Source: an uncultured Rickettsiales bacterium (GTDB lineage: Bacteria; Pseudomonadota; Alphaproteobacteria; Rickettsiales; SXRF01). Taken from it: DNA of 64,000 bases. Below the pieces are notes generated by a model that saw only the letters and a list, made by a program, of their open reading frames with translations, made no database searches and was not told the origin of the DNA. Both the position numbers and the translations under genes were made by a program. This document shows positions 1-64,000 of this stretch, piece after piece. The stretch is taken from NCBI GenBank assembly GCA_964469525.1, contig CAYXYU010000002.1, positions 26,687 to 90,686 of the forward strand, in the 5' to 3' direction. Each line of letters begins with the position of its first letter. Position 1 is the stretch's first letter.

Positions 1-701
1 CGGCTGCCAACGGGCTGGCGCATTGGGACGAAACAGGCATCGGCATCTGGCTGGGGCTCGACATCGTGATCCTGATGATGGTCATTGTCGGCGGCCGGGT
101 CATTCCCTTTTTCACCGAGCGGCCGCTGGGCATCCATATCAGGCGTGATGGCCGTATCGAGCGGTTCGCATTGGCTTCCACGCTAGCCGCGTTGATCCTC
201 GATGCAGCGGAGGCGGGCCAAACATGGCTGGGCATGGCATTTCTGCTGGCAGCAGTCGCCAATGGCTGGCGTCTTTCGCAATGGCAAAGCCTTAAGACGC
301 TGAAAGTGCCACTGCTCTGGGTATTGCATGCGGGCTATCTCTGGCTGGTCATCGGTTTTGCCACGCGCGCACTGCATTATTTCGAATTGATTGGTTCTCC
401 TTCCATCGGCACGCATGCCTTCACGGCCGGCGGCATCGGCGTGCTGACGCTGGGCATGATGGCCAGGGTATCGCTGGGGCACAGCGGCCGTGAATTGAAA
501 GTCGGCAAGGCAATGACAATCGCCTTTGCCTGCATCAATCTCGCCGCGGTTTGCCGGGTGTTTGGCGTCTGGCTGCTGCCCGCTTTCCTATGGCAATGGG
601 TTCAGGCGGCGGCGGCTTTCTGGCTACTGGCCTTCATGCTCTTCATAACAGTGTATGCGTCCATCCTGATGCGCCCGAGAGTCGATGGCAAAGACGGCTA
701 G
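1..701 (+). CDS. NnrS family membrane protein (5' end outside window)
   Basis: The frame is open from nt 3 to TAG 699-701. The product is a series of hydrophobic helices with a GGRVIPFFT segment typical of NnrS proteins. Family call is from memory. Confidence 0.65.
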   Translation, partial: AANGLAHWDETGIGIWLGLDIVILMMVIVGGRVIPFFTERPLGIHIRRDGRIERFALASTLAALILDAAEAGQTWLGMAFLLAAVANGWRLSQWQSLKTLKVPLLWVLHAGYLWLVIGFATRALHYFELIGSPSIGTHAFTAGGIGVLTLGMMARVSLGHSGRELKVGKAMTIAFACINLAAVCRVFGVWLLPAFLWQWVQAAAAFWLLAFMLFITVYASILMRPRVDGKDG

Positions 702-733
702 CTGATTCTGCCGTAAAATCTCCTGAATTTCCC

Positions 734-922
734 TCAAGCAAATACGAAATCGCTTTCGCTTAAAGAAGCCGTCTGGTCGCCTTCGATGTAGAATTCGAAA
801 CGGTAACCGTCGTCATCCTCAACGCGGTTATTGACATAGGTGCGGTCGGTGCCTGCGCTGTAGCTGACAGCGAGCGTGCCGAAGCGGAGGCAGGGAATAA
901 ATCCATGATAAAGAGCTTCACT
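734..922 (-). pseudogene. Orphan fragment resembling the C-terminal module of the neighbouring RTX epimerase
   Basis: The 62-aa ORF (MSEALYHG...LAVSYSAGTDRTYVNNRVEDDDGYRFEFYIEGDQTASLSESDFVFA) aligns by eye with LRLAYSATTDRTYVRSDQSDFEFYLQGDYRGQLSDADFLFT at the end of the 1036-2922 protein. It has no catalytic or RTX part. Confidence 0.4.
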
Positions 923-1035
923 CATCCGCACATTTACTCTCTTATTATAAAATCGCCGCCCCTCCCCAATAGAGAACAAACCCTCTTTGTCCTATCCGTT
1001 TCCTTGACTGAAACGCAACAGGCGAGGAGACGCTT

Positions 1036-2922
1036 ATGGCTGTGTATAACGTACTGAATTTCGGGGCGACGGCGGGCGACAACACGGATGACACGGCAGC
1101 GATCCAAGCGGCGATCGACGCGGCGCATGCCGCCGGCGGCGGCAGCGTCTATATTCCGACGGGCCTTTACCGGGTAAGCGGCGGCGAAGAGGCTTCCGAC
1201 GGCTGCATCATGCTGCGCGACAATGTGGAGGTGTTCGGCGACGGCATGGGCCATACGGTCCTCAAGCTGGTCGACGGCTCGGACCAGAAGATCACCGGCA
1301 TGATACGCACCGCCTATGGCGAAGAGAATGAGAATATCCAGCTGCGCGATCTTTCGATCGACGGCAACCGCGCCAATACGACCGGCAAGGTGGATGGTTT
1401 TTTCTGCGGCGTGAAACCGGGCGATACCGGCTCGGACCGGGATATCACTGTGTCGGGCGTGGAAGTGCGCAACATGTCTGGCTACGGGTTCGATCCTCAT
1501 GAGCGCACCACTAACCTAATCATTCGCGACTCTGTAGCCCACCATAATGGCCTGGACGGCTTCGTCGCCGATTTCCTGATCGACAGCCGGTTTGAGAATA
1601 ACGTTGCCTATAACAACGACCGGCACGGCTTCAATGTCTGCACCTCGACCAACAATTTCGTCATGACCGGCAACCAAGCCCATCATAACGGCGCGACCGG
1701 CCTGACTGTGCAGCGCGGCAGCGAAGATATTCCCTCACCGCATTCCCTCACCATCACCGATAACGTGTTTGCCTATAACGAGCGCGCCGGCGTCGAGCTG
1801 AAAATGTCCGACCACATTCTGCTCGAGGGGAACATAATCGCTCATAACGGACGCGAGGGGATCAAGATTTACGGATCGAGCAACGTAACGATAGAAGACA
1901 ATACGATCGAATCGAACTCCGAGTCCAAGCCGAATTATTACGCGGAGATACAGGCTCTGAACTATGACGACACCAACGGGCCGTCCGGCATGGTCTTCGA
2001 GGTGGAATCCATCCGGATTGAAGGCAACGACATCACGCAGGGGGATAATCACAGCAATCCCGCCTTCGACTTCGCCAACAACATCGAGAATGAAATCACG
2101 CTGGTGGATAATAATCTCGAAGGGTTCCCGAGCCAGGGACCGGTGACGCTGACCGGCACCAGCGGCAATGACACGCTGACCGGCGGGCCATTCGATGACG
2201 TGCTGGACGGCCGCGCCGGACGGGACAAGCTGACCGGCGGGGAAGGGGAGGATGAGTTCGTATTCTCGAATGCGACTCATTCTACGCACACCGCGCCGGA
2301 TGCTATTACCGATTTCACAGTGGGCGAGGACATCATCAATCTCAGCGGGCTCGGGTTCCATACGCTGGTCGGCGGCGGCACCACCGCGGCCGGTCAGCTG
2401 CGGCTGGCCTACAGCGCGACCTCGAACCGCACCTATGTGCGTTCCGACCAGTCGGACTTCGAGTTTTACCTGCAAGGGGACTACCGGGGCGTGCTTACCA
2501 ACGCGGATTTCAATTTCGGCTCATCCGGCCCCTCCAATGGTGCGATTAACGGCACCAGCGGCAACGACGTGCTGGTGGGAACCAGCGGCAACGATATCAT
2601 CGACGGGCTGGCGGGCAAGGATAAGCTCACCGGCGGGGCGGGCGACGATATTTTCCAATTCTCCAACCTGACCCATTCAACGCAGTTCTCTCCCGACGCC
2701 ATCACGGATTTCACTCCCGGGCAGGATCTGATCGATCTCAGCCTGCTCGAGGAGTTCACGCACTTGACCACAAACAGCCAAACGGCGGCAGGCGAGCTGC
2801 GCCTGGCTTACAGCGCTACGACCGACCGCACCTATGTGCGTTCCGACCAGTCGGACTTCGAGTTTTACCTGCAAGGGGATTACCGGGGCCAGTTGAGCGA
2901 CGCCGATTTCCTGTTCACCTAA
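1036..2922 (+). CDS. Secreted Ca2+-dependent mannuronan C-5 epimerase, Azotobacter AlgE type (one beta-helix A-like module plus two RTX modules)
   Basis: No signal peptide. The N-terminal ~380 aa closely recall the AlgE A-module (MAVYNV.NFGA..., DGSDQKITGM, SGYGFDPHE, NDRHGFNV). Two ~133-aa modules follow, each with GGxGxD nonapeptides (GTSGNDTLTGGPFDDVLDGRAGRDKLTGGEGEDEF; GTSGNDVLVGTSGNDIIDGLAGKDKLTGGAGDDIF). RBS GAGGAGA lies 5 nt before the ATG. Confidence 0.85.
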   Translation: MAVYNVLNFGATAGDNTDDTAAIQAAIDAAHAAGGGSVYIPTGLYRVSGGEEASDGCIMLRDNVEVFGDGMGHTVLKLVDGSDQKITGMIRTAYGEENENIQLRDLSIDGNRANTTGKVDGFFCGVKPGDTGSDRDITVSGVEVRNMSGYGFDPHERTTNLIIRDSVAHHNGLDGFVADFLIDSRFENNVAYNNDRHGFNVCTSTNNFVMTGNQAHHNGATGLTVQRGSEDIPSPHSLTITDNVFAYNERAGVELKMSDHILLEGNIIAHNGREGIKIYGSSNVTIEDNTIESNSESKPNYYAEIQALNYDDTNGPSGMVFEVESIRIEGNDITQGDNHSNPAFDFANNIENEITLVDNNLEGFPSQGPVTLTGTSGNDTLTGGPFDDVLDGRAGRDKLTGGEGEDEFVFSNATHSTHTAPDAITDFTVGEDIINLSGLGFHTLVGGGTTAAGQLRLAYSATSNRTYVRSDQSDFEFYLQGDYRGVLTNADFNFGSSGPSNGAINGTSGNDVLVGTSGNDIIDGLAGKDKLTGGAGDDIFQFSNLTHSTQFSPDAITDFTPGQDLIDLSLLEEFTHLTTNSQTAAGELRLAYSATTDRTYVRSDQSDFEFYLQGDYRGQLSDADFLFT

Positions 2923-2956
2923 CCCATACTCAAATTGATTATCCAAGGAGAATTCT

Positions 2957-4231
2957 ATGAAGAACGATACGCTCCATGATGTCTGCATGCTGGGGCTCGG
3001 CCCGGTGGGAACCGTATCCGGGCTGTGCTTTGCCAAGCAGGGATTCCGCGTGGTCGGGGTCGATATCAACCCCGAGCGCGTGGCGGCGTTTTCGCGTGGG
3101 CTAGCGCCTTTCGTCGAGCCGGGGGTCAACGACCTGCTGAAGGAATGCCTGGAGAAAAACTCTTTCACCGCGACCGATCGTGCGCAGGAGAGCATTGCGA
3201 ATGCCCGGCTGATTATGATCGCGGTCGGCACCCCGACGCCCGAGGAAACCGGCGTGCCGGACCTGTCGCAGCTGGAAAAGGTGGCCCACACCATCGGGGA
3301 GGCGATCGCGCAGGTGAAGCATGTTCCCATCGTGGTCGTGCGTTCGACGGTGCCGCCGGGGACGATGCGGAACCGCCTGGCGCCGATTATCGAGAAGGCT
3401 TCGGGCAAAAAGGCAGGCTGGGACTTCCATATCGCCTCCAATCCCGAATTCCTGCGCGAAGGCAGGGCAATCAAAGACTTTTTCCATACCGGCCGCGTCG
3501 TCATCGGCACCGATATCCCAGAGGCGGCGGACGCCATCGAGGCGCTATACCGTGACGTGGAGGGCAAGCGCAAGCGGGTGGCGATCGAGACGGCGGAATT
3601 CGCCAAATACGTCGATAATACCTGGCACGCGGTGAAGGTCACCTTCGCCAACGAGATCGCCCGCGTCTGCCAGAGTTTCGGCGGCAACCCGCAGGAAACG
3701 GCGGATGTGTTCCTGGCCGACGACCAGCTCAACATCTCCCCTTATTATCTGCGTCCCGGCTTTGCTTTCGGCGGCTCCTGCCTGCCCAAGGATACGCGCG
3801 GCATCCTGGCGCTGGCACGCCAGCACGGGGTGGAGGTGCCGATGATAGGCGGCGTACTCGATAGCAATGAAGAGCACATCGACCGCGGCGTTGCCAACGT
3901 GGAGAAACACCAGCCGGTCACGGTCGGGCTTCTGGGCTGCGCCTTCAAGGAGCATGTGGACGATCTGCGCGAAAGCCCGGCGCTGATGGTGGCGTCGAAG
4001 CTCCTTACCAATAACAGGAAGCTCATTGCCCACGATATGGCCTATATGGCTGGGGTGGAGCTGCCGCTGCCGCGCACGGATCGCAAGCTCCCCATCGCCG
4101 AACTGAACCGGGTGCTGAGCGATTCCGACGTGCTGGTGCTGATGCACGGGCTGCCGGAATACAAGCAGGCCTGTGCCAGCTCCGGCAAGCCGTATGTCGA
4201 TCTGACCACGGTGCCCGAGGCGGTGAATTAA
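2957..4231 (+). CDS. algD: GDP-mannose 6-dehydrogenase
   Basis: 424 aa with an N-terminal Rossmann segment GLGPVGTVSG and the GGSCLPKD catalytic-Cys context of the UDP-glucose/GDP-mannose dehydrogenase family. The alginate gene context supports the GDP-mannose assignment. Confidence 0.8.
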   Translation: MKNDTLHDVCMLGLGPVGTVSGLCFAKQGFRVVGVDINPERVAAFSRGLAPFVEPGVNDLLKECLEKNSFTATDRAQESIANARLIMIAVGTPTPEETGVPDLSQLEKVAHTIGEAIAQVKHVPIVVVRSTVPPGTMRNRLAPIIEKASGKKAGWDFHIASNPEFLREGRAIKDFFHTGRVVIGTDIPEAADAIEALYRDVEGKRKRVAIETAEFAKYVDNTWHAVKVTFANEIARVCQSFGGNPQETADVFLADDQLNISPYYLRPGFAFGGSCLPKDTRGILALARQHGVEVPMIGGVLDSNEEHIDRGVANVEKHQPVTVGLLGCAFKEHVDDLRESPALMVASKLLTNNRKLIAHDMAYMAGVELPLPRTDRKLPIAELNRVLSDSDVLVLMHGLPEYKQACASSGKPYVDLTTVPEAVN

Positions 4232-4252
4232 TTCCCAGGCCTGTAAGCGTAT

Positions 4253-4347
4253 GTCGTCATTCCCCGGATTTGCGTAGCAAATCCTAGGGGAATCCACTCT
4301 TTAAACTGGATCACCCTAGAATTGCTTCGCAATCGGGTAATGACGAT
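4253..4347. repeat. ~95-bp nested palindromic intergenic element (copy 1)
   Basis: Outer arms are gtcgtcattcccc / gggtaatgacgat. They enclose two inner hairpins (ggatttgc-gta-gcaaatcc and tagaattgc-ttc-gcaat). It is related to the element at 39215-39310 in the opposite orientation and lies between convergent genes. Confidence 0.7.
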
Positions 4348-4374
4348 GTTTGAGCTTCGCGATGACGGGGGCCC

Positions 4375-5679
4375 TCAGTGCTTGTAAGAAAGCGCGATGC
4401 CAATCACGTTGGCGCGGTAATCGGCGGCCGGATCGTTGGAATTGCGGTCCGTAAAGGTGTAATACAGGTTGGCTTCGACATCCTCATAGAACTCATAGGC
4501 GCTCCAGAGATGCAGCCCGTGCACATGGTCTTCCCGGCTGATGGTAGCCGATGAGGTGGTTTCAAAATCGTGGTTGGTATAGCTGTAGCCCGTGCCGAGC
4601 CGGAGCTGCTCGCTGTAATCATGTTCGTAATTGATGCGGGCGCGGGTGCGCAGATACGCCGAGTAATTATTGGAATAGGCATCGCGCACATCGCGCGCTA
4701 CCCGAACGCGCAGGCTGTTCATCGGGTCCATTTTCCATTCGGCGTCGGCATACAGATCCACTGCATCCACATCCGGCAGGCGCGCGGCCTCGTAATTTTG
4801 TTCCAGATGCCCGACCGCCACATCGTAGCGCAGGCCGGCGACCTGCTGCGGCTCGTTGCGGAACCCGACCAGGTAGCGATGCTGCGAGGAATCGCGGGTG
4901 GAGGCGGTACTCGAGTCGATACGGTTGTCGTGATCCCATTCCTCATGCGCGGTTTTCAGGTAAAGTTCATTATTCTGATGGAACCGGTACCCGACCAGCA
5001 TCGAGCCGCCATACTCAATGCGGTCGCGGTCGTCATGGATGTCGGTCCCGCCGGCCTGCATGCCGACATTCTCGTAATTGATGTTATGGGCGCCAAATGC
5101 CGCGTTGAAATGCAGCGGGACATCATTCGGCAGGTAATTCAGCGCCGCCTCTCCCAGAATGGTGTGGAACGGCGTGGGTTCGACGTTGCCCGTGCCGGGA
5201 TCGTCGACGAACGAGCCGATGCCCACATGGTCGAGGACATACCCACCCCGGGCTGACAGGGCAGCTTCGTTGCTGATATCGTAACGGCCCTGGGTAATGG
5301 CGCTGAAGTCCGTATAGTTATTTTCGCTATGGGAGAAATAGGTGCCGTTCTCGGCCTCGATTTCCAGACCCCAGGCATGCCGGTCGAGATTGCTCTGCAG
5401 CGCCAGGCGCGGTGAGAAATGGTTGATGATGTCGCTCTTTTCCCCCGTGGGTGAGCGGAAGATATTGTCGTTGAAGGAGAGGGAGTCCTCGGCGCCCACG
5501 ATCAGCTTGAGCGCAGCGAAATCCACCGGGTCGTATTTCTTTTCCTCGTACAGCTCCTCGATACAGGCCAGCTCATTGTCGCACAGATGCTCGACTTCGG
5601 CGGCATGGCTCGCGAGAGGCAGCCCTGCGCCGCATACTACCAACCCGACGCAGGCATAGGACTTATGATTGAACGGCAT
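4375..5679 (-). CDS. Outer-membrane beta-barrel protein, candidate polymer export porin (AlgE-position gene)
   Basis: It has a signal peptide (GLPLASHA/AE), alternating aromatic/polar strands throughout and a C-terminal beta-signal-like IGIALSYKH. It sits immediately downstream of the AlgK-like lipoprotein gene, as algK-algE do in Pseudomonas. Homology to AlgE itself was not verified. Confidence 0.55.
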   Translation of the reverse strand: MPFNHKSYACVGLVVCGAGLPLASHAAEVEHLCDNELACIEELYEEKKYDPVDFAALKLIVGAEDSLSFNDNIFRSPTGEKSDIINHFSPRLALQSNLDRHAWGLEIEAENGTYFSHSENNYTDFSAITQGRYDISNEAALSARGGYVLDHVGIGSFVDDPGTGNVEPTPFHTILGEAALNYLPNDVPLHFNAAFGAHNINYENVGMQAGGTDIHDDRDRIEYGGSMLVGYRFHQNNELYLKTAHEEWDHDNRIDSSTASTRDSSQHRYLVGFRNEPQQVAGLRYDVAVGHLEQNYEAARLPDVDAVDLYADAEWKMDPMNSLRVRVARDVRDAYSNNYSAYLRTRARINYEHDYSEQLRLGTGYSYTNHDFETTSSATISREDHVHGLHLWSAYEFYEDVEANLYYTFTDRNSNDPAADYRANVIGIALSYKH

Positions 5680-5703
5680 ATAGGCATCCTTTACGAGGTA
5701 TTA

Positions 5704-7479
5704 CTACTGCTCGGCAATAGTAATAGCATCGGATGCCAAATGGTAACCATTGTTTTTTGCCTGATTTAACCAATATTTCGCTTCCTGTAGGTTTTGCGCC
5801 ACACCTTTGCCGCTGGCGTACATGAGCCCCGTCTGGTACTGGCCTTCCACCTCGCCCGCTTCCGCCGCTTTCCGGTACCAGGCGAATACCTGCTGGTCCG
5901 TCTGCTCGCCGGCTCCGTTCACCGCCATTTCCCGCGCCTTATGCAGCATGGCTTTGCCGCTGCCCAGTTCGGCCGCGCGGGCCATCCACTGCCCGGCCTG
6001 CTCGGGTTGGGTATTTTTATAATACTGACCGAGCTCATAGGTGGCTTCCGCAGAACCATACCTAGCCGCCAGCCGCCACTGGCGGACAATCCGCTCCTTA
6101 TGCGCATCGCCCAGCTGGCTGGCATTCTCCGTAATGGCATCGAACAGCTTTTTTGGCTCCACCTGCCGGTAAATAGCCTGGTAAAGGTAATTTTCCTTAT
6201 CTTTCTCCTCCCAGCTATCCACCATCAGCATCGCATGCAGATTATGGTTCTGGTCAGCTAAAGCTTTGAAATGCTGATATGCTTTGTCTTTATCTGCACC
6301 GGCACTGAGCAGCATGGCGTAGCCCTTTTCCACTTCCGGGGTCATGGTGGCCAGCTGGCGCAACCGTTCGCGTTCGGCCTCGCGCAGCTGTTTCTCACGC
6401 TCTTTTTCCAGCCGGACGATCTGTTTCAACCGCTCCTCCTCCTGATACTGCCGCCAGGAGTTCCTGGCCTCCGGATTGCCGCGGGCGATGGCCTTGCCGT
6501 ACCAGCGTTCCATCAGTTCCGCATGGCCGGGCTGGTCCTTGGTGCGCTTGTAGATCTTGGCGAGGTGATAGGCCTGGCTGCCGTCGAGGTCGCCACCCTT
6601 TTCCCGCATGGCGAACCAGCGCAGCGCCTTTTCGTTATCCTCGGCATCATAAAAGGCTTTGCCCAGCGCTTCCATCGCCTGCAGGTTATTCCGCGCCGCC
6701 GCGGTCTGAAGCAGCGTCATGCCTTCATTATAGGACGGGGAATTAGCAGGCACGCCATGCATCAGCAGCTGAGCAAGCTCGACCGGCGCATCCTGGCGGT
6801 CGCCACGCTTGAGCGCCACGCTGTACCATTGCTTCGCGCTCCGTCCTGCTTCGGCATGCGCGGCTGCCGGGTGTAGATAAATGTCACGATAGATCCGTGC
6901 AATCTGCACGGCATCCCGTGCCGGGCTGTTGCTCCGGTAGTACATGCGTTCAGCAAGCCGGGCCGGAGGCAGCGCCTTGTCGAACTGTTCTTTCGCGATA
7001 TACAGTTTGGCCAGGTTGAGCGCCGCGTCGATCGATTCATACTGGTGGCGCAGGAGAATTTTCTCGGCCTTGTCGTAATCTCGCCGCGCCGGGCTCGCTT
7101 CCATATAGGCCTTGGCCAGCCGGACGGGCGAGCCGTCATAACCGGCCGCATAGGCCTGTTCCAGGTATTTCAGGGTTTCGTCGTGCCGTTCGTTGGCTTT
7201 CGCCAGCTGCGCCAGCTGGAAGGCGGCTTCCGATTTTACCTGACGATCGGGCGAGGCGTAGGCCTGCTCCAGCGCCTGCTCCGCCTGGTCATACTGCCGG
7301 TAATGACGCAGCCGCTGTCCTTCGATCAGTTGCTCGCTTCCTTCCTTGGCAATCAGCGTGTATTCACCGCAGGCAGAAAGTGAGAGCAGCGCGCACAAGC
7401 TGACGCAGCGCCACAGTTTCCCTTTTGCATTTTCTACCGGGGCAATCGTTTGCATCTTGCCAGCTCGCGCATGATTCAC
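5704..7479 (-). CDS. algK: Sel1/TPR-repeat outer-membrane lipoprotein, AlgK-like
   Basis: It has the lipobox LLSLSAC followed by many Sel1-type repeats (A..WY.KAA..G...A...LG..Y). It is paired with the barrel gene and divergent from alg8. Confidence 0.65.
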   Translation of the reverse strand: MNHARAGKMQTIAPVENAKGKLWRCVSLCALLSLSACGEYTLIAKEGSEQLIEGQRLRHYRQYDQAEQALEQAYASPDRQVKSEAAFQLAQLAKANERHDETLKYLEQAYAAGYDGSPVRLAKAYMEASPARRDYDKAEKILLRHQYESIDAALNLAKLYIAKEQFDKALPPARLAERMYYRSNSPARDAVQIARIYRDIYLHPAAAHAEAGRSAKQWYSVALKRGDRQDAPVELAQLLMHGVPANSPSYNEGMTLLQTAAARNNLQAMEALGKAFYDAEDNEKALRWFAMREKGGDLDGSQAYHLAKIYKRTKDQPGHAELMERWYGKAIARGNPEARNSWRQYQEEERLKQIVRLEKEREKQLREAERERLRQLATMTPEVEKGYAMLLSAGADKDKAYQHFKALADQNHNLHAMLMVDSWEEKDKENYLYQAIYRQVEPKKLFDAITENASQLGDAHKERIVRQWRLAARYGSAEATYELGQYYKNTQPEQAGQWMARAAELGSGKAMLHKAREMAVNGAGEQTDQQVFAWYRKAAEAGEVEGQYQTGLMYASGKGVAQNLQEAKYWLNQAKNNGYHLASDAITIAEQ

Positions 7480-7604
7480 ATTAAGATGAAGATGTAGGAA
7501 ACCCGGTATAAAAAATATATATTCAAAGTATTCCGGCGCCTCAAACTTGATGGAATTTTTATACGGCGAACTTTAAGAGGTGGCTTTCTCAAGAGGAAAG
7601 ACGC

Positions 7605-9167
7605 TTGCCGGCCATTCGCTTCAATAAGAATCTTCTCGGCCATGCCGCCTACCTGCTGGCGCTGGTGGCATTTACCGTCTCGCTGCCTTCCTCGCTGTGG
7701 GACCCGGAATCAAGGAATTTCATCCTGATCATCGGTTATATCGCCCTCTGGCGGTATTCCTGGTGGGGGATCAACCTCGTTCGTTTCCTGATCTATGAAA
7801 AAAGGGTTTTCCCCCGCTGGCGCGCGATCATCAACCAGCGCCAAAGCGAGCTGATGCCGTCGCACGTGTACCTGCTGGTGACCAGCTTCCGCATCGATAC
7901 GCAGACGACCCGGCTGGTCTATGACAGCTGCCTTCGGGAGGCGGTGAATTTCAATTCCAAACATCATATTCCCGTTTCCATCGTGGCCTCCATCGTCGAG
8001 AAGTCGGACGAGGTGCTGATCAAGAAGCTCTTCGCGCTGCACCGGCCATCTCCCACCGTGAAACTTATCTTCACCCGCATCGGCGGCACCGGTAAACGCG
8101 ACGCGCTGGCCTACGGCTTCCGGGCGATCTCCAAGACATGCCCGCCCGGTGATGCGGTAGCGGCGGTGATTGATGGCGACAGCATGCTGGAGCCCGACCT
8201 TATCGAGAAATGCGTGCCGTTGTTCAAGCTGCATCCCGACCTCGGCGCCTTGACCACCGACGAGATCTGCAGGGTGGAGGGCAACTGGAAATTCCGCGAC
8301 TGGTACAGCATGCGGTTCGCCCAGCGGCACATCTACATGTCGTCGGTCAGCCTTTCCAAGCGTGTGCTGACGCTCACCGGCCGCATGTCCATGTTTCGGA
8401 CTGACATCGTCTGCGATCCCGCCTTCATTGAGCGCGTGGAGTTGGACTGGATCGATCACTGGCGGCTCAAACGCTTCAAATTCCTGACCGGCGACGACAA
8501 GTCCTCCTGGTTCCATATCCTAAGCCGGGGCTATGCGATGCTGTATGTGCCGGACGTGAAGGTGATGACCATTGAGACGCCGCCCGACCCCAGCTTCTTC
8601 CGCAGCTCGGTCATGCTGATGCGGCGCTGGTTCGGCAACATGCTGCGCACCAACGACCGTGCCATCAAACTCGGACCGAAGATCATGGGATGGTTCCCGT
8701 GGATCAGCATCATCGACCAGCGCCTGTCCATGTGGACGGCGCTGACCGGCCTGACGGTAACGCTGCTGGCGTGGCTGGCCGGCATCGAGTATGCGCTGGT
8801 GTTTTATCTATACTGGATGATGCTGACGCGCTACCTACTGGTGCTGACGTTCCTGTTCTCGCGGCCCACGGTCAGCGCCACCTATCCGTTCTTCCTCTAT
8901 TACAACCAGATCGTCGGTTCTTTCATCAAGACCTACGTGCTGTTCCGGCTGGACAAGCAGAGATGGACGCGGCAGAACACCGCGCTGTCACTTGGGAGAG
9001 GGGTCTGGGCACAGCGGCTGGTCAGCTTCAGCTCCTTCTACATGCATGCATTCGCCTATGCCGTTTTTATCCTGGGCCTTGCCTTCATAACGGATATTTT
9101 ATCGCCCCCGAACCTACATTATTGGATGTTTATCACCGGGAGTATTCACCATCGTTTCCAATCTTAA
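7605..9167 (+). CDS. alg8: Alginate polymerase glycosyltransferase (GT2) Alg8
   Basis: TTG 7605 is the only start in the open frame, with RBS AAGAGGAAAG 5 nt upstream. The N-terminus (SLWDPESRNFILIIGYIALWRYSW) matches my memory of Pseudomonas Alg8. It has a cytoplasmic GT2 core and a multi-TM C-terminus. Confidence 0.85.
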   Translation: MPAIRFNKNLLGHAAYLLALVAFTVSLPSSLWDPESRNFILIIGYIALWRYSWWGINLVRFLIYEKRVFPRWRAIINQRQSELMPSHVYLLVTSFRIDTQTTRLVYDSCLREAVNFNSKHHIPVSIVASIVEKSDEVLIKKLFALHRPSPTVKLIFTRIGGTGKRDALAYGFRAISKTCPPGDAVAAVIDGDSMLEPDLIEKCVPLFKLHPDLGALTTDEICRVEGNWKFRDWYSMRFAQRHIYMSSVSLSKRVLTLTGRMSMFRTDIVCDPAFIERVELDWIDHWRLKRFKFLTGDDKSSWFHILSRGYAMLYVPDVKVMTIETPPDPSFFRSSVMLMRRWFGNMLRTNDRAIKLGPKIMGWFPWISIIDQRLSMWTALTGLTVTLLAWLAGIEYALVFYLYWMMLTRYLLVLTFLFSRPTVSATYPFFLYYNQIVGSFIKTYVLFRLDKQRWTRQNTALSLGRGVWAQRLVSFSSFYMHAFAYAVFILGLAFITDILSPPNLHYWMFITGSIHHRFQS

Positions 9168-9234
9168 AATAGCGGCCTCCTCGGACGCTGCACCATCAAA
9201 CATTACGCACGAGGCGGATGCGCAGCGGCAGTAT

Positions 9235-10242
9235 GTGCGCGTGCCGCTGCCGGCACATATCCACCTGAGCGGACACACCTATGCCATGCCTGACTGGTCG
9301 GTACGGGGTGCCACCGTCAAATTCGGCGAACCGGTGCTCGGCGAGGCGGCAAAAGAGCAGGGCTTCCGGCCGGGGCAGAGCCATAATGCGTTCCTGATTT
9401 TCAAGATGGACAGCTTCGCCCTGCACATTCCCATGCAGGTGGGGATCAAGCACGTCGATGCCGTCAAGAAGCGCATGGGCGTCGTGTTCGAGGACATGTC
9501 CCCCAGGCAGCTTTCCGTCATGCAGCAGCTGGTCAGCGCCTATGTCAGTGGCGAGCTTACCTCGGCAGAAGACATCATCCATGTCGTGGAGCGCAATAAC
9601 TTCGTCAAGCCCCGCACCATACCGTCCGAGGGGGCGGTCTCCTGGGAGCGACGGCTGCAGCTCTTCTTCCGGAAACTTATCGTCTTCCTCGTCGCGCTCC
9701 TGCTGTTCGGCTATCTGGTTTTAAGCATTTATGAGAGGAATTTCATCGTCGAAGCCAGCAACGCCTATGTGGATGCGGGAAGTTTCATGGTCAGCACGCC
9801 CGCCGGCGGCACCGTCTTCTACACCGATATCGACCAGGGCGCCCAGGTCAAGCAGGGAGCGCCGCTGGCGCTCATCCAGTCCCGCACCGGCACGATCACC
9901 ACGCTCGAAAGCCCGTGCGACTGCGTCATGCATCAGACGCTGGCGGCGCACGGCAACCACGTCAACGAAGGCGATTCCGTACTGTCGCTGGTGCAGAACG
10001 GAGCGCTGATGTATGTGACGGCCTTCATGCCCTACGAGGTGGCGAGGGATATGTATGAAGGCCAGCCGGCGCAGGTCGCCGTCGGAGGCGCTGCTGTCCG
10101 GCTGAACGGAACGGTCGACTATATCTCCCATGTAGCTGCGACCAGAGACGGGCTCTACAAACTGCGCATCGTTACCAAAGATCCCATCGATTCTTCATTG
10201 TTGGGGACGCCAGCCCATGTCACCATCGATACATTCCGCTAA
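9235..10242 (+). CDS. alg44: Alginate co-polymerase Alg44 (PilZ c-di-GMP receptor plus membrane-fusion-like domain); true N-terminus probably upstream of 9235
   Basis: The PilZ signature DWSVRG (DxSxxG) is inside the ORF. The partner RxxxR motif (RQYVR, first Arg at 9226-9228) lies in frame just upstream of GTG 9235. A TM segment and an HlyD-like C-terminal domain follow. The upstream in-frame stretch EADAQRQYVRVPLPA resembles P. aeruginosa ESEAQRQFARVKLPA (from memory). Confidence 0.8.
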   Translation: MRVPLPAHIHLSGHTYAMPDWSVRGATVKFGEPVLGEAAKEQGFRPGQSHNAFLIFKMDSFALHIPMQVGIKHVDAVKKRMGVVFEDMSPRQLSVMQQLVSAYVSGELTSAEDIIHVVERNNFVKPRTIPSEGAVSWERRLQLFFRKLIVFLVALLLFGYLVLSIYERNFIVEASNAYVDAGSFMVSTPAGGTVFYTDIDQGAQVKQGAPLALIQSRTGTITTLESPCDCVMHQTLAAHGNHVNEGDSVLSLVQNGALMYVTAFMPYEVARDMYEGQPAQVAVGGAAVRLNGTVDYISHVAATRDGLYKLRIVTKDPIDSSLLGTPAHVTIDTFR

Positions 10243-13200
10243 AGGCGGCATCAGAAGGCTGGTTCTCACCTGCTTGGGCGGCGTATGCATATGGCTTTCG
10301 ACTTCCGCCTGGATATTCTCCACCTCCTCTCAGGATAAAGACAGCGCCGACATCGAGCAGGCCTTCCTGCAGGCTGAACGGGAAACCGAGAAAGGAGCGG
10401 CGCGCAAGCAATGGAAGGCACTGCTGGAGCAGATCAAGGGCCGTTCAGATCTCCCTCCTTACATCACTGCCGAAAGTATTCAGCGCATCATCATTGATCT
10501 CTACGTGCAGCCCTATGTACGTTCCGGCAAGCAGGAGGCGGCGATCGAGGCCTATGACTATATCCGCCAGGTTCCGGACAAGGAGATGCGCCTGTGGGGA
10601 TTGGCGCATTTGCTGTATCAGATGACCAAGCGCAGCAGTTCAGGCATGCATCCGGACCTGCTTCCCATCGCACAGGACAGCATCGACAGCATCTATCATG
10701 ATGCCATAGACTTGGCGCCGGAGGTGCGCGGACGGCTTTACTACACGCTGGCGACCATCATGACTGGCGAGGCCGGCCAGCAGGCCTATTCCGAAAAAGA
10801 GCTGCAGCGTGTCCACGCGCTGATTATGCGTGTCGAGCAGCCGGGCCACCGGCTGGAACTGATACGGCGCTTCGGGGCATTGTCCAAGGTCTTTTCACCA
10901 TCATTGTATCCTGCGACATTTCATCCGCTGTATCGTGCTTTCGCCGAAAGCCAGCCGGAAACAGAGCAGTTGCTTGTCATTCACAGGGATGCGGTGGCGA
11001 AGGATCATTTCCATGCCGCTTTGTATGCCCTTCTCGCGATCAAAGACGGAAAAATACGCACGGTGAAGCTGAAGGAGTATTACCAGGCCCTGGTGGAAGA
11101 GGGCGCGATTTCACGTGCGCGCCGCGTCGCCGAGCAGACGGACAATCTTTCGGCCTGCGTCTATATGTGGAGCGGGCTGATGCGCGAATACCTGTATTAC
11201 GGCTATGATCTGAAGGCGAAGTCGGCGCAGGATCACGGCATGCAGTGCGCTGATGCGATGGACGATGCTGCCGATCGGCAGCAGGCGGTACGTCTCATTG
11301 AGGAAAGGCAGGCGGAGGGCAGGGATAAGCACGGCCAGTATACCCAGGCCGATCCTAAAAAAAAAGAGGAGCTCGAACGCCGGATCGATCAGGCTTTGAG
11401 GAATAAAGGCGTGGCGCAGGCAGCGGCCCTGGTCAGAGAGGAAAGCGATACCAAACTGCGCGTCGGCGGATTTCATTATCTCGCTAGGCGGCAGGCCACC
11501 ACGCTGGACCGCTATCGCATGCTGACGTCCGGTCCGCTGACAGAAGGTAAAGATCCCCTCGATTCCGTTTCGTATGTTCTGGGGCCGTCATCCGACATCT
11601 CTTCACCAGGCATCACCGAGGTCAAGATGCAGGAGGCGGCGCTGCGGCAGCATCATGGGGCTAACGCCAGTAATATCATGGCCTATGAGGGCATACCGTC
11701 TGCCATCGGCCAGGTGATTCACTTCATGCGGCTACCGCAGCAGGCAGAAATTTCCGGCAAGGTCGTGCGGGCGAAGATACCGTTGCCGCAGGGCGGCAGA
11801 ATCATCCTGTCGCATTACGAGAGCAACATCTTTAACTCATCCTTTACCCGGCTGCTTGGCAACAGCGGGTTCGTGCTCGGGCAGCAATCCGCCGCCCCGC
11901 TGGCCATCACGGTGGAGAACGGGGTGTTCGATCTCATGGCTATCTATGACGGGTTGATCGATCTGGGGAACCTGCGCTGCATGGAGAAAAACGCCAACAT
12001 CTATACGCTGCGCTGCCCTCTGATCGTCGGTACGGACGCGACATTGGTCCTGAGCGGGGACACTGTTTCCGAATTGCGGTTATCGGCCCAGGCGCGCAGC
12101 TATATCATCAACGCCAATACCCTCTACGTCACCGATGTCACGCTGATGAGCTGGGATGAGGATAAAAAGGAGCCGATGTGGCTGGACTATGACAAGCGCT
12201 ACCGCTTCCGGCCGTTTTTCACCTCATGGAACCGCTCCTACAGCTATATCGGCAACTCGGAGATCATCGCGCTGGGCTACGATCATGGCAAATCCTACGG
12301 CATCTCCTTCTCTTCCGGTCCCAACAACTGGGAGAATCTGGGGGAGATCGACAATCATGATCGTCCAACCGGTATCATCGTCAATAATTCCTTCCACAAC
12401 ATGATGTTCGGATTTTACTCCTACGAGGCGTATAACGCCGTGCTGGTGGGGAACGAATATATCGACAACGTGGTGTACGGCATCGATCCGCATGACCGCT
12501 CCACCCATCTGGTGATTGCCTACAATACCGCCTATGGCTCGACCAAGAAGCATGGCATCATCATCTCGCGCGAGGTGAAGAAATCGCTGATCGCGGGCAA
12601 TTTGTCCTTCGATAACCGCGGCTCGGGCATCATGCTCGACCGCGAAAGCGACGAAACGCTGATTTACGCCAACACCGCCTTTGCGAATGACGGGGAAGGC
12701 ATCGCTCTGTTCGAGAGCAACTGCAGCATCATCGCCGCCAACCTGCTTTTTCAGAATAAGGGTTCCGGAGTCCGGCTGCGCAACAGCCACGACATAGGGC
12801 TCTATTACAACCGGATCATGCACAACAATCACGGCATAACCGCTTATAGCTTGGCGTTGGAAGACGATCCCAATCATCGTCACCGCAATTTCACGCTGGA
12901 CCCTTATTACACCCTCACGACCTTCAGTGCCGTGGGTAATAAGCTGGAGGGCAACCGGACGGGCATCTTCGTCGATGATATCGACGGCATGTTTCTCAAG
13001 GCAAACAGCTATATAAATCAGGCACCGTCGCTGTTCCGCGGCGACTGGTTCGCCACCCGTGTGGCAGACATCATGCAGATGGACCGGCAGGCAAAAGGGG
13101 CAGTGCTCAGCCGCATCTGCCCGACGACGCGCACCGTGCCATCACAACATTCCTGCATATTCCGCGAGAACGGCACGCTGCGCGGTGATGGGATGGACCT

Positions 13201-13282
13201 GCTGCTGCTGCGGCTGTCGCTGCCGCAATGCAAGATCCTTCAGGCCGACATCCGCACGGCGAGAAAGGAGACAACGCAATGA
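10217..13282 (+). CDS. algG: Periplasmic mannuronan C-5 epimerase AlgG with ~500-aa N-terminal helical extension
   Basis: The C-terminal ~500 aa is a parallel beta-helix with the AlgG-type motif NVVYGIDPHDRSTHLVIAYN. The N-terminus has one TM/signal anchor (LVLTCLGGVCIWLSTSAWIF) followed by ~480 aa of helical sequence. It overlaps the alg44 end by 26 nt. Confidence 0.8.
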   Translation: MSPSIHSAKGGIRRLVLTCLGGVCIWLSTSAWIFSTSSQDKDSADIEQAFLQAERETEKGAARKQWKALLEQIKGRSDLPPYITAESIQRIIIDLYVQPYVRSGKQEAAIEAYDYIRQVPDKEMRLWGLAHLLYQMTKRSSSGMHPDLLPIAQDSIDSIYHDAIDLAPEVRGRLYYTLATIMTGEAGQQAYSEKELQRVHALIMRVEQPGHRLELIRRFGALSKVFSPSLYPATFHPLYRAFAESQPETEQLLVIHRDAVAKDHFHAALYALLAIKDGKIRTVKLKEYYQALVEEGAISRARRVAEQTDNLSACVYMWSGLMREYLYYGYDLKAKSAQDHGMQCADAMDDAADRQQAVRLIEERQAEGRDKHGQYTQADPKKKEELERRIDQALRNKGVAQAAALVREESDTKLRVGGFHYLARRQATTLDRYRMLTSGPLTEGKDPLDSVSYVLGPSSDISSPGITEVKMQEAALRQHHGANASNIMAYEGIPSAIGQVIHFMRLPQQAEISGKVVRAKIPLPQGGRIILSHYESNIFNSSFTRLLGNSGFVLGQQSAAPLAITVENGVFDLMAIYDGLIDLGNLRCMEKNANIYTLRCPLIVGTDATLVLSGDTVSELRLSAQARSYIINANTLYVTDVTLMSWDEDKKEPMWLDYDKRYRFRPFFTSWNRSYSYIGNSEIIALGYDHGKSYGISFSSGPNNWENLGEIDNHDRPTGIIVNNSFHNMMFGFYSYEAYNAVLVGNEYIDNVVYGIDPHDRSTHLVIAYNTAYGSTKKHGIIISREVKKSLIAGNLSFDNRGSGIMLDRESDETLIYANTAFANDGEGIALFESNCSIIAANLLFQNKGSGVRLRNSHDIGLYYNRIMHNNHGITAYSLALEDDPNHRHRNFTLDPYYTLTTFSAVGNKLEGNRTGIFVDDIDGMFLKANSYINQAPSLFRGDWFATRVADIMQMDRQAKGAVLSRICPTTRTVPSQHSCIFRENGTLRGDGMDLLLLRLSLPQCKILQADIRTARKETTQ

Positions 13283-14388
13283 TCCGTATCGCTTTCGCCT
13301 TACTTCTGTGCGCGCTGGCGCTGCCGGCCGGCGCCGCTCTCGCCGCTCCGGAAGGGGCGCTGTTCGACATCGAAAAGCGTCGGCAGCAGCTGCAGACGCC
13401 GGAATATGCACAGCTGCGCGCCTACTGCATGGGGCAGGACGCTGATCCGCCGCCGGAAGCCATGCCGCCGCCCTTTCCGGCACTGAAGGCAACAGAGGCA
13501 TACGGCACGGACGATGCGATGGAGGATTTCAGCTATTACCTGATGTTCCACAGCGGCCGGGCGCTGGCGGGGGATCATGCGTCGCAGCAGCGGGTGAAGA
13601 CGGCCCTGCTAAGCTGGGCAAAGGCGGACGCGCTGGAGCAAACCGAAGAAAGTCACGATACTTACTATGCGCTGAAGCGCGGCCTGCTGCCGGTGATCGT
13701 TTCCTACGAAATCCTGCGCCCGCAGATGACGGAATCCGAACGGACAACGGCGCAAGCCTGGATCGATCCGCTGGTCCGGCGTATCGACAAAATGTTCGGC
13801 AAGGAGGTCGACCGCAATAATCACCGCTATCTGGCGGACGCGGTGCTGACGCTGTGGGGTGACGTGATCGGCGATCCGGCACTGTATGCAAAGGGAAAGG
13901 AGCGCTTCGCAGCAGCGCTTTCCGACATGACGGCGGAAGGGGCGCTGCCGCTGGAGGCGAGGCGGGGAGCGCGCGCGCTTTGGTATGCACGGCAGTCGCT
14001 GGCGAATCTGACCATGATCGCGAGCATCTATCACCGCAATGGCGAATCGCTTTATACCCATACGCAGAGGGAGGCAACGCTTGCCCGACTCATGCATCAC
14101 TTCGTCACCGGCGTACGCTATCCGTTCACGGTGCTGGCCAGCGCGTCCCAGAACCATATCCCGGGGCCATCAAAGAACTTCCTGGAGCAGGATATGGGAA
14201 TGCTGGACCGGCGCGGCCATGGTCGCCATTACATGGCATTCGCGCATATGTATCTGGCGCACGCGCCGGAAAACGACGCGTCCCGCCGGCGGCTGGAAGC
14301 GCTGATGCAGGACGAAGTGTTCGATGAACTGCCGCTGATTGATGAGTTCGCCGGCGGTAACGCCACCTGTTTCTGGGGAATGCCATGA
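13279..14388 (+). CDS. algL: Periplasmic alginate lyase AlgL (PL5)
   Basis: ATG 13279 overlaps the algG stop (ATGA), with RBS AAAGGAG upstream. It has the signal peptide MIRIAFALLLCALALPAGAALA and DRNNHRYL, which corresponds to the NNHSYW block of PL5 lyases. Confidence 0.8.
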   Translation: MIRIAFALLLCALALPAGAALAAPEGALFDIEKRRQQLQTPEYAQLRAYCMGQDADPPPEAMPPPFPALKATEAYGTDDAMEDFSYYLMFHSGRALAGDHASQQRVKTALLSWAKADALEQTEESHDTYYALKRGLLPVIVSYEILRPQMTESERTTAQAWIDPLVRRIDKMFGKEVDRNNHRYLADAVLTLWGDVIGDPALYAKGKERFAAALSDMTAEGALPLEARRGARALWYARQSLANLTMIASIYHRNGESLYTHTQREATLARLMHHFVTGVRYPFTVLASASQNHIPGPSKNFLEQDMGMLDRRGHGRHYMAFAHMYLAHAPENDASRRRLEALMQDEVFDELPLIDEFAGGNATCFWGMP

Positions 14389-15311
14389 TCCGCAATGCAC
14401 GTATTGTATTTCTCCTGCTGCTTGCCTCCGCCCAGCCGGTGGATGCGCAGGAGGTGGCGTTCACTGCGCAGGATCAGACAGAGATGAAGGAACTGGTGGC
14501 AAGCGTGCGTCGCGGCTCGGCCAATGCGGAAATCAAGCTGGCCGACTGGCTGCGGGAAAAGGGTAGCCACAAGGAGGCCGAACGCTGGTACCGCTATGCC
14601 TTTATCCAGGACAGCGGACGCGCCGGATTTACTCTGTGCCAGATGCACAAGCAGGGGTTCATCACGCTGCAATATCCGGATCCGATCTGCAAGCTCAGCA
14701 TCCATATGATGGAGGAAGCGGCGTACAAAGGGGACGATTCTTCCGCCCTGATATTGGGGCTGCTCTACCTCAAGGGGGAGTATGTCGCGCGGGACTATGA
14801 AAAAACCGTGCGGTTCCTTCAGATCGCTCGCAGCAAGGGAAAAGCCATGGCATCGTACCACCTGGGAAACGTATACAGCAACGGCCTGTTCGCCTCGATA
14901 CAGCCGCGCAAGGCACTTTCCTACTATAAGGAAGCCTCCGACAAGGGAGTGGCGGAAGCGACCCGGCAGCTGGCCCTGGCTTACCTGACCGGCACCTACT
15001 ACACCCGCGATCCGAATGAGGCCAAACGACTGTTCGAGAAAAGCATCGTGCAGGGCGACGTCGAAGCAATGCGGGACTTGGCCAATCTTTACCGATACGA
15101 AGAACACAATATGGCTCAGTACCTGCACTGGATGCAGCGTGCGGCCGAAGCCGGCAACAGCGACGCTCAGTATTACCTTGGCCTGCATTTCGAGGCGCAA
15201 AATCCGGCGAAGGCCAGGGAGTATTTCGTGGCGGCGGCCACGCAGAAACATTTCATGGCGCGGCAGAAACTGCCTAACTGGGAAAAAGCGGTGGAGGAGG
15301 CGACCCCATGA
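14385..15311 (+). CDS. Exported Sel1-repeat protein
   Basis: ATGA overlap with algL. It has the signal peptide IVFLLLLASAQPVDA and repeated Sel1 units (A...LG..Y..G.....D...A..W..KAA). Confidence 0.75.
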   Translation: MIRNARIVFLLLLASAQPVDAQEVAFTAQDQTEMKELVASVRRGSANAEIKLADWLREKGSHKEAERWYRYAFIQDSGRAGFTLCQMHKQGFITLQYPDPICKLSIHMMEEAAYKGDDSSALILGLLYLKGEYVARDYEKTVRFLQIARSKGKAMASYHLGNVYSNGLFASIQPRKALSYYKEASDKGVAEATRQLALAYLTGTYYTRDPNEAKRLFEKSIVQGDVEAMRDLANLYRYEEHNMAQYLHWMQRAAEAGNSDAQYYLGLHFEAQNPAKAREYFVAAATQKHFMARQKLPNWEKAVEEATP

Positions 15312-17710
15312 GAAAGGCCCCTCCAATGTTCGTCGGCGCTGTTGGCGTTCTCGTGCTGCTGCTGTCCGGTGCGGCCGATGCGAAAGAGATACAGTTCATC
15401 ATGCCACCGCAGTATGATTACCAAACCATCTGCAAGGCCGCGGCGGAGCGCTTCGATCCGGAGGAAGTGGAGGCGCTGCGCCGCCGTCCACTATCAGAGC
15501 TCACGCCCGAGGAACTGGTGCGGCTGGCCGAAGCCTATAGCGACAACAGCGATGTAATCACGCCCGACTATGCGTTTGCGCTGACCGCGGTCGACCAAGT
15601 CCTGAAGCTTCCCTACCGGGGAGAAAACCAACCTTTCATCGACGATGCGCTGTTCATCAAGGCCGATATCCTGCATAAGGGAAGGGCGGGCGAGCCCAGA
15701 CGCGCCGAAGCCAAAGCCATACTGGAGACGCTGATTGTCCGCAACCACGCCAAGGCGCATCGCCGCTACGGCGAGATCTATGAAGACGAGCAGCGCTTTC
15801 CGCAGGCGATGGAGTCGTACAAAAAGGCTATCATCAGCGGTAACATCACTGCCTATTTCAACCTGGCGCGCCTGTATCACGAAAAGAAGGTGAAAGCCTC
15901 GCCGGCGGAGTTCCGCCGCGCCCTGTCCAACCTGCATGACGCCACCCTGCAGAATATCGCCAAAGGCAACTGCCAGGTTATGGTGGAGATGGCGAAGTTC
16001 TACCGCCTGCTCGAGCCGATGGAGGGAGCGCACGAGCACAGCGTCGCCTGGTTCCGGCACGCTGCTTCCACCCCCACCATCTCCGGCAAGTTGCTGTATG
16101 CCGAACTGCTGTTGCCGCAGGCGGAGGCGAGAAATGACTGGCGGGAGGTGGTCGCCTTGTGGGAGGGGGCGGCAACGCTGGGATCGGTCAAGGCCATGCG
16201 GCATCTGGGAGATTATTACCTCTCCGGCCACGCCTTCGATCCCGAAAAGGCCCGGCACTGGCTGCAGCTCGCCAGCCTGCGCAAGGATGTAAAAATCTCC
16301 ACGCTGATGCAGTGGGCGGAAAGCCTGAAACATCTGTCTCCTCCTCCGTATGCCGATATCATCACCATCTATGAGCGCGCGGCAGGGCACGGGCAGGAAG
16401 CGGCCTGGTATGAACTGGGACGCCTGTACCAGTACGACATGCGCAGCGAAGGCCATCTGGAGAAGGCCATCGCCTATTATCAGAAAGCCGCCGAAGCAAA
16501 ACACGTGGCCGCCATGCGGGCGCTGCAGACCGCCTACAGCTGCAATATCGGCACCGGCTTCAACCGGGAAAAGGCAACATTCTGGCAGCAGCAGATCGAG
16601 ACGCATAGTGACGAGGCGTTTCTCGATGCCTTCCTTCGCGCGGCAGAGCGTGGCTTCGCGGGGGTAACGCGTGCCATGGCCCGGCGACTGGAATCGATGG
16701 CGGCGATGCCGGAAGCGGTGGAAGCGAAAGCGCTACTCGCCGCCTATTATTTTCATCAGGGTGAAGAAGATCTTGCCAACCGGCAGACGGAGGCGCTCCT
16801 GCGCCGCGATAGCGAAGAGAACGATGTATATCCCGGCCACTATGCGCTGGGGAAACTTTACTATGAAGGCATCGGGTTTACGGACGGAAAAGAATATGGG
16901 CTGAAGCTGCTGGAACGGGCGTCGGCGGCCGGGAACGCTTCCGCGCTGATGCGGCTGGGGGACATGCATGCCGAGCGGCGGCAGTATTCGCAGGCGATCA
17001 GCTATTATCAGAAAGCAGCCAAGGAGAACAATACGGCCTACCGCAAGCTGTATTACATCTATGTTGATTTGGGCAATGTTCCGGAAGCGGTGAAGAGCCT
17101 GGAGCGGCTCGCCGCCGACGGCGATGCGGAGGCGATGCTGCGTCTGGCGGAGCATTATTACAGCGACCTGAAAGAACCGGTACAGGCCGCCTATTGGTTC
17201 GAGCAGGCAACGCGGCACTATCCCTGCGAAGCCGAAACACTTCAGCGCATCGCCCAGGCGTATAGGCGCGGCATCAACGGCGCTCCGCTTGATGAAAAAC
17301 AGGCGGCAGCATGGCTGCGCTACCTGCAGCATCTTCCCATACGGGCTCACAGCCAGCCAGTAGTTCTAGCGCGAACGATCCTTTACCTTGAAGGGGAAGG
17401 AAGCGAACCGCAGAAAAAGCGCGAGGCGGTGGAAGTGCTGACCGAAATGGCGGAAGCGGGAAACGAAGATGCCCGGCAGACACTGCTCGACTATCACTTG
17501 CTGCAGTCGGATGCGAAACAGCTCATCGCCATGCTAACCCGGCAGGCGGAAACAGGCTCCGCAATTTCCATGCTCTACCTATCCAACCTGTATCTTTCCG
17601 GCTTCGCCGACATTCCGCCCGATAAAGAAAAAGCGCTTCACTGGCTGCAACAGGCGAAGGAGGCCGGCAGCGAAACCGCCGCATTCCGCCTGGCATTGCT
17701 TACCAAATAG
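15308..17710 (+). CDS. Exported 800-aa Sel1/TPR-repeat protein
   Basis: ATGA overlap with the preceding gene. It has the signal peptide FVGAVGVLVLLLSGAADA and more than 10 Sel1-like repeats. Confidence 0.75.
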   Translation: MRKAPPMFVGAVGVLVLLLSGAADAKEIQFIMPPQYDYQTICKAAAERFDPEEVEALRRRPLSELTPEELVRLAEAYSDNSDVITPDYAFALTAVDQVLKLPYRGENQPFIDDALFIKADILHKGRAGEPRRAEAKAILETLIVRNHAKAHRRYGEIYEDEQRFPQAMESYKKAIISGNITAYFNLARLYHEKKVKASPAEFRRALSNLHDATLQNIAKGNCQVMVEMAKFYRLLEPMEGAHEHSVAWFRHAASTPTISGKLLYAELLLPQAEARNDWREVVALWEGAATLGSVKAMRHLGDYYLSGHAFDPEKARHWLQLASLRKDVKISTLMQWAESLKHLSPPPYADIITIYERAAGHGQEAAWYELGRLYQYDMRSEGHLEKAIAYYQKAAEAKHVAAMRALQTAYSCNIGTGFNREKATFWQQQIETHSDEAFLDAFLRAAERGFAGVTRAMARRLESMAAMPEAVEAKALLAAYYFHQGEEDLANRQTEALLRRDSEENDVYPGHYALGKLYYEGIGFTDGKEYGLKLLERASAAGNASALMRLGDMHAERRQYSQAISYYQKAAKENNTAYRKLYYIYVDLGNVPEAVKSLERLAADGDAEAMLRLAEHYYSDLKEPVQAAYWFEQATRHYPCEAETLQRIAQAYRRGINGAPLDEKQAAAWLRYLQHLPIRAHSQPVVLARTILYLEGEGSEPQKKREAVEVLTEMAEAGNEDARQTLLDYHLLQSDAKQLIAMLTRQAETGSAISMLYLSNLYLSGFADIPPDKEKALHWLQQAKEAGSETAAFRLALLTK

Positions 17711-17960
17711 GTTAATTTCCTTCTTTTTACCGCCAACGCTTGATGCGCGAATTTCTGCGCGAACACAAATCATCCTTCTAAAATCGTTCGCGTTTATGAT
17801 GGTACGGCCGTGCCGTCATTAACAGTAAAGAAAATTTTTGCTTATAAAACAGTTGCAAAACCGCGACGCGTTACCTACCGTTGCAAAAAAACCACTTATA
17901 CAAAATTTATTTCCTGAACTAGGAAACCCTATCGCAATTTTATATGAGGATCATCGGAAA

Positions 17961-20267
17961 ATGGCTTGGAATTCGGACTATTTTGACTTGTCAAACTGGA
18001 AAATCACTCTTCCCGTAGACGGTAACGGTAATAATAACAGAACGGCGACGGAGGTAAAGTCGCTCAAAGGCTATGAAAGCGAATTTTTCTACGACGCGTC
18101 GGACGGTGCCATGGTGTTCAAGGCGCATTGCGACGGCGCCACCACCAGCGGCAGCAAATACGCGCGCTGCGAACTGCGCGAGATGAACGGCTCCGACCGG
18201 GCGGCTTGGAAACTGAGCGAGGGCGGCACGATGAGCGCCACCCTGAAGATCGATCACATGCCAAGCAACAGCAGCGGTGATCAGGGCCGTATCGTAGTTG
18301 GTCAGATTCATGGCAAGAGCGATGAGCTAGTGCGCCTGTATTATGATAACGGGAGGTTATATTTCCGGAACGACCAAGCCGGTTCAAAAAACTCGGAGTT
18401 GAGCTTCTACTTCAAGAATGCCAAGGGTGAGGAGCCGCAGGTGGCGCTCGGAGAGAAATTCTCCTACCTGATCTCGGCCAAAGGCGACACGCTGATCGTC
18501 AGCATCCATGCCGATGGGCAGGTTTATACCTCCGAAACCAAGATCAACAGCGTCTGGTCGTCCGATGAATTTTATTTCAAGGCAGGCCTGTATCTGGGCA
18601 ACAATGAATCCAACGGCTCGGGCTATGGCCAGGTGTCCTTCTACGGTCTGGATTTCGGCCATAAAGCGGGAGAAGGGGACGATGCCTGGAACGCGGCCGT
18701 GTCCGGAACCCCGCCGACGCAGAACCCGACTCCTCCGGCCGAGGAGCCGACCCCGCCGACCGAGACGCCTCAGGAGCCGACTTTCTCCGAGACGATCCGC
18801 GGCAATAACAGCGCCAACACGCTGACCGGTACCGCCGCCGACGAGGAACTGAAAGGTTACGACGGCGACGACATCCTGCGGGGCCGGGGCGGCGATGACC
18901 TCCTCTGGGGCAACAACCATAACGATACGCTGATTGGCGGCCTCGGCAGGGATACGCTGAAAGGCGGCCCCGGCGACGATATCTATGTCTTCGAGAGCGT
19001 CAACGATGCAGGTGATACCATCTTGGACTACGTGCAGTCGCAGGATAAGATCGACCTTTCGGACATTCCGCTTGGCTATACCGATTTCGACGCTGCGGTT
19101 AAGGCAGGAGCGATCCGGATGACGCAGGTGGGAAGCAGCGTCGAGCTGCGCGTGACCGTATCGGGCAAGGAGTATCTGCTTGCTACACTGGTCGACACGC
19201 AGACCGGCGAGCTTGCTTCGGGTAACTTCATCATGCCCAAGGTGGTGGTGACACCTCCGCCGGCCCCCATCCCGCCGGCCGAGGAGCCGACCCCGCCGAC
19301 CGAGACGCCTCAGGAGCCGACTTTCTCCGAGACGATCCGCGGCAATAACAGCGCCAACACGCTGACCGGTACCGCCGCCGACGAGGAACTGAAAGGTTAC
19401 GACGGCGACGACATCCTGCGGGGCCGGGGCGGCGATGACCTCCTCTGGGGCAACAACCATAACGATACGCTGATTGGCGGCCTCGGCAGGGATACGCTGA
19501 AAGGCGGCCCCGGCGACGATATCTATGTCTTCGAGAGCGTCAACGATGCAGGTGATACCATCTTGGACTACGTGCAGTCGCAGGATAAGATCGACCTTTC
19601 GGGCATTCCGCTTGGCTATACCGATTTCAGTGCGGCAGTCAAAGCGGGTGCTATTCGCTTGACGCAGGTCGGGGAAGATGTGGAGCTGCGGGTGAGCGTG
19701 GCGGGCCAGCAATATTTACTGGCTACCCTGGTCGACACGCAGACCGGCGAGCTTGCTTCGGGTAACTTCATCATGCCGAAGAGCACGACTCAACCAGTGC
19801 CGCCTCCCGCCACGGAACCACCGCCAACCAATACGCCGCTGACGCTGAACGGTACCAGCTCCGGCGATAAGCTGAACGGTGGTGCCGGGAATGACATCAT
19901 CAACGGCAACGCCGGAAATGATGTCATCTATGGCGGCAGCGGGAAGGATACGCTGACGGGCGGTTCTGGAAAGGACAGCTTTGTCTATAAGAACGTGACC
20001 GACGCCGGTGACGCGATCATGGATTTCTGCATCGATGATAAGCTGGATATCACGGTGCTGGTCTCCACCTTCAAGGGGAACAGCTCGACCGATATCGATT
20101 ACCTGATCGATCATGGGTATCTCGACTTCAGACAGGTCAACGACACGACCCATCACGTGTATGTCGATATCGACGGCTCGGGAGGGGCGCTGGATGCGAT
20201 GCAGCTGGCTACCCTGACTACCCCCAGCTGGTTCGACTCCGATCCCGGCATGTTCATCTGCAACTAA
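17961..20267 (+). CDS. Secreted PL7 alginate lyase fused to three RTX Ca-binding modules
   Basis: PL7 blocks are RCELREM, VGQIHG and YFKAGLYLGN. A Pro/Thr linker follows, then GGxGxD repeats. There is no signal peptide. ATG 17961 with GAGGA 10 nt upstream is preferred over TTG 17838. Confidence 0.8.
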   Translation: MAWNSDYFDLSNWKITLPVDGNGNNNRTATEVKSLKGYESEFFYDASDGAMVFKAHCDGATTSGSKYARCELREMNGSDRAAWKLSEGGTMSATLKIDHMPSNSSGDQGRIVVGQIHGKSDELVRLYYDNGRLYFRNDQAGSKNSELSFYFKNAKGEEPQVALGEKFSYLISAKGDTLIVSIHADGQVYTSETKINSVWSSDEFYFKAGLYLGNNESNGSGYGQVSFYGLDFGHKAGEGDDAWNAAVSGTPPTQNPTPPAEEPTPPTETPQEPTFSETIRGNNSANTLTGTAADEELKGYDGDDILRGRGGDDLLWGNNHNDTLIGGLGRDTLKGGPGDDIYVFESVNDAGDTILDYVQSQDKIDLSDIPLGYTDFDAAVKAGAIRMTQVGSSVELRVTVSGKEYLLATLVDTQTGELASGNFIMPKVVVTPPPAPIPPAEEPTPPTETPQEPTFSETIRGNNSANTLTGTAADEELKGYDGDDILRGRGGDDLLWGNNHNDTLIGGLGRDTLKGGPGDDIYVFESVNDAGDTILDYVQSQDKIDLSGIPLGYTDFSAAVKAGAIRLTQVGEDVELRVSVAGQQYLLATLVDTQTGELASGNFIMPKSTTQPVPPPATEPPPTNTPLTLNGTSSGDKLNGGAGNDIINGNAGNDVIYGGSGKDTLTGGSGKDSFVYKNVTDAGDAIMDFCIDDKLDITVLVSTFKGNSSTDIDYLIDHGYLDFRQVNDTTHHVYVDIDGSGGALDAMQLATLTTPSWFDSDPGMFICN
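18735..19776 (+). repeat. 540-bp in-frame tandem duplication (two RTX modules) with mosaic identity
   Basis: Exact 540-nt register. 18735-19088 matches 19275-19628 with a single mismatch (19063/19603). About 100 nt are then strongly diverged. 19188-19236 equals 19728-19776. Confidence 0.9.
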
Positions 20268-20284
20268 AGGAGCATTATCCGCCT

Positions 20285-20317
20285 GCAGGCCCGGTCTTTC
20301 CGGGCCTGCTTTTTTTT
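20285..20317 (+). terminator. Rho-independent terminator after the PL7 lyase gene
   Basis: gcaggcccgg-tcttt-ccgggcctgc (10-bp GC stem) is followed by T8. It lies between convergent genes. Confidence 0.7.
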
Positions 20318-20324
20318 GCGCGTG

Positions 20325-21770
20325 TCAGTGGCCTTGCGAGAGCTGGTCGAGGTCAACGCGCAGGTCGCTGGCTTCCAGCTGCAGGCGCACCATGGATTTC
20401 ATTTCCTCCAGTGTCTCCAGGTGCTGGCTTTCACAACGCACGATGATGGCATCCTGCGTATTGGAGGCGCGGGCCAGCCACCAGCCGTCCCGGCAGGTGA
20501 CGCGCACCCCATCCACCTCATTGATTTTTATTGGCGAGCCTGCCTCGCGCAGATCATGCAAACGCTGGCGTATTTCCTCGATCACGCTAAATTTCCTGCC
20601 TTCCGGGCAGTCGACGCGGATCTCGGGCGTATTAATGATGGAAGGCAGAGACGCCCGCAGCTCGGCCAGCGATTGGTCGCTGTGCGCCAGGATGTCGATC
20701 ATACGGATCGCGGCATACAGCCCGTCATCGAAACCGTAGTAACCGTCGGAGAAGAATATGTGCCCGCTCATCTCCCCGGCGATGGCGGCGCCGGTTTCCT
20801 TGATCTTCGCCTTGATCAACGAATGGCCGGTTTTCCACATCAGCGGCTGACCGCCATGCGCCGCGACGTCGTCGAATAACGTCTGGCTCGCCTTGACGTC
20901 GGCGATGACGATGGCGCCCGGCTTGCGCGACAGGATTTCGCGCGCGAAAATGGCCAGCATCTGGTCACCCCAGAGGATATTGCCTTGGTTGTCTATGCAG
21001 CCAATGCGGTCGCCGTCGCCGTCGAACGCCACCCCCAGATCTGCATTCTCTTTCTTCACCCTGACGATGAGCTGCTGCAGGTTGGCGGGGATTGTCGGGT
21101 CCGGGTGGTGATTGGGAAATCTACCGTCAATCTCGGCGTTGATGGCAATCTGGTGGCCAGGCAGGTGCTCGCACAGCATCTGCGTAATCTCTCCGGCGGC
21201 GCCGTTGCCCGGGTCCCAGACCACCGTCAGCGGTTTGGCCTGCACCGGGTGAAAGGCGCGCAGCAGCTCGTCCACGTATGCCTGCCGGATATCAAATGTT
21301 TTAACCGTTCCCTGCCCGACCGCATAATCGTGATTGGCAATGCGCTGATACAGTTTCTGGATATCGTCGCCGTAGAAAGGACGGTCTTTCAGCAGCATCT
21401 TGAAGCCGTTATGGGTGGGAGGATTGTGTGAACCGGTGACCATGATGCCCGCCTCCGCCCCCAAGTGATGCAAGCCAAAATAGCACATGGGACTCGGACC
21501 GATACCGAGGTCCGTGATGTCGGCACCGACGCTCGTCATCCCCTGGATGAGTGACTCGCTTAATACGGGCGAGCTTTTGCGGCCGTCGCGCGCGGTGACG
21601 ATAGTTGGCCGTTCCTTTCCTGTTTCGGCCACAACACTGGCGACAAAAGCGCGTCCCACGTTCAGCGCGATTTCAGGAGTCAGCGAGTCCCAGCAGATAC
21701 CGCGTATGTCATAGGCGCGAAAAATATCCGGATGTAACGGCGCCAAAGGAATCGCCAGCTGAGGTCTCAT
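20325..21770 (-). CDS. algC: Phosphomannomutase/phosphoglucomutase
   Basis: 481 aa with the active-site loop TGSHNPPTHNGFK and metal loop FDGDGDR. The architecture is typical of the alpha-D-phosphohexomutase family. Confidence 0.9.
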   Translation of the reverse strand: MRPQLAIPLAPLHPDIFRAYDIRGICWDSLTPEIALNVGRAFVASVVAETGKERPTIVTARDGRKSSPVLSESLIQGMTSVGADITDLGIGPSPMCYFGLHHLGAEAGIMVTGSHNPPTHNGFKMLLKDRPFYGDDIQKLYQRIANHDYAVGQGTVKTFDIRQAYVDELLRAFHPVQAKPLTVVWDPGNGAAGEITQMLCEHLPGHQIAINAEIDGRFPNHHPDPTIPANLQQLIVRVKKENADLGVAFDGDGDRIGCIDNQGNILWGDQMLAIFAREILSRKPGAIVIADVKASQTLFDDVAAHGGQPLMWKTGHSLIKAKIKETGAAIAGEMSGHIFFSDGYYGFDDGLYAAIRMIDILAHSDQSLAELRASLPSIINTPEIRVDCPEGRKFSVIEEIRQRLHDLREAGSPIKINEVDGVRVTCRDGWWLARASNTQDAIIVRCESQHLETLEEMKSMVRLQLEASDLRVDLDQLSQGH

Positions 21771-22066
21771 ACTATGTCCTTTTCGTCATGGGGATGTGAG
21801 TCGGAGTGATGCCAGAATGCATCACCAGGATGATGTGAGGAGAAAATACCATCTGGTCTAAAGAATCCATTAGGTGGCCCGTGAACGAACATAAAAAAAC
21901 CGCGAGGGTGGCAGAGGAGAAATATAAATAACTGATTAGCATAAATATTTTTTATCCAATGCTTATAAATATCAGCCTTCACCAATCTAGAATCCCTATA
22001 CCCTGGTGGGTAGGTTGGGCGCCTAACCCTTCATTTGGGTGTAACCCTCTAGCGTTAGGATTACTT

Positions 22067-23554
22067 ATGTCTTCACTCCAGAACATCGTGCCGGTGATTC
22101 TATGCGGCGGGACCGGCACCCGCCTGTGGCCCTTGTCGCGTAAAGCCTGTCCCAAGCAGTTCCTTGATCTGGGGAAAACCGGTAAAAGCATGCTGCAGGA
22201 GACGATTGCACGTATCTGCGCGCTCGAGTCCCTGCCGCCGGTCGTCGTCACCAACCACGAGCACCGTTTCATGGTGGCCGATCATCTGGACGCGATCCGC
22301 TGTGAGGCGGATCTTCTGCTCGAACCCGAAGGACGGAATACGGCTCCGGCTATCGCCGCGGCGGCACTGTTTATCAAACGCAAATATAAAAATGCCCATA
22401 TGCTGGTGCTGCCGTCCGACCACGTCGTCAAAGATCCGGAAAAACTGCTGGAAGCGATTGAGCAGGGCTATCAGGCGTCGGAAAAAGGCTTTCTGGTTAC
22501 GTTCGGCGTTACACCGGAATATCCGGAAACCGGGTATGGCTACATTCATTACGGCGAGGAGCTGGATGGGGTTGAAGGGGCGAAAGCCGTTCAACATTTT
22601 GTCGAGAAGCCGGACTACGACACGGCTAAGCAATATATCGCATCGGGCCGGTATTTATGGAACGGTGGGATGTTCATGTTCTCGGTCGAAACCCTACTCA
22701 AGGAATTTTCGGAGCTCGAGCCGTTCATGCTGCGCTTCGTCTCGGATGCGCTGCTCAATGCCTCCAGCGATGGCCGCTTCATCGTGCTGTCCGAGAAATA
22801 TTTTAGCAAGGCTCGCAACGTATCGATCGATTATGCGCTGATGGAGCGCAGCCGCAACACCGCCGTCGTGCCGATCCAGTGTGGCTGGAGCGATGCCGGT
22901 GCCTGGGACGCGCTGTGGCGCATCAGCGACAAGGATACCAACGGCAACGTGGTGCACGGTCACACTTTCCTCTCCGACACCAGGAACAGCCATATCCATT
23001 CCGATGGCCATGCCGCGGTTGCCGCGCTCGGGCTGGAGGACACGATCGTGGTTGCCACCAGCGATGTCGTGCTGGTCGCCGACAAGTCACACGCGCAGGA
23101 CATCAAGAAGCTGATACAGCAGGCGGAAGCCAATGGCGAAGGCAAGCTGACGCAGTTCCACGCGCGGGTATACCGGCCGTGGGGGCATTACGAGACAATC
23201 GAGCTGGGGCGCACCCATCAGGTGAAGCATATCGAGGTCAAGCCGGGCGCGCGCTTGTCGGTGCAGAGCCATAATCACCGGGCCGAGCACTGGGTGATCG
23301 TCAGTGGCTTGGCCAAGGTGCGCGTCGGCGACGAGGAGCGCATCATGACCGATAACGAATATGTGCATATTCCGCTCGGCGATATCCACTGCATCGAGAA
23401 TATCGGCCATGAGCCGCTGAAATTCATCGAAGTGCAGCACGGCGATTATCTGGGCGAGGACGATATCGTCCGCTACGACGACATCTATGGCCGCGTCGCG
23501 GTGCCGCCGGCGAATGTCGGGATGCGGATGGTACGACCGCAGCAGACGGCTTGA
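22067..23554 (+). CDS. algA: Bifunctional mannose-1-phosphate guanylyltransferase / mannose-6-phosphate isomerase
   Basis: The N-terminus is PVILCGGTGTRLWPLSR (nucleotidyltransferase). The C-terminal cupin is GARLSVQSHNHRAEHWVIVSG. ATG 22067 is preferred over the upstream ORF start. Confidence 0.9.
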   Translation: MSSLQNIVPVILCGGTGTRLWPLSRKACPKQFLDLGKTGKSMLQETIARICALESLPPVVVTNHEHRFMVADHLDAIRCEADLLLEPEGRNTAPAIAAAALFIKRKYKNAHMLVLPSDHVVKDPEKLLEAIEQGYQASEKGFLVTFGVTPEYPETGYGYIHYGEELDGVEGAKAVQHFVEKPDYDTAKQYIASGRYLWNGGMFMFSVETLLKEFSELEPFMLRFVSDALLNASSDGRFIVLSEKYFSKARNVSIDYALMERSRNTAVVPIQCGWSDAGAWDALWRISDKDTNGNVVHGHTFLSDTRNSHIHSDGHAAVAALGLEDTIVVATSDVVLVADKSHAQDIKKLIQQAEANGEGKLTQFHARVYRPWGHYETIELGRTHQVKHIEVKPGARLSVQSHNHRAEHWVIVSGLAKVRVGDEERIMTDNEYVHIPLGDIHCIENIGHEPLKFIEVQHGDYLGEDDIVRYDDIYGRVAVPPANVGMRMVRPQQTA

Positions 23555-23628
23555 GCACTAATAGATACCGGCAAGCGGCTATCGGCTGCCGCTTGTTGTG
23601 TACCTTAACGACGTAGCCAGGGGGGCGC

Positions 23629-24900
23629 ATGGCCTATCTTTCTTCCGCATACCAGACGACATCAACTATTGGCCTGCCTCTGACGGTCGAAGGGCAGCAG
23701 GGCGCATTTGCCGAATTCGACTTCCAGCAGGCGGTCGAGGCGCTGCTGCAGCTGCATCGGGAACATTCGCCCTTGCTGCAGCTGCCGGAACGGATGGAGG
23801 ATCTGGAGGAAATGGACGCGCATGCGCTGCGGATCCGTCGTCAGTCCGACCGGCTGGTGCTGGTGGGGATCGGCGGGTCCAGCCTCGGCGCCAGGGCGCT
23901 GGCCTCCGTTGCCGACAAGGCCGACCCCCTGCGGTTTCACATTCTGGACAATCCCGATCCGACGAGCATTGACGCGCTGCTTGCGGATTGCGACCCGATG
24001 GGCACGTCGTGGCTGTTCGTGTCCAAATCGGGCGGCACTATCGAATCCCTGTCGCAGATCATCGTTATTCTGCAGCGACTGGAGCAGCATATCGGCCTGA
24101 ACGAAGTTGCGCAGCGTTGCGTGGCCATCACGGAACTGAAGGATTCGCCCCTGATCAGGCTGGCGGCGCATTACCGCATGCCGGTGCTGCAGCATGAGGA
24201 ACTGGGCGGCCGGTGGGCCTGTTTTTCCAATATCGGACTGCTGGCGGCCGCCTGCTGCGGCGTCGATATCCGCCAATGCCGTGCCGGAGCCAATGCTGTA
24301 GCCCAGCATGCGCTAGCGGCCGACATTGCCGATAACCAGATCCTGCAGGGGGCCCTGTTCGGCGCGTCGCAATATCGCGCCGGCCGTCATATCCACGTTA
24401 TGATGCCGTATGGCGACCGGCTCGATTTTGTTCCCTGGTATGCGCAGCTGGTCAGCGAATCGCTGGGCAAGGAGGGCAAGGGTATTACGCCGCTGACCGC
24501 GCGCGGTGCAGTGGACCAGCACAGCATGCTGCAGCTGATGCTGGACGGGCCGGACGATAAATTTTTCACCGTGGTCGCTGCACCGCATGCGGGGAAGGGG
24601 GCGCGTATCCACGGCGATCTTGCCCGGCTATGCGGGCTCGAGTATCTGGCGGACCAGCCGATCGGCAACGTGCTGGAGGCATTCCAGGAAGCCACCATCG
24701 GTTCCTTCAAGGCAGCCGGGCGTCCGGTGCGGGTGATACGCCTGCCGGAGATCGACGCCTACCATCTTGGCGCGCTGCTGATGTATTGCATGCTGGAGAC
24801 GCTCTACATGGCCGAGCTTCTGGAGGTGGATCCGTTTACCCAGCCGGCGGTGGAGGACAGCAAGGTGCGCGCGCAGTTCATTTTGCGGAATCCCCGGTAG
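23629..24900 (+). CDS. pgi: Glucose-6-phosphate isomerase (short form)
   Basis: It has the GIGGSSLG and FVSKSGGTIES motifs of the PGI/SIS family. Length is 423 aa. Confidence 0.8.
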   Translation: MAYLSSAYQTTSTIGLPLTVEGQQGAFAEFDFQQAVEALLQLHREHSPLLQLPERMEDLEEMDAHALRIRRQSDRLVLVGIGGSSLGARALASVADKADPLRFHILDNPDPTSIDALLADCDPMGTSWLFVSKSGGTIESLSQIIVILQRLEQHIGLNEVAQRCVAITELKDSPLIRLAAHYRMPVLQHEELGGRWACFSNIGLLAAACCGVDIRQCRAGANAVAQHALAADIADNQILQGALFGASQYRAGRHIHVMMPYGDRLDFVPWYAQLVSESLGKEGKGITPLTARGAVDQHSMLQLMLDGPDDKFFTVVAAPHAGKGARIHGDLARLCGLEYLADQPIGNVLEAFQEATIGSFKAAGRPVRVIRLPEIDAYHLGALLMYCMLETLYMAELLEVDPFTQPAVEDSKVRAQFILRNPR

Positions 24901-24946
24901 CAGAGCAGAGAAGAATCACCCACCGCCGGCAGGCGGGGAGGAATAT

Positions 24947-26404
24947 TCACTCCTCCCGGAAGGCGCGGTTGAAGCTGCGCGTCAACGGGTCGAACAGGTA
25001 GGAGATGAAGCTGCGCCTGCCGGTGATGATCAGCACCTCGACCGGCATGCCGGGATACAGCCGGATGCTGTCCGCCAGCTGCTGTAATTCGTCCTGGTCA
25101 ACGGTGACCCTCGCTACGTAATAATTGTGCCCGGTCTGCTCGTCGGTGAAGCGGTCAGGGGAGACATATTCCACTTCTCCTTCCAGCGGCGGAACGAAGC
25201 GGGCGCGAAAAGCGGACAACCGCACGTCGGCGGGCAGGCCCTTATGCACCACGTCGATATCCAGCGGCTGTACCTGCGCGTCGATCACCAGCCGATCCTC
25301 CTGCGGCACGATATCCATGATCGGCTCGCCGGGTGGGACGACGCCGCCGAGGGTGAAGAACTTCATGCCGGTCACAACGCCGGACTGCGGAGCCGTAATC
25401 AACACGCGCTCGAGCGTGTCCGTTGCGGCCTTGATCTTCTCCTCGGTCTCGGCGACCCGGTTCTGCGCTTCGCGCAGCTCATCAACCACGGTTTCCATGA
25501 ATTCATTGCGGATGGTGTGGATCTGCAGCTCATTCTCGATGATGCTCTGCCGGGCACGGGCGATGGCAGCGCGATACTCTCCCTGGCGGCCGAGCAGTTC
25601 GGTGTGCTGACGCTGCAGCGCCAGCAGACGCGGCTTCGGCGCGTAGCGTTTCTCCACCAGCTTTTCCACGGCGGTCATTTCCTCGGCAATCAAGCCGATC
25701 TGCTCAGTGGCGGCGGTGAGCTGCGCCTCCAATCCCTGAATCTCCTCTTCAAGCTGGGCGATGCGCTGCCGGATGATGTCGGTCTGCCCGGTGTTCTTCA
25801 GCTGGCGGGATTCGAACAGCTGAAGCTGCGTCTCCAGTATCTCCCCTAACTTGGGATAGGTTTTGGCCGCCCGCCGTATCTCTTCACTGAACGCGAGCTT
25901 TTCCTTGCCCGTCTGCTCGGTGAGTAGCCGTTCTTCAATCGCCTTGGCGGTGTAGAGCTGGTTCTGCAGTATCTCCTGCGACACCTCGGCGGTAGTCTTG
26001 CTCAGGCGCAGCAGGGGCTCGCCCGCCTTCACATAGTCGCCGTTGCGAACGAATATCTCCTCGATGATGCCGCCTTCCAGATGCTGGATGGTCTTCTTAT
26101 TGCTCGCCGGCACAATGACGCCGTGCGCGACAGCGGCGCTATGCAGCGGGGCCAGGAAAGACCAGATGAGGAATACCGCGAACATCGCCGATGCAGCCAG
26201 CGTGCCGACGCGGGCGATGGGGCGCACATAGCTGTAGGCGTCCCTTCCTTGCTTTCCGTGTCCGGCATGGAACTTGATAAGGCGGGTCGTCCACGCATCC
26301 AGCGTGGGTACCAGGCGGTCGGCGAACTGTCGGAAACGGGTTCGCATCTGCGCCACGAACAGCTGCAGGCGGATCAGGAGCGGGGATAGATCGAATTTCT
26401 TCAT
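24947..26404 (-). CDS. Type I secretion membrane fusion protein (HlyD family)
   Basis: It has an N-terminal TM, a long coiled coil (QLQLFESRQL...IQGLEAQL) and a C-terminal beta-barrel segment ending ISYLFDPL. It overlaps the ABC gene by 4 nt. Confidence 0.85.
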   Translation of the reverse strand: MKKFDLSPLLIRLQLFVAQMRTRFRQFADRLVPTLDAWTTRLIKFHAGHGKQGRDAYSYVRPIARVGTLAASAMFAVFLIWSFLAPLHSAAVAHGVIVPASNKKTIQHLEGGIIEEIFVRNGDYVKAGEPLLRLSKTTAEVSQEILQNQLYTAKAIEERLLTEQTGKEKLAFSEEIRRAAKTYPKLGEILETQLQLFESRQLKNTGQTDIIRQRIAQLEEEIQGLEAQLTAATEQIGLIAEEMTAVEKLVEKRYAPKPRLLALQRQHTELLGRQGEYRAAIARARQSIIENELQIHTIRNEFMETVVDELREAQNRVAETEEKIKAATDTLERVLITAPQSGVVTGMKFFTLGGVVPPGEPIMDIVPQEDRLVIDAQVQPLDIDVVHKGLPADVRLSAFRARFVPPLEGEVEYVSPDRFTDEQTGHNYYVARVTVDQDELQQLADSIRLYPGMPVEVLIITGRRSFISYLFDPLTRSFNRAFREE

Positions 26405-28125
26405 ACGGCGGTCTGCAATACGCGTGACGATGTTTTAGCGGTTAACTGGCTGATGATATCCTGTGCCGGGCCGAAATTGACCATCATCCCCTCCTTCAAT
26501 ATGAGGATACGATCGATTGAAGTAAGGAGCCGCGGGCGGTGGCTGATCACTGCCAGCGTGGAGCCTGCCTGCCTGGCCTGCACCAAGGCACGGATCAGCG
26601 CTTCTTCCCCTTCATTATCCAGGTTGGCGTTGGGCTCATCGAGCACGATGAGCCGGGGCGAATGCAGGAAGGCGCGCGCCAGCCCGATGCGCTGGCGTTG
26701 TCCGGCGGACAGGAGCGTCCCGCTTGGCCCAATCACCGTCTCATATCCCTGGGGCAAGCGCAGGATCAGTTCATGCACCCCCGCCACTTTCGCCGCTTCG
26801 ATTACCGCTTCGTCAGAGACATTCGGCTGCATGCGGGCAATGTTGTCGCGCACCGTGCCTTCAAACAGCCCGACGTCCTGTGGCATATAGCCGATATAGC
26901 GGCCAATCTGCTGCCGATCCCATTGCGTGACGTCGGCGCCATCGAGCCGCACATGTCCGAGGGTAGGGGCCATAATGCCGACCATCAGCCTGCCCAGAGT
27001 CGATTTGCCGGCGGCGCTTGGCCCGATAATGCCGAGGCTCTCGCCCGGCCGCAGATGGAAATTGATGTTGCGCAGGATCGTCAGTTGCTTGCTGCGAATC
27101 AGATAGCTGACATTCTCGACGTGGAGGAATCCCTTGGGTTCCGGCAACAGGATGGTATCCGCCGGTAGCGGCGCCTGCGCGAATTGTTTTTGCAGCCGGT
27201 CGAACGCATCGCGGGCGCCCTCCACCGCGGACCAGATGCCGATGGACTGCTCGAAAGGGGCGAGGGCGCGCGCCGAGAGAATGGAGGCGGCGATGATGCC
27301 GCCGACCGTTGCTTCGTTGGCCAGTGCCAGCCAGCCGCCGCCGCCGATGATGCCGAGCTGCAGCAGCATGCGCACGACACGGCTGATTGACAGGATGACA
27401 GCGGAACGGCTACTTGCTGTTGATTGCAGTGCAAGGGAGGGCTGGTTCTGGGCTATCCAGCGGCGGATGAAATCCTTCTCCATGCCCATGGCCTTGAGGG
27501 TGTCCACGTGATGGGCGGCCTGCTCCAGCTTCTGCAGGCTGATGTTGCTCTCCCGGCTGGCCTGCGTCAAGCTTTCATGGATCGCCAGCTGGTTGATGTA
27601 GGTCAGTGCCAGCAGGGTCAGACCGCCAACCAGCAGCAGCAAACCCAGATATACATGAATAAAGAAGACCGCGACGATAAACAGCAACGCCCAAGGTGCA
27701 TCGAGCAGGCTGACGATGCCGCTGCCGGAGAGGAACTGGCGGATTTTGGCCAGATCGCGGCTGTTCTGGCTGCCGCTCAATCCGGGAGACGTGACAGCGT
27801 TCTCCAGGGAATTGTGTACCACCAGCGGCGTCAGCGTCACATCCACCCATTCGCCGAGCCGTGTCAGAATCAACGAGCGGATGGTGCTGAACAACCCGAG
27901 AAACAGAAAAGCGACGGCAGCCAACAGGGTAAGGAAGAACAGGGTTTCCAGACTATGGCTGGACAGCACCCGGTCGAACACCTGCAAGGAATAGATCGGG
28001 AGCATCAGCATCAACAGGTTATAAATGAGGCTGAAACCGACCAGGCTTAAAAAGACCCGGCGGCACTCCACAATCGCTGCTTCCAACGGGTCGGCAGCCT
28101 TGCCATGCACAAACAGTTTATACAT
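26401..28125 (-). CDS. Type I secretion ABC transporter permease/ATPase (PrtD/AprD type, no C39 domain)
   Basis: 574 aa with a 6-TM region. Walker A is GPSAAGKST, the signature is LSAGQRQR and Walker B is LIVLDEPNANLD. Confidence 0.85.
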   Translation of the reverse strand: MYKLFVHGKAADPLEAAIVECRRVFLSLVGFSLIYNLLMLMLPIYSLQVFDRVLSSHSLETLFFLTLLAAVAFLFLGLFSTIRSLILTRLGEWVDVTLTPLVVHNSLENAVTSPGLSGSQNSRDLAKIRQFLSGSGIVSLLDAPWALLFIVAVFFIHVYLGLLLLVGGLTLLALTYINQLAIHESLTQASRESNISLQKLEQAAHHVDTLKAMGMEKDFIRRWIAQNQPSLALQSTASSRSAVILSISRVVRMLLQLGIIGGGGWLALANEATVGGIIAASILSARALAPFEQSIGIWSAVEGARDAFDRLQKQFAQAPLPADTILLPEPKGFLHVENVSYLIRSKQLTILRNINFHLRPGESLGIIGPSAAGKSTLGRLMVGIMAPTLGHVRLDGADVTQWDRQQIGRYIGYMPQDVGLFEGTVRDNIARMQPNVSDEAVIEAAKVAGVHELILRLPQGYETVIGPSGTLLSAGQRQRIGLARAFLHSPRLIVLDEPNANLDNEGEEALIRALVQARQAGSTLAVISHRPRLLTSIDRILILKEGMMVNFGPAQDIISQLTAKTSSRVLQTAV

Positions 28126-28214
28126 GGCGAAAAGCTAAGCAGGTCTTCCGTCAAAATTCTGTAGGGAACTATCTAATGGAAAAATGATGCGGGCTATGGG
28201 CATACCACGGGTCT

Positions 28215-29537
28215 ATGGTGACGATAGCCCGGATCGGATGTTTTTATCCGTTACTTATGGCAACGGTGGCCTTCAGCATGGCGTTGCCATCCTCTTCCTT
28301 ATCGGCCCGTCTGGATGAACCGTTTACAATCAGCGATGCGATTCACCGCGCCCTGGCGACCAATCCCCGGATCAAGCGGCAGGCGCAGGTGGTAAAGCAG
28401 GCCCGGGAGGAGGTGGACGTTGCCTTCAGCGAGTTTCTTCCGCATGTCGACTATAGCTATCAGCAGGGTCGCAACCGTACCCGGACATCCACCCAGCGCT
28501 GGGCCGACCTGACACAGCGGGTCCGGGAGCTTAGGGTAGAACAGCCCCTGTTCCGCGGAGGCAGCAGCGTAGCTGGCCTGGAAAGGGCGGAAATACTGCT
28601 TGCGGCCAGCAAATCCTCGTATCTTACGGCCGAACAGCTGGTGCTGTCGGAAGCCGCCAGCGCCTATATCCGGCTGTATACGTTGCGCCAGATCATGCAT
28701 TCCATCAAAAAAAACCGCGCTGCACTTCGCGGCCAGCTGGAACTGACCAGCTCCCGTTATGAACTGCAGGACGTCACCGTTACTGATCTGGCGCAGGCCA
28801 AAGCCAGGCTGGCGCTAGCCGAAGCCGACTATGAAAATACCATGGAACAGCTGAAGCAGAGCGCCGCCATGTTCCGCCGCGTCATCGGCGTGCCGCCGCC
28901 GGAGGAGCTTGCTGAGCCCGTCCTTATCCAGCCGCTGCCCGATACCGAGGAAGAACTGCTTATGATGCTCGACGCGCGCAACCCGCGCATGCGGCAGGCA
29001 AAACTGGAAGAGCAGGCTGCCGAGGAAGGAGCCGATTCAGCGCGCGGTGCGCTGTTGCCTCGGGTGTCGCTGATTGGAACGAGCCGGCGCTCCAAGGGTG
29101 AGCGCTTCATCACCGGATTCGATGAGTTCGATGAAGATGCGCTGATGGTGAACGTCACCATCCCTATTTATCAGGGCGGGGCCAACTGGGCACGCTGGCA
29201 GGCCGCCCGTTACGCCGCCGAAGAAGCTAAATATGCCGCGCTCGATATCGACCGTGAAATCCGGGAAGAGGCTATCCTCAGCTGGGAAGCGTACCAGGCG
29301 GCGGAGCTGATTCACGAGGCGAATACCCAGGCGGCGGCGGCGGCGGAAAATGCGCTGGAAGGCATGCGTGAGGAATATAATTACGGGCAGCGCACGCTGA
29401 CCGACGTGCTTGACGCCGAGCGCGAGCTGCTGCGCGCCGAGGTAGAACTGGCGCGTTCGGAGGAGCAACGCATGAGCAGCGCCTATGAGCTGCTGGCGCT
29501 GCTCAATGCCATCAAACCGCAGATCCCGCCGCCCTAA
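28215..29537 (+). CDS. TolC-family outer membrane factor
   Basis: It has two repeated halves with long helical segments and the typical N-terminal LDEPFTISDAIHRALATNPRIK. An alternative start is ATG 28257 (MATVAFSMALPSSSLSA signal). Confidence 0.8.
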   Translation: MVTIARIGCFYPLLMATVAFSMALPSSSLSARLDEPFTISDAIHRALATNPRIKRQAQVVKQAREEVDVAFSEFLPHVDYSYQQGRNRTRTSTQRWADLTQRVRELRVEQPLFRGGSSVAGLERAEILLAASKSSYLTAEQLVLSEAASAYIRLYTLRQIMHSIKKNRAALRGQLELTSSRYELQDVTVTDLAQAKARLALAEADYENTMEQLKQSAAMFRRVIGVPPPEELAEPVLIQPLPDTEEELLMMLDARNPRMRQAKLEEQAAEEGADSARGALLPRVSLIGTSRRSKGERFITGFDEFDEDALMVNVTIPIYQGGANWARWQAARYAAEEAKYAALDIDREIREEAILSWEAYQAAELIHEANTQAAAAAENALEGMREEYNYGQRTLTDVLDAERELLRAEVELARSEEQRMSSAYELLALLNAIKPQIPPP

Positions 29538-29707
29538 CATTCACTGCTATGCCTTCTGTACATGCGGTTTTCCTGCCCGCCGCTGCACGTAATTAGCGCA
29601 CCCCTTATAATTACGGGTTTTTTATGTTTGCGTTGCCCATTCCGTATCGAAAAATTTCCTTTTTACCGGCAGGTTATAAAGGAATTCTTTAAGAAAGGAG
29701 ATTGATT

Positions 29708-30388
29708 ATGAAAACGCTTGTTCAGACGCTTGGCGGAGGCATATCCGCCGCGGCGCTTGCGCTTGCCATTACTCCGGCGACGGGCGCGCAGAATACGCCT
29801 CCGGCCGCATTGCCCGATAACTCCTATGTCACCATTTCGGGAACGGTGGCGGAGGTCTTGGACGCCGATGAGTTCACCGTGAACTACAGCGGCGGCACAA
29901 TCAAAGTGGACACCAACGATGCATGGCCCAACCTGTTCCGCAAGGAGGCGCTGGAAATGCTGAAGCCGGGCGACCGGGTGACGATTACCGGCAAGGTGGA
30001 TGATAATCTGTTTGCCCGCAAGGAAATCGACGCCAGCAGCATCTCTCATCAGGGAAAAACTTATTCAAGGGTGTACTCGCAGACGCCGTATGACACCGCC
30101 TATTACGGTTACTGGCCCTATTACGGCTGGGACGACAAGATGTATAACGACAATGTCAGTATTTCCGGCACGGTAAGCCGGGTCATCGACGATGACGAGT
30201 TCGAGATGAAGTACGGTACCGGAACCGTCAAGGTCGATACCAGCGCCCTCAATGTCGATGCGAACCGCCTGCTGCAGGTAGGTGACCGGGTGATGGTGTA
30301 TGGTGACATGGATGATAACTGGTTCAGCAAGCGAGAGCTGGATGCCGATTATCTTGTCCGCACCAACGTGTATCAACCCGCCAGCTAG
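29708..30388 (+). CDS. Exported protein with two YgiW/BOF-type OB-fold repeats
   Basis: RBS AAGGAG and a signal peptide. Two copies of the G-T-V..V.D.DEF...Y..GTIKVD......GDRV...G.VDDN.F...E.DA pattern are present. Confidence 0.6.
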   Translation: MKTLVQTLGGGISAAALALAITPATGAQNTPPAALPDNSYVTISGTVAEVLDADEFTVNYSGGTIKVDTNDAWPNLFRKEALEMLKPGDRVTITGKVDDNLFARKEIDASSISHQGKTYSRVYSQTPYDTAYYGYWPYYGWDDKMYNDNVSISGTVSRVIDDDEFEMKYGTGTVKVDTSALNVDANRLLQVGDRVMVYGDMDDNWFSKRELDADYLVRTNVYQPAS

Positions 30389-30463
30389 CCGTAATGGCCG
30401 CAGGTAACTTAGACTACCTTGCCTGCGGCCATTGATGCATACCCGTAACTGATCCCGGCAGCA

Positions 30464-31321
30464 TTACTGCTTCTCCCCACGCCGTTCCTCCAATACCGCG
30501 TTCAATTCGGCGCCGGCCAGAATCACCGTGGCGGAGTAATGGAAAAAGATCAGGGTAATGATTACTCCGCCGATACTGCCGTAAGTGACGTCGTAACGCC
30601 CGAAATGCGTCAGATACAGCGAAAAGAGCTGGGCCAGCGCCAGCCACAGGACCATAGCGGCGGCCGCGCCGGGCCAGACGTCGTACCAGCCATGCGTCCG
30701 GTGCGGAAGCAGGCGGTACAGGGCACAGAACAGCAGCATCAGCAGCAGCGCCGCCAGCAACCAACGCACGCAACCCAGTGCCATGAACTTCTCGAGTGGC
30801 AGGGGCAGGAATCCGAAGGCGAATTCGGCAATCAGCGGCCAGATGATCACCCCGAACGTCAGGAGCAGAAACGCTCCGGCACCGACAATCACTACCCCAA
30901 TGCTTTGCAGCCGACGTTTCCAGAACGGGCGAAACTCCGTAACGGCGTACACCCGGTTAAGGCCAACGCGCAGGCCCTCGACGCCGGAAGAGGCGATCCA
31001 CATCGTACCCAAGCCGCCCAGCGTCAGCAGTTCCGGCGATTCATTTTCCATGATGGATTGCAATACCGTACTAACCACTTCGGTAACTTCACCGGGCAGA
31101 TAATTCAGGGCGAACTGCATCAGCCGTTGCGACGCTTCGGGGCTACCCAGCAACCCCGCCGCTGCCATCAGGAAAATCACGAGTGGAAAAAAGGCGAGCA
31201 GGAAGGTATAGGCCGCGTAGCCGCCGAAAATGATGATGCGGTCCTTGAGCGAACGGGTCAGTGTTTGCCACAGGATGCGCCTGATGTGGTAATGCATGGC
31301 GTTTAAACGCCTAGTGCTCAT
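30464..31321 (-). CDS. YihY/BrkB family inner membrane protein
   Basis: 285 aa, about 6 TM. It contains the characteristic AAYTFLLAFFPLVIF and GSIGGVIITLIFFHYSATVILAGAELNA blocks. Confidence 0.7.
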   Translation of the reverse strand: MSTRRLNAMHYHIRRILWQTLTRSLKDRIIIFGGYAAYTFLLAFFPLVIFLMAAAGLLGSPEASQRLMQFALNYLPGEVTEVVSTVLQSIMENESPELLTLGGLGTMWIASSGVEGLRVGLNRVYAVTEFRPFWKRRLQSIGVVIVGAGAFLLLTFGVIIWPLIAEFAFGFLPLPLEKFMALGCVRWLLAALLLMLLFCALYRLLPHRTHGWYDVWPGAAAAMVLWLALAQLFSLYLTHFGRYDVTYGSIGGVIITLIFFHYSATVILAGAELNAVLEERRGEKQ

Positions 31322-33185
31322 GCACGTACGTTCCTGGCGCGTCTTCGAGTGGCTTCAGGCCTTTCGTAGGTGCGCCGATGGTGGGCGGCTTACCCTGCTT
31401 GCCGGAATGCGCCGCCAGCCATTTGTGCCACGCGGGCCACCATGAGCCTTCCTTCGGCGCGTGTTGCTTTCGCCATTTCTCCGGGCGGATATATTTCCCG
31501 CCGGCCGGACGCGTGGCCAGCCGGTAGCGGCGGCCTTCGCGCCCAGGCTCGCTGACGATGCCCCCGTTATGCCCTTTGTTGGCCAGCACAAAGGTAATTT
31601 CCGCGTCGGTCAGCAGATTGATCTTGTATACCGACTTCCATGGCGCAATATGGTCGTGCTCGGTAGTGACGACGAACATCGGCGTCCGGATGGCATCGAG
31701 ATCGAGCGTCACCCCATCCACCTCGAATTCCCCCTCGGCCAGAGCGTTATGCAGGTAAAGCTGGCGCAGATATTCGCTGTGCATGCGGTAGGGCAGGCGC
31801 GTGGTATCCTCGCTCCACGCCATGAGGTCGAACGGTTTCCCGCGTTCGCCGAGGAGATAATTCTGCGTCATTTTCGACCAGATCAGTTCGCGCGGCTTCA
31901 ACAGGTCGAACGCGGAGGCGATCTGATCCCCGCGCAGATAACCTTGCGAAAACATAATGTCCTCGAGATAGGTAAGCTGGGCTTCGTCAATGAAATTGGT
32001 CAGCTGACCGGGCTCCTCGAAATCGGTCAAGGCGGCAAACAGGGTGATGGTATGGAAATGGTCCTCATCGATCGCCGCCAGATACGCCGCCGCCATAGAC
32101 AGCAGCGTGCCCCCGATACAGTAGCCGACCATGTGCGGCTTGTGCTCTGGAATAATTTTTTGCACCGCCTCCAGCGCCTCTAGCAGGCCGTAGCGCAGGT
32201 AATCGGTGAATCCCACGTCGCGGTAGCGCGCATCCGGGTTTTTCCATGACATCAGGAAGACGGTGTGGCCCTGCTCCACCATGTACTTCACCATGGAGTG
32301 CTCCGGTTCGAGATCGAGGATATAGTATTTCATGATCCAGGCGGGCACGATCAGCAGCGGATCGGGATAGACTTCCTTCGTACGCGGGGAATACTGGATC
32401 AGCTCGAACAGCGCATTGCGGTAGACGACCTTGCCTGGCATAGTGGCTACGTCTTTCCCGATGACGAACTGCTCTACGCCCACATCGGTCTGTCCCTCCA
32501 GCCACCGCCGCGCGTCTTCCAGCATGTAGCCATAGCCTTGCAGGAAATTAGCCCCACGCATTTCCATGGTTTTTTCAAGGATTTCAGGGTTCAGCAGGGG
32601 ATGGTTCTCGGGCGACAGCGCATTCAGCCACTGGTAGCGCATAAAGCAGAGCAGGTTCTTGTGATGCTGCTCGATCCCGCGCACCTCGCAGGCATTCTGC
32701 CACCATTCTTCCGCCTGCAGGTGAGCCTGCGCCATGGCATTATAGGGCCAGCATTTCCAGCCCGCGTGCCGGAAGCGCTGCGCAAAGCGCGTATCCTCGG
32801 TGTCGAAGGCCGTGTCGTTATCGAGCCACAGATATTCCCAGCTATCGGCCAGGAGCTGCCAGACCATTTCCACGGCATCGGCGGCGAGTTCGCGCTGGCG
32901 GCTCGGCGCGAGGGCGAGATGGGCCAGCCAGTCGGTATAAGCCACTGCCAGCGCGGCAGGGGAGAATCCGGTTGTCAGTTGGCCGAACACCGCGTGCATC
33001 AGCCGGTCCATGGTCTCGCGGCGCTCCTGCGGCGGCATGGCCTGAAGGGTTTCCGCCACCTGCGCGGGAGTCATGATCTCGTCCGGGCGGCGCATCGGCC
33101 CGAACGGGAGAATCTGCCCGCCCTGGCGGAGCTTCTGCTCCAAGCCTGAAGGTTCCTTCTTCCGCGATGCGCTATCCTTTAGCAT
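31311..33185 (-). CDS. phaC: Class I poly(R)-hydroxyalkanoate synthase
   Basis: 624 aa with the lipase box GYCIGGT. It has an alpha/beta-hydrolase C-terminal half and an N-terminal PhaC region. Confidence 0.85.
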   Translation of the reverse strand: MLKDSASRKKEPSGLEQKLRQGGQILPFGPMRRPDEIMTPAQVAETLQAMPPQERRETMDRLMHAVFGQLTTGFSPAALAVAYTDWLAHLALAPSRQRELAADAVEMVWQLLADSWEYLWLDNDTAFDTEDTRFAQRFRHAGWKCWPYNAMAQAHLQAEEWWQNACEVRGIEQHHKNLLCFMRYQWLNALSPENHPLLNPEILEKTMEMRGANFLQGYGYMLEDARRWLEGQTDVGVEQFVIGKDVATMPGKVVYRNALFELIQYSPRTKEVYPDPLLIVPAWIMKYYILDLEPEHSMVKYMVEQGHTVFLMSWKNPDARYRDVGFTDYLRYGLLEALEAVQKIIPEHKPHMVGYCIGGTLLSMAAAYLAAIDEDHFHTITLFAALTDFEEPGQLTNFIDEAQLTYLEDIMFSQGYLRGDQIASAFDLLKPRELIWSKMTQNYLLGERGKPFDLMAWSEDTTRLPYRMHSEYLRQLYLHNALAEGEFEVDGVTLDLDAIRTPMFVVTTEHDHIAPWKSVYKINLLTDAEITFVLANKGHNGGIVSEPGREGRRYRLATRPAGGKYIRPEKWRKQHAPKEGSWWPAWHKWLAAHSGKQGKPPTIGAPTKGLKPLEDAPGTYVHEH

Positions 33186-33366
33186 ATCATCTTTCCTTTT
33201 GGGATATCTCGCCGCAAGCCTCCCATCCGGGAATGCGCAACGGAATGCGAAATCTATGGCAAGAATAGATTCAGGAATAGATTAAGGTTCCGCCGGCGGC
33301 GGCATTCGTCTTCCCAATTAACATGGCGGGATGGAAATAAAGATTCTATTCGAAATCCGGCAAGGA

Positions 33367-34224
33367 TTAATGAACCATGAGTACCGGAGTATCGGCGTAA
33401 TTCAGTACATATTCCGTCACGCCGCCGAAGACGATCTCGCGGAACCGGCTATGGCCATAGCCGCCCATTACCAGCAGCCTCGCCTCCAATTTGCCGGCGC
33501 GGGCGAGAAGAACTTTCCCGACTTCGTCTTCCCCGGCATTGATGATATGCATGTCGGCGTTGACACCGTGCAGCTGCAGATAGGAAACGATTCTCTGTTC
33601 GCCGAAATGCCTGCCCCGCCTCCCGGTGTGTACCGCCAGCAAATGCACCTTCTCCGCACGGGCGAGCAGGGGCATGGCGCGATCAATGGCATCCATGGTC
33701 TCGCGGCTGTTCTTCCAGGCAATGGCGATCGTGTGCTCAAGCGGCATCCGCGGCTTTACATCGGGCAGCAGGAGCAGCGGCCGGCCGGCTTCAAACAGCG
33801 CGCCGATAAGCGCACCTTCATAAGCAGACGTGGCTTGATCCCGCGACATGCGGCGCAGCAGGATAAGATCATTGAAGCGGCCCTCCTCGGCGACGACCTG
33901 CTCCATGACCCCGCTGCGATGCGAGAAGCAGATCGAGGCATGGCGCGGTGGCGGGCTCGTTTCGGAAACCACCGGCAACGCATGGCGTTCAGCCAGATTT
34001 TCAAGCAGGCGCAGTGCCTTCTCCTGGCGCTGCCGGTTTTCCTCTTCCAATGATACCGTGATTGTTCCGCCAGCATAATAACCTTCATACATGTGCGCAT
34101 CCGGGAGCACGTGCAGAATACGCAGCTGCGCCTGATGCGCCGCCGCCAGCTGGCAGGCGGTTTCCAGCATGGGCAGATCTTCTTCCGCGCCAGTGAAGAT
34201 AGCTAAAATGGATCGTATGGGCAT
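33367..34224 (-). CDS. Universal stress protein, tandem USP domains
   Basis: There are two USP-like halves; the second ends GGYGHSRFREIVFGGVTEYVL. ATG 34224 with GAGGA upstream is preferred over 34281. Confidence 0.75.
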   Translation of the reverse strand: MPIRSILAIFTGAEEDLPMLETACQLAAAHQAQLRILHVLPDAHMYEGYYAGGTITVSLEEENRQRQEKALRLLENLAERHALPVVSETSPPPRHASICFSHRSGVMEQVVAEEGRFNDLILLRRMSRDQATSAYEGALIGALFEAGRPLLLLPDVKPRMPLEHTIAIAWKNSRETMDAIDRAMPLLARAEKVHLLAVHTGRRGRHFGEQRIVSYLQLHGVNADMHIINAGEDEVGKVLLARAGKLEARLLVMGGYGHSRFREIVFGGVTEYVLNYADTPVLMVH

Positions 34225-34290
34225 GACGGTTCCTCGACAGGTTACAGGTCTTACCATAGGGCAGGGTGCGCCACTCGTCAAACCTCTGCC

Positions 34291-36669
<2,379 letters not shown>

Positions 36670-36727
36670 TTATATTCCCTTTATTTTCCGAGAGGTTGTC
36701 TATATAGGAAATTTGCATAAGAAAGCA

Positions 36728-38572
36728 ATGTGGAATTATAAGAAACTCATTAATATGATGCCCCCTATGGCTATACATCCAATCACTCAAGCGTCCTCCA
36801 CGCGCGTGGATGGCAAGGAATCCATTGCGGTCATCGGCGGCGGTCTCGGCGGTTGCCTGACCGCACTGATGCTGATCAAGCAGGGGTATCATGTCACGCT
36901 GATCGAGAAGGAAGATGCATTGTTGAAAGGCGCTAGCCGTCTCGCGGCGCGGTTTCATGCCGGGGTGGAATACCCTAAACATGAGGAATCAGCGCTCGAT
37001 CTTCTGCGCAGTGCCGTTACCTGGCGGCTATTAATGCCCGACAACATATTTTCGAATGTGGATCCGATTCGAGCCGTAGTGGGAAAGACGTCACAAGAAC
37101 TTGGGGAACTTAAACTTATACTCAAGCAACAGGGCAGAACACTTACCGAGGAGCAGGAGGCAAAGGCGCTGACGCTGGGTGAATATGCCAAGTCTTATGA
37201 AAAGGTGCGTCTTGAATATGAACGGTTGTTTAAATACGTCCAGAAGGCGATGAACTGGAGCACGGAAAAGACGGAACAGCGCCTGCTGGGGTCGTACGAA
37301 AAAGAAAAATTCTGCCCCCCGCTGGCGCTAGAGGAATATGAGGATATCCCGGGTGCGGTGGGCGGCTTCCAAAGCCAGGAACGCGGCCTCAATATCCCAA
37401 AGTACCTGGCCATGATCCAGTTCGCGTTGGAAGAGGAAGTAAAGAAAGGGAATCTGGCCCTGTTGCTTGGATGCGAAGTAACATCGTATAAAACGCGCAA
37501 TAGGAACCCGAAGCAAACGCGGAAGAAAGACGCATTGTCGGGGGAGAACGGCATCCGCGGCGGGTTCGGTAATTTCCGAGTCTATTGCAAAAAAGGAAAG
37601 GAAAGAGTCACTGTACGTGCCAGCCAAGTAGTGGAAGCGGCCCATAGCGGAGGACCGGCGATCACGCCGTTATGCGACGAGGGAGAGGAAAGCCGTGAAA
37701 TGAAAGTATACCGGCGGGCGATCATGGTGGTGGATCTGCCGGAAGGCTGGAAGCACCGGGCGTTCTTCAAGCTGCTGGGCACCGACGAAGGGATTATGGT
37801 GTCGCCCGGTCCGGATAATCTGACAGCACATGTATATGTTCTCAAAAACGAAATTCCCTACCTGAATGAAGAAGTGCTGACATCCAGGTTCCCGTGGCTG
37901 CCGGAGAACTGGGAAGATATAGCGCGTTCGGAACGCGAGGTAATCACGCAACGTTTCTTTCGCAATGCAGTTGAGGCTTATCCTCCGCTGCGCGGTGCGA
38001 CCAATCCGCGTCTCCTTGTAGGGGATACGATCAGCTTTCAGCGGGCGCTGTATCAAAGGCGCCACGAAAATGTGCAGGAGGAGGCTGTCAATGGCTTTCT
38101 TATGGCGCCTGTCATGCAGCAGCGTCAGCAGCAGTTGCAGAAGCAGCATCCGGAAATGGTGATGGAATGGAAACCGCCTGCGGCACTGGAGCATCAGCAG
38201 GGGCACTTCATCCTGCGCCTTACCAAGGCAACGCACGCGGTCGAAGCGGCGGTACAGGCGGCAATGATGGTTAAAACACGCAGCAAGATGAAACTGGAGC
38301 CAAGTCTGGTTGTGCCTATGGACCCTATACCTGTGCTGATGCATGGAACGCTGGAGGACCCTACACCGCTGATGGAGAAATACTCCCTGAAAGATATGCG
38401 GGTACCGGATCTGGTATACTTGGGGGCTTTCTGTAAATCACATGATCTTCCGCTCAGACTGCTGGGAAAGACCGGTTTAGCCATTGAACAGTTTCAATTG
38501 GGAAAAAAATCGACCTGGGTGAAGAGACTTAAGGATGATGGCAATGTTCATGAACGTGGCGCGACCCTGTAG
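36728..38572 (+). CDS. FAD-dependent oxidoreductase-like protein with long uncharacterised C-terminal region
   Basis: It has the dinucleotide-binding motif IAVIGGGLGGCLTALMLIKQGYHVTLIEKE. The rest has no motif I recognise. The start is uncertain (ATG 36728, 36755 or 36767). It is visibly more AT-rich than its neighbours. Confidence 0.55.
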   Translation: MWNYKKLINMMPPMAIHPITQASSTRVDGKESIAVIGGGLGGCLTALMLIKQGYHVTLIEKEDALLKGASRLAARFHAGVEYPKHEESALDLLRSAVTWRLLMPDNIFSNVDPIRAVVGKTSQELGELKLILKQQGRTLTEEQEAKALTLGEYAKSYEKVRLEYERLFKYVQKAMNWSTEKTEQRLLGSYEKEKFCPPLALEEYEDIPGAVGGFQSQERGLNIPKYLAMIQFALEEEVKKGNLALLLGCEVTSYKTRNRNPKQTRKKDALSGENGIRGGFGNFRVYCKKGKERVTVRASQVVEAAHSGGPAITPLCDEGEESREMKVYRRAIMVVDLPEGWKHRAFFKLLGTDEGIMVSPGPDNLTAHVYVLKNEIPYLNEEVLTSRFPWLPENWEDIARSEREVITQRFFRNAVEAYPPLRGATNPRLLVGDTISFQRALYQRRHENVQEEAVNGFLMAPVMQQRQQQLQKQHPEMVMEWKPPAALEHQQGHFILRLTKATHAVEAAVQAAMMVKTRSKMKLEPSLVVPMDPIPVLMHGTLEDPTPLMEKYSLKDMRVPDLVYLGAFCKSHDLPLRLLGKTGLAIEQFQLGKKSTWVKRLKDDGNVHERGATL

Positions 38573-38664
38573 AAGTACGATACTATATATTTATCACTTC
38601 CTTATTCGACATTACCCGTGGCCGCGGATACACTATATCCCTTTTACTTTGCCAGGGAGCGTTT

Positions 38665-39210
38665 ATGAAACTGCTCGTCTTCGCCGGCTCGCTCCGGGCT
38701 GACTCCTGCAACAAGAAGTTTGCCCGCGAGGCGCTGCGGCTGGCAAAGGAGGCCGGAGCGGAAGCAGAGTTCATTGATCTAAAGGATTACCCGATGCCGG
38801 TTTATGATGGCGATATCGAGACCTCCGCAGGCATTCCGGAAAATACGGTAAAGCTCGGGGAGAAAATCCGGACGGCCGATGCGCTGATCATCTCGACGCC
38901 CGAGTATAACGGCGGCATTCCCGGCGTGCTCAAGAACGTAGTGGACTGGTTGTCGCGCGAGAAGCAGGTGTCGCTTACCGGCAAGCACCTGCTGCTGCTG
39001 GCCGCTTCGCCGGGCGCCCTGGGCGGCATCCGCAGCCTGCTGCATTCGCGCATCCCGTTCGAGATGCTTAGCGTGCATGTATTTCCGGACAAGGTGGGAT
39101 TGCCCAACGCCTACAGCGCCTTCGACGAGCAGGGCAGGCTGAAGGACGAGAAGATTCTCAAGCGGCTGAGGAGCACGGTCGGGAAATTTATCGCCCATGT
39201 GAAATCCTAA
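38665..39210 (+). CDS. NAD(P)H-dependent FMN reductase family protein
   Basis: MKLLVFAGSLRADSCNKK... and STPEYNGGIPGVLKN blocks are typical of the flavodoxin-like FMN reductase family. Confidence 0.75.
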   Translation: MKLLVFAGSLRADSCNKKFAREALRLAKEAGAEAEFIDLKDYPMPVYDGDIETSAGIPENTVKLGEKIRTADALIISTPEYNGGIPGVLKNVVDWLSREKQVSLTGKHLLLLAASPGALGGIRSLLHSRIPFEMLSVHVFPDKVGLPNAYSAFDEQGRLKDEKILKRLRSTVGKFIAHVKS

Positions 39211-39214
39211 AGCA

Positions 39215-39310
39215 CCGTCATCGTCCGACTTGCCAAAGGCAATTCCAGGGCGATCCAGTCTTACTATGGATCCCCTGGATTTACTGCGCAAATTCTAGGG
39301 GAATGACGCA
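39215..39310. repeat. ~96-bp nested palindromic intergenic element (copy 2, inverted relative to copy 1)
   Basis: Outer arms are cgtcatcgtcc ... ggggaatgacg. The reverse complement aligns by eye with 4253-4347 (cgtcattcccc, atttgcg.ag.aaatcc.agggga.tcca, actggatc.ccct.gaattgc). It also lies between convergent genes. Confidence 0.7.
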
Positions 39311-39323
39311 CTGCCCCAACGGC

Positions 39324-41267
39324 CTACCGTTCAATTTCACCTGTTTTGGCATTCATCTCCTTAAACAGCGCAACGCAATCGCTGTCCTTGCCCAAGCCGC
39401 CTTCGATGAAAGCGGCGATGGCGGCGGCAGGGGCCAGGGCAGCCAGTCCGGTGGCGATAGCGCCGCGGGCCGCCAAGGGACCTTTTTCGATCGACAGGTC
39501 GGGATGTTTAAGCGTTCCCTGGATGTCGATAGGGGAACGCAGCGACAGCAGGGTCGGTTCCTTGGGAGCGGGGAGGACGCGCAACGACAGCTGTTCGTTC
39601 TCCAGATCGACCGTGCCGCCGATCTGAATGTTGGTGTCCGCCGTGTCTATGACAAAACGCTTGGTGCGCATCAGGCCCTTGTCGATATCGAAGCTGGCGA
39701 TGATGCAGCGTATGGCAAGCGGCCGGTCGCCGGTGAGCAGGAACCCGAGCGAGCGGGCAATATCGAGGCTGAGCAGCTTGACCAGCAGGTTGCTGATACG
39801 GCCCTCCTGCATGCCGAGGCCCGCCTCGCCGCTGGCATTGGCCAGCATCTCGTGCAGGGATTTTCCGGGCCCGACCACTGTCATTCTCCCGCCGATCTCG
39901 CCTTCCGGCTCCTCAATCTCCACGCCTGCCACCTTGTCCCGCATGTTGCTTAAGAGACCGGAAAGCGTGAGCTTTGAAAAGGTTATCTCGGCGCGGTTCT
40001 GGACCGGCAGCTTGCGGGCGTCAATCACCATGTTAGCCGATATATCGCCCTTCGCCGTACCGAAGCGCACCGGCGTTAGTTTCATGAGTCGATCGTCAAG
40101 GGTAAGCTTCATGTAGAAATCGTCGAGCGGCAGGGTAGGGGAAATCACCTGCCGGCCAGTAAATTCGATATCCGCGTCCATTGCCGATACGCGGCTGATA
40201 TCGAGCGGAACGTTAGGAACGAGATAGGGACTCGCTTCCTGCTGCGCCGCCAGCTCCTTCTGTTCCGGCGAGACGCGCTGCTCAGGTGCCAGACCAATCA
40301 GCGGACCGAGATCGACGAAGCGCAGTTTGTCGGAGGTAAGTTTCCCCGAAAGCACCGGCCGCTCTTCCGACGTGTCCCACAGTATATCGCCCAGCAGGTC
40401 GCTTTCACCTGTGGTGCCGGCGAAATTGATGAAGTGCCAGCGCTCATTTTCATATACCAGCTTGCCTTTCAGGTGATAAGGCGGTGTCATCGGCAGGGCG
40501 ATGCCGAACAGCGGAAAGAGCTCCGCCATATCGGCGCCCTTGATATCGAGCATGAAGTCGGCGCGCCCTATCGGAGCCAGGCCGGAAAACGTGCCGTCGG
40601 CGCGCAACGCCGTCTGCCCTACGGAGAGGGTAAACTGCACCGGGCAGGATTTGCCCCGGTGTGCCATGCAGCGGGCCGAGACATCACCCTCCAGCGCGAA
40701 TGCCTGCCCGAGATGCCTGCCCTTACCCATAACGGCGAAATGATCCTCCTCCGTATTGGCTTTCAATGTGAGATCGGTTTTGCGAGGTACATCGAGATAG
40801 GTCAGGGTCGAATTTTCCAGATACAGATGCCCCAGCGAGGGAAAGGAGGTATCGTCGGAGGGATCGGAAGAGAACTGCCAGTTCGCCTGCTTCTCGGCAT
40901 TGCGTTCCAGGTGGATGTCGCTGTCGATCAGGGAAAGGTGGCGGATGCGCAGGTTCCCCTTGAGCAGCGCCTTTGGCCTGAAGGTGACTTCCATTACACC
41001 GATGTTTGCCATGTGATCGCTGCGGCCATGCTCCATGTTGGCCACGGAGAGCCCACTGACATGCAACCCCGGCAGCCAGGAGAGCAGCAGAGGATAGATG
41101 TAGCCATCGAACTGCACATCCCGTTCCAGCCGCTTCTCAGCGAGAGAAGCGAAAAGCTGCCGCCCGGGAGGCGTGTTGACGAACGCCAGCAGCAGCGCCG
41201 GAGCTGCTATCAGTACGATCAGCACTACCATTAGCCATGTTCTAAAGCCCATTGCTATATGGAACAT
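39324..41267 (-). CDS. AsmA family protein
   Basis: 647 aa with an N-terminal TM anchor (WLMVVLIVLIAAPALLLAF). A long beta-rich periplasmic region has AsmA-like N- and C-terminal blocks. Confidence 0.7.
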   Translation of the reverse strand: MFHIAMGFRTWLMVVLIVLIAAPALLLAFVNTPPGRQLFASLAEKRLERDVQFDGYIYPLLLSWLPGLHVSGLSVANMEHGRSDHMANIGVMEVTFRPKALLKGNLRIRHLSLIDSDIHLERNAEKQANWQFSSDPSDDTSFPSLGHLYLENSTLTYLDVPRKTDLTLKANTEEDHFAVMGKGRHLGQAFALEGDVSARCMAHRGKSCPVQFTLSVGQTALRADGTFSGLAPIGRADFMLDIKGADMAELFPLFGIALPMTPPYHLKGKLVYENERWHFINFAGTTGESDLLGDILWDTSEERPVLSGKLTSDKLRFVDLGPLIGLAPEQRVSPEQKELAAQQEASPYLVPNVPLDISRVSAMDADIEFTGRQVISPTLPLDDFYMKLTLDDRLMKLTPVRFGTAKGDISANMVIDARKLPVQNRAEITFSKLTLSGLLSNMRDKVAGVEIEEPEGEIGGRMTVVGPGKSLHEMLANASGEAGLGMQEGRISNLLVKLLSLDIARSLGFLLTGDRPLAIRCIIASFDIDKGLMRTKRFVIDTADTNIQIGGTVDLENEQLSLRVLPAPKEPTLLSLRSPIDIQGTLKHPDLSIEKGPLAARGAIATGLAALAPAAAIAAFIEGGLGKDSDCVALFKEMNAKTGEIER

Positions 41268-41412
41268 GAAGACGCGTTAAAAAACGATACAGTTGGTGAG
41301 TGGCACGCGCTTACATATTATTTATAGGGCGCAGCAGGCATAATCAGCGATAATTTATCGGGAAAGCGATAAGACTGGAAACAATTGGCTACGATTCACC
41401 ACGAAAGCGGGA

Positions 41413-41715
41413 ATGCCTGTGATGCAAGGAGAGGGAGGAGAAGCGAAAGTTCTGGAACCTGCGTCACAGCACTGCCGCCTGTCGGAACGTGAATCCGACA
41501 TTATCCGTTGCCTGGTGCACGGCAAGACCAATAAACTGATCGCCCGGCATCTCGGCATAACAGAATCCACCGTCAAAGTGCATTTGAAGACAATCCTGCG
41601 CAAGCTAAGGGTCAGCAACCGCACTCAGGCAGCGTTATGGGCGGTGCAGCACGGTTTTTCACCGGCGCTGGAACCCCCTCCACCTGCAAAAAATCATTTC
41701 ATTCACATCGCGTAA
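41413..41715 (+). CDS. Stand-alone LuxR/GerE-type HTH protein (no receiver or ligand domain)
   Basis: 100 aa. [55 protein letters not shown] is a complete GerE HTH, preceded by only ~25 residues. Confidence 0.7.
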
Positions 41716-41817
41716 ACGCCTTTATGGAATTTTTATACTTCTTCCGGTAAAACCATATGGTCGGCTTATGCCCTTCTAGGGTCAGTTGATTATAAGCCGG
41801 AGTTGACTCGGCATTAA

Positions 41818-44800
41818 ATGCCGCGTCAGGATGTGAGTTCGCTTCATTTCGAATCAGCAGTTCGGCTTCTCGATCATCAAGGGAAGCATCGCGTGTACAA
41901 TCAGACAATACGCTCCCTGGAGGAGCAGGATGGGGATGTGCTCGTCGCCGACCGCGGCAACGAGATGACCTATCTGCTGCATGCCTTAAACGCCCTCAAG
42001 AACGGCGAGCCGCTGGTGCGGTTGCCCGCGGAATGGACGGGCATCGCTGGCAAGGTGGCCGACGCCTTTAATGAAGTGGTGGAGATCAATGAACGCATGG
42101 CGGGAGAACTCGGCCGCCTGAGCCAGGCGGTGGGTAAGCAAGGTAAGCTCAGTCAGCGACTTTTTCTAGGAGATACAAGAGGTTTTTGGCGAGAGTCGGT
42201 CGAGTCGGTCAATAACCTGATCGATGACCTCGTCCATCCGACCAGCGAGACGGCGCGCGTGATCGGCGCGGTAGCCCAAGGCGATCTCTCGCAGATGATG
42301 GCGCTCGAAATTGATGGGCGGCCATTGCAGGGCGAATTCCTGCGCACGGCCCGCACCATCAACACCATGGTGGCGCAGCTTTCCTCCTTTGCCTCGGAAG
42401 TGACGCGCGTGGCGCGCGAAGTGGGTACGGAAGGAAAGCTCGGCGGACAGGCGGTAGTGCCGGGCGTCGCCGGTACGTGGGAGGATCTCACCGACTCGGT
42501 GAATATGATGGCAGGCAATTTGACCGCCCAGGTACGCAACATCGCCGAAGTGGCAACCGCTGTGGCGGGCGGCGACCTGTCGCGCAAGATTACCGTAGAC
42601 GTCAAAGGCGAAATCCTTGAGCTGAAAAATACCGTCAATACGATGGTGGACCAGCTCAACTCCTTTGCTGCTGAAGTGACGCGCGTGGCGCGCGAGGTGG
42701 GCACCGAAGGCAAGCTCGGCGGGCAGGCGCGGGTGGAGGGTGTGTCGGGCACCTGGAAAGACCTGACCGACTCGGTGAACTCGATGGCCGGCAACCTGAC
42801 CAGCCAGGTGCGCAACATTGCGCAGGTGACGACCGCCATTGCCAACGGGGACCTGTCGCGCAAGATCACGGTGGACGTCGCCGGCGAAATCCTTGAACTG
42901 AAAGACACGATTAACACGATGGTGGACCAGCTTTCTTCCTTCGCGGCAGAGGTGACGCGTGTGGCGCGCGAAGTGGGCACCGAAGGCAAGCTGGGCGGCC
43001 AGGCCAGGGTGCCGGGCGTAGCTGGTACGTGGAAAGACCTCACCGACTCCGTCAACATGATGGCCGGCAATCTGACCGGGCAGGTGCGCAACATCGCCGA
43101 GGTGGCGACCGCCGTGGCGAACGGTGACCTGTCGAGTAAGATCACGGTGGACGTGGCGGGAGAAATCCTTGAACTTAAGAACACCGTCAACACGATGGTG
43201 GACCAGCTGCGTTCTTTCGCTTCGGAAGTAACGCGCGTGGCGCGCGAAGTGGGCACGGAAGGCAAGCTCGGCGGGCAGGCGCAGGTGGAGGGCGTATCGG
43301 GGACCTGGAAGGATCTGACCGACTCGGTGAACTCGATGGCCGGCAACCTGACCAGCCAGGTGCGCAACATTGCTGACGTGACCAAGGCGGTGGCGGCGGG
43401 TGACCTGTCGAAAAAGATCACAGTGGACGTGGCGGGTGAAATTCTTGAGTTGAAAGATACGATCAATACGATGGTGGACCAGCTATCCTCCTTCGCGGCC
43501 GAAGTGACGCGCGTGGCGCGCGAGGTAGGCACCGAAGGCAAGCTGGGCGGGCAGGCCAAAGTACCGGGCGTAGCCGGCACGTGGAAGGATCTGACGGACT
43601 CGGTGAACATGATGGCCGGCAACCTGACGGCGCAGGTGCGCAACATCGCCGAGGTGGCGACCGCCGTGGCCAACGGCGACCTGTCCAGCAAGATCACGGT
43701 GGATGTGGCGGGCGAAATCCTTGAGTTGAAAGATACCATCAACACCATGGTGGACCAACTCAATTCCTTCGCGGCGGAAGTGACGCGCGTGGCGCGCGAA
43801 GTGGGTACGGAAGGCAAACTCGGCGGCCAGGCCGACGTGAAGGGCGTGGCGGGCACCTGGAAGGACCTCACCGACTCGGTGAATATGATGGCCGGCAACC
43901 TGACCGGTCAGGTACGCAACATCGCGGAAGTGGCGACGGCCATTGCCAGCGGCGACTTGTCGCGCAAGATCACGGTGGACGTGAAAGGGGAAATCCTTGA
44001 GTTGAAAGACACCATCAACACCATGGTGGACCAGTTGAACTCCTTTGCCGCCGAAGTGACGCGCGTGGCGCGCGAAGTGGGCACCGAAGGCAAGCTGGGC
44101 GGACAGGCCGACGTGAAGGGCGTGGCGGGAACATGGAAGGACCTCACCGACTCGGTGAACATGATGGCGGGCAATCTGACGGCCCAGGTGCGTAACATCG
44201 CCGACGTGACCAAGGCGGTGGCGGCGGGTGACCTGTCGAAAAAGATCACGGTGGACGTGAAAGGGGAAATCTGGGAGCTCAAGAACACCATCAACACCAT
44301 GGTGGACCAATTGAACTCCTTCGCGGCGGAAGTGACGCGCGTGGCGCGCGAGGTGGGTACGGAAGGAAAACTCGGCGGCCAGGCGCGGGTGGAAGGCGTA
44401 TCAGGCACCTGGAAGGACCTCACCGACTCCGTGAACCGCATGGCCGACAACCTGACCAGCCAGGTGCGCGGCATCGCCAAGGTGGTGACCTCGGTCGCTA
44501 ACGGCGAACTCAAGCGCAAGCTGACGGTAGAGGCCAAGGGAGAAATCGCCGAACTGGCCGATACCATCAACAATATGATCGACACGCTGGCCACTTTCGC
44601 CGACCAGGTGACCACCGTCGCGCGTGAAGTTGGCGTTGAGGGGCAGCTCGGCGGGCAGGCCAAGGTGCCTGGCGCTTCCGGCACCTGGAAGGGCCTAACC
44701 GAGAACGTGAACCAGCTGGCGGCTAACCTCACCACGCAGGTGCGCGCCATCGCCGAGGTGGCGACCGCGGTGACCAAGGGCGATCTGACGCGCTCCATCA

Positions 44801-47640
44801 CCGTGAAGGCGCAGGGCGAAGTAGCCGCACTCAAAGACACCATTAACGAAATGATCAGCAATCTGCGCGACACGACGCAGAAAAATACCGAGCAGGACTG
44901 GCTTAAAACCAACCTCGCCAAGTTCAGCCGCATGCTGCAGGGCCAGCGCGACCTGACCAACGTCGGGCGCATGGTGCTCTCGGAACTGTGCCCGGTGGTG
45001 GCGGCGCAGCAAGCCGAGTTCTACGTGCTGGATACTGACGGCGACGGCGAGCCGTGCCTGACCCTGCTCGCCAGCTATGCGTCGGAAGGGGTGGGACCGC
45101 TCGGCAAGCAGATCCGCCTCGGCCAGGGCGTCATCGGCCAGTGCGCGCTGGAGAAGGAAAAGATCGCGCTCGACAACCTGCCGCAGGATTATATACGCAT
45201 CTCCTCGGGCCTTGGCGAAGCAAGTCCCCGCAGCATCCTGGTGCTGCCGCTCATCTTCGAAGGCAAGGTGAAGGGTGTGCTGGAGCTGGCCTCGTTCGAG
45301 GGATTCAGTACCTCGCACCGTGCATTCCTGGACCAGTTGACGGAATCGATCGGCATCGTGCTCAACACCATCGAGGCCAACATGCGTACCGAAGGCCTGC
45401 TCGAGCAGTCGCAGTCACTGGCGCAGCAGCTGCAGAGCCGCCAGGAACAGCTGCAGCAGACCAATGAGGAGCTGCAGGAAAAGGCCAGGCTGCTGGCTCG
45501 CCAGAACCAGGAGGTGGAGCGCAAGAACCAGGAAGTGGAGCAGGCCCGGCAGGAGCTGGAGGACAAGGCGAAACAGCTGGCGCTTACCTCCAAGTATAAA
45601 TCGGAATTCCTCGCCAATATGTCGCATGAACTGCGCACGCCGCTCAACAGCCTGCTCATCCTGTCCGACCAGTTAACCAAGAATGCTGAGGGCAACCTGA
45701 CGCCCAAGCAGATCGATTTCACCAAGACCATCCATAGTTCCGGCAACGACCTGCTGATGCTCATCAACGATATTCTCGACCTCTCCAAGATCGAGTCGGG
45801 CACGGTGCAGGTCGAGAGCAGCGAGCTCAGGCTTGAGGATCTCCACGGCTACGTCTCGCGCACCTTCAAGCACGTCGCCGAGTCGAAGAACGTCGAGTTC
45901 GCCATCCACTTCGAGTCCGATCTGCCGAAGTCGATGGTCACCGACGCCAAGCGCCTGCAGCAAATCATCAAGAACCTGCTGTCCAACGCCTTCAAGTTCA
46001 CTCATCATGGCCGGGTAACCCTGACGGCCGGCATGGCGCGCTCCGGCTGGAGCACGTTTAATGAAGAACTGAACCGTGCCTCCGACGTCCTGTTCTTCGA
46101 GGTATCCGATACCGGCATCGGTATTCCGAATGACAAGCAGATGATTATCTTCGAGGCGTTCCAGCAGGCTGACGGTTCCACCAGCCGCAAATATGGCGGT
46201 ACCGGACTGGGCCTTGCCATCAGCCGCGAGCTGTCGCAACTGCTGGGGGGTGAGATTCGCCTCGTATCCAGCCCCGGCCAGGGCAGCACCTTTACCTTGT
46301 ACTTGCCGGTGACCTATTCCGCCAACCGGCCGCGCCGCGGAGGGGAGGCAGCGCTCGAAGCACCTCCGCCTGTGCCGGTCAGCCGCGACACGGTGGCGGT
46401 CGAGCCAATAGAGCCAGAGAACAGCCAGCTGGTGAACGAGATAGGCGATGACCGCCAGTATATCCAGCTCAATGACCATGTAGTGCTCATCGTTGAAAAC
46501 GATCTGGGCTTTGCCCGCTTCCTCCTCGATACCGCGCGGGAGAAGGGGTTCAAGGGACTGGTGACATCGCTGGGAGCGGCGGCGCTGACGCTGACGCATG
46601 ATTACCGTATCGACGCCATCCTGCTGGACATTCATCTGCCGGATATTCAGGGCTGGCGCATCCTTGAGCGGCTCAAGAACGATATCGCCACGCGTCATAT
46701 TCCGGTCTGCGTCATCTCAACCGATGATTCGCGCGATCAGGCGCTGGCAGCCGGAGCGCATAGTTTCCTTGCCAAGCCGATCAGGCAGGGAGAAGTGCTG
46801 GACGGGCTCCTTGCACGTCTGTCGGAATACATTGCGCGGATAAAAAAGAAGGTACTGGTGGCGATGCCGGACGCACAGGCCAGAACCAGCGCGCGGGAAG
46901 TCATTGAGAGCGCCGATATGGAAACGGTGGTGGCCAAGAGCAAGTCGGCAGTGCTCAAGGCGATCGCTAAACAGCCTATCGACTGCATAGTCGTGAGTCC
47001 CGATTGGTTCGACATTGCCGATACGGCGCTTCGCCGGGAAGAGGAAACCGAAGGTGCAGTAAGCCGTATTCCCGTCATTGTGCATGGAGAGGGAGAAGTG
47101 AAGCCCGAGGCGTGGGAACGCGTGAGCCGCCGCACCCGGACCCGCCATGCCCGTTCTCCGGAACGGCTGTTGGATTTTGTCAGCGCTGCCGTGCATCGCA
47201 ACATTGCCGTGCTGCCCGAGGACAGGCGCCGCATGCTGACCGACATGCATCAGTCCGACCGTATACTGGCGGGCAAGAAGGTGTTGATCGTGGATGATGA
47301 TGCACGCAATATTTTCGCCCTGACCAGCGTGTTGGAAGAGCACCGCATGACTATTCTCTCTTCCGATAATGGGCGCGATGCTATTAAGCTGCTGCAGGAC
47401 GAGCCGGACGTGGATATGGTGCTGATGGACATCATGATGCCGGAAATGGATGGTATGCAGACCATACGTGAAATCCGCAAGCTACCGGCGCTGAAGGATC
47501 TTCCGATCGTTGCCGTCACCGCCAAAGCCATGAAGGGCGATCGCGAAAAATGCATCGAGGCGGGCGCCTGGGATTATCTTTCCAAGCCGGTCAACCCCGA
47601 ACAGATGATGGCAGTGCTGCGCGCCTGGCTGATGCGCTAG
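41818..47640 (+). CDS. Soluble poly-HAMP / GAF hybrid histidine kinase with REC, pseudo-REC and REC domains (1940 aa)
   Basis: No TM segment. About 20 HAMP-like units are followed by a GAF-like region, a coiled coil and the H-box [15 protein letters not shown]. HATPase ([15 protein letters not shown]) and three receiver-like domains complete it. The start is uncertain (ATG 41818 lacks an RBS; GTG 41893 has AAGGGAAG upstream). Confidence 0.85.
42300..44880 (+). repeat. Nine in-frame tandem repeats of exactly 276 bp (92 aa, two HAMP units each)
   Basis: The marker gaagtgacgcgcgtggcgcgcga (or a close variant) recurs at 42397, 42673, 42949, 43225, 43501, 43777, 44053, 44329 and 44605. The array bounds are approximate. 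Confidence 0.9.
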
Positions 47641-47650
47641 CGGAGGCGGC

Positions 47651-49285
47651 ATGCACGAAGCCCTCGCGATCTCAACCTCCAGGAATGATACCGAGCCGAC
47701 GCCCTCGGCTGTTGAAGACGCGGATCGCGTCAAGATTCTCATTGTCGACGACCTGCCGGAAAACCGGATGGCTTATTGCGCCATCCTGGAGGAGCTGGGG
47801 CAGGAGATAGTAACCGCCGGCTCAGGCAGGGATGCGCTCAAGCTGGTGCTGCAGCACGAGTTCGCCGTCATACTGCTGGACGTCAACCTTCCGGAGATGG
47901 ATGGGTTCGAAATCGCCACCCTTATCCGCAGCCGCCGTGGCTCGGCGCGGACCCCGATAATATTCCTTACCGCCTTTACCGACGAGGTACGCATGGCGCA
48001 GGGCTATGCCAGCGGCGCCGTGGACTATCTGCCGACGCCGGTGGTACCGGGCATCCTGCAGGCCAAGGTGCGCGTCTTCATCGAGCTGTCGCAGATGCGA
48101 CGCCAGGCTGCGCTGCAGGCGGAGGAACGCGCGCGTCGCACGGCGGCCGAAGAGGCAGACCGCCGAAAGGATGAATTCCTCGGGATGTTGTCGCATGAGC
48201 TCCGTAATCCGCTCGGTCCTATCCTGAATGCCGCGCACCTGCTGCGCCGCATCGCCACCGATGACGCACGCTTGCAGGAAGTGGGCGGTATCCTTGACCG
48301 TCAGGTCAAGCATATGACGCGCCTGATCGACGATCTGCTCGATGCCACCCGGCTCGCCCATGGCAAGATATTGCTCAGGAAGGAACGTTGCGACCTGGTG
48401 CAGATCATCCGTCAGACCGTCGAGGATTACCGTAGTATTTTCGACATGCGTCAGCTGCGGCTGGAAACCAGCCTGCCAAATTCGCCGGTCTGGATGACCG
48501 GGGATCCGACCCGGCTGGTACAGTCCATCGGCAACCTGCTGCATAATGCTCACAAATTCACCGACCCGGGCGGCCTGGTAAAGATTGCACTGGAAACCAG
48601 CGGCCAGACGGCTGAAATCCGCGTCACCGATACCGGCATCGGTATCGACGCAGCACTAATCCCTCACGTTTTCGAGGTATTCCGGCAGGCCGAACAGGGG
48701 CTGGATCACGGTGGCGGAGGCCTTGGCCTCGGTCTCGCCCTGCTCAAAGGATTGATCGAGCTGCATGGAGGCGATGTCTTTGTCAGCAGCGATGGGCCGG
48801 GCAAGGGAACCAAATTCACGCTGCGGCTGCCGATTGAGGGGGCCTCCGTGCCGGCTGCGCTCCCGCAGCCGGGCATTGCGCCGTCCAACCCAGCAAGCTG
48901 CCGCGTGCTTCTTATCGAGGATAACAAGCTGACTGCCGAAAGCACGCAGATGCTCCTGAGCATGGACGGGTATGAGGTGCATATGGCGCATAGCGGCCCC
49001 AGCGGTCTCGAAATGGCGAAGACCTTCCGTCCGCAGGTGATACTGTGCGATATCGGGCTGCCGGGAATGGACGGCTATCAGGTGGCGCGCCAGATACGTC
49101 AGGACACAAGGCTTTCCTCCTCATACATGATTGCACTTACCGGTTACGGCCGTGAGCAGGATCTGCGCCAGACCTGGGAGGCGGGTTTCGACCTGCATAT
49201 GATCAAGCCTGTCGATTATGAAAATCTGCGACGCACGCTGGCGGCCCTTCCGGCGAGGAACGGCGGGCATGGCGGGAAAGCCTGA
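47651..49285 (+). CDS. REC - histidine kinase - REC hybrid protein
   Basis: RBS GGAGG sits 4 nt upstream. REC (ILIVDDLPEN...LLDVNLPEMDG) is followed by the H-box FLGMLSHELRNPL, HATPase (DTGIGI, GGGLGLGLAL) and a second REC (VLLIEDN...ILCDIGLPGMDG...KPV). Confidence 0.85.
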   Translation: MHEALAISTSRNDTEPTPSAVEDADRVKILIVDDLPENRMAYCAILEELGQEIVTAGSGRDALKLVLQHEFAVILLDVNLPEMDGFEIATLIRSRRGSARTPIIFLTAFTDEVRMAQGYASGAVDYLPTPVVPGILQAKVRVFIELSQMRRQAALQAEERARRTAAEEADRRKDEFLGMLSHELRNPLGPILNAAHLLRRIATDDARLQEVGGILDRQVKHMTRLIDDLLDATRLAHGKILLRKERCDLVQIIRQTVEDYRSIFDMRQLRLETSLPNSPVWMTGDPTRLVQSIGNLLHNAHKFTDPGGLVKIALETSGQTAEIRVTDTGIGIDAALIPHVFEVFRQAEQGLDHGGGGLGLGLALLKGLIELHGGDVFVSSDGPGKGTKFTLRLPIEGASVPAALPQPGIAPSNPASCRVLLIEDNKLTAESTQMLLSMDGYEVHMAHSGPSGLEMAKTFRPQVILCDIGLPGMDGYQVARQIRQDTRLSSSYMIALTGYGREQDLRQTWEAGFDLHMIKPVDYENLRRTLAALPARNGGHGGKA

Positions 49286-49668
49286 TGACTGAAAAAATCA
49301 TCCCCGCAGACGTAGAGAAGTTTCTCCTTAAGCATATTGATTCGGTTGCCGAATGGGAAGGGCTGCTGCTGCTGCGCGCTCATCCGGCAACGGAATGGGA
49401 TGCTCAAACGGTTGCCCGAAACCTCTACGTTACTGAGCAGGAGGCGGCGCAGCTGCTGACGAACCTGGCGGCGAAAGGTTTTCTGGCTGTCGCTGGAGAA
49501 ACCGTGCGCTACCGATATCAGGTGGCCCAGCCTAAGCTGGAAACGGAAGTGGCGCGCGCTGCTGACTTGTATAAGCGGCGGCTGATTCCCATTACCAACC
49601 TCATTCACTCCAAAGCAAAAAAGCGAATCCAGGCGTTTGCCGACGCCTTCCGCATACGAAAGGACTGA
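49285..49668 (+). CDS. Hypothetical 127-aa cytoplasmic protein
   Basis: Its ATG shares a base with the upstream stop (TGATG). The product is helical with no motif I recognise. The coding call rests on coupling and codon usage. Confidence 0.55.
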   Translation: MTEKIIPADVEKFLLKHIDSVAEWEGLLLLRAHPATEWDAQTVARNLYVTEQEAAQLLTNLAAKGFLAVAGETVRYRYQVAQPKLETEVARAADLYKRRLIPITNLIHSKAKKRIQAFADAFRIRKD

Positions 49669-49670
49669 CT

Positions 49671-49928
49671 ATGGCTGGAATTATTTACGGACTCTGTGCG
49701 CTGACGGCCCTGCTATGCTCCTGGCAGCTGTTGCAGGCTTATGCTGCCACGCGCTACCGACTGCTGCTCTGGGGCGGACTCTGTTTCGTCGGCCTTACCT
49801 TCAATGGAATCATTCTGGTATTCGACAAGCTGTACGTGCCCGTCATGGATCTGTCGCTCTGGCGCATGACAAGCGCGATGCTTTCGTTATCGATACTTCT
49901 CTACGGGCTTATCTGGGACATGGAGTAA
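49671..49928 (+). CDS. Small 3-TM membrane protein (DUF5985-like, from memory)
   Basis: It starts 2 nt after the previous stop. 85 aa with three hydrophobic helices (IIYGLCALTALLCSWQLL..., LLLWGGLCFVGLTFNGIILVF, SAMLSLSILLYGLIW). Confidence 0.6.
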   Translation: MAGIIYGLCALTALLCSWQLLQAYAATRYRLLLWGGLCFVGLTFNGIILVFDKLYVPVMDLSLWRMTSAMLSLSILLYGLIWDME

Positions 49929-49933
49929 GCAAC

Positions 49934-50251
49934 ATGGACAATGTGCAATTAATGATGCTGGGTGCCATTATTATGGCCTGCTTCTGCGCAGCCCTCTTCT
50001 TCCTGCGTTTCTGGAAAACCACCCGCGACCGCTTCTTCCTGTTCTTCTCGGCGGCGTTCTTCATCGAAGGCATCAACCGCATACTGCAGGGAATTATGCG
50101 ATCGCGGGACGAGCAGGACCCGATTATCTACTTCATCCGCCTGGTAGCCTTCCTGATCATCCTCTACGCTATCATCGACAAAAACCTCGTCAGAAAAAAC
50201 ACCTTATCCAAAGGCACCGGTACTCCCCCATTGCCGCTACAGGACCGTTAA
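49934..50251 (+). CDS. Small 3-TM membrane protein, paralogue-like partner of the previous gene
   Basis: ATG 49934 with GGAG upstream. It has three helices (LMMLGAIIMACFCAALFFL, FFLFFSAAFFIEGINRIL, IIYFIRLVAFLIILYAII). Confidence 0.6.
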   Translation: MDNVQLMMLGAIIMACFCAALFFLRFWKTTRDRFFLFFSAAFFIEGINRILQGIMRSRDEQDPIIYFIRLVAFLIILYAIIDKNLVRKNTLSKGTGTPPLPLQDR

Positions 50252-50323
50252 GCGTCGCTGTTTATCCGTTTCTTATCTATACCGCTTAGCTCCTTCTTTG
50301 TTTTTGATAAGGGATTTAGTAGC

Positions 50324-50347
50324 CTGCAGCTGCAGCTGCAGCTGCAG
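50324..50347. repeat. (CTGCAG)x4 perfect palindromic hexanucleotide microsatellite
   Basis: Read directly: ctgcagctgcagctgcagctgcag, 53-76 nt upstream of the ChaB-like ATG. Confidence 0.95.
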
Positions 50348-50399
50348 CTTAACCGCGGCGCGCTGCAGGCCGCATTCATTCATAAAACGAGAAACGCGC

Positions 50400-50651
50400 A
50401 TGCCGTATCGAAGCAACCAGGATTTGCCTGGCAGTGTGAAGAGCAACCTGCCGCTGCATGCTCAGGATATCTACCGCGAAGCGTTCAACCATGCCTGGGA
50501 CGAATACCGCGACCCGGACAAGCGCCGCAGAGGAGGATCGCAGGAGGAAACTGCCTATCGTGTGGCATGGGCTGCGGTGAAACAGAAATATAAAAAACGC
50601 GGCGACCGGTGGGTAAGCAAGGAATCAGAGAATAACGGAGGAAAACAATGA
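50400..50651 (+). CDS. ChaB family protein
   Basis: LPGSVKSNLPLHAQDIYREAFNHAWDEY...AYRVAWAAVKQKYKK matches the ChaB pattern. Confidence 0.75.
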   Translation: MPYRSNQDLPGSVKSNLPLHAQDIYREAFNHAWDEYRDPDKRRRGGSQEETAYRVAWAAVKQKYKKRGDRWVSKESENNGGKQ

Positions 50652-51001
50652 CGAGTGCCAGTCACATAGACTCGGTGAATCTGCTGCGGGAGTGCCGCGA
50701 CATTTGTCTGGAGACCTTCTCCTTGCACTGCATGAAGGCCGGCGGGCAGCAGTTGGCTAGAGAGCATATACGCCGTATGGAGTCCTGCGTCGAGTTGTGC
50801 CAGCTTACTGCCAATTTCCTGCTGCGGCACTCGCCGCATACCCAGGATCTCTGTGATCTTACGGCCGAATCCTGCAAGCAGTATGCCGCCAGCTGCAACG
50901 CGATGGACGACGCGCACATGCAGCGCTGCGCACGCGCCTGCGAGGCAGCGGCCAGGGTATGCCTCGAGGAGAGCCACCACCTGCGGGCGGTTGCGGCGTA
51001 G
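50648..51001 (+). CDS. Cys-rich four-helix-bundle protein (DUF326 / copper-binding type)
   Basis: ATGA overlap with the ChaB gene. It has 11 Cys in 117 aa, arranged as CxxxC / Cx7C along predicted helices (CRDIC, CVELC, CDLTAESC, CKQYAASC, CARAC). Confidence 0.7.
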   Translation: MTSASHIDSVNLLRECRDICLETFSLHCMKAGGQQLAREHIRRMESCVELCQLTANFLLRHSPHTQDLCDLTAESCKQYAASCNAMDDAHMQRCARACEAAARVCLEESHHLRAVAA

Positions 51002-51009
51002 GAGGCCAT

Positions 51010-51375
51010 ATGCGGGAACGGGCGGAACAGGCAGGGGATTATATGCGCACGGTGCGCCTGCTGCAGGACTGCCACAATCTTTGCCAGAAGGCTTTTACCG
51101 CCAATACACCGAAGGAAGCGGGGATGAACCTTCCTTACCTGCAGCTGAAGCGGTTGCAGGCCTGCAGTGAAATCTGCGAATCCACCGCGCGGCTGCTTTT
51201 GAAGGATGGTATCCTGGTCGATGAGCTGTGTGAGATCACCGCCAGTATCTGCCGGCAATGCGCCGACTCCTGCGATAAGGTGGGCAGCGGATCCATGCAG
51301 CGGCTGGCCGAGCTATGCCGGGAGACGGCTCATGCCTGTCTGAAAGAAAGCTATCGTATCAAACAGGCAGCGTAG
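51010..51375 (+). CDS. Cys-rich four-helix-bundle protein (DUF326 type), second copy
   Basis: RBS GGAGG is 4 nt upstream of ATG 51010. The Cys periodicity is the same (CHNLC, CSEIC, CEITASIC, CRQCADSC, CRETAHAC). Confidence 0.7.
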   Translation: MRERAEQAGDYMRTVRLLQDCHNLCQKAFTANTPKEAGMNLPYLQLKRLQACSEICESTARLLLKDGILVDELCEITASICRQCADSCDKVGSGSMQRLAELCRETAHACLKESYRIKQAA

Positions 51376-51485
51376 GCTCTGCGGACGCTCACTGCTAGCT
51401 TTGCTGCTAATACGGTTTTCTGCGCACGGTGTTCACGTGTTTCCAGCGCCGCCGGCGGCTCACTTAACGAAAAGGAGTCCTAATC

Positions 51486-51827
51486 ATGCCCCTATTCATC
51501 ATGGTGACGCGCCTGACAGGCGAAGAGATCAACCCCACCTTCCGCCTCAACGAGAAGGAAAGCAAGGTGATGCTGGCGATCAGGGATGCCGGCCTGGAAG
51601 TGGAGTGGGTAGGCAATTACGCCATCATGGGGCCGTATGACTATATCGATATTTTCCATGCTCCCGACGCCGAAACGGCAATGAAAGTCGGCATTATGGT
51701 GCGCGGCATGGGGCATGCGCATACGGAAATTTGGAGCGCCGTCGAATGGAACCGCTTTCGCGAGATGCTGACCGAGCTGCCGGTGTATCCACCCCTGCTG
51801 GGCCGCGGCAGCCATGCCGCAGCGTAG
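51486..51827 (+). CDS. GYD domain protein
   Basis: The beginning MPLFIMVTRLT... and the block GNYAIMGPYDYIDIFHAPDAETAMK are typical of the GYD family. Confidence 0.7.
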   Translation: MPLFIMVTRLTGEEINPTFRLNEKESKVMLAIRDAGLEVEWVGNYAIMGPYDYIDIFHAPDAETAMKVGIMVRGMGHAHTEIWSAVEWNRFREMLTELPVYPPLLGRGSHAAA

Positions 51828-51831
51828 TTGT

Positions 51832-52371
51832 CTAGAGTATTCCCTCTAAGCGGCCGGCCAGCTCCCGACCACTATAGACGGTCATTTCCTTTGGGAGCTC
51901 TGCCACCACGCGACTCAGCACGCGCTGGTCCAGCTGCTTCTTAAGCTCACCCAGCAGCTTGGGCGGAGCGATCAGCACCAGCCGGTCGAACGACTTGCGC
52001 TGCTCGGCAGCCAGCAGCTTGTCGGCAAGCGTTCCCATGAAACGCAGCTTCAGATCCTCACGGATGTCGACATGCGGCTCGGCGGCGTGGCGCATTGGAA
52101 CCGCGCTTTCGAATATGCGCCCTCGCGTGTCATTGCTGAATTCATATTCCGACGGTGATTCCGCCTCCCATGCCATGCCCGGCACCGCTGCCAGGTCTTT
52201 TTCCACCCGTTCCTCATAGTGCTGGTGCTTCATGGGGATCCTGACCTTGACGCGCTTGCGGACATAGGTGCGGGCGCGGGTGCCGTCTGCCACCAGAAAC
52301 CAGGTGATCGGGTTACGCCGCAGCCGCTTGGTTTCTCCACGCGGAGGAATGGTCGCCATATTCCTGCCCAT
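51832..52371 (-). CDS. Host attachment protein family
   Basis: RBS AGGAGA is 7 nt upstream. The blocks WFLVADGTRARTY and LVLIAPPKLLGELK are typical of this family. Confidence 0.7.
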   Translation of the reverse strand: MGRNMATIPPRGETKRLRRNPITWFLVADGTRARTYVRKRVKVRIPMKHQHYEERVEKDLAAVPGMAWEAESPSEYEFSNDTRGRIFESAVPMRHAAEPHVDIREDLKLRFMGTLADKLLAAEQRKSFDRLVLIAPPKLLGELKKQLDQRVLSRVVAELPKEMTVYSGRELAGRLEGIL

Positions 52372-52495
52372 AGATCATTCTCCTGTTTTGTTTTATACCA
52401 TCAATATGCCAGCACCCGTCATTATGATTCCATGCTGCATCCATGAACGCTTATAAAAAAACAACTAAAAAGACAGTAAGCGAGTGTATCGAAGG

Positions 52496-54766
52496 CTAAT
52501 CCAGTATGGCCTCGATTTTCTCCAGCGCTTCCTTTTCCTGCACCAGCGTCATGAAGGCCTTACGTTCGGCCTGCAGCACCATTGTTTCGGAAAACGTATC
52601 CCAGCCGGCACGCGGAGGCTCCTGCCGCAGCATCTGCTGCTGCGCCTTGACGGCAGCGCGGCCACTTAAGACTTCGGCCAACTGCTCCAGCACGCGATGG
52701 CGGTGCTGGGTCATGCCCGGCTGCTCACGCTCGGTCAGCGCCATTACCTCTTCCTTCAGGCAGCGGGAAAGCGTTTCTACCGGCGCTTCGATGGTGCGCT
52801 CCGTACCCGGCGTATAATTGCGGCCGATATTCAGGCACAGCGCTTTGGCGTCCGGCAGCAGGCGCTCGCGGTTGGCGGTGGTTTGCGACGGCTCGCGCAG
52901 GAAGCCCTGGGTAAAGGCATCGTCCGCGTCAAGGCTTTTGCGCGCCCTGGCAATGCGGCGGAAGGATTCGCGCAGATGTTTGCTAATCGCCTCGGTATCG
53001 CCGCTGCCCTGTTCGATCGCCCGCAGCAGGTGTTCTTTCGTGCCGCCCCAGGCGGGGATGACCCCGATATCGGTTTCCACAAGCCCTATCCGGGTGGACG
53101 TATGGGCCTGTATTGCCGCGCAATGGAGGACCAACTCGCAACCGCCGCCCAGCGTGTAGCCGGAAATCGCTCCCACTACTGGCATTTTCGCCTGCCGGAT
53201 GCGCAACATGCAATCCTGGCCCTGTTTCAGCAGCGCTTCTATTCTGCTCCACTGGCGTGCCCTAGCATACATGATGATTTGGCTTAGATCCACCCCGGCG
53301 GAGAAATGCCTGCCGTCGTGGCCGATGATCAGCCCGTTGAAATCGGACTCAGCTAATTCGACCGCCTGGACCAGCAGCGCCAGCGCCTCTTCATCGATGA
53401 CATGCATCTTCCCCTTGATCGGAGCAAAGCAGGCGATGCCGTCCCCGATATCGTGCAGTTCGGCCGAAGTATTCTGAAGCAGGGGCTTCTTCCCCGCCGT
53501 AACAAGCGCCAGCGTCCATTTCTTTTTTCCCGGACGCTGCGGCAGGTAGCGGCCGGAGAACCCGAGATGCTCCCTGCCGCCGCCCGGCTTCGTCCGGTAA
53601 AAACCCTGCACTTCCGCCTGCTTGAGCAGAACGGGCACATGCATATCCTGCTTTCGCATATGCTCGATCAGCCAGGAGACACCTAGCCGGTCCATCATTT
53701 CGAACGGGCCGTATTCCCAGCCGTAACCGTCGCGCATGGCGGCATCCACATCGAGGATATGGTCGGCGACCGACGGCGCGACGGCGGCGGCATACTCCAG
53801 CGTGCGCGTCAGAGTGCGGCGGGCGAAGCGGCTCTCGGCGGTATTCTCCGCCAGGAAGCCGTGCCAGTGCCTGATATCCAGCTCCGGCGTCTCGGATTTC
53901 TTATCGTAGAATTTTTTCCTGCCTTCCTGCAGCCGTTCCTCAATCAGCTTCAACCCGGCCGTAAGCTGACAGAATGCATCGTCCGGTGGCAACAGGCGCC
54001 GCATGGAGCGGGCAATCTCCGGGATCAGCGTGAGTCCGATCAGGTCAGCCAACCCGAATACTCCGGTCTTGGGAAAACCGAACGCGCCGTTCATCACTGC
54101 GTCCGCCATAGCCATTTCTACGTTTTCCTTCCGGGATTCTTCCATAGCGCAAAGCAGCCAGAAAAAACCAATGCGGTTGGCGATGAATCCCGGCGAATCG
54201 CTGGCCGGAATGACGTTGCGGCCCAGCTTTTCATCGGCGAAACGGGTGAGAGCTGCCAGCGCTTCGGGGGCGTTATCCTGGTCCGTCACCAGTTCCATCA
54301 GCGGCATTTTCGCCGGTGGGTTGAAGAAGTGGGTGATGCAGAGCCGTCTCTGCAGATGGGCAGGCAGGCCGCGCCGCAGAGTACGGAGGGGAATGGTGGA
54401 GGTGTTGGAAGATAACAGCGCCTGCCTACCGAGATACTGTCCCGCCTTGGCATACGTTTCCCGCTTGGTATCTTCTCTTTCTGGCACGCATTCGATCACC
54501 CAGTCCATGTCTGCCAGTTTGTCGAGGTCATCTTCGACGTTACCGGGCTGAATCAGCGCCGCTTTCTCTTCACTGGTAATCGTGTTGCTCTCGCGCAGCT
54601 GCCGTAGCGCTTCCTTGGCCAGCTTGTCGCGGTCATTCGCCCCCTTTGGGACGATGTCCAGCAACAGCACCGGCGTATTGCTGCCTGCAATCATGGCGGC
54701 GATCTGACGCCCCATCGTGCCAGCGCCGATCACGGCGGTGCGTCTGATGGCATGGCTCACAGCCAT
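52496..54766 (-). CDS. 3-hydroxyacyl-CoA dehydrogenase / enoyl-CoA hydratase fusion (dehydrogenase-first, FadB' type)
   Basis: The N-terminus is the NAD-binding AVIGAGTMGRQIA. The C-terminus has a crotonase fold (HFSAGVDL, GYTLGGGCEL). Length is 756 aa. Confidence 0.85.
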   Translation of the reverse strand: MAVSHAIRRTAVIGAGTMGRQIAAMIAGSNTPVLLLDIVPKGANDRDKLAKEALRQLRESNTITSEEKAALIQPGNVEDDLDKLADMDWVIECVPEREDTKRETYAKAGQYLGRQALLSSNTSTIPLRTLRRGLPAHLQRRLCITHFFNPPAKMPLMELVTDQDNAPEALAALTRFADEKLGRNVIPASDSPGFIANRIGFFWLLCAMEESRKENVEMAMADAVMNGAFGFPKTGVFGLADLIGLTLIPEIARSMRRLLPPDDAFCQLTAGLKLIEERLQEGRKKFYDKKSETPELDIRHWHGFLAENTAESRFARRTLTRTLEYAAAVAPSVADHILDVDAAMRDGYGWEYGPFEMMDRLGVSWLIEHMRKQDMHVPVLLKQAEVQGFYRTKPGGGREHLGFSGRYLPQRPGKKKWTLALVTAGKKPLLQNTSAELHDIGDGIACFAPIKGKMHVIDEEALALLVQAVELAESDFNGLIIGHDGRHFSAGVDLSQIIMYARARQWSRIEALLKQGQDCMLRIRQAKMPVVGAISGYTLGGGCELVLHCAAIQAHTSTRIGLVETDIGVIPAWGGTKEHLLRAIEQGSGDTEAISKHLRESFRRIARARKSLDADDAFTQGFLREPSQTTANRERLLPDAKALCLNIGRNYTPGTERTIEAPVETLSRCLKEEVMALTEREQPGMTQHRHRVLEQLAEVLSGRAAVKAQQQMLRQEPPRAGWDTFSETMVLQAERKAFMTLVQEKEALEKIEAILD

Positions 54767-54847
54767 TGGAATTCCTCATTTTTTGAGAATGGATCACGCG
54801 ACCGGCTTATCGGCACAGCAGAACAGGCATTTGCTCGCGGACGGTAA

Positions 54848-55042
54848 CTACTTGCTCTTTTCTGGAATATGTTCGGGCGTTTCCTCGCGGCCCGGCACTT
54901 CCACCGGCGGAACGGTTTCGTCCTGCTTCGGGTCATCATCGCCCTGCTGAGTTTCCGGGGGATTCTCCACGCCCCGGTATTCTTCGGGCTGATGCAGAGT
55001 CCGGGGACTCTGATTGGTGTCAGTATTGACGTCGCCGATCAT
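54848..55042 (-). CDS. Small acidic Pro/Glu-rich hypothetical protein
   Basis: 64-aa ORF with a strong RBS (AAGGAGAG) that overlaps the stop of the upstream lipoprotein gene. Confidence 0.5.
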   Translation of the reverse strand: MIGDVNTDTNQSPRTLHQPEEYRGVENPPETQQGDDDPKQDETVPPVEVPGREETPEHIPEKSK

Positions 55043-55054
55043 GTTCCCTCTCCT

Positions 55055-55564
55055 TTAGCTCATGAGCTGCCAAGTGCCGTCCGGTAGGCGGCAGGCGGTG
55101 CCATGCCCGGAGTGCGCCCGGCCATCAATGTAGATGGTCTGGTTGTATTCGCGGCAGGGCTGGCCCTGCACATTCGTATAATGGCGGTAGGGGTTGATCG
55201 TGCCGTAGTTCCCGCTATAAGGACCGCGCCAGGATTCCTGGTATCCGGATTCCAGAGCGCGCTGCGAGGCAATTTCATGGGCGCTGTAATCAGCGCGATC
55301 GAGCGAGGAGCCAACCTCCCGGCCGAGCATGCCGCCCAGCAATGTCCCGCCGACGGTTGCCAGCGCCTTACCCGCCCCACCGCCAAACTGATAGCCGATG
55401 ACACCGCCTCCGATAGCTCCGGCGGCCGTACCGATGTCAGCCTTACTAAGGCCTCCGCCCTGCGTGAAGCCGCGGGAAGAGTAACTATCGGGCTGCTGCT
55501 GAGCGCAGCCAACCAGCAGGGAAGTAGCAAGAACCGGGAAGAGGATAAATTTGGAATGGAACAT
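55055..55564 (-). CDS. Glycine-zipper surface lipoprotein (17-kDa surface antigen-like)
   Basis: It has the lipobox LLVGCAQ and the glycine zipper GTAAGAIGGGVIGYQFGGGAGKALATVGGTLLGGMLG. The C-terminal block is Q.CREY...I.IDG....G.ACR..DG.W. Confidence 0.7.
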   Translation of the reverse strand: MFHSKFILFPVLATSLLVGCAQQQPDSYSSRGFTQGGGLSKADIGTAAGAIGGGVIGYQFGGGAGKALATVGGTLLGGMLGREVGSSLDRADYSAHEIASQRALESGYQESWRGPYSGNYGTINPYRHYTNVQGQPCREYNQTIYIDGRAHSGHGTACRLPDGTWQLMS

Positions 55565-55779
55565 ACCGAAGCTCCTTCAGGCATGGGTGAAACACCCCTT
55601 TATTAATGCAGGGAATGTATCAAGAAACGAGAGGAGAGGAGGCAACATCACATTAAAAGAGTGTAAGTTACACGCCCTTTCTGCGAATTCCTTATGGAAA
55701 AAGGAAAGGTTGCGTATGGTTTTTTGATGCCACCGGCCATTAGACTGAACCTCTAACTGATAACGGAAAGGGCTCATTT

Positions 55780-56277
55780 ATGACAACGGTTGCAGGTATT
55801 TTTGATAGTGACATGACCGCCAGCCGCGCGGTTTCCTCCTTGCTCGATGAAGGCTTTACCACGGATGACATCAGCCTCATCATGTCGCGCAATACGCGCG
55901 AGGACTATTTTCCCGCGACAGGGAAAGAAGATGATCGTGCTGCCAAAGGCGGCATTGTCGGTGCCGTCACGGGCGGAGCGCTGGGAGCACTGATTGCCGG
56001 CCTGGCGGCGGTTGGAACTATTGCCTTTCCGGCCGGCGGCCTTCTGGCGACTGGCCCTGTGGTTGCAGCCCTGGCCGGTGCGGGTGCCGGCGGTGCGGTG
56101 GGAGGATTGAGCGGGGCGCTCATTTCTCTGGGTTTCGCGGCCGATGAGGCGCGGCGCTATGAGGAAGAAGTCAAGCAGGGCAGGGCGGTGGTCATTGTGC
56201 ACGCCGAGGACGACGATGAGGAAGCCGCCGCCAGAAACGCGCTTGCTGTCTCGGGAGCGGCTGTCAGAGCGGCTTAG
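55780..56277 (+). CDS. General stress protein (YflT-like N-terminus plus glycine-zipper membrane segment)
   Basis: The N-terminus is VAGIFDSDMTASRAVSSLLDEGFTTDDISLI. A central Gly/Ala zipper follows, then ARRYEEEVKQGRAVVIVHA. Confidence 0.6.
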   Translation: MTTVAGIFDSDMTASRAVSSLLDEGFTTDDISLIMSRNTREDYFPATGKEDDRAAKGGIVGAVTGGALGALIAGLAAVGTIAFPAGGLLATGPVVAALAGAGAGGAVGGLSGALISLGFAADEARRYEEEVKQGRAVVIVHAEDDDEEAAARNALAVSGAAVRAA

Positions 56278-56376
56278 AGGATTTACCTAGGTTTTATAAC
56301 TTCCCTTTCGGCTTCGCATCGCTTCTTAAGATGAGTATGTCTAGAGTGGGTCTGACGAAAAGGGGGTAATTGAAGC

Positions 56377-56541
56377 ATGGCTAATCAAAGCAATCAGAAC
56401 AATCAGAACAGGCAGAATCAGCGTCAGTCCCAAGGTCAGAACCGGGATTCCGATGAGACTCGCCGTTCGCAGTCGGGCCAATCCGGCCAGTCCCAGCAGG
56501 GGCAGTCGGGTTCGCGCAGCGATCGGGACGAGAATCGCTAA
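56377..56541 (+). CDS. 54-aa Gln/Asn/Ser-rich hydrophilin-like protein (below ORF-track threshold)
   Basis: ATG 56377 is preceded by AAGGGGG 9 nt upstream. The translation is MANQSNQNNQNRQNQRQSQGQNRDSDETRRSQSGQSGQSQQGQSGSRSDRDENR. It lies antisense to the 133-aa track ORF 56341-56742. Confidence 0.4.
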   Translation: MANQSNQNNQNRQNQRQSQGQNRDSDETRRSQSGQSGQSQQGQSGSRSDRDENR

Positions 56542-56674
56542 GCAGTGATTCTGCGTGTGCATAATCGGGGAGTATACCATTTTCCGATTATGCACATTCC
56601 TGCCGCCTGCCGCTCGAGAAAAGGAAAAGTCGCACCGGATATGCGGTAGAGCCGCTGCCGGAGCGATTTCATGA

Positions 56675-56710
56675 GCATGTCCGTGGCTTTCCCGGACATG
56701 CTTTTGTTTA
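56675..56710 (+). terminator. Possible Rho-independent terminator
   Basis: gcatgtccg-tggctttcc-cggacatgc (9-bp stem) is followed by TTTTGTTTA. Confidence 0.4.
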
Positions 56711-56823
56711 TCCAGAAACAATATCTCCATGGCTGCCCGCATATCGAGGTTTGATGCCAGATTTTGTATGAATGGTTAAGACTTGCGTCTTGCGCAGGCG
56801 GACCAATCACGATGGAGAACTGT

Positions 56824-56997
56824 ATGCAACGTATTTATATTCTACATCCGGAGGCTATTCCTTTTGATCCTTCCGTCTTGCAAGTCACCAGGGCAGAAAT
56901 TCTGCAGTACAAGGACGGACACGTGGAAAAAAGATACGAAAAGCAGATCGACGGAACCCTTATCGAAAAGGAGGTGGGGGAGGACAGCACGCACTAA
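56824..56997 (+). CDS. Hypothetical 57-aa protein
   Basis: GGAGA lies 5-8 nt upstream of ATG 56824. There is no recognisable motif. Confidence 0.35.
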   Translation: MQRIYILHPEAIPFDPSVLQVTRAEILQYKDGHVEKRYEKQIDGTLIEKEVGEDSTH

Positions 56998-57029
56998 CGC
57001 CAGTCCCTTCAAGAAGGACGAGATGATTC

Positions 57030-58250
57030 ATGCTGCAATTCAGTCGCCACACTCCTCCCGCAACCCTTGCCGAACTGTGGCGGCACCCGGTGCTCGAGGC
57101 ATTGGAACACATACGTTACGGGAAGCTGACGGTCGCCTTGCCGGAAGGTGGGAAACAGGAATTCACCGGTGACGAGCCGGGACCGCAGGCGCAGTTCATC
57201 CTGTACGACCTGGGCGTGCTGGACGAGGTGCTGGCCCGCGGCGAGATGGGGATGGCGGAAACCTATGTCGAGGAGCGTTGGGGCAGCGATAACCTTCCCG
57301 AGCTGCTGACCCTCGTGCTGATGAATGCGTCTCTATTGGAGCACTTCTTTCACGGCAACCCCTGGCATGCTTGGATGGCGCGCCTGCGTTACCGGTTGCA
57401 GGCCGGTACTTTGTGGCGCAGCCGCCAGAACGTGGTGGCGCATTACGATCTGGGCAACGCATTTTACAGCCTGTGGCTCGATGAGGGCATGACTTATTCC
57501 GGTGCGCTGTTCGAGGGAGATTCCACCCGGACCCTGGAAGAGGCGCAGGCGGCCAAGCATCGCCGCATCCTCATCCGGCTGAATGCGCAGCCAGGCGAGC
57601 ACATACTGGATATCGGTTGCGGATGGGGAGCGTTTGCTGAGGCAGCGGCGAGGCAGGGACTGCGCGTCACCGGCATTACGCTGTCCCAGGAGCAGGCGGA
57701 GTACGCCAAAGAACGACTGCGCCTGGCCGGCCTGGATTCTCTCGCCGGCATTCAAGTAGCTGACTACCGGGATTTGTCCGGCTCGTTCGACCATATCGTC
57801 TCGATTGGCATGTTTGAGCATGTCGGGGAGCGCTACTGGCCGGTTTATTTCAGGCAGGTGAAGGCCATTTTAAGACCACAGGGACGCGCCGTCATTCAGA
57901 CGATCACGCTGAAGGACGAGCTGTTCGAGACCCTGCATGGTCAGGTCGGATTCGTGGAACAAGTCATTTTTCCAGGGGGAATGCTGCCGTCCCGGTCGCG
58001 GTTCCGCGCCGCGGCCGCGCAGGCGGGGCTTGTATGCCACGATTTTTATGTTTTCGGAGCCGATTATGCCCGCACCCTTCAGCACTGGCTAAGCCGGTTC
58101 CACGCGCACCGCGAGGAGATTAAGGCGCTGGGGTACGACGAAACCTTTCTGCGCCTCTGGCGCTTCTATCTTGCCTCATGTTTGGCCGCATTTGCCAGTG
58201 GCAGAACCGACGTCATGCAGGCGGAGCTGCGGTACGCTGGAGGATCTTAG
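57030..58250 (+). CDS. cfa: Cyclopropane-fatty-acyl-phospholipid synthase family methyltransferase
   Basis: It has the SAM motif ILDIGCGWGAFAE, the HYDLGN.FY block and the C-terminal WR.YLA.C...F. Confidence 0.85.
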   Translation: MLQFSRHTPPATLAELWRHPVLEALEHIRYGKLTVALPEGGKQEFTGDEPGPQAQFILYDLGVLDEVLARGEMGMAETYVEERWGSDNLPELLTLVLMNASLLEHFFHGNPWHAWMARLRYRLQAGTLWRSRQNVVAHYDLGNAFYSLWLDEGMTYSGALFEGDSTRTLEEAQAAKHRRILIRLNAQPGEHILDIGCGWGAFAEAAARQGLRVTGITLSQEQAEYAKERLRLAGLDSLAGIQVADYRDLSGSFDHIVSIGMFEHVGERYWPVYFRQVKAILRPQGRAVIQTITLKDELFETLHGQVGFVEQVIFPGGMLPSRSRFRAAAAQAGLVCHDFYVFGADYARTLQHWLSRFHAHREEIKALGYDETFLRLWRFYLASCLAAFASGRTDVMQAELRYAGGS

Positions 58251-58990
58251 GCCTCTACTGCCATCAACATTTCCTCCGGCGCCCGCTGCTTCGGCGTATC
58301 CATGATCTCCAGGCGATAGCCAATGCCGGGCTCGGTGATGATGTAGCGCGGATGGGCCGGATCCTCTTCGATCTTCTCACGCAACTGGCTGATATAGACG
58401 CGCAGATACTGCATGTCTTCGGTATGGGCATCGCCCCACACTTTCTTGAGGATCTGGCGGTGGGTCAGCATCTTGCCGCGGTGCACCAGCAGATAGCGCA
58501 GCAGGTCGTATTCTTTGGGGGTGAACAAGGTCTTCCGACCGTTCAGGAACACTTCATGCCGCACCAGGTCCATGCGGATACAGCCGTTGGTCAACTCCGG
58601 CTCGCCGGTTTCCTGGGTTACTGCCTTGCGTAGGTTGACATGGATGCGCGCCAGAAGCATGTCGGCGCTGAACGGCTTGGTAACGTAATCGTCGGCTCCG
58701 GTCTGCAGCGCCTCGATGATTTCCTCTTCACGGTTGCGCACCGAGCAGACGATGATCGGAGTCTGCGTCCACTGGCGCACATTGGTGATGACTTCCTTGC
58801 CGTCAATGTCCGGCAGTCCCAGATCGAGCAATATCAGATCGGGTTTTACCGAGACCGAGAGCCGAACGCCCTCCCGACCATTATCGCATTCCACCATTTT
58901 ATAGCCCGCATTCTCCAGAGAAATGGCAAGCACTTTGCGTATGGGCAACTCATCCTCGATGACCAGGATGGTGTTCTTCTTCTCGAGCAT
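58247..58990 (-). CDS. OmpR-family response regulator (KdpE-like)
   Basis: REC (ILVIEDE...ILLDLGLPDIDG...TKPF) is followed by a winged-helix output (LTPKEYDLLRYLLVHRGKMLTHRQIL..VWG......YLRVYISQLREKIE). Confidence 0.85.
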   Translation of the reverse strand: MLEKKNTILVIEDELPIRKVLAISLENAGYKMVECDNGREGVRLSVSVKPDLILLDLGLPDIDGKEVITNVRQWTQTPIIVCSVRNREEEIIEALQTGADDYVTKPFSADMLLARIHVNLRKAVTQETGEPELTNGCIRMDLVRHEVFLNGRKTLFTPKEYDLLRYLLVHRGKMLTHRQILKKVWGDAHTEDMQYLRVYISQLREKIEEDPAHPRYIITEPGIGYRLEIMDTPKQRAPEEMLMAVEA

Positions 58991-59205
58991 TCAATCCCCT
59001 CTTTTGTGTGGTGATGGTAGTAACCCGTAAGGGAGCACTATCTGTGCAAGCATATAAAAAAACCATAATGAAAATCCATTAGGATTGATGAAGGGTTTAT
59101 TCCGGCTTTATGAATTTTTTTCGTATTCCATACGGATAGTTTGTGTAGACGAGTTTAGTGTGAAAGGGCGTACAAGACGCGATCTTTAAGAAAGTGAGGA
59201 ATCAT

Positions 59206-59463
59206 ATGTTACGGGAATGTAGAAAATTCATGGGCCTTTTGACCGGACTGGTCGTGCTTATGACGGTGGCGGCCTGCGGTCAGACGACCTCTGATCGCGC
59301 ATTATCCGGAGCCGGCCTCGGCGCCGGTGCCGGCGTGGTGGGTAGTGCCATCACCGGTGGTGATCCTCTGACCGGGGCCGTCATCGGCGGGGGTGTCGGC
59401 GCCGCGGCCGGCGCTCTGACCGATGAGGAGGATATCAACCTCGGAAAGCCGGTCTGGAGGTAA
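59206..59463 (+). CDS. Small glycine-zipper lipoprotein
   Basis: It has the lipobox MTVAACG and the Gly zipper GAGLGAGAGVVGSAITGG...GGGVGAAAGA. RBS GTGAGGA is 5 nt upstream of ATG 59206. Confidence 0.65.
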   Translation: MLRECRKFMGLLTGLVVLMTVAACGQTTSDRALSGAGLGAGAGVVGSAITGGDPLTGAVIGGGVGAAAGALTDEEDINLGKPVWR

Positions 59464-59469
59464 GCGCCA

Positions 59470-59700
59470 TTGTCCGCAAGCGGGATGCGTAAGGAAATCA
59501 TTCGTTCTGCCATGCTGCTGGTAAAATACGCCGTCAGCCACATCACCTTCTATCTAGCCTGTATGGCCCTAGTGGTGGGGCTGACGGTGCCACCGGCAAT
59601 TCCTGTGCCGTTCTTCTGGCTATTCGTAGCCGGTTCAAGCGCCTTCGGTGTTGCTTTTCTCATACCTAACGGCGGGCTGCCGTTTCCTTTTCCCCAGTAA
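59470..59700 (+). CDS. Hypothetical small membrane protein
   Basis: ORF with two hydrophobic segments, a weak start context (TTG 59470 / ATG 59485) and no motif. Confidence 0.3.
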   Translation: MSASGMRKEIIRSAMLLVKYAVSHITFYLACMALVVGLTVPPAIPVPFFWLFVAGSSAFGVAFLIPNGGLPFPFPQ

Positions 59701-59727
59701 GCACTTTTAACCTTGTGGAGTTTTTCT

Positions 59728-59910
59728 ATGTTAAGCTGGATTATCACCTTTTTCATTCTTGCCGTGATCGCCGCCCTGTTCGGATTCGGCGGGCTGGCGG
59801 GCACCTTTGCCAGCATTGCACAGTTTCTAACGGTTGTTTTTGTTATTCTTTTCATCGCCAGTCTGATTTACAGCCTGATCAGCGGCCGGCGGGCCAATCC
59901 ACCGTTGTAG
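59728..59910 (+). CDS. DUF1328 (UPF0391, YtjA-like) small membrane protein
   Basis: MLSWIITFFILAVIAALFGFGGLAGTFASIAQ... is the canonical DUF1328 N-terminus. Confidence 0.8.
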   Translation: MLSWIITFFILAVIAALFGFGGLAGTFASIAQFLTVVFVILFIASLIYSLISGRRANPPL

Positions 59911-59974
59911 GAGCCCGTGCATCAGGGCAAGAGAAAAGGGGCGTCACAACCCCTTTTTGCCTTAGAATCAGCGG

Positions 59975-60223
59975 CTACTCATTATCCGTATTACGCTTGA
60001 TGTCCTCGCCCATATCCTCCACCGCATCGCCCAGCCGCTCGCCGGGCGTGCGGCGCTCCAGCTGCTCGACAGCGCCCTCGGGATTCTCCGGCAACTGTTC
60101 TACCGCATCACCGATTCTTTCCCCCGTGGTGCGCTGATCGGGAGCGGTAAGCACGCCATACAGTATGATGGCGACCAGTACGACGACAACCAACGCAAAA
60201 ACGGTTTTATATTCAGTTCGCAT
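59975..60223 (-). CDS. Small membrane-anchored acidic protein
   Basis: RBS GAGGGAGAG. It has an N-terminal TM (VFALVVVVLVAIILYGVL) and two copies of GERIGDAVE/GERLGDAVE. Confidence 0.5.
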   Translation of the reverse strand: MRTEYKTVFALVVVVLVAIILYGVLTAPDQRTTGERIGDAVEQLPENPEGAVEQLERRTPGERLGDAVEDMGEDIKRNTDNE

Positions 60224-60239
60224 ACATCTCTCCCTCTGG

Positions 60240-60425
60240 TTACAGGCTCATTTCCTCACCGTCATCCAGCTGATCATCCCAGGCGCGGTCGCCCTTGGGC
60301 AATGCCGGTTCGCCGCTGGCGTGCATGTCCGGCAGGGATGCGCTGTCGATGTCTATCCTGTCGAATTCCTCATCCAGCAGGGGAAAACTGTCCGAAGGGA
60401 TAAAAGCAAGAGAAGAGAGATGCAT
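60240..60425 (-). CDS. Hypothetical acidic 61-aa protein
   Basis: RBS AAGGAG is 6 nt upstream. It is tightly packed within the operon. Confidence 0.45.
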   Translation of the reverse strand: MHLSSLAFIPSDSFPLLDEEFDRIDIDSASLPDMHASGEPALPKGDRAWDDQLDDGEEMSL

Positions 60426-60436
60426 AATTCAGCTCC

Positions 60437-60835
60437 TTAGTGCGGTTTGATGACGGTGCTTTCACCGATGATTTTATCAATACGCTCGACGGTGCCGAGC
60501 ATGTCTTCAATGCGGGAAATATGATCCATGCTATGCAGGGCAGCGGCCTCGTCATCCAGGCACTGTGCTTCTTCGACCGAGAGCCGGAGGCGGTCACGCA
60601 ACTCGCTCAGCCAGACAAGCCCGCTTGGTGAAATGGCACCGGTCTGGGTGGAAGCCCGCCGCTCCACCTCCAGCCAGTTGCCCAGCTGCCGCATCTCCCG
60701 ATATACCCCTGCATCTTGGAGAACCGCGCTGTGACGTACCAGCAGCCGCTGGATCTGCGCCACCAGCAGCGTTACCTCGTGTAACTGCTGCCGCTCGCGC
60801 GCCGTCCTGTCGATGCTTCCGGCGTCTTCGTACAT
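60437..60835 (-). CDS. Hypothetical helical protein
   Basis: ATG 60835 is preceded by GAGGAGGA. There is no recognisable motif. Confidence 0.5.
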   Translation of the reverse strand: MYEDAGSIDRTARERQQLHEVTLLVAQIQRLLVRHSAVLQDAGVYREMRQLGNWLEVERRASTQTGAISPSGLVWLSELRDRLRLSVEEAQCLDDEAAALHSMDHISRIEDMLGTVERIDKIIGESTVIKPH

Positions 60836-60932
60836 GTTGTCCTCCTCGTTATGCCTCTTAAGCAATCATACAGCGTATAAGGAATCAGTATGGAGCGGGA
60901 AATGGCCGGATAAATCGGAGATAAACCATTAA

Positions 60933-61283
60933 CTAACGAGCGTGCAGCCCGTCGAGAAAAGCTTCCACCACCTGTTTGACCGGGCCGTGTTCCGTTTTGA
61001 GCTTATGAACACAATGCCGCAGGGCAAGCAGTAAGCCGCCGATCAGGGTCAGGATCAGCAGCGCGACTAATAGCACCGCCGCTGACGATCCCACACCCTG
61101 ATTCAGCAGAAAAAGATAGATGAGATAGATACCGCCAATTGCCAGTGCCCCCAAAAGTACGGAAACGACGACCGCCAGCATGGCTGCCAGCGCCACGATG
61201 GAAACTAACTGTTGCGACCGCCATTTGCCGTACATTTCCCAGCCTACACCAGCCATAAACAGAAGTTTTTCCCCAGAACGCAT
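60933..61283 (-). CDS. Small integral membrane protein (YqjE/holin-like position after DUF883 gene)
   Basis: It has two to three TM helices and lies 13 nt downstream of the DUF883 gene, as in the E. coli yqjD-yqjE arrangement. Homology was not verified. Confidence 0.5.
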   Translation of the reverse strand: MRSGEKLLFMAGVGWEMYGKWRSQQLVSIVALAAMLAVVVSVLLGALAIGGIYLIYLFLLNQGVGSSAAVLLVALLILTLIGGLLLALRHCVHKLKTEHGPVKQVVEAFLDGLHAR

Positions 61284-61296
61284 GGATAACCCACTC

Positions 61297-61551
61297 TTAA
61301 CGGCGCAGTAAGGCTCCCAGCAGTACGCCGACGCCGAGGGCGATCACGCTGGACTGCACGGGATGGTTGCGGATCTGGGTGGTGACGGTATCCTTCGCAT
61401 GAACGAACTGGTCGCTTGCGTTGTTTACTACATGCCGCACTTTGCGGCCGGCACGGTTAGCTGCTTCCGTCAAATCATGCTTGGTTTCCTGCAGCGCGTC
61501 ATTCGCGGCCGTACGTAAATTCTGTCCTTTATCCTCTCTAGCGGTATACAT
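61297..61551 (-). CDS. DUF883 (ElaB/YqjD/YgaM) membrane-anchored stress protein
   Basis: It has a helical N-terminal part and the C-terminal anchor P.QSSVIALGVGVLLGALLRR, characteristic of DUF883. Confidence 0.75.
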   Translation of the reverse strand: MYTAREDKGQNLRTAANDALQETKHDLTEAANRAGRKVRHVVNNASDQFVHAKDTVTTQIRNHPVQSSVIALGVGVLLGALLRR

Positions 61552-61789
61552 CGTAAATTCTCCTTACAGTTCGGGTTAATAAATCCGGCTATGACCGGCT
61601 TGCTGTTCTTCCACCACCTTGGCAAGGGCAGCATGAAAAAACGATAGGCCAATCCGCGAGGAATCATAAAGATTTTATAAGATTATCCTTTTGATACGGC
61701 CTTTATGAACGCGCCGAAACCCTCCTATCGCATTCTTATGTCCAGAATCGTACTCTGACCTTGGCTTTTCAGATTTTCAGGAGGTCACT

Positions 61790-62197
61790 ATGACTATACA
61801 TACACGCTGCATTTCCATGGCGGCGGTCATGGCTCTAGCCGTGGCCATTCCCTTAAGCGATACCTATGCTCTCTATTCGTCGCAACAGGGAAACATCGCC
61901 TATATCACCGGTGGCATCGGCGACGAGGAGCGGGATGCCATGCAGGCGGTAAAAAATCAATATAACCTGTCGGTCATGAGCGCGCAGAATTCCGGTGCCT
62001 TCGTTGGTTATACCGAAGTCAGAATCACGGATCAGCAGGGCAGGGAGTTGGTCGATACGGAGGCGGGGCCATTATTTTATGCGCAATTACCGCCGGGACG
62101 TTATATCGTCGAAGGCAGCAGCCGCGGTCAGACACGCAAGCAGACCATCAGCGTGACGCAAGGCAAGCCTGCCCATGTGCATTTCAGCTGGAAATAA
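61790..62197 (+). CDS. Exported hypothetical protein (beta-sandwich-like C-terminus)
   Basis: RBS AGGAGG and the signal peptide MAAVMALAVAIPLSDTYA. There is no firm family call. Confidence 0.5.
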   Translation: MTIHTRCISMAAVMALAVAIPLSDTYALYSSQQGNIAYITGGIGDEERDAMQAVKNQYNLSVMSAQNSGAFVGYTEVRITDQQGRELVDTEAGPLFYAQLPPGRYIVEGSSRGQTRKQTISVTQGKPAHVHFSWK

Positions 62198-62213
62198 TAT
62201 AATATGGGGACAC

Positions 62214-62247
62214 AAAAAAACGCCTGGGAAATCCCAGGCGTTTTTTT
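62214..62247. terminator. Bidirectional Rho-independent terminator
   Basis: The layout is A7, cgcctggga-aa-tcccaggcg, T7. It lies between convergent genes. Confidence 0.8.
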
Positions 62248-62263
62248 GGTTTGAAAGGCCGGG

Positions 62264-62488
62264 TCAGGCTACTTTCGATGGATTACGGTAGCTGCGTTCG
62301 AACTCCCGAATCTGCTCTTCGGCTTCTTCCTTGCTTTTGCCGTAGACTTCCTGGATCTTCCCGGCGAATTCCTGGGTTTTGCCTTCCGCCAGCAGGCCGA
62401 AATCATCGTCGCCGATCTTAGCCCATTTCTGCTTGGCCTGACCCTTAATCTGCTCCCAGTTGCCTTGAATCGTATCCTTGTTCATCAT
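62264..62488 (-). CDS. CsbD family stress protein
   Basis: MMNKDTIQGNWEQIKGQAKQKWAKIGDDDFGLLAEGKTQEFAGKIQEVYG is the canonical CsbD sequence. RBS AGGAGA. The longer track ORF (to 63016) is an upstream extension without support. Confidence 0.85.
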   Translation of the reverse strand: MMNKDTIQGNWEQIKGQAKQKWAKIGDDDFGLLAEGKTQEFAGKIQEVYGKSKEEAEEQIREFERSYRNPSKVA

Positions 62489-62711
62489 AAATCTCCTTTG
62501 GTGATAATGGTTCGGAACATTCCCGTTCCTCTTAAAATTTTGCAGATACCCCATAAGTATACGATATCCGGTCGCCTGGCGTTTCGTAAAAATACTATAA
62601 AGCGGGTCTGCGATTTTTATCTGCTTCTTATATTCTGCCCGTCCCTTCCAATGGCATTCTGAACGCAGCGGTTTTAAAATTTTTCTAATATAACCGTAAT
62701 AGGGAGCTGTT

Positions 62712-63341
62712 ATGAAACATCCTATGTTGAGCATAAGCTGTCTTGCTGCCATAATGCTATCCAGCGCCGCGCTGGCGACAGTGAAGAGCGTCAAGGACAT
62801 GGAAGACGGCAGCCAGGTGAACCTCACCGGTACAGTCGACAGCGTGCAGAATGAGCGGGAGTTCAAGCTTCGCGACGCAACCGGTGTTATCCGCGTGGAC
62901 ATTGAATCCAACCAGTCGGTGGTGCTGAAGCAAGGGGATAATGTAACTGTCATCGGCCGGCTGGATAAAGGGCCGTTGGTTTCGGACATCAATGCCCGCG
63001 CCATCAAAGTGAACAAGCCCGTCGCGCAGGCGGTCAGCGACGCTATCGAGGGTCAGACCACCTTATCCCTTGAAGGCGCCACCACCTACAATATCAGCCA
63101 GCTTCCCGAGGAAGGCCTGGTCAAGGTCAACGGCACGGTGACCAATGTCGCTAATGAGAAGAAATTCACCGTCAAGGACGTAACCGGTTCCATCAAAGTG
63201 GATGTCGAATCTGCCGAAACTGCAGCCTTGACCGAAGGTGCGGAAGTGACGGTGATCGGCTATGTGGATAGCGGACTGTTCGGCAAGGCTTTAAAAGCCC
63301 GCAAGGTGCTGGTGGTGGCCAGCGCTGCTCCCGCGGAGTAA
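62712..63341 (+). CDS. Exported protein with two YgiW/BOF-type OB-fold repeats (paralogue-like of 29708-30388)
   Basis: It has a signal peptide and two copies of L.GTV..V.NE..F...D.TG.I.VD.ES......G..VTVIG..D. Confidence 0.65.
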   Translation: MKHPMLSISCLAAIMLSSAALATVKSVKDMEDGSQVNLTGTVDSVQNEREFKLRDATGVIRVDIESNQSVVLKQGDNVTVIGRLDKGPLVSDINARAIKVNKPVAQAVSDAIEGQTTLSLEGATTYNISQLPEEGLVKVNGTVTNVANEKKFTVKDVTGSIKVDVESAETAALTEGAEVTVIGYVDSGLFGKALKARKVLVVASAAPAE

Positions 63342-63387
63342 AGTTTTTGCGCTCTTTTTTTTACGCCGCCTGGGCTACAATGCATTC

Positions 63388-64000
63388 ATGCACACTGATT
63401 CGGAATCTTTACCCGAAAGTTCCACTTATTCCTGGCGGTTCTTTTACCGCCCGCAGGATACATGGGAAGCCATGTACCGCGACTGCCAGGGGGCCGGGAA
63501 GTCCATTGAGTTCGAACAATATATATTGGAGGACGATGCGGTAGGGCAGCGTTTCCTCAAACTGTTCATCGACAAGGCGAAGGCGGGGGTGAAGGTATTC
63601 CTGATCTGCGATACGTTCGGCAGTTGGCTGCTGTCCCGCTCGCCGCTCGTGCGCCAACTGCGCCGGCACGGCGGCTATGTGCATTTTTACAATTTCCGCA
63701 AGGATGCCTGGGCCTTGATGCCATGGCGCTGGTTCCCGCGCACCCATACCAAGACCCTGCTGATCGACTCCGCCATCGCCTATACGGGCGGCGTGTGCCT
63801 GGACGAGCGGATGCACCACTGGCGCGATACGCATGTACGGGTGACGGGGCCGGTCATCGCCCAGATACGCCGGGCATTCGACGAGATCGAGCACCGGATC
63901 CTGCGGAAAAAATGGAAGCATGCCTCCTTTCTACCGAAGGACAGGCGGTTCCTCTATTTCCAGAACCTGTCCAGACGCCGCCGGGACGTGTACAGGGAAA
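63388..64000 (+). CDS. Phospholipase D / cardiolipin synthase family protein (3' end outside window)
   Basis: It is absent from the ORF track because it has no stop in the window. The frame from ATG 63388 reads MHTDSESLPESSTYSWRFFYRPQDTWEAMYRDC... and contains an HKD motif (RTHTKTLLIDSAIAYTGG). Confidence 0.7.
   Translation, partial: MHTDSESLPESSTYSWRFFYRPQDTWEAMYRDCQGAGKSIEFEQYILEDDAVGQRFLKLFIDKAKAGVKVFLICDTFGSWLLSRSPLVRQLRRHGGYVHFYNFRKDAWALMPWRWFPRTHTKTLLIDSAIAYTGGVCLDERMHHWRDTHVRVTGPVIAQIRRAFDEIEHRILRKKWKHASFLPKDRRFLYFQNLSRRRRDVYRE

What the first reader, a model, noticed from the sequence alone, without database searches (positions are those of the whole stretch)
734..29537. Self-contained, rearranged alginate-type locus with extracellular remodelling enzymes and its own T1SS
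Seen in sequence: one 29-kb block encodes Pgi, AlgC-like PMM, AlgA-like PMI/GMP and AlgD-like dehydrogenase. It also encodes Alg8, Alg44 (PilZ), an AlgK-like lipoprotein with a barrel, AlgG and AlgL. An AlgE-type secreted epimerase, an RTX-PL7 lyase and a HlyD/ABC/TolC set are included. Established knowledge: in Pseudomonas and Azotobacter the core operon is algD-8-44-K-E-G-X-L-I-J-F-A. In those organisms algC, the secreted epimerases and their exporter lie elsewhere. Here the genes are split over at least five transcription units on both strands. No AlgX and no AlgI/J/F O-acetylation genes are recognisable anywhere in the 64 kb, and three Sel1-repeat proteins are present. Inference: this is a variant pathway making non-acetylated polymannuronate/alginate that is edited outside the cell. 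The flanking genes do not resemble Pseudomonas alg-locus flanks, but taxonomy cannot be decided from this window.
Basis: partly seen in the sequence, partly recalled or inferred. Interest (0 to 1): 0.7.

Follow-up and report, generated by a model that had tools for sequence, protein, structure and literature searches.

The report
Alphaproteobacterial alginate-type polysaccharide gene cluster
This 29-kb block from an uncultured alphaproteobacterium carries nearly everything needed to make, export and remodel outside the cell an alginate-like polymer, in an uncharacterised layout that lacks the acetylation genes found in its closest relatives.

Summary
All 17 genes are present at the stated coordinates and profile searches confirm their assignments.

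They encode:
- the GDP-mannuronate precursor enzymes (PGI-like, PgmG-type PMM, GMP/PMI, and a dehydrogenase closest to P. aeruginosa AlgD);
- Alg8-like and Alg44-like proteins, an AlgG domain and a PL5 AlgL-like lyase;
- an AlgE-type A+R+R epimerase (E 8e-120 to AlgE4) and a PL7-RTX lyase;
- a complete PrtD/HlyD/TolC type I secretion system.

- AlgG is the C-terminal half of a 1021-aa protein. Its N-terminal half is a helical-repeat solenoid.
- The outer-membrane barrel is a separate gene of the BBP2_2/EpsL type, not the AlgE porin family.
- The RxxxR motif of the Alg44 PilZ domain lies upstream of any canonical start codon.

No AlgX, AlgI, AlgJ or AlgF sequence occurs in any frame of the 64 kb, or in about 5 kb further to the right.

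The locus is not unique. Alg8-like clusters of this family occur in 351 species-representative genomes, and the best 80 are all Alphaproteobacteria, including cultured Microvirga, Rhizobium and Sphingobium. Nearly all related loci of the same clade carry ALGX-MBOAT-ALGX after the Sel1 gene. Only the window and its closest relative lack it.

Verdict: a new variant of a known kind, of moderate interest. The product is inferred, not shown.

The parts
1036..2922 (+). Secreted AlgE-type mannuronan C5-epimerase. It has one A-module (aa 1-375) and two RTX R-modules, and no signal peptide.
   Evidence: PDB AlgE4 A-module 2pyg, E 7.8e-120 over aa 4-375. AlgE4 and AlgE6 R-modules, E 1e-17 to 1e-13. Pfam Pect-lyase_RHGA_epim, HemolysinCabind and Peptidase_M10_C. 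The YGFDPHE active-site motif is visible in the sequence.
2957..4231 (+). GDP-mannose 6-dehydrogenase (AlgD-like).
   Evidence: The best PDB match is P. aeruginosa AlgD 1mfz, E 2e-87, 297 bits. The best UDP-glucose dehydrogenase scores 204 bits. All three UDPG_MGDP_dh Pfam domains are present.
4375..5679 (-). Outer-membrane beta-barrel with a signal peptide; the candidate polymer export pore. It is not of the AlgE porin family.
   Evidence: Pfam BBP2_2 (PF10082), E 1e-49, over almost the whole model. Weak NCBIfam EpsL hit. No PDB hit as a single sequence or as a 20-sequence profile. It is conserved next to the Sel1 lipoprotein in 20 related loci.
5704..7479 (-). Sel1-repeat lipoprotein (lipobox LSAC), a functional analogue of AlgK. 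The likely start is ATG 7455.
   Evidence: Sel1 repeats match PDB Sel1 proteins down to E 7e-26, but not AlgK itself. The lipobox is seen in the translation. It is always paired with the barrel, divergent from alg8.
7605..9167 (+). Alg8-like family-2 glycosyltransferase, the putative mannuronan synthase.
   Evidence: Pfam Glyco_tranf_2_3. More than 3700 homologues. Those 53-71% identical are named 'glycosyltransferase Alg8' or 'mannuronan synthase' by JGI. The DGD and GDDK motifs are invariant in a 17-sequence alignment.
9169..10242 (+). Alg44-like co-polymerase: PilZ domain, TM helix and a membrane-fusion (HlyD-like) domain. The start codon is unresolved (ATA 9169, ATT 9199 or GTG 9235).
   Evidence: PDB Alg44 PilZ 4rt0, E 8.9e-8. 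PF25964 BSH_ALG44 on the identical Logan gene. HlyD_3. RxxxR (RQYVR) and DxSxxG (DWSVRG) are both in frame.
10217..13282 (+). Fusion protein of 1021 aa. It has an N-terminal hydrophobic segment, an all-alpha TPR-like solenoid of about 400 aa, a linker, and an AlgG-type periplasmic mannuronan C5-epimerase beta-helix (aa about 540-920, DPHD motif).
   Evidence: NCBIfam AlgG, 285 bits over aa 505-916. PDB AlgG 4nk6, E 5e-63. AF2 model: pLDDT 80-95 for aa 45-430, and AlgG TM-score 0.80. The fusion is conserved in about 60 related loci. The short and long forms of the N-domain are homologous (hhalign E 5e-42).
13279..14388 (+). Periplasmic PL5 alginate lyase (AlgL-like) with a signal peptide. The start overlaps the stop of the preceding gene.
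   Evidence: Pfam Alginate_lyase, E 3e-22. NCBIfam polysaccharide and mannuronate lyase models hit below their cut-offs. The NNHRY motif is visible in the sequence.
14385..15311 (+). Periplasmic Sel1-repeat protein of 308 aa, a putative scaffold.
   Evidence: Pfam Sel1, E 4e-19. Weak hit to the NCBIfam AlgK model (37 bits). It is conserved after AlgL in the related loci.
15308..17710 (+). Periplasmic TPR/Sel1 protein of 800 aa, a putative scaffold. It directly follows Sel1-308, at the point where most related loci carry ALGX-MBOAT-ALGX.
   Evidence: Pfam Sel1 and TPR hits. Synteny table. The L002 homologue is also a Sel1 protein.
17838..20267 (+). Secreted PL7 alginate lyase fused to RTX modules (AlyA3-like). 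It contains a 540-nt tandem duplication. The real start may be ATG 17961.
   Evidence: Pfam Alginate_lyase2, E 1.5e-57, and HemolysinCabind. PDB PL7 lyases at about E 1e-28, and AlgE6 R-modules at E 1e-9. The duplication is at 18718-19017 and 19258-19557, 98% identical.
20285..20309 (+). Strong intrinsic terminator hairpin (10-bp stem with 9 GC pairs, followed by T8). It closes the alg8-to-PL7 operon and lies between convergent genes.
20325..21770 (-). Phosphomannomutase/phosphoglucomutase (plays the AlgC role).
   Evidence: NCBIfam PgmG equivalog, 615 bits, above the 600-bit cut-off. All four PGM_PMM Pfam domains are present.
21959..23554 (+). Bifunctional mannose-1-phosphate guanylyltransferase / mannose-6-phosphate isomerase (AlgA-like).
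   Evidence: NCBIfam TIGR01479 GMP_PMI, 592 bits, above the 373-bit cut-off.
23629..24900 (+). Short-type glucose-6-phosphate isomerase.
   Evidence: Pfam PGI, E 1.6e-19. NCBIfam PGI models up to 220 bits, all below their equivalog cut-offs.
24947..28125 (-). Inner-membrane part of the type I secretion system: PrtD-type ABC permease/ATPase (26401-28125) and HlyD adaptor (24947-26404).
   Evidence: TIGR01842, 650 bits (cut-off 510). TIGR01843, 423 bits (cut-off 209).
28215..29537 (+). TolC-family outer-membrane duct of the type I secretion system.
   Evidence: TIGR01844, 244 bits (cut-off 225). Pfam OEP, E 2e-58.

Best explanation
The block is a synthase-dependent polysaccharide system of the alginate type, in the layout typical of Alphaproteobacteria.

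Steps shown by homology:
- PGI, PMI/GMP, PMM and a GDP-mannose dehydrogenase supply GDP-mannuronate.
- An Alg8-like glycosyltransferase, working with an Alg44-like PilZ/membrane-fusion partner, polymerises it across the inner membrane.
- The periplasm holds an AlgG-type epimerase and a PL5 lyase.
- An AlgE-type epimerase and a PL7 lyase both carry RTX modules and have no signal peptide. A complete PrtD/HlyD/TolC exporter is encoded alongside them.

Steps inferred:
- The helical N-domain fused to AlgG, together with the two soluble Sel1/TPR proteins, forms the periplasmic scaffold. In Pseudomonas this scaffold needs AlgK and AlgX.
- The Sel1 lipoprotein and the BBP2_2 barrel replace AlgK and AlgE as the outer-membrane exit.
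- The chain leaves the cell as largely non-acetylated polymannuronate with few G residues. This follows from the absence of AlgI/J/F/X-type genes.
- Outside the cell the T1SS-secreted epimerase introduces G residues and the secreted lyase trims the chains, as AlgE1-7 and AlyA3 do in Azotobacter vinelandii.
- Polymerisation is probably gated by c-di-GMP through the Alg44 PilZ domain. This depends on translation starting upstream of GTG 9235.
For: - Precursor enzymes: GMP_PMI and PgmG score above the curated NCBIfam cut-offs. The dehydrogenase is closest to AlgD (297 bits, against 204 bits for the best UDP-glucose dehydrogenase).
- Synthase pair: homologues of the Alg8-like protein are named Alg8 or mannuronan synthase by JGI. 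The Alg44 PilZ matches PDB 4rt0, and BSH_ALG44 hits the identical Logan gene.
- Four independent alginate-specific enzyme families are present: AlgG (E 5e-63, fold TM-score 0.80), AlgE4 A-module (E 8e-120), PL5 and PL7.
- All three T1SS components score above their cut-offs. The only RTX proteins found in the Pfam scans of the window's large ORFs are the epimerase and the lyase.
- alg44 through the 800-aa TPR gene overlap one another end to end. alg8 precedes alg44 by 67 nt or less, depending on the unresolved alg44 start. PL7-RTX follows the TPR gene after a 127-nt gap, and a strong terminator follows PL7.
- No acetylation or AlgX genes occur in any frame. Sister loci carry them in the cluster.
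- The closest relative L002 (Alg8 77% identical) also lacks them, which suggests the acetylation-free layout is not a recent decay.
- The AlgG fusion and the barrel + lipoprotein pair are conserved across many genomes.
Against: - No chemistry is available. The product is inferred from homology alone.
- Alg8 could not be compared directly with Pseudomonas Alg8. There is no NCBIfam hit and no PDB relative.
- Only 64 (+5) kb of a 292-kb contig were visible, so acetylation genes or an AlgX could lie elsewhere in the genome.
- In P. aeruginosa AlgX is required for polymer to be recovered (established knowledge). An AlgX-free system therefore needs a different scaffold, and that scaffold is assumed, not shown.
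- The export role of the barrel rests on gene context. It shows no sequence similarity to AlgE, and the single-sequence AF2 model failed.
- Alg44 has no canonical start codon upstream of its RxxxR motif. c-di-GMP control, or even function, could be impaired.
- T1SS genes are not found next to the cluster in any relative within 10 kb on either side. The pairing of the T1SS with these two substrates therefore rests on adjacency in this one genome.
Confidence: 0.62

Rival explanations
1. The machinery and polymer are as described, but the alginate is O-acetylated by AlgI/AlgJ/AlgX-type genes located elsewhere in the genome. The locus would then be an ordinary acetylated-alginate system with dispersed genes.
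For: Acetylation genes are the rule in this family. ALGX-domain genes, usually with MBOAT, occur in about 16 of 17 same-clade loci that have enough downstream sequence. AlgF also occurs in Sphingobium, Asticcacaulis and Loktanella loci. Only 64 (+5) kb of the 292-kb contig could be read. Gene positions do vary: L007, L008, L023 and L024 place ALGX or MBOAT upstream of the cluster.
Against: Wherever the module is present in relatives it lies within the cluster. Here the Sel1-308 stop overlaps the start of the TPR-800 gene, leaving no remnant. The same clean absence is shared with L002 at 77% Alg8 identity. Many Microvirga-type loci also lack the module within 10 kb on either side.
Confidence: 0.18
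2. The locus is decaying or switched off. Alg44 has lost its start codon, and with it normal c-di-GMP binding. Little or no polymer is made, and the secreted lyase and epimerase act on alginate made by other organisms.
For: No ATG, GTG or TTG precedes the RxxxR motif, whereas about 50 homologues have an ATG there. A gene caller placed the start at ATG 9286, which loses RxxxR. The PL5 and PL7 lyases, with a T1SS, could serve to feed on foreign alginate.
Against: All 17 ORFs are intact. The 12 codons upstream of GTG 9235 differ from L002 by 6 synonymous and 2 non-synonymous changes, which indicates a translated, selected segment. The same sequence was assembled independently and is reported in 4 samples. 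No alginate-uptake or catabolic genes (for example oligoalginate lyase or KdgF-type genes) appeared in the Pfam scans of the window.
Confidence: 0.1
3. The synthase makes a related but different polyuronide, not a mannuronan. The lyase and epimerase homologues would then have shifted specificity.
For: Alg8 matches no curated equivalog model and has no solved relative. The AlgG, AlgL and PGI matches fall below the NCBIfam equivalog cut-offs. One PL7 relative in the PDB is a glucuronan lyase. No member of this alphaproteobacterial family has a characterised product in the literature searched.
Against: A full GDP-mannose to GDP-mannuronate route is encoded in the cluster, and the dehydrogenase is closest to AlgD. 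The A-module matches AlgE4 at E 8e-120 with its active-site motif intact. Four separate alginate-specific families co-occur.
Confidence: 0.1

Closest known systems
Pseudomonas aeruginosa / P. syringae algD operon (algD-8-44-K-E-G-X-L-I-J-F-A, plus algC)
   Same: - Same precursor route (AlgA-, AlgC- and AlgD-like enzymes).
- An Alg8-like synthase next to an Alg44-like PilZ/MFP protein.
- An AlgG-type epimerase domain with DPHD.
- A PL5 AlgL-like lyase.
- A repeat lipoprotein plus an outer-membrane barrel for export.
   Different: - No AlgX and no AlgI/J/F.
- The barrel belongs to the BBP2_2/EpsL family, not the AlgE porin family.
- The lipoprotein is a generic Sel1 protein with no detectable AlgK match.
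- AlgG is fused to a 500-aa helical N-domain.
- Two additional periplasmic Sel1/TPR proteins are present.
- The genes are spread over at least 7 strand-defined units.
- The PMM and PGI genes lie in the cluster.
Azotobacter vinelandii alginate system (alg operon, AlgE1-7 epimerases, AlyA3 lyase, EexDEF T1SS)
   Same: - A secreted A+R-module epimerase very close to AlgE4 (E 8e-120).
- A PL7 lyase fused to R-like RTX modules, as in AlyA3.
- A type I secretion system, the export route used for AlgE1-7 (PMC12350332, PMC4444821).
   Different: - In A. vinelandii the epimerase cluster, algC, AlyA1-3 and eexDEF lie away from the alg operon (PMC12350332). Here they all sit within 29 kb.
- There is a single epimerase gene instead of seven.
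- No acetylation genes are present.
- The host is an alphaproteobacterium.
Uncharacterised alphaproteobacterial alg-like clusters (Microvirga, Rhizobium chromids, Sphingobium, Asticcacaulis, Loktanella plasmids; 'atypical alginate operons' of Bundalovic-Torma et al. 2020, PMC7112194)
   Same: - The Alg8-Alg44 pair.
- The N-domain-AlgG fusion.
- AlgL and downstream Sel1/TPR proteins.
- Frequent adjacent PL7 genes (21 loci) and occasional AlgE A-module genes (7 loci).
   Different: - Most same-clade loci carry ALGX-MBOAT-ALGX, which the window lacks.
- Microvirga-type loci follow the order GMD-Alg8-Alg44-GMP and have no BBP2_2 barrel.
- No relative shows T1SS genes within 10 kb on either side.
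- The window's left flank (AlgE + GMD) is not syntenic even with its closest relative L002.

Membership tests
Canonical alginate (alg) biosynthesis system | Enzymes for GDP-mannuronate: PMI/GMP (AlgA), PMM (AlgC) and GDP-mannose dehydrogenase (AlgD). | tested here: met
   TIGR01479 scores 592 bits (cut-off 373). PgmG scores 615 bits (cut-off 600). The dehydrogenase's best PDB hit is AlgD 1mfz, E 2e-87.
Canonical alginate (alg) biosynthesis system | An Alg8 family-2 glycosyltransferase adjacent to an Alg44 protein (PilZ + membrane-fusion domain). | tested here: met
   GT2 Pfam hit, with homologues named Alg8 or mannuronan synthase by JGI. Alg44 PilZ matches PDB 4rt0 at E 9e-8, with BSH_ALG44 and HlyD_3 hits. 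Caveats: no direct comparison with Pseudomonas Alg8 was possible, and the Alg44 start codon is unresolved.
Canonical alginate (alg) biosynthesis system | AlgK TPR lipoprotein plus AlgE 18-stranded porin (Alginate_exp family). | tested here: not met
   The barrel hits BBP2_2/EpsL and not AlgE. Neither the sequence nor a profile matches the PDB. The lipoprotein matches generic Sel1 proteins, not AlgK. It is a functional analogue by gene context only.
Canonical alginate (alg) biosynthesis system | Periplasmic AlgG epimerase (right-handed beta-helix, DPHD motif). | tested here: met
   NCBIfam AlgG scores 285 bits, below the 700-bit equivalog cut-off. PDB 4nk6 matches at E 5e-63. DPHD is invariant. 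Foldseek TM-score 0.80. It is present only as a domain of a fusion protein.
Canonical alginate (alg) biosynthesis system | AlgL PL5 periplasmic lyase. | tested here: met
   Pfam Alginate_lyase scores 79.8 bits (cut-off 22.2). The NCBIfam lyase models hit below their cut-offs.
Canonical alginate (alg) biosynthesis system | AlgX (SGNH + CBM) scaffold and acetyltransferase. | tested here: not met
   No PF16822 hit in the window ORFs. tblastn with 37 ALGX proteins from relatives gave nothing. The rest of the genome was not visible.
Canonical alginate (alg) biosynthesis system | AlgI (MBOAT), AlgJ and AlgF O-acetylation genes. | tested here: not met
   Same searches. The positive control worked: these families were found in related loci.
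Canonical alginate (alg) biosynthesis system | The product is beta-1,4-mannuronate/guluronate polymer. | not testable with these tools
   This needs NMR or compositional analysis of the EPS.
AlgE-type secreted mannuronan C5-epimerases | An A-module with the YG(F/I)DPH(D/E) active site, followed by RTX R-modules, with no signal peptide. | tested here: met
   2pyg matches at E 8e-120 over aa 4-375. R-modules 2agm and 2ml1-3 match at E 1e-17 to 1e-13. The YGFDPHE motif is seen in the sequence.
AlgE-type secreted mannuronan C5-epimerases | Export by a dedicated type I secretion system, and epimerase activity on polyM. | not testable with these tools
   The T1SS is adjacent and complete, but secretion and activity need experiment.
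Type I secretion system (PrtD/HlyD/TolC) | ABC permease/ATPase, HlyD adaptor and TolC duct. | tested here: met
   TIGR01842 scores 650, TIGR01843 scores 423 and TIGR01844 scores 244 bits. All are above their curated cut-offs.
PL7 alginate lyase with R-modules (AlyA3-like) | A PL7 catalytic domain with the R(x)ELR, QIH and YFKAG motifs, plus RTX modules. | tested here: met
   Alginate_lyase2 hits at E 1.5e-57 over the full model. PDB PL7 lyases match at E 1e-28, and AlgE6 R-modules at E 1e-9. The motifs RCELR, QIH and YFKAG are seen in the sequence.
Alphaproteobacterial alg-like cluster family (uncharacterised) | Alg8-Alg44, followed by a helical N-domain fused to AlgG, then AlgL and Sel1 proteins. 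| tested here: met
   Synteny across 80 loci. N-domain homology: hhalign probability 100%, E 5e-42.

The most novel reading that the evidence does not exclude
The locus encodes an alginate pathway that works without AlgX and without acetylation. An AlgG epimerase fused to a helical-repeat N-domain that begins with a hydrophobic, possibly membrane-anchoring, segment takes over the periplasmic scaffold role, together with the Sel1 proteins. An EpsL-type barrel replaces the AlgE porin. The bare polymannuronate is then converted to a gel-forming alginate outside the cell by a co-encoded T1SS-secreted epimerase and lyase. This would be Azotobacter-style extracellular tailoring in an uncultured, Micavibrio-related alphaproteobacterium. 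It would imply that true alginate production is widespread in Alphaproteobacteria, including cultured Microvirga, Rhizobium and Sphingobium.
Probability: 0.35. Interest if true: 0.6.

Novelty: new variant of a known kind. Interest (0 to 1): 0.45.

Why it matters
Bacterial alginate biology rests almost entirely on Pseudomonas and Azotobacter. This locus belongs to a large family of alg-like clusters in Alphaproteobacteria that public annotation mostly labels 'glycosyltransferase' or 'hypothetical protein'. The literature searches run here found no characterised product for any member.

If the family makes alginate, three things would follow:
- The producer range would widen to common soil, rhizosphere and aquatic bacteria.
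- It would give a natural test of which parts of the Pseudomonas machinery (AlgX, AlgK/AlgE, acetylation) are dispensable.
- It would offer a compact gene set for acetyl-free alginate that is epimerised after export, which is of biotechnological interest.

Cultured relatives with similar clusters make the question directly testable.

Tried and rejected
- Word-indexed protein searches failed for the AlgG fusion. The N-domain query returned nothing and the full-length query returned only itself. No deep alignment could therefore be built that way. The exhaustive HMMER search found only 10 cluster representatives for the N-domain.
The single-sequence model was useless, with pLDDT 30. Strand number and pore features remain unknown.
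- PDB sequence and profile searches found nothing informative for Alg8, the barrel or the N-domain.
- hhalign of the barrel against the TPR-barrel proteins of Caulobacterales loci was inconclusive (probability 41%).
- Attempts to extend the sequence beyond the window gained only about 5 kb on the right. The left side could not be extended.
- Rfam found no RNA family in the window.
- The sigma-70 promoter scan was no better than chance.
- Literature searches for alginate clusters or production in Alphaproteobacteria, Microvirga or Dinoroseobacter gave only catalogue-level mentions.
- Rejected: the idea that the 800-aa TPR protein replaced the acetylation module. TPR-800-like proteins co-occur with ALGX in L007 and L008, so the module is simply absent.
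- Rejected: a catabolic alginate-utilisation locus, because the synthase, its co-polymerase and the full precursor route are present.

Full report
**1. What is in the sequence**

ORF listing and profile searches give 17 contiguous genes between 1036 and 29537.

Left arm:
- 1036-2922 (+): a beta-helix protein with RTX repeats.
- 2957-4231 (+): a nucleotide-sugar dehydrogenase.
- 4375-5679 (-): a BBP2_2 beta-barrel.
- 5704-7479 (-): a Sel1 protein with a lipobox (LSAC).

Central unit, 7605-20267 (+):
- a family-2 glycosyltransferase;
- an Alg44-like protein;
- a 1021-aa protein with an AlgG domain;
- a PL5 lyase;
- a 308-aa Sel1 protein;
- an 800-aa TPR/Sel1 protein;
- a PL7-RTX protein.

From alg44 to the TPR gene the genes overlap one another end to end. 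alg8 precedes alg44 by at most 67 nt, and PL7-RTX follows the TPR gene after 127 nt. A strong terminator at 20285-20309 closes the unit.

Right arm:
- PgmG-type PMM (-);
- GMP/PMI and a PGI-like gene (+);
- HlyD and a PrtD-type ABC transporter (-);
- TolC (+).

The remainder of the window holds PhaC, BrkB, Usp, AsmA, several histidine kinases, a FadB-like protein, CFA synthase and small stress proteins. It contains nothing related to polysaccharide synthesis.

**2. How solid each assignment is**

- GMP/PMI, PgmG and all three T1SS components score above the curated NCBIfam cut-offs.
- The dehydrogenase is closest to P. aeruginosa AlgD (297 bits), ahead of the best UDP-glucose dehydrogenase (204 bits).
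- The 628-aa protein aligns with the AlgE4 A-module at E 8e-120. Two R-modules follow it.
- The AlgG region (aa about 540-920) matches P. syringae AlgG at E 5e-63 and keeps DPHD. The AF2 model superposes on AlgG with a TM-score of 0.80.
- The PL7 domain matches solved PL7 lyases at about E 1e-28, and its RTX modules resemble AlgE R-modules.
- The glycosyltransferase has no curated model and no solved relative. It has more than 3700 homologues, and JGI calls those 53-71% identical 'Alg8' or 'mannuronan synthase'.
- Its neighbour matches the crystallised PilZ domain of Alg44 (E 9e-8) and carries the Alg44 barrel-sandwich domain.
- The PGI, AlgL and AlgG matches fall below the equivalog cut-offs. 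These are divergent family members, not orthologues by NCBI's standard.

**3.

(a) AlgG is a fusion. Residues 45-430 of the 1021-aa protein form a confidently predicted all-helical solenoid (pLDDT 80-95). It is preceded by a hydrophobic segment, and only generic TPR-like folds resemble it. It has no PDB or Pfam match. An exhaustive search of 1.84 billion representative proteins found only 10 related clusters, almost all of them fusions about 1000 aa long.

(b) The barrel is a separate gene of the BBP2_2/EpsL type. It shows no similarity to AlgE, even as a 20-sequence profile. The adjacent lipoprotein is a generic Sel1 protein. 'AlgK/AlgE-like' is therefore an analogy from gene context, not family membership.

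(c) The Alg44 start is anomalous. About 50 homologues start with ATG a few codons before a conserved VHEAExQRQHVRVxLPA motif, which holds the PilZ RxxxR. In the window the motif is in frame, but no ATG, GTG or TTG precedes it. The first such codon, GTG 9235, lies inside RxxxR. The 12 upstream codons differ from the closest relative by 6 synonymous and 2 non-synonymous changes. The segment therefore appears to be translated, perhaps from ATT 9199 or ATA 9169.

**4. Absence of AlgX/I/J/F**

Pfam found no ALGX, MBOAT or AlgF domain in any large ORF of the window. A tblastn of 75 such proteins, taken from related alphaproteobacterial loci, against all six frames gave a best E of 0.028. A Logan contig extends about 5 kb beyond the right end of the window and carries only unrelated genes. 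The rest of the 292-kb source contig could not be retrieved.

**5. Relatives**

A scan of species-representative genomes found 351 relatives of the Alg8-like protein. The best 80 are all Alphaproteobacteria.
- The closest (58-77% identity) are uncultured MAGs labelled Rickettsiales bacterium, Alphaproteobacteria bacterium, Micavibrio or Pseudobdellovibrionaceae. The last is the NCBI family that holds Micavibrio.
- At about 50% identity come cultured Microvirga, Rhizobium, Sphingobium, Asticcacaulis, Phenylobacterium, Zavarzinia and Albidovulum.
- Rhizobium chromids and Roseobacter-group plasmids also carry the gene. There PGAP annotates the cluster mostly as 'glycosyltransferase', 'hypothetical protein', 'right-handed parallel beta-helix repeat-containing protein', 'MBOAT family protein', 'AlgF' and 'alginate lyase family protein'.

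Synteny analysis gives four results:
- The N-domain-AlgG fusion is present in about 60 loci. The short (about 500 aa) and long (about 770 aa) N-domains are homologous (hhalign E 5e-42).
- The barrel + Sel1 lipoprotein pair, divergent from alg8, marks the MAG clade (20 loci).
- In that clade ALGX-domain genes, most with MBOAT, lie next to the cluster, usually straight after Sel1-308. Pfam confirmed these families, and AlgF in other clades. Only the window and its closest relative L002 go directly from Sel1-308 to the TPR protein and PL7-RTX.
- PL7 genes adjoin the cluster in 21 loci and AlgE A-module genes in 7. T1SS genes adjoin it in none within 10 kb on either side.

L002's left flank is dnaN/recF. 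The window's packaging of precursor genes, secreted enzymes and T1SS around the core is therefore specific to this genome as far as can be seen.

**6. Mechanism**

Shown by homology:
- a complete route from hexose phosphate to GDP-mannuronate;
- an Alg8/Alg44-type synthase;
- a periplasmic epimerase and a periplasmic lyase;
- two RTX enzymes specific for alginate;
- a complete T1SS.

Inferred:
- The AlgG N-domain and the Sel1/TPR proteins substitute for the AlgK/AlgX scaffold.
- The lipoprotein and barrel form the exit pore.
- The polymer is not acetylated.
- The secreted epimerase and lyase tailor it outside the cell. AlgE1-7 and AlyA3, exported by EexDEF, do this in A. vinelandii, where those genes lie away from the alg operon (PMC12350332; PMC4444821).

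**7. What is known**

Bundalovic-Torma et al. 2020 (PMC7112194) catalogued 64 alginate operons, mostly in Pseudomonas. They noted 'atypical' operons in environmental bacteria that have lost algKE or algGXLIJF. Their tables list an Alg8 in the alphaproteobacterium Dinoroseobacter shibae. Ertesvag 2015 remarks that putative alginate clusters occur in many other genomes. I found no paper characterising the product or the machinery of any alphaproteobacterial cluster.

**8. Verdict**

The finding is real and its interpretation is largely right. The system is a variant of a known kind and a member of a widespread but unstudied alphaproteobacterial lineage. Its distinctive points are the AlgG fusion, the non-AlgE barrel, the clean absence of acetylation/AlgX genes (shared only with its closest relative), and the co-location of secreted tailoring enzymes with a T1SS.

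Interest is moderate (0.45). The product is unproven, the family has been noticed before at catalogue level, and the acetylation status depends on genome sequence I could not see.

Noticed in passing
window 9088-9286: The Alg44-like gene has no ATG, GTG or TTG upstream of its conserved PilZ RxxxR motif, although the motif is in frame. Its upstream codons differ from the closest relative by 6 synonymous and 2 non-synonymous changes, a sign of protein-level selection. A non-canonical start (ATT 9199, or ATA 9169 two bases after the alg8 stop) or reinitiation is likely. The same sequence occurs in an independent Logan assembly.
   Followed up: partly
window 18718-19781: There is a 540-nt (180-aa) tandem duplication inside the PL7-RTX lyase gene. 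Its core 300 nt are 98% identical between the copies. This is a recent duplication of an RTX/R-like module with its proline-rich linker.
   Followed up: partly
window 41818-47640: This 1940-aa hybrid histidine kinase has an array of about nine HAMP domains. They are encoded by 8.8 copies of a 276-nt repeat at 42354-44787. GAF, HisKA/HATPase and two receiver domains follow. A second hybrid kinase sits at 47651-49285.
   Followed up: no
loci L004-L006, L009-L011, L015-L019, L021, L028, L032 (e.g. L004:14291-17989): Related MAG loci carry ALGX-domain, MBOAT and ALGX-domain genes directly after the Sel1-308 homologue. This is the point where the window has the TPR-800 gene. These loci show no AlgF, whereas Sphingobium, Asticcacaulis and Loktanella loci do.
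   Followed up: yes
about 60 related loci (e.g. L046:14125-17910, L077:12771-16511): In nearly all alphaproteobacterial alg-like clusters the AlgG epimerase domain is fused to a fast-evolving helical-repeat N-domain of 500-800 aa. A few proteins reach about 1600 aa. PGAP labels one AlgG-region gene only as 'right-handed parallel beta-helix repeat-containing protein'.
   Followed up: partly
Microvirga-type loci (e.g. L060:3003-4529): A dCache-GGDEF diguanylate cyclase and an SLT transglycosylase are conserved a few kb upstream of the GMD-Alg8-Alg44 genes in 15 Microvirga loci. No outer-membrane barrel gene is evident there. The window has no GGDEF or EAL gene.
   Followed up: no
window 20285-20309: A 10-bp GC-rich hairpin followed by T8 lies between the convergent PL7-RTX and PMM genes. 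It is the strongest terminator-like site in the region.
   Followed up: no
window 29702-30388 and L083:5650-6279: Two BOF (bacterial OB-fold) proteins are encoded, one just right of the cluster and one about 3 kb beyond the right end of the window. Many small stress-type genes (CsbD, YflT, Gly-zipper, DUF1328, HSP20, Usp) sit in the right half of the window and just beyond its right end.
   Followed up: no

Follow-up and report, generated by a model that had tools for sequence, protein, structure and literature searches.

The open frame at positions 41818..47640 of the window (the whole stretch of 64,000 nucleotides analysed here, from contig CAYXYU010000002.1 of an uncultured Rickettsiales bacterium) raises the question of what kind of signaling protein has a chain of 92-aa repeats as its N-terminal half, and whether the length of that chain sets it apart. 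A preliminary description had presented the product as a soluble 1940-aa kinase, and this is borne out by the frame and by hydropathy: the maximal ORF encodes 1940 aa with no other long open frame at the site, and no transmembrane segment was found in the protein, all 19-residue windows lying below membrane-helix hydrophobicity (Kyte-Doolittle maximum 1.47, within the GAF domain). The figure of 1940 aa is an upper size. An in-frame GTG at 41938 (codon 41) with GGAGGAG ~11 nt upstream is a possible alternative start and the first 40-50 residues lack conservation in the family and even in the congener, so that the real kinase may be ~1900 aa long. Pfam and alignment searches recovered no dedicated sensor domain upstream of the first HAMP domain (HAMP1), where there is only this unconserved tail of ~50 aa. 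The parts of the gene are as follows.

41818..47640, + strand: soluble poly-HAMP hybrid histidine kinase, whole ORF (open frame, Pfam, hydropathy)
41818..41967, + strand: N-terminal tail, aa 1-50 (homologue alignments begin at ~aa 40-53)
41968..44865, + strand: poly-HAMP array, 21 HAMP domains of 46 aa, aa 51-1016 (gap-free AskA alignment, Pfam, 46-aa register)
42397..44880, + strand: nine 276-nt (92-aa) units, in the register of the preliminary description (Tandem Repeats Finder, marker strings, unit identities)
44947..45363, + strand: GAF domain, aa 1044-1182 (Pfam GAF_2, E 5.5e-19)
45373..45582, + strand: coiled-coil linker between GAF and DHp, aa 1186-1255 (sequence, identity to homologues)
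45598..45801, + strand: HisKA/DHp domain, aa 1261-1328, with H-box SHELRTPLN and His1270 (Pfam, motif)
45943..46314, + strand: HATPase_c domain, aa 1376-1499, with intact N, G1 (DTGIGI) and G2 (GGTGLGL) boxes (Pfam, motif)
46483..46800, + strand: receiver 1, aa 1556-1661, with Asp1604, Thr1635 and Lys1653 (Pfam Response_reg on the excised segment, E 5e-16; motifs)
46876..47262, + strand: pseudo-receiver, aa ~1687-1815 (sub-threshold Response_reg match, motif)
47281..47619, + strand: receiver 3, aa 1822-1934, canonical, with DDD, Asp1871, Thr1901 and Lys1923 (Pfam, motifs)

The array opens with a single canonical HAMP, after which come 10 di-HAMP modules of 92 aa, each a non-canonical plus a canonical domain, with all domains from aa 51 to 1016 chained without linkers. 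That its units are HAMP pairs, as first proposed, is supported by Pfam, which assigns nine stretches to HAMP and ten to HAMP_2, and by a gap-free alignment of aa 51-328 with residues 52-329 of 9trk_A, the six-HAMP crystal construct of AskA (E 2.3e-116; 69% identity over the full alignment, 86% within the regular modules), in which HAMP1 of the kinase pairs with HAMP1 of AskA and not with later units. A GTW or GFW motif is present in 10 of 10 non-canonical HAMPs, and the NCBIfam Aer2 model scores 283 bits on the array, far under its cut-off of 1200. The marker string reported nine times at 276-nt spacing recurs as described in exact steps from 42397 to 44605, eight times as one 10-residue string and once as another; similarly, Tandem Repeats Finder recovered a period of 276 with 8.8 copies (42354-44787, 78% matches, 0% indels, score 2452). 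The "nine exact repeats" are exact in this spacing but not in sequence, as units 1-7, though near-identical, share 84-93% of their residues, with units 8 and 9 divergent and specific to their positions. The 43-residue string noted for units 6 and 7 is indeed common to both, and the two to three degenerate units placed ahead of the nine can be fixed at three HAMP domains (aa 51-188).

C-terminal to the array, the catalytic and phospho-acceptor motifs of the kinase core and of both canonical receivers are intact. The coiled-coil linker, which contains a 21-nt sequence repeated twice at 45499-45541, shares 86-93% of its residues with the nearest homologues (L082, L083, L001, L041, L002 and L003) and 61-74% with remoter loci. 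The pseudo-receiver, with Ser1727 at the position of the phospho-accepting Asp and a Response_reg match of only E 0.17, is the least conserved folded part, at 22-44% identity to homologues that keep it; the values of 8-15% for L057 and L068 reflect open frames that lack the C-terminal part.

The array had been described as much longer than the fungal ones; that its length is remarkable is not supported by comparison with its own family. The proper yardstick is the bacterial kinase-associated poly-HAMP family typified by AskA, AskB and Amb07 (PMC7643160, PMC13446029), which has more than 8000 homologues at least, mostly annotated as "HAMP domain-containing protein"; 4778 poly-HAMP kinases were catalogued in a 2026 paper. 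Our comparison set of 80 species-level loci spans more than 10 phyla, including Planctomycetota, Acidobacteriota, Cyanobacteriota, Pseudomonadota, Bacteroidota, Verrucomicrobiota, Bacillota, Actinomycetota and Myxococcota. The 92-aa period is kept strictly in all of these loci; arrays of 12 units (25 HAMPs) are the most frequent and the longest has 16, while AskB has 31 HAMPs. With 10 units the window kinase belongs to the second most common class, and its array length is hence not unusual. The kinase is thus ordinary and on the short side for a family that is published, very widespread and solved in structure, and it matters little taken alone: the family, its link to the fungal kinases targeted by fungicides, its structure and its modular growth through added di-HAMP units are already in print.

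What can be added is a quantitative view of how such arrays evolve. The units are old, as the preliminary description had held: pairwise among units 1-7 the DNA is only 78-86% identical against 84-93% for the protein, with dS 0.57-1.12 (~0.8) and dN 0.04-0.145 (dN/dS ~0.11). The related claim that each unit is individually maintained holds for the ends alone. In a tree of single units the terminal ones are positional orthologues across phyla, whereas interior units 1-7 fall mostly by lineage, which indicates turnover or gene conversion of the interior at about genus depth. Despite this turnover, protein identity of the regular modules between phyla is 81-93% (leaving out the truncated G017/L083 frame), above the catalytic ATP-binding (CA) domain (62-78%) and, in most loci, at or above DHp (71-91%). 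The alternation of two subtypes that had been noted is seen in units 1-5, but units 6 and 7 constitute a third type (VKGVAG). As for the proposed growth by two-unit duplications, the nearest pairs (u2~u4 and u3~u5, 86% at the nucleotide level each) and the longest exact repeat within the array (59 nt, at offset 552) would weakly favor at most one old event, u2u3 to u4u5; in the congener the units group otherwise (u2~u3; u4~u5~u7), without the alternation.

The neighborhood of the gene offers a further set of contextual clues, from the following genes.

41413..41715, + strand: stand-alone GerE/LuxR helix-turn-helix gene, 100 aa (Pfam GerE, E 2.4e-20)
47651..49285, + strand: soluble REC-HisKA-HATPase-REC hybrid kinase, 544 aa, 10 nt past the poly-HAMP stop (Pfam, hydropathy)
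49285-49668, + strand: 127-aa soluble protein, small operon gene (same order in G017)
49671-49928 and 49934-50251, + strand: two 3-TM DUF5985 proteins (Pfam E 2e-24 and 1e-24; same order in G017)

The GerE/LuxR gene is not a conserved neighbor, with matches in 2 of the 80 loci and none at the congener's locus. The downstream kinase, in contrast, has a 72% identical orthologue directly behind the poly-HAMP gene of the congener, and its position, matching that of AskC relative to AskB, and its domain order suggest an AskC-like protein. Our tally of downstream partners points to a REC-led second kinase as the prevailing type: a REC-led protein directly follows 56 of the 78 poly-HAMP genes scanned, 44 of these 56 carrying a kinase ATPase domain, and a CheR methyltransferase is the partner in about one fifth of loci. 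All five genes, namely the two kinases, the 127-aa protein and both DUF5985 proteins, keep their arrangement in G017, a relative in the same taxonomic order but in another family. DUF5985 occurs in only two of 21 related genomes, each time directly behind a poly-HAMP kinase, and the 127-aa and DUF5985 pair lies beside poly-HAMP genes at five of the 80 distant loci (an acetobacter, a Cellvibrionaceae bacterium, two Acidobacteriota and Prosthecobacter). The small genes are absent within 8 kb in the other 75, and from the locus of the congener (G003), which retains both kinases. From this co-occurrence it might tentatively be proposed, though we consider it rather doubtful, that the five genes make up a single conserved module in which the DUF5985 membrane mini-proteins supply a membrane-derived input to the otherwise "input-less" rod; the recurrent link could be a lead to the input of poly-HAMP kinases.

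Taken together, these observations are best explained, with a probability of roughly 0.9, by a cytoplasmic dimeric kinase of the AskA/AskB type ("class III") in which the rod would act as a transducer and which would form a relay with its neighbor. Judged from crystal structures and models of AskA, the array would be a continuous parallel four-helix rod, in which adjacent HAMPs might hold one another in alternating packing states (x-da, knobs-into-holes, da-x). A helix rotation or a change in bundle stability anywhere along the rod, or a ligand at the GAF domain, could shift an equilibrium that reaches the DHp helices and thereby set autophosphorylation at His1270. The phosphoryl group would then pass to the protein's own receivers at Asp1604 and Asp1871, and probably also to or from those of the co-transcribed REC-HK-REC kinase, giving a multi-kinase relay like that of AskA, AskB and AskC, for which gene order is the basis here. 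Ambruticin, glycerol or starvation are the cues to which the Ask relay responds. For the window kinase the most likely signal, in analogy to AskA/B and to Nik1 of fungi, is a solute, osmotic or stress cue that the rod itself, and not a dedicated sensor domain, would sense.

The best-surviving alternative, which we nonetheless regard as improbable, is that the gene is a recently acquired passenger without an integrated role in a small genome. Transfer as such is suggested by its patchy distribution (four of 21 related genomes), by a tree of the C-terminal half in which the window clade is nested among Gemmataceae, Planctomycetaceae, Trinickia and Methylococcaceae sequences (support 100), by a flanking PhaC gene that points to uncultured Gammaproteobacteria, and by flanks that differ between the window and the congener. 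However, transfer does not imply lost function: the gene is intact, evolves under purifying selection when compared both with the congener and with a relative that belongs to the same order but to another family, has GC and GC3 near those of its surroundings, and retains its five-gene operon in G017.

Slightly less probable still is that the array serves chiefly as a rod for DNA binding or scaffolding, a role proposed for AskB, with the kinase regulated via GAF or partner proteins. In vitro, promoter DNA was bound by AskB and, in a pull-down, by AskA, and HTH-like partial matches in Pfam that overlap the HAMPs were reported (PMC7643160), among them SpoIIID and HTH_6, names that recur in the window kinase; the extreme conservation of the module surface across phyla would also suit a conserved binding partner. 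Against this, no single stretch of the SpoIIID and HTH_6 matches in the window kinase passes alone, and, being sums of weak repeated matches over HAMP helices, they provide no evidence for HTH folds; further, the AskA crystal structure shows plain HAMP bundles and the N-terminal tail is unconserved and not markedly basic. That the repeat number is an assembly artefact, with near-identical repeats collapsed or expanded when short reads were assembled, is very improbable: although the genome is a 28-contig draft and contig ends interrupt the array of the homologous gene in the related drafts G005 and G017, so that such arrays evidently trouble assemblers, the units differ at 14-22% of nucleotides, the longest exact repeat is shorter than an ordinary read, the frame is open and perfectly phased, the congener, assembled independently, likewise has 10 units that are collinear over the whole array, and ten units is a common class in the family.

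The AskA/AskB-type reading is best appreciated against the known systems. The closest are AskA (MXAN_0712) and AskB (MXAN_6735) of Myxococcus xanthus and Amb07 of Sorangium cellulosum (PDB 9TRJ, 9TRK; PMC7643160, PMC13446029). As in these kinases, the protein is soluble, begins with a canonical HAMP followed by 92-aa di-HAMP modules with a conserved interface Trp, and continues into GAF-DHp-CA and three receiver-like domains; as in askB-askC, where askC lies immediately downstream of askB (PMC7643160) and the AskC receiver binds Rec3 of AskA, a second hybrid kinase is encoded directly downstream. It differs from AskB in having 21 HAMPs instead of 31, and from all of them in a ~2.2-Mb host genome without a known developmental cycle and an operon that adds the 127-aa protein and the two DUF5985 mini-proteins. 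The chemoreceptor-associated poly-HAMP arrays and multi-HAMP receptors such as Aer2 are likewise soluble, with alternating canonical and non-canonical HAMPs and an inter-HAMP linker length equal to that of the window kinase, but chemoreceptor-associated arrays have HAMP types A/B, Phe instead of the interface Trp and a methyl-accepting domain at the end.

The fungal group III kinases (Nik1/Os-1/TcsC/Bos1), with which the protein was initially compared, contain about 9-12 HAMPs in an array that leads straight into HisKA-HATPase and one receiver and feeds the Ypd1-Ssk1-HOG pathway; to our knowledge they have no GAF domain and only a single receiver. They share with the window kinase the absence of membrane segments and an N-terminal half formed by a chain of 92-aa HAMP pairs. 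Their architecture is not the one found here, where a GAF domain intervenes between the 21-HAMP array and the kinase core, REC, pseudo-REC and REC follow, and the genome is bacterial. CaNik1p, for instance, has four 92-aa HAMP pairs and one single HAMP (PMC3848655). The likeness is nevertheless real, resting on the shared period, on solubility and on the placement of fungal poly-HAMP arrays in the kinase-associated type (PMC13446029), but it had already been published, and the AskA/AskB family provides the closer comparison.

The gene at 41818-47640 is real, intact and well assembled and encodes a kinase of the poly-HAMP type, akin to the fungal group III kinases; its product, P0001, is an unremarkable representative of a bacterial family that is very widespread and has already been published and characterised structurally. 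A protein search recovered at least 8000 relatives; the listed ones measure 2000-2900 aa, and most carry the name 'HAMP domain-containing protein'.

The gene is the sole long open frame at its locus (+ strand, 1940 codons), and an ORF scan, Tandem Repeats Finder and hydropathy analysis together confirmed the preliminary description of a 1940-aa product with nine repeat units and no TM segment: no 19-residue hydropathy window reaches TM level across the product, the maximum (1.47) lying inside the GAF domain. The first 40-50 residues are unconserved in homologue alignments, even against the congener (genome G003). A GGAGGAG precedes an in-frame GTG at 41938 by about 11 nt, while the ATG at 41818 has only a distant GGAG. 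The start codon is hence uncertain and the true product may be closer to 1900 aa. The features of the product are:

41818-41967, + strand: uncertain start region with unconserved N-terminal codons (homologue alignments and upstream sequence)
aa 1044-1182: GAF_2 (Pfam)
aa 1261-1328: HisKA (Pfam)
aa 1376-1499: HATPase_c (Pfam)
two receivers (Pfam): receiver 1 with Asp1604 and receiver 3 with Asp1871

Pfam analysis classed the repeat units as HAMP, with 9 HAMP and 10 HAMP_2 stretches. A search of solved structures aligned aa 51-328 with residues 52-329 of 9trk_A with zero gaps (E 2.3e-116; 69% identity overall and 86% in the regular modules), and the same residues also align to the shorter 9trj_A; the two are crystal constructs of the Myxococcus xanthus kinase AskA, with six and four HAMPs respectively (PMC13446029). 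The gap-free alignment therefore sets the register, with 46 aa per HAMP and 21 HAMPs spanning aa 51-1016. The array comprises one leading canonical HAMP followed by ten 92-aa modules, each running from a non-canonical to a canonical HAMP, in a chain without linkers that carries the AskA interface residues. Its first module (aa 97-188) is degenerate, and corresponds to the two or three degenerate HAMP-like units previously noticed ahead of the repeats. Further along the protein, the kinase core retains its H, N, G1 and G2 boxes, and receivers 1 and 3 each keep Asp, Thr and Lys; judged by these motifs the core and both receivers are intact. In the middle receiver-like segment, recovered solely as a sub-threshold profile match, Ser1727 replaces the Asp. 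Between the GAF and DHp domains a 21-nt tandem repeat in two copies (45499-45541, CGCAAGAACCAGGAAGTGGAG) encodes a duplicated heptad, RKNQEVE/RQNQEVE, of the coiled coil, where a length change of one heptad would preserve the helical register.

Several other Pfam names (SpoIIID, HTH_6, GatB_Yqey, DUF1759 and PseudoU_synth_1) lie above or near their cut-offs over aa 300-850 (~42700-44400), with zero individually significant stretches. The same HTH-like names were taken as partial DNA-binding domains in AskA and AskB, another M. xanthus kinase (PMC7643160). As no single stretch passes, we reject them as domains: these profile matches are artefacts of summing weak matches over repeated helices, and offer no evidence for DNA-binding domains.

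At the nucleotide level Tandem Repeats Finder detects just one array, of period 276 with 8.8 copies (42354-44787, 78% matches, no indels, score 2452), and a 10-residue marker recurs eight times, and once as a variant, spaced exactly 276 nt apart between 42397 and 44605. The "nine exact repeats" of the preliminary description are thus exact in spacing but not in sequence: identity among units 1-7 is 84-93% at the protein level and 78-86% at the DNA level. Their mean dS of 0.79 (0.57-1.12) with a mean dN of 0.085 (dN/dS ~0.11) identifies them as old copies under purifying selection, in agreement with the earlier view that the units are not recent duplicates. Every unit is under strong purifying selection. 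An assembly artefact behind the repeat number is unlikely, because the longest exact repeat in the array is 59 nt and the independently assembled congener has the identical unit count.

The G003 product is 85% identical, and its ten units are collinear with those of the window. Unit-by-unit comparison recovered clear positional orthologues for units 2, 7, 8 and 9 (96-99% protein identity) and no clear one-to-one partner in G003 for units 1 and 3-6. In a nucleotide tree of individual units from five species, units 8 and 9 proved positional, each forming a cross-phylum clade, but the interior units cluster mostly by lineage, as in all seven of a Gemmata, the Trinickia blocks, and u2+u3 and u4+u5+u7 of G003. 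Positional partners in the two congeners differ by a dS of 0.65-1.85, about the same as within the array, which indicates that the interior units have been copied or converted at around genus age, with the end units fixed. The proposed alternation of subtypes is seen in units 1-5 but not beyond them. The closest pairs in the window are u2/u4 and u3/u5 (86% nt), and the 59-nt exact repeat lies at an offset of 552, a pattern, absent from G003, that a single old duplication of a block of two units would account for. Growth by two-unit (552-bp) duplications may hold for that one event but is rejected as a general rule: Tandem Repeats Finder reports the 276 period alone, G003 differs, and the slight excess of identity at distance 2 (~83% versus 81.5% at distance 1, hand-averaged) comes from these same two pairs.

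To place the array within its family, we took one genome per species and the best 80 of at least 600 matching loci, which span Planctomycetota, Acidobacteriota, Cyanobacteriota, Pseudomonadota, Bacteroidota, Verrucomicrobiota, Bacillota, Actinomycetota, Myxococcota and others. With a profile of the window unit the 92-residue spacing is strict in all 80, except for one disrupted interval and a small number of isolated steps of 93 residues.

Units per protein in the 80 loci, hand-counted from unit-profile matches
7 units: 4 loci
8 units: 3 loci
9 units: 4 loci
10 units: 18 loci
11 units: 2 loci
12 units: 37 loci
13 units: 5 loci
14 units: 3 loci
15 units: 3 loci
16 units: 1 locus

By the same count the window array has 10 units, against a commonest value of 12 (37/80) and a range of 7-16, and is therefore typical to short; the earlier claim of a much longer array does not stand when the array is measured against its own family.

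The regular modules (units 1-9, leaving out the truncated frame of G017/L083, from a relative in another family of the same order) are the best conserved part of the protein, at 81-93% identity across phyla, followed by DHp (71-91%), CA (62-78%), GAF (49-77%) and the pseudo-receiver (22-44%). This argues that the rod surface, besides its core, is constrained. By analogy with AskA structures and models, the dimer would form an unbroken rod of four helices. Along it the two HAMP types, canonical and non-canonical, might alternate between opposite rotated packings, and the array would be under conformational tension. A local change could then shift the equilibrium of packing states as far as the GAF/DHp junction, where it would set kinase versus phosphatase activity. 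The rod itself might respond to physical or chemical conditions, which has been argued for fungal Nik1; a ligand of the GAF domain and partner proteins are the other candidate inputs.

The source genome is a 2.16-Mb draft in 28 contigs, and just 4 of the 21 related genomes yielded the poly-HAMP gene. A tree of the C-terminal half, with comparison loci L001, L041 (Gemmataceae), L003, L002 and L045, unites the window, G003 and G017 sequences in a clade nested, with support 100, among sequences from Gemmataceae, Planctomycetaceae, Trinickia and Methylococcaceae. This nesting, with the patchy presence, suggests that the whole kinase was passed between phyla. A flanking PhaC is closest to PhaC of uncultured Gammaproteobacteria MAGs (44-55% identity).

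Ten nt downstream of the poly-HAMP gene lies a gene (47651-49285, + strand) for a soluble REC-HisKA-HATPase-REC kinase, which G003 retains at 72% identity. Among 78 downstream neighbours (77 loci and the window's own), a receiver is found in 56, a kinase ATPase domain in 44 and a CheR methyltransferase in 16. The CheR proteins (~275-290 aa) replace the REC-led kinase directly after the poly-HAMP gene (L004, L005, L011, L023, L024, L038, L047, L048, L058, L065, L070, L073, L075, L076 and L079 among them), an adjacency that hints at possible methylation of some HAMP rods of the kinase type. The operon goes on after both kinases with a 127-aa soluble protein and two 3-TM DUF5985 (PF19447) proteins (49285-50251). 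In G017 these five genes recur in identical order (L096, G017:C168, 5257-7280); DUF5985 was found in only these two of the 21 related genomes, and neither small gene type was found in the G003 locus. The 127-aa and DUF5985 pair nevertheless flanks poly-HAMP genes in five of the 80 distant loci (L016, L023, L037, L051, L052), and this recurrent neighbourhood is the one lead worth keeping. Beyond it, a Cys-rich ORF of 117 aa (50648-51001), which has no Pfam match, begins inside a ChaB-family gene (50298-50651). The upstream LuxR/GerE gene, considered as a conserved output, was rejected at the family level, having matches in merely 2/80 loci and none in the G003 locus; it may have a role at the window locus.

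The kinship with fungal group III kinases proposed in the preliminary description is borne out, and was already published (PMC7643160, PMC13446029). AskA, AskB and Amb07 of Sorangium cellulosum were described as bacterial group III hybrid kinases with poly-HAMP regions extended relative to Nik1 (Marcos-Torres et al. 2020, PMC7643160). Coles et al. (2026, PMC13446029) defined 'kinase-associated poly-HAMP arrays' upstream of GAF-DHp-CA-REC, connected them with class III kinases of fungi and amoebozoans, and counted 4778 poly-HAMP kinases in NR90, with 31 HAMPs in AskB. The likeness of the P0001 units to those of fungal Nik1/Os-1 is taken from the literature (PMC13446029), the 92-aa HAMP pair being documented in fungi for CaNik1p (PMC3848655). 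The window's gene pair matches askB-askC by position and domain order: AskC is a hybrid kinase encoded directly downstream of askB, and its receiver binds Rec3 of AskA (PMC7643160).
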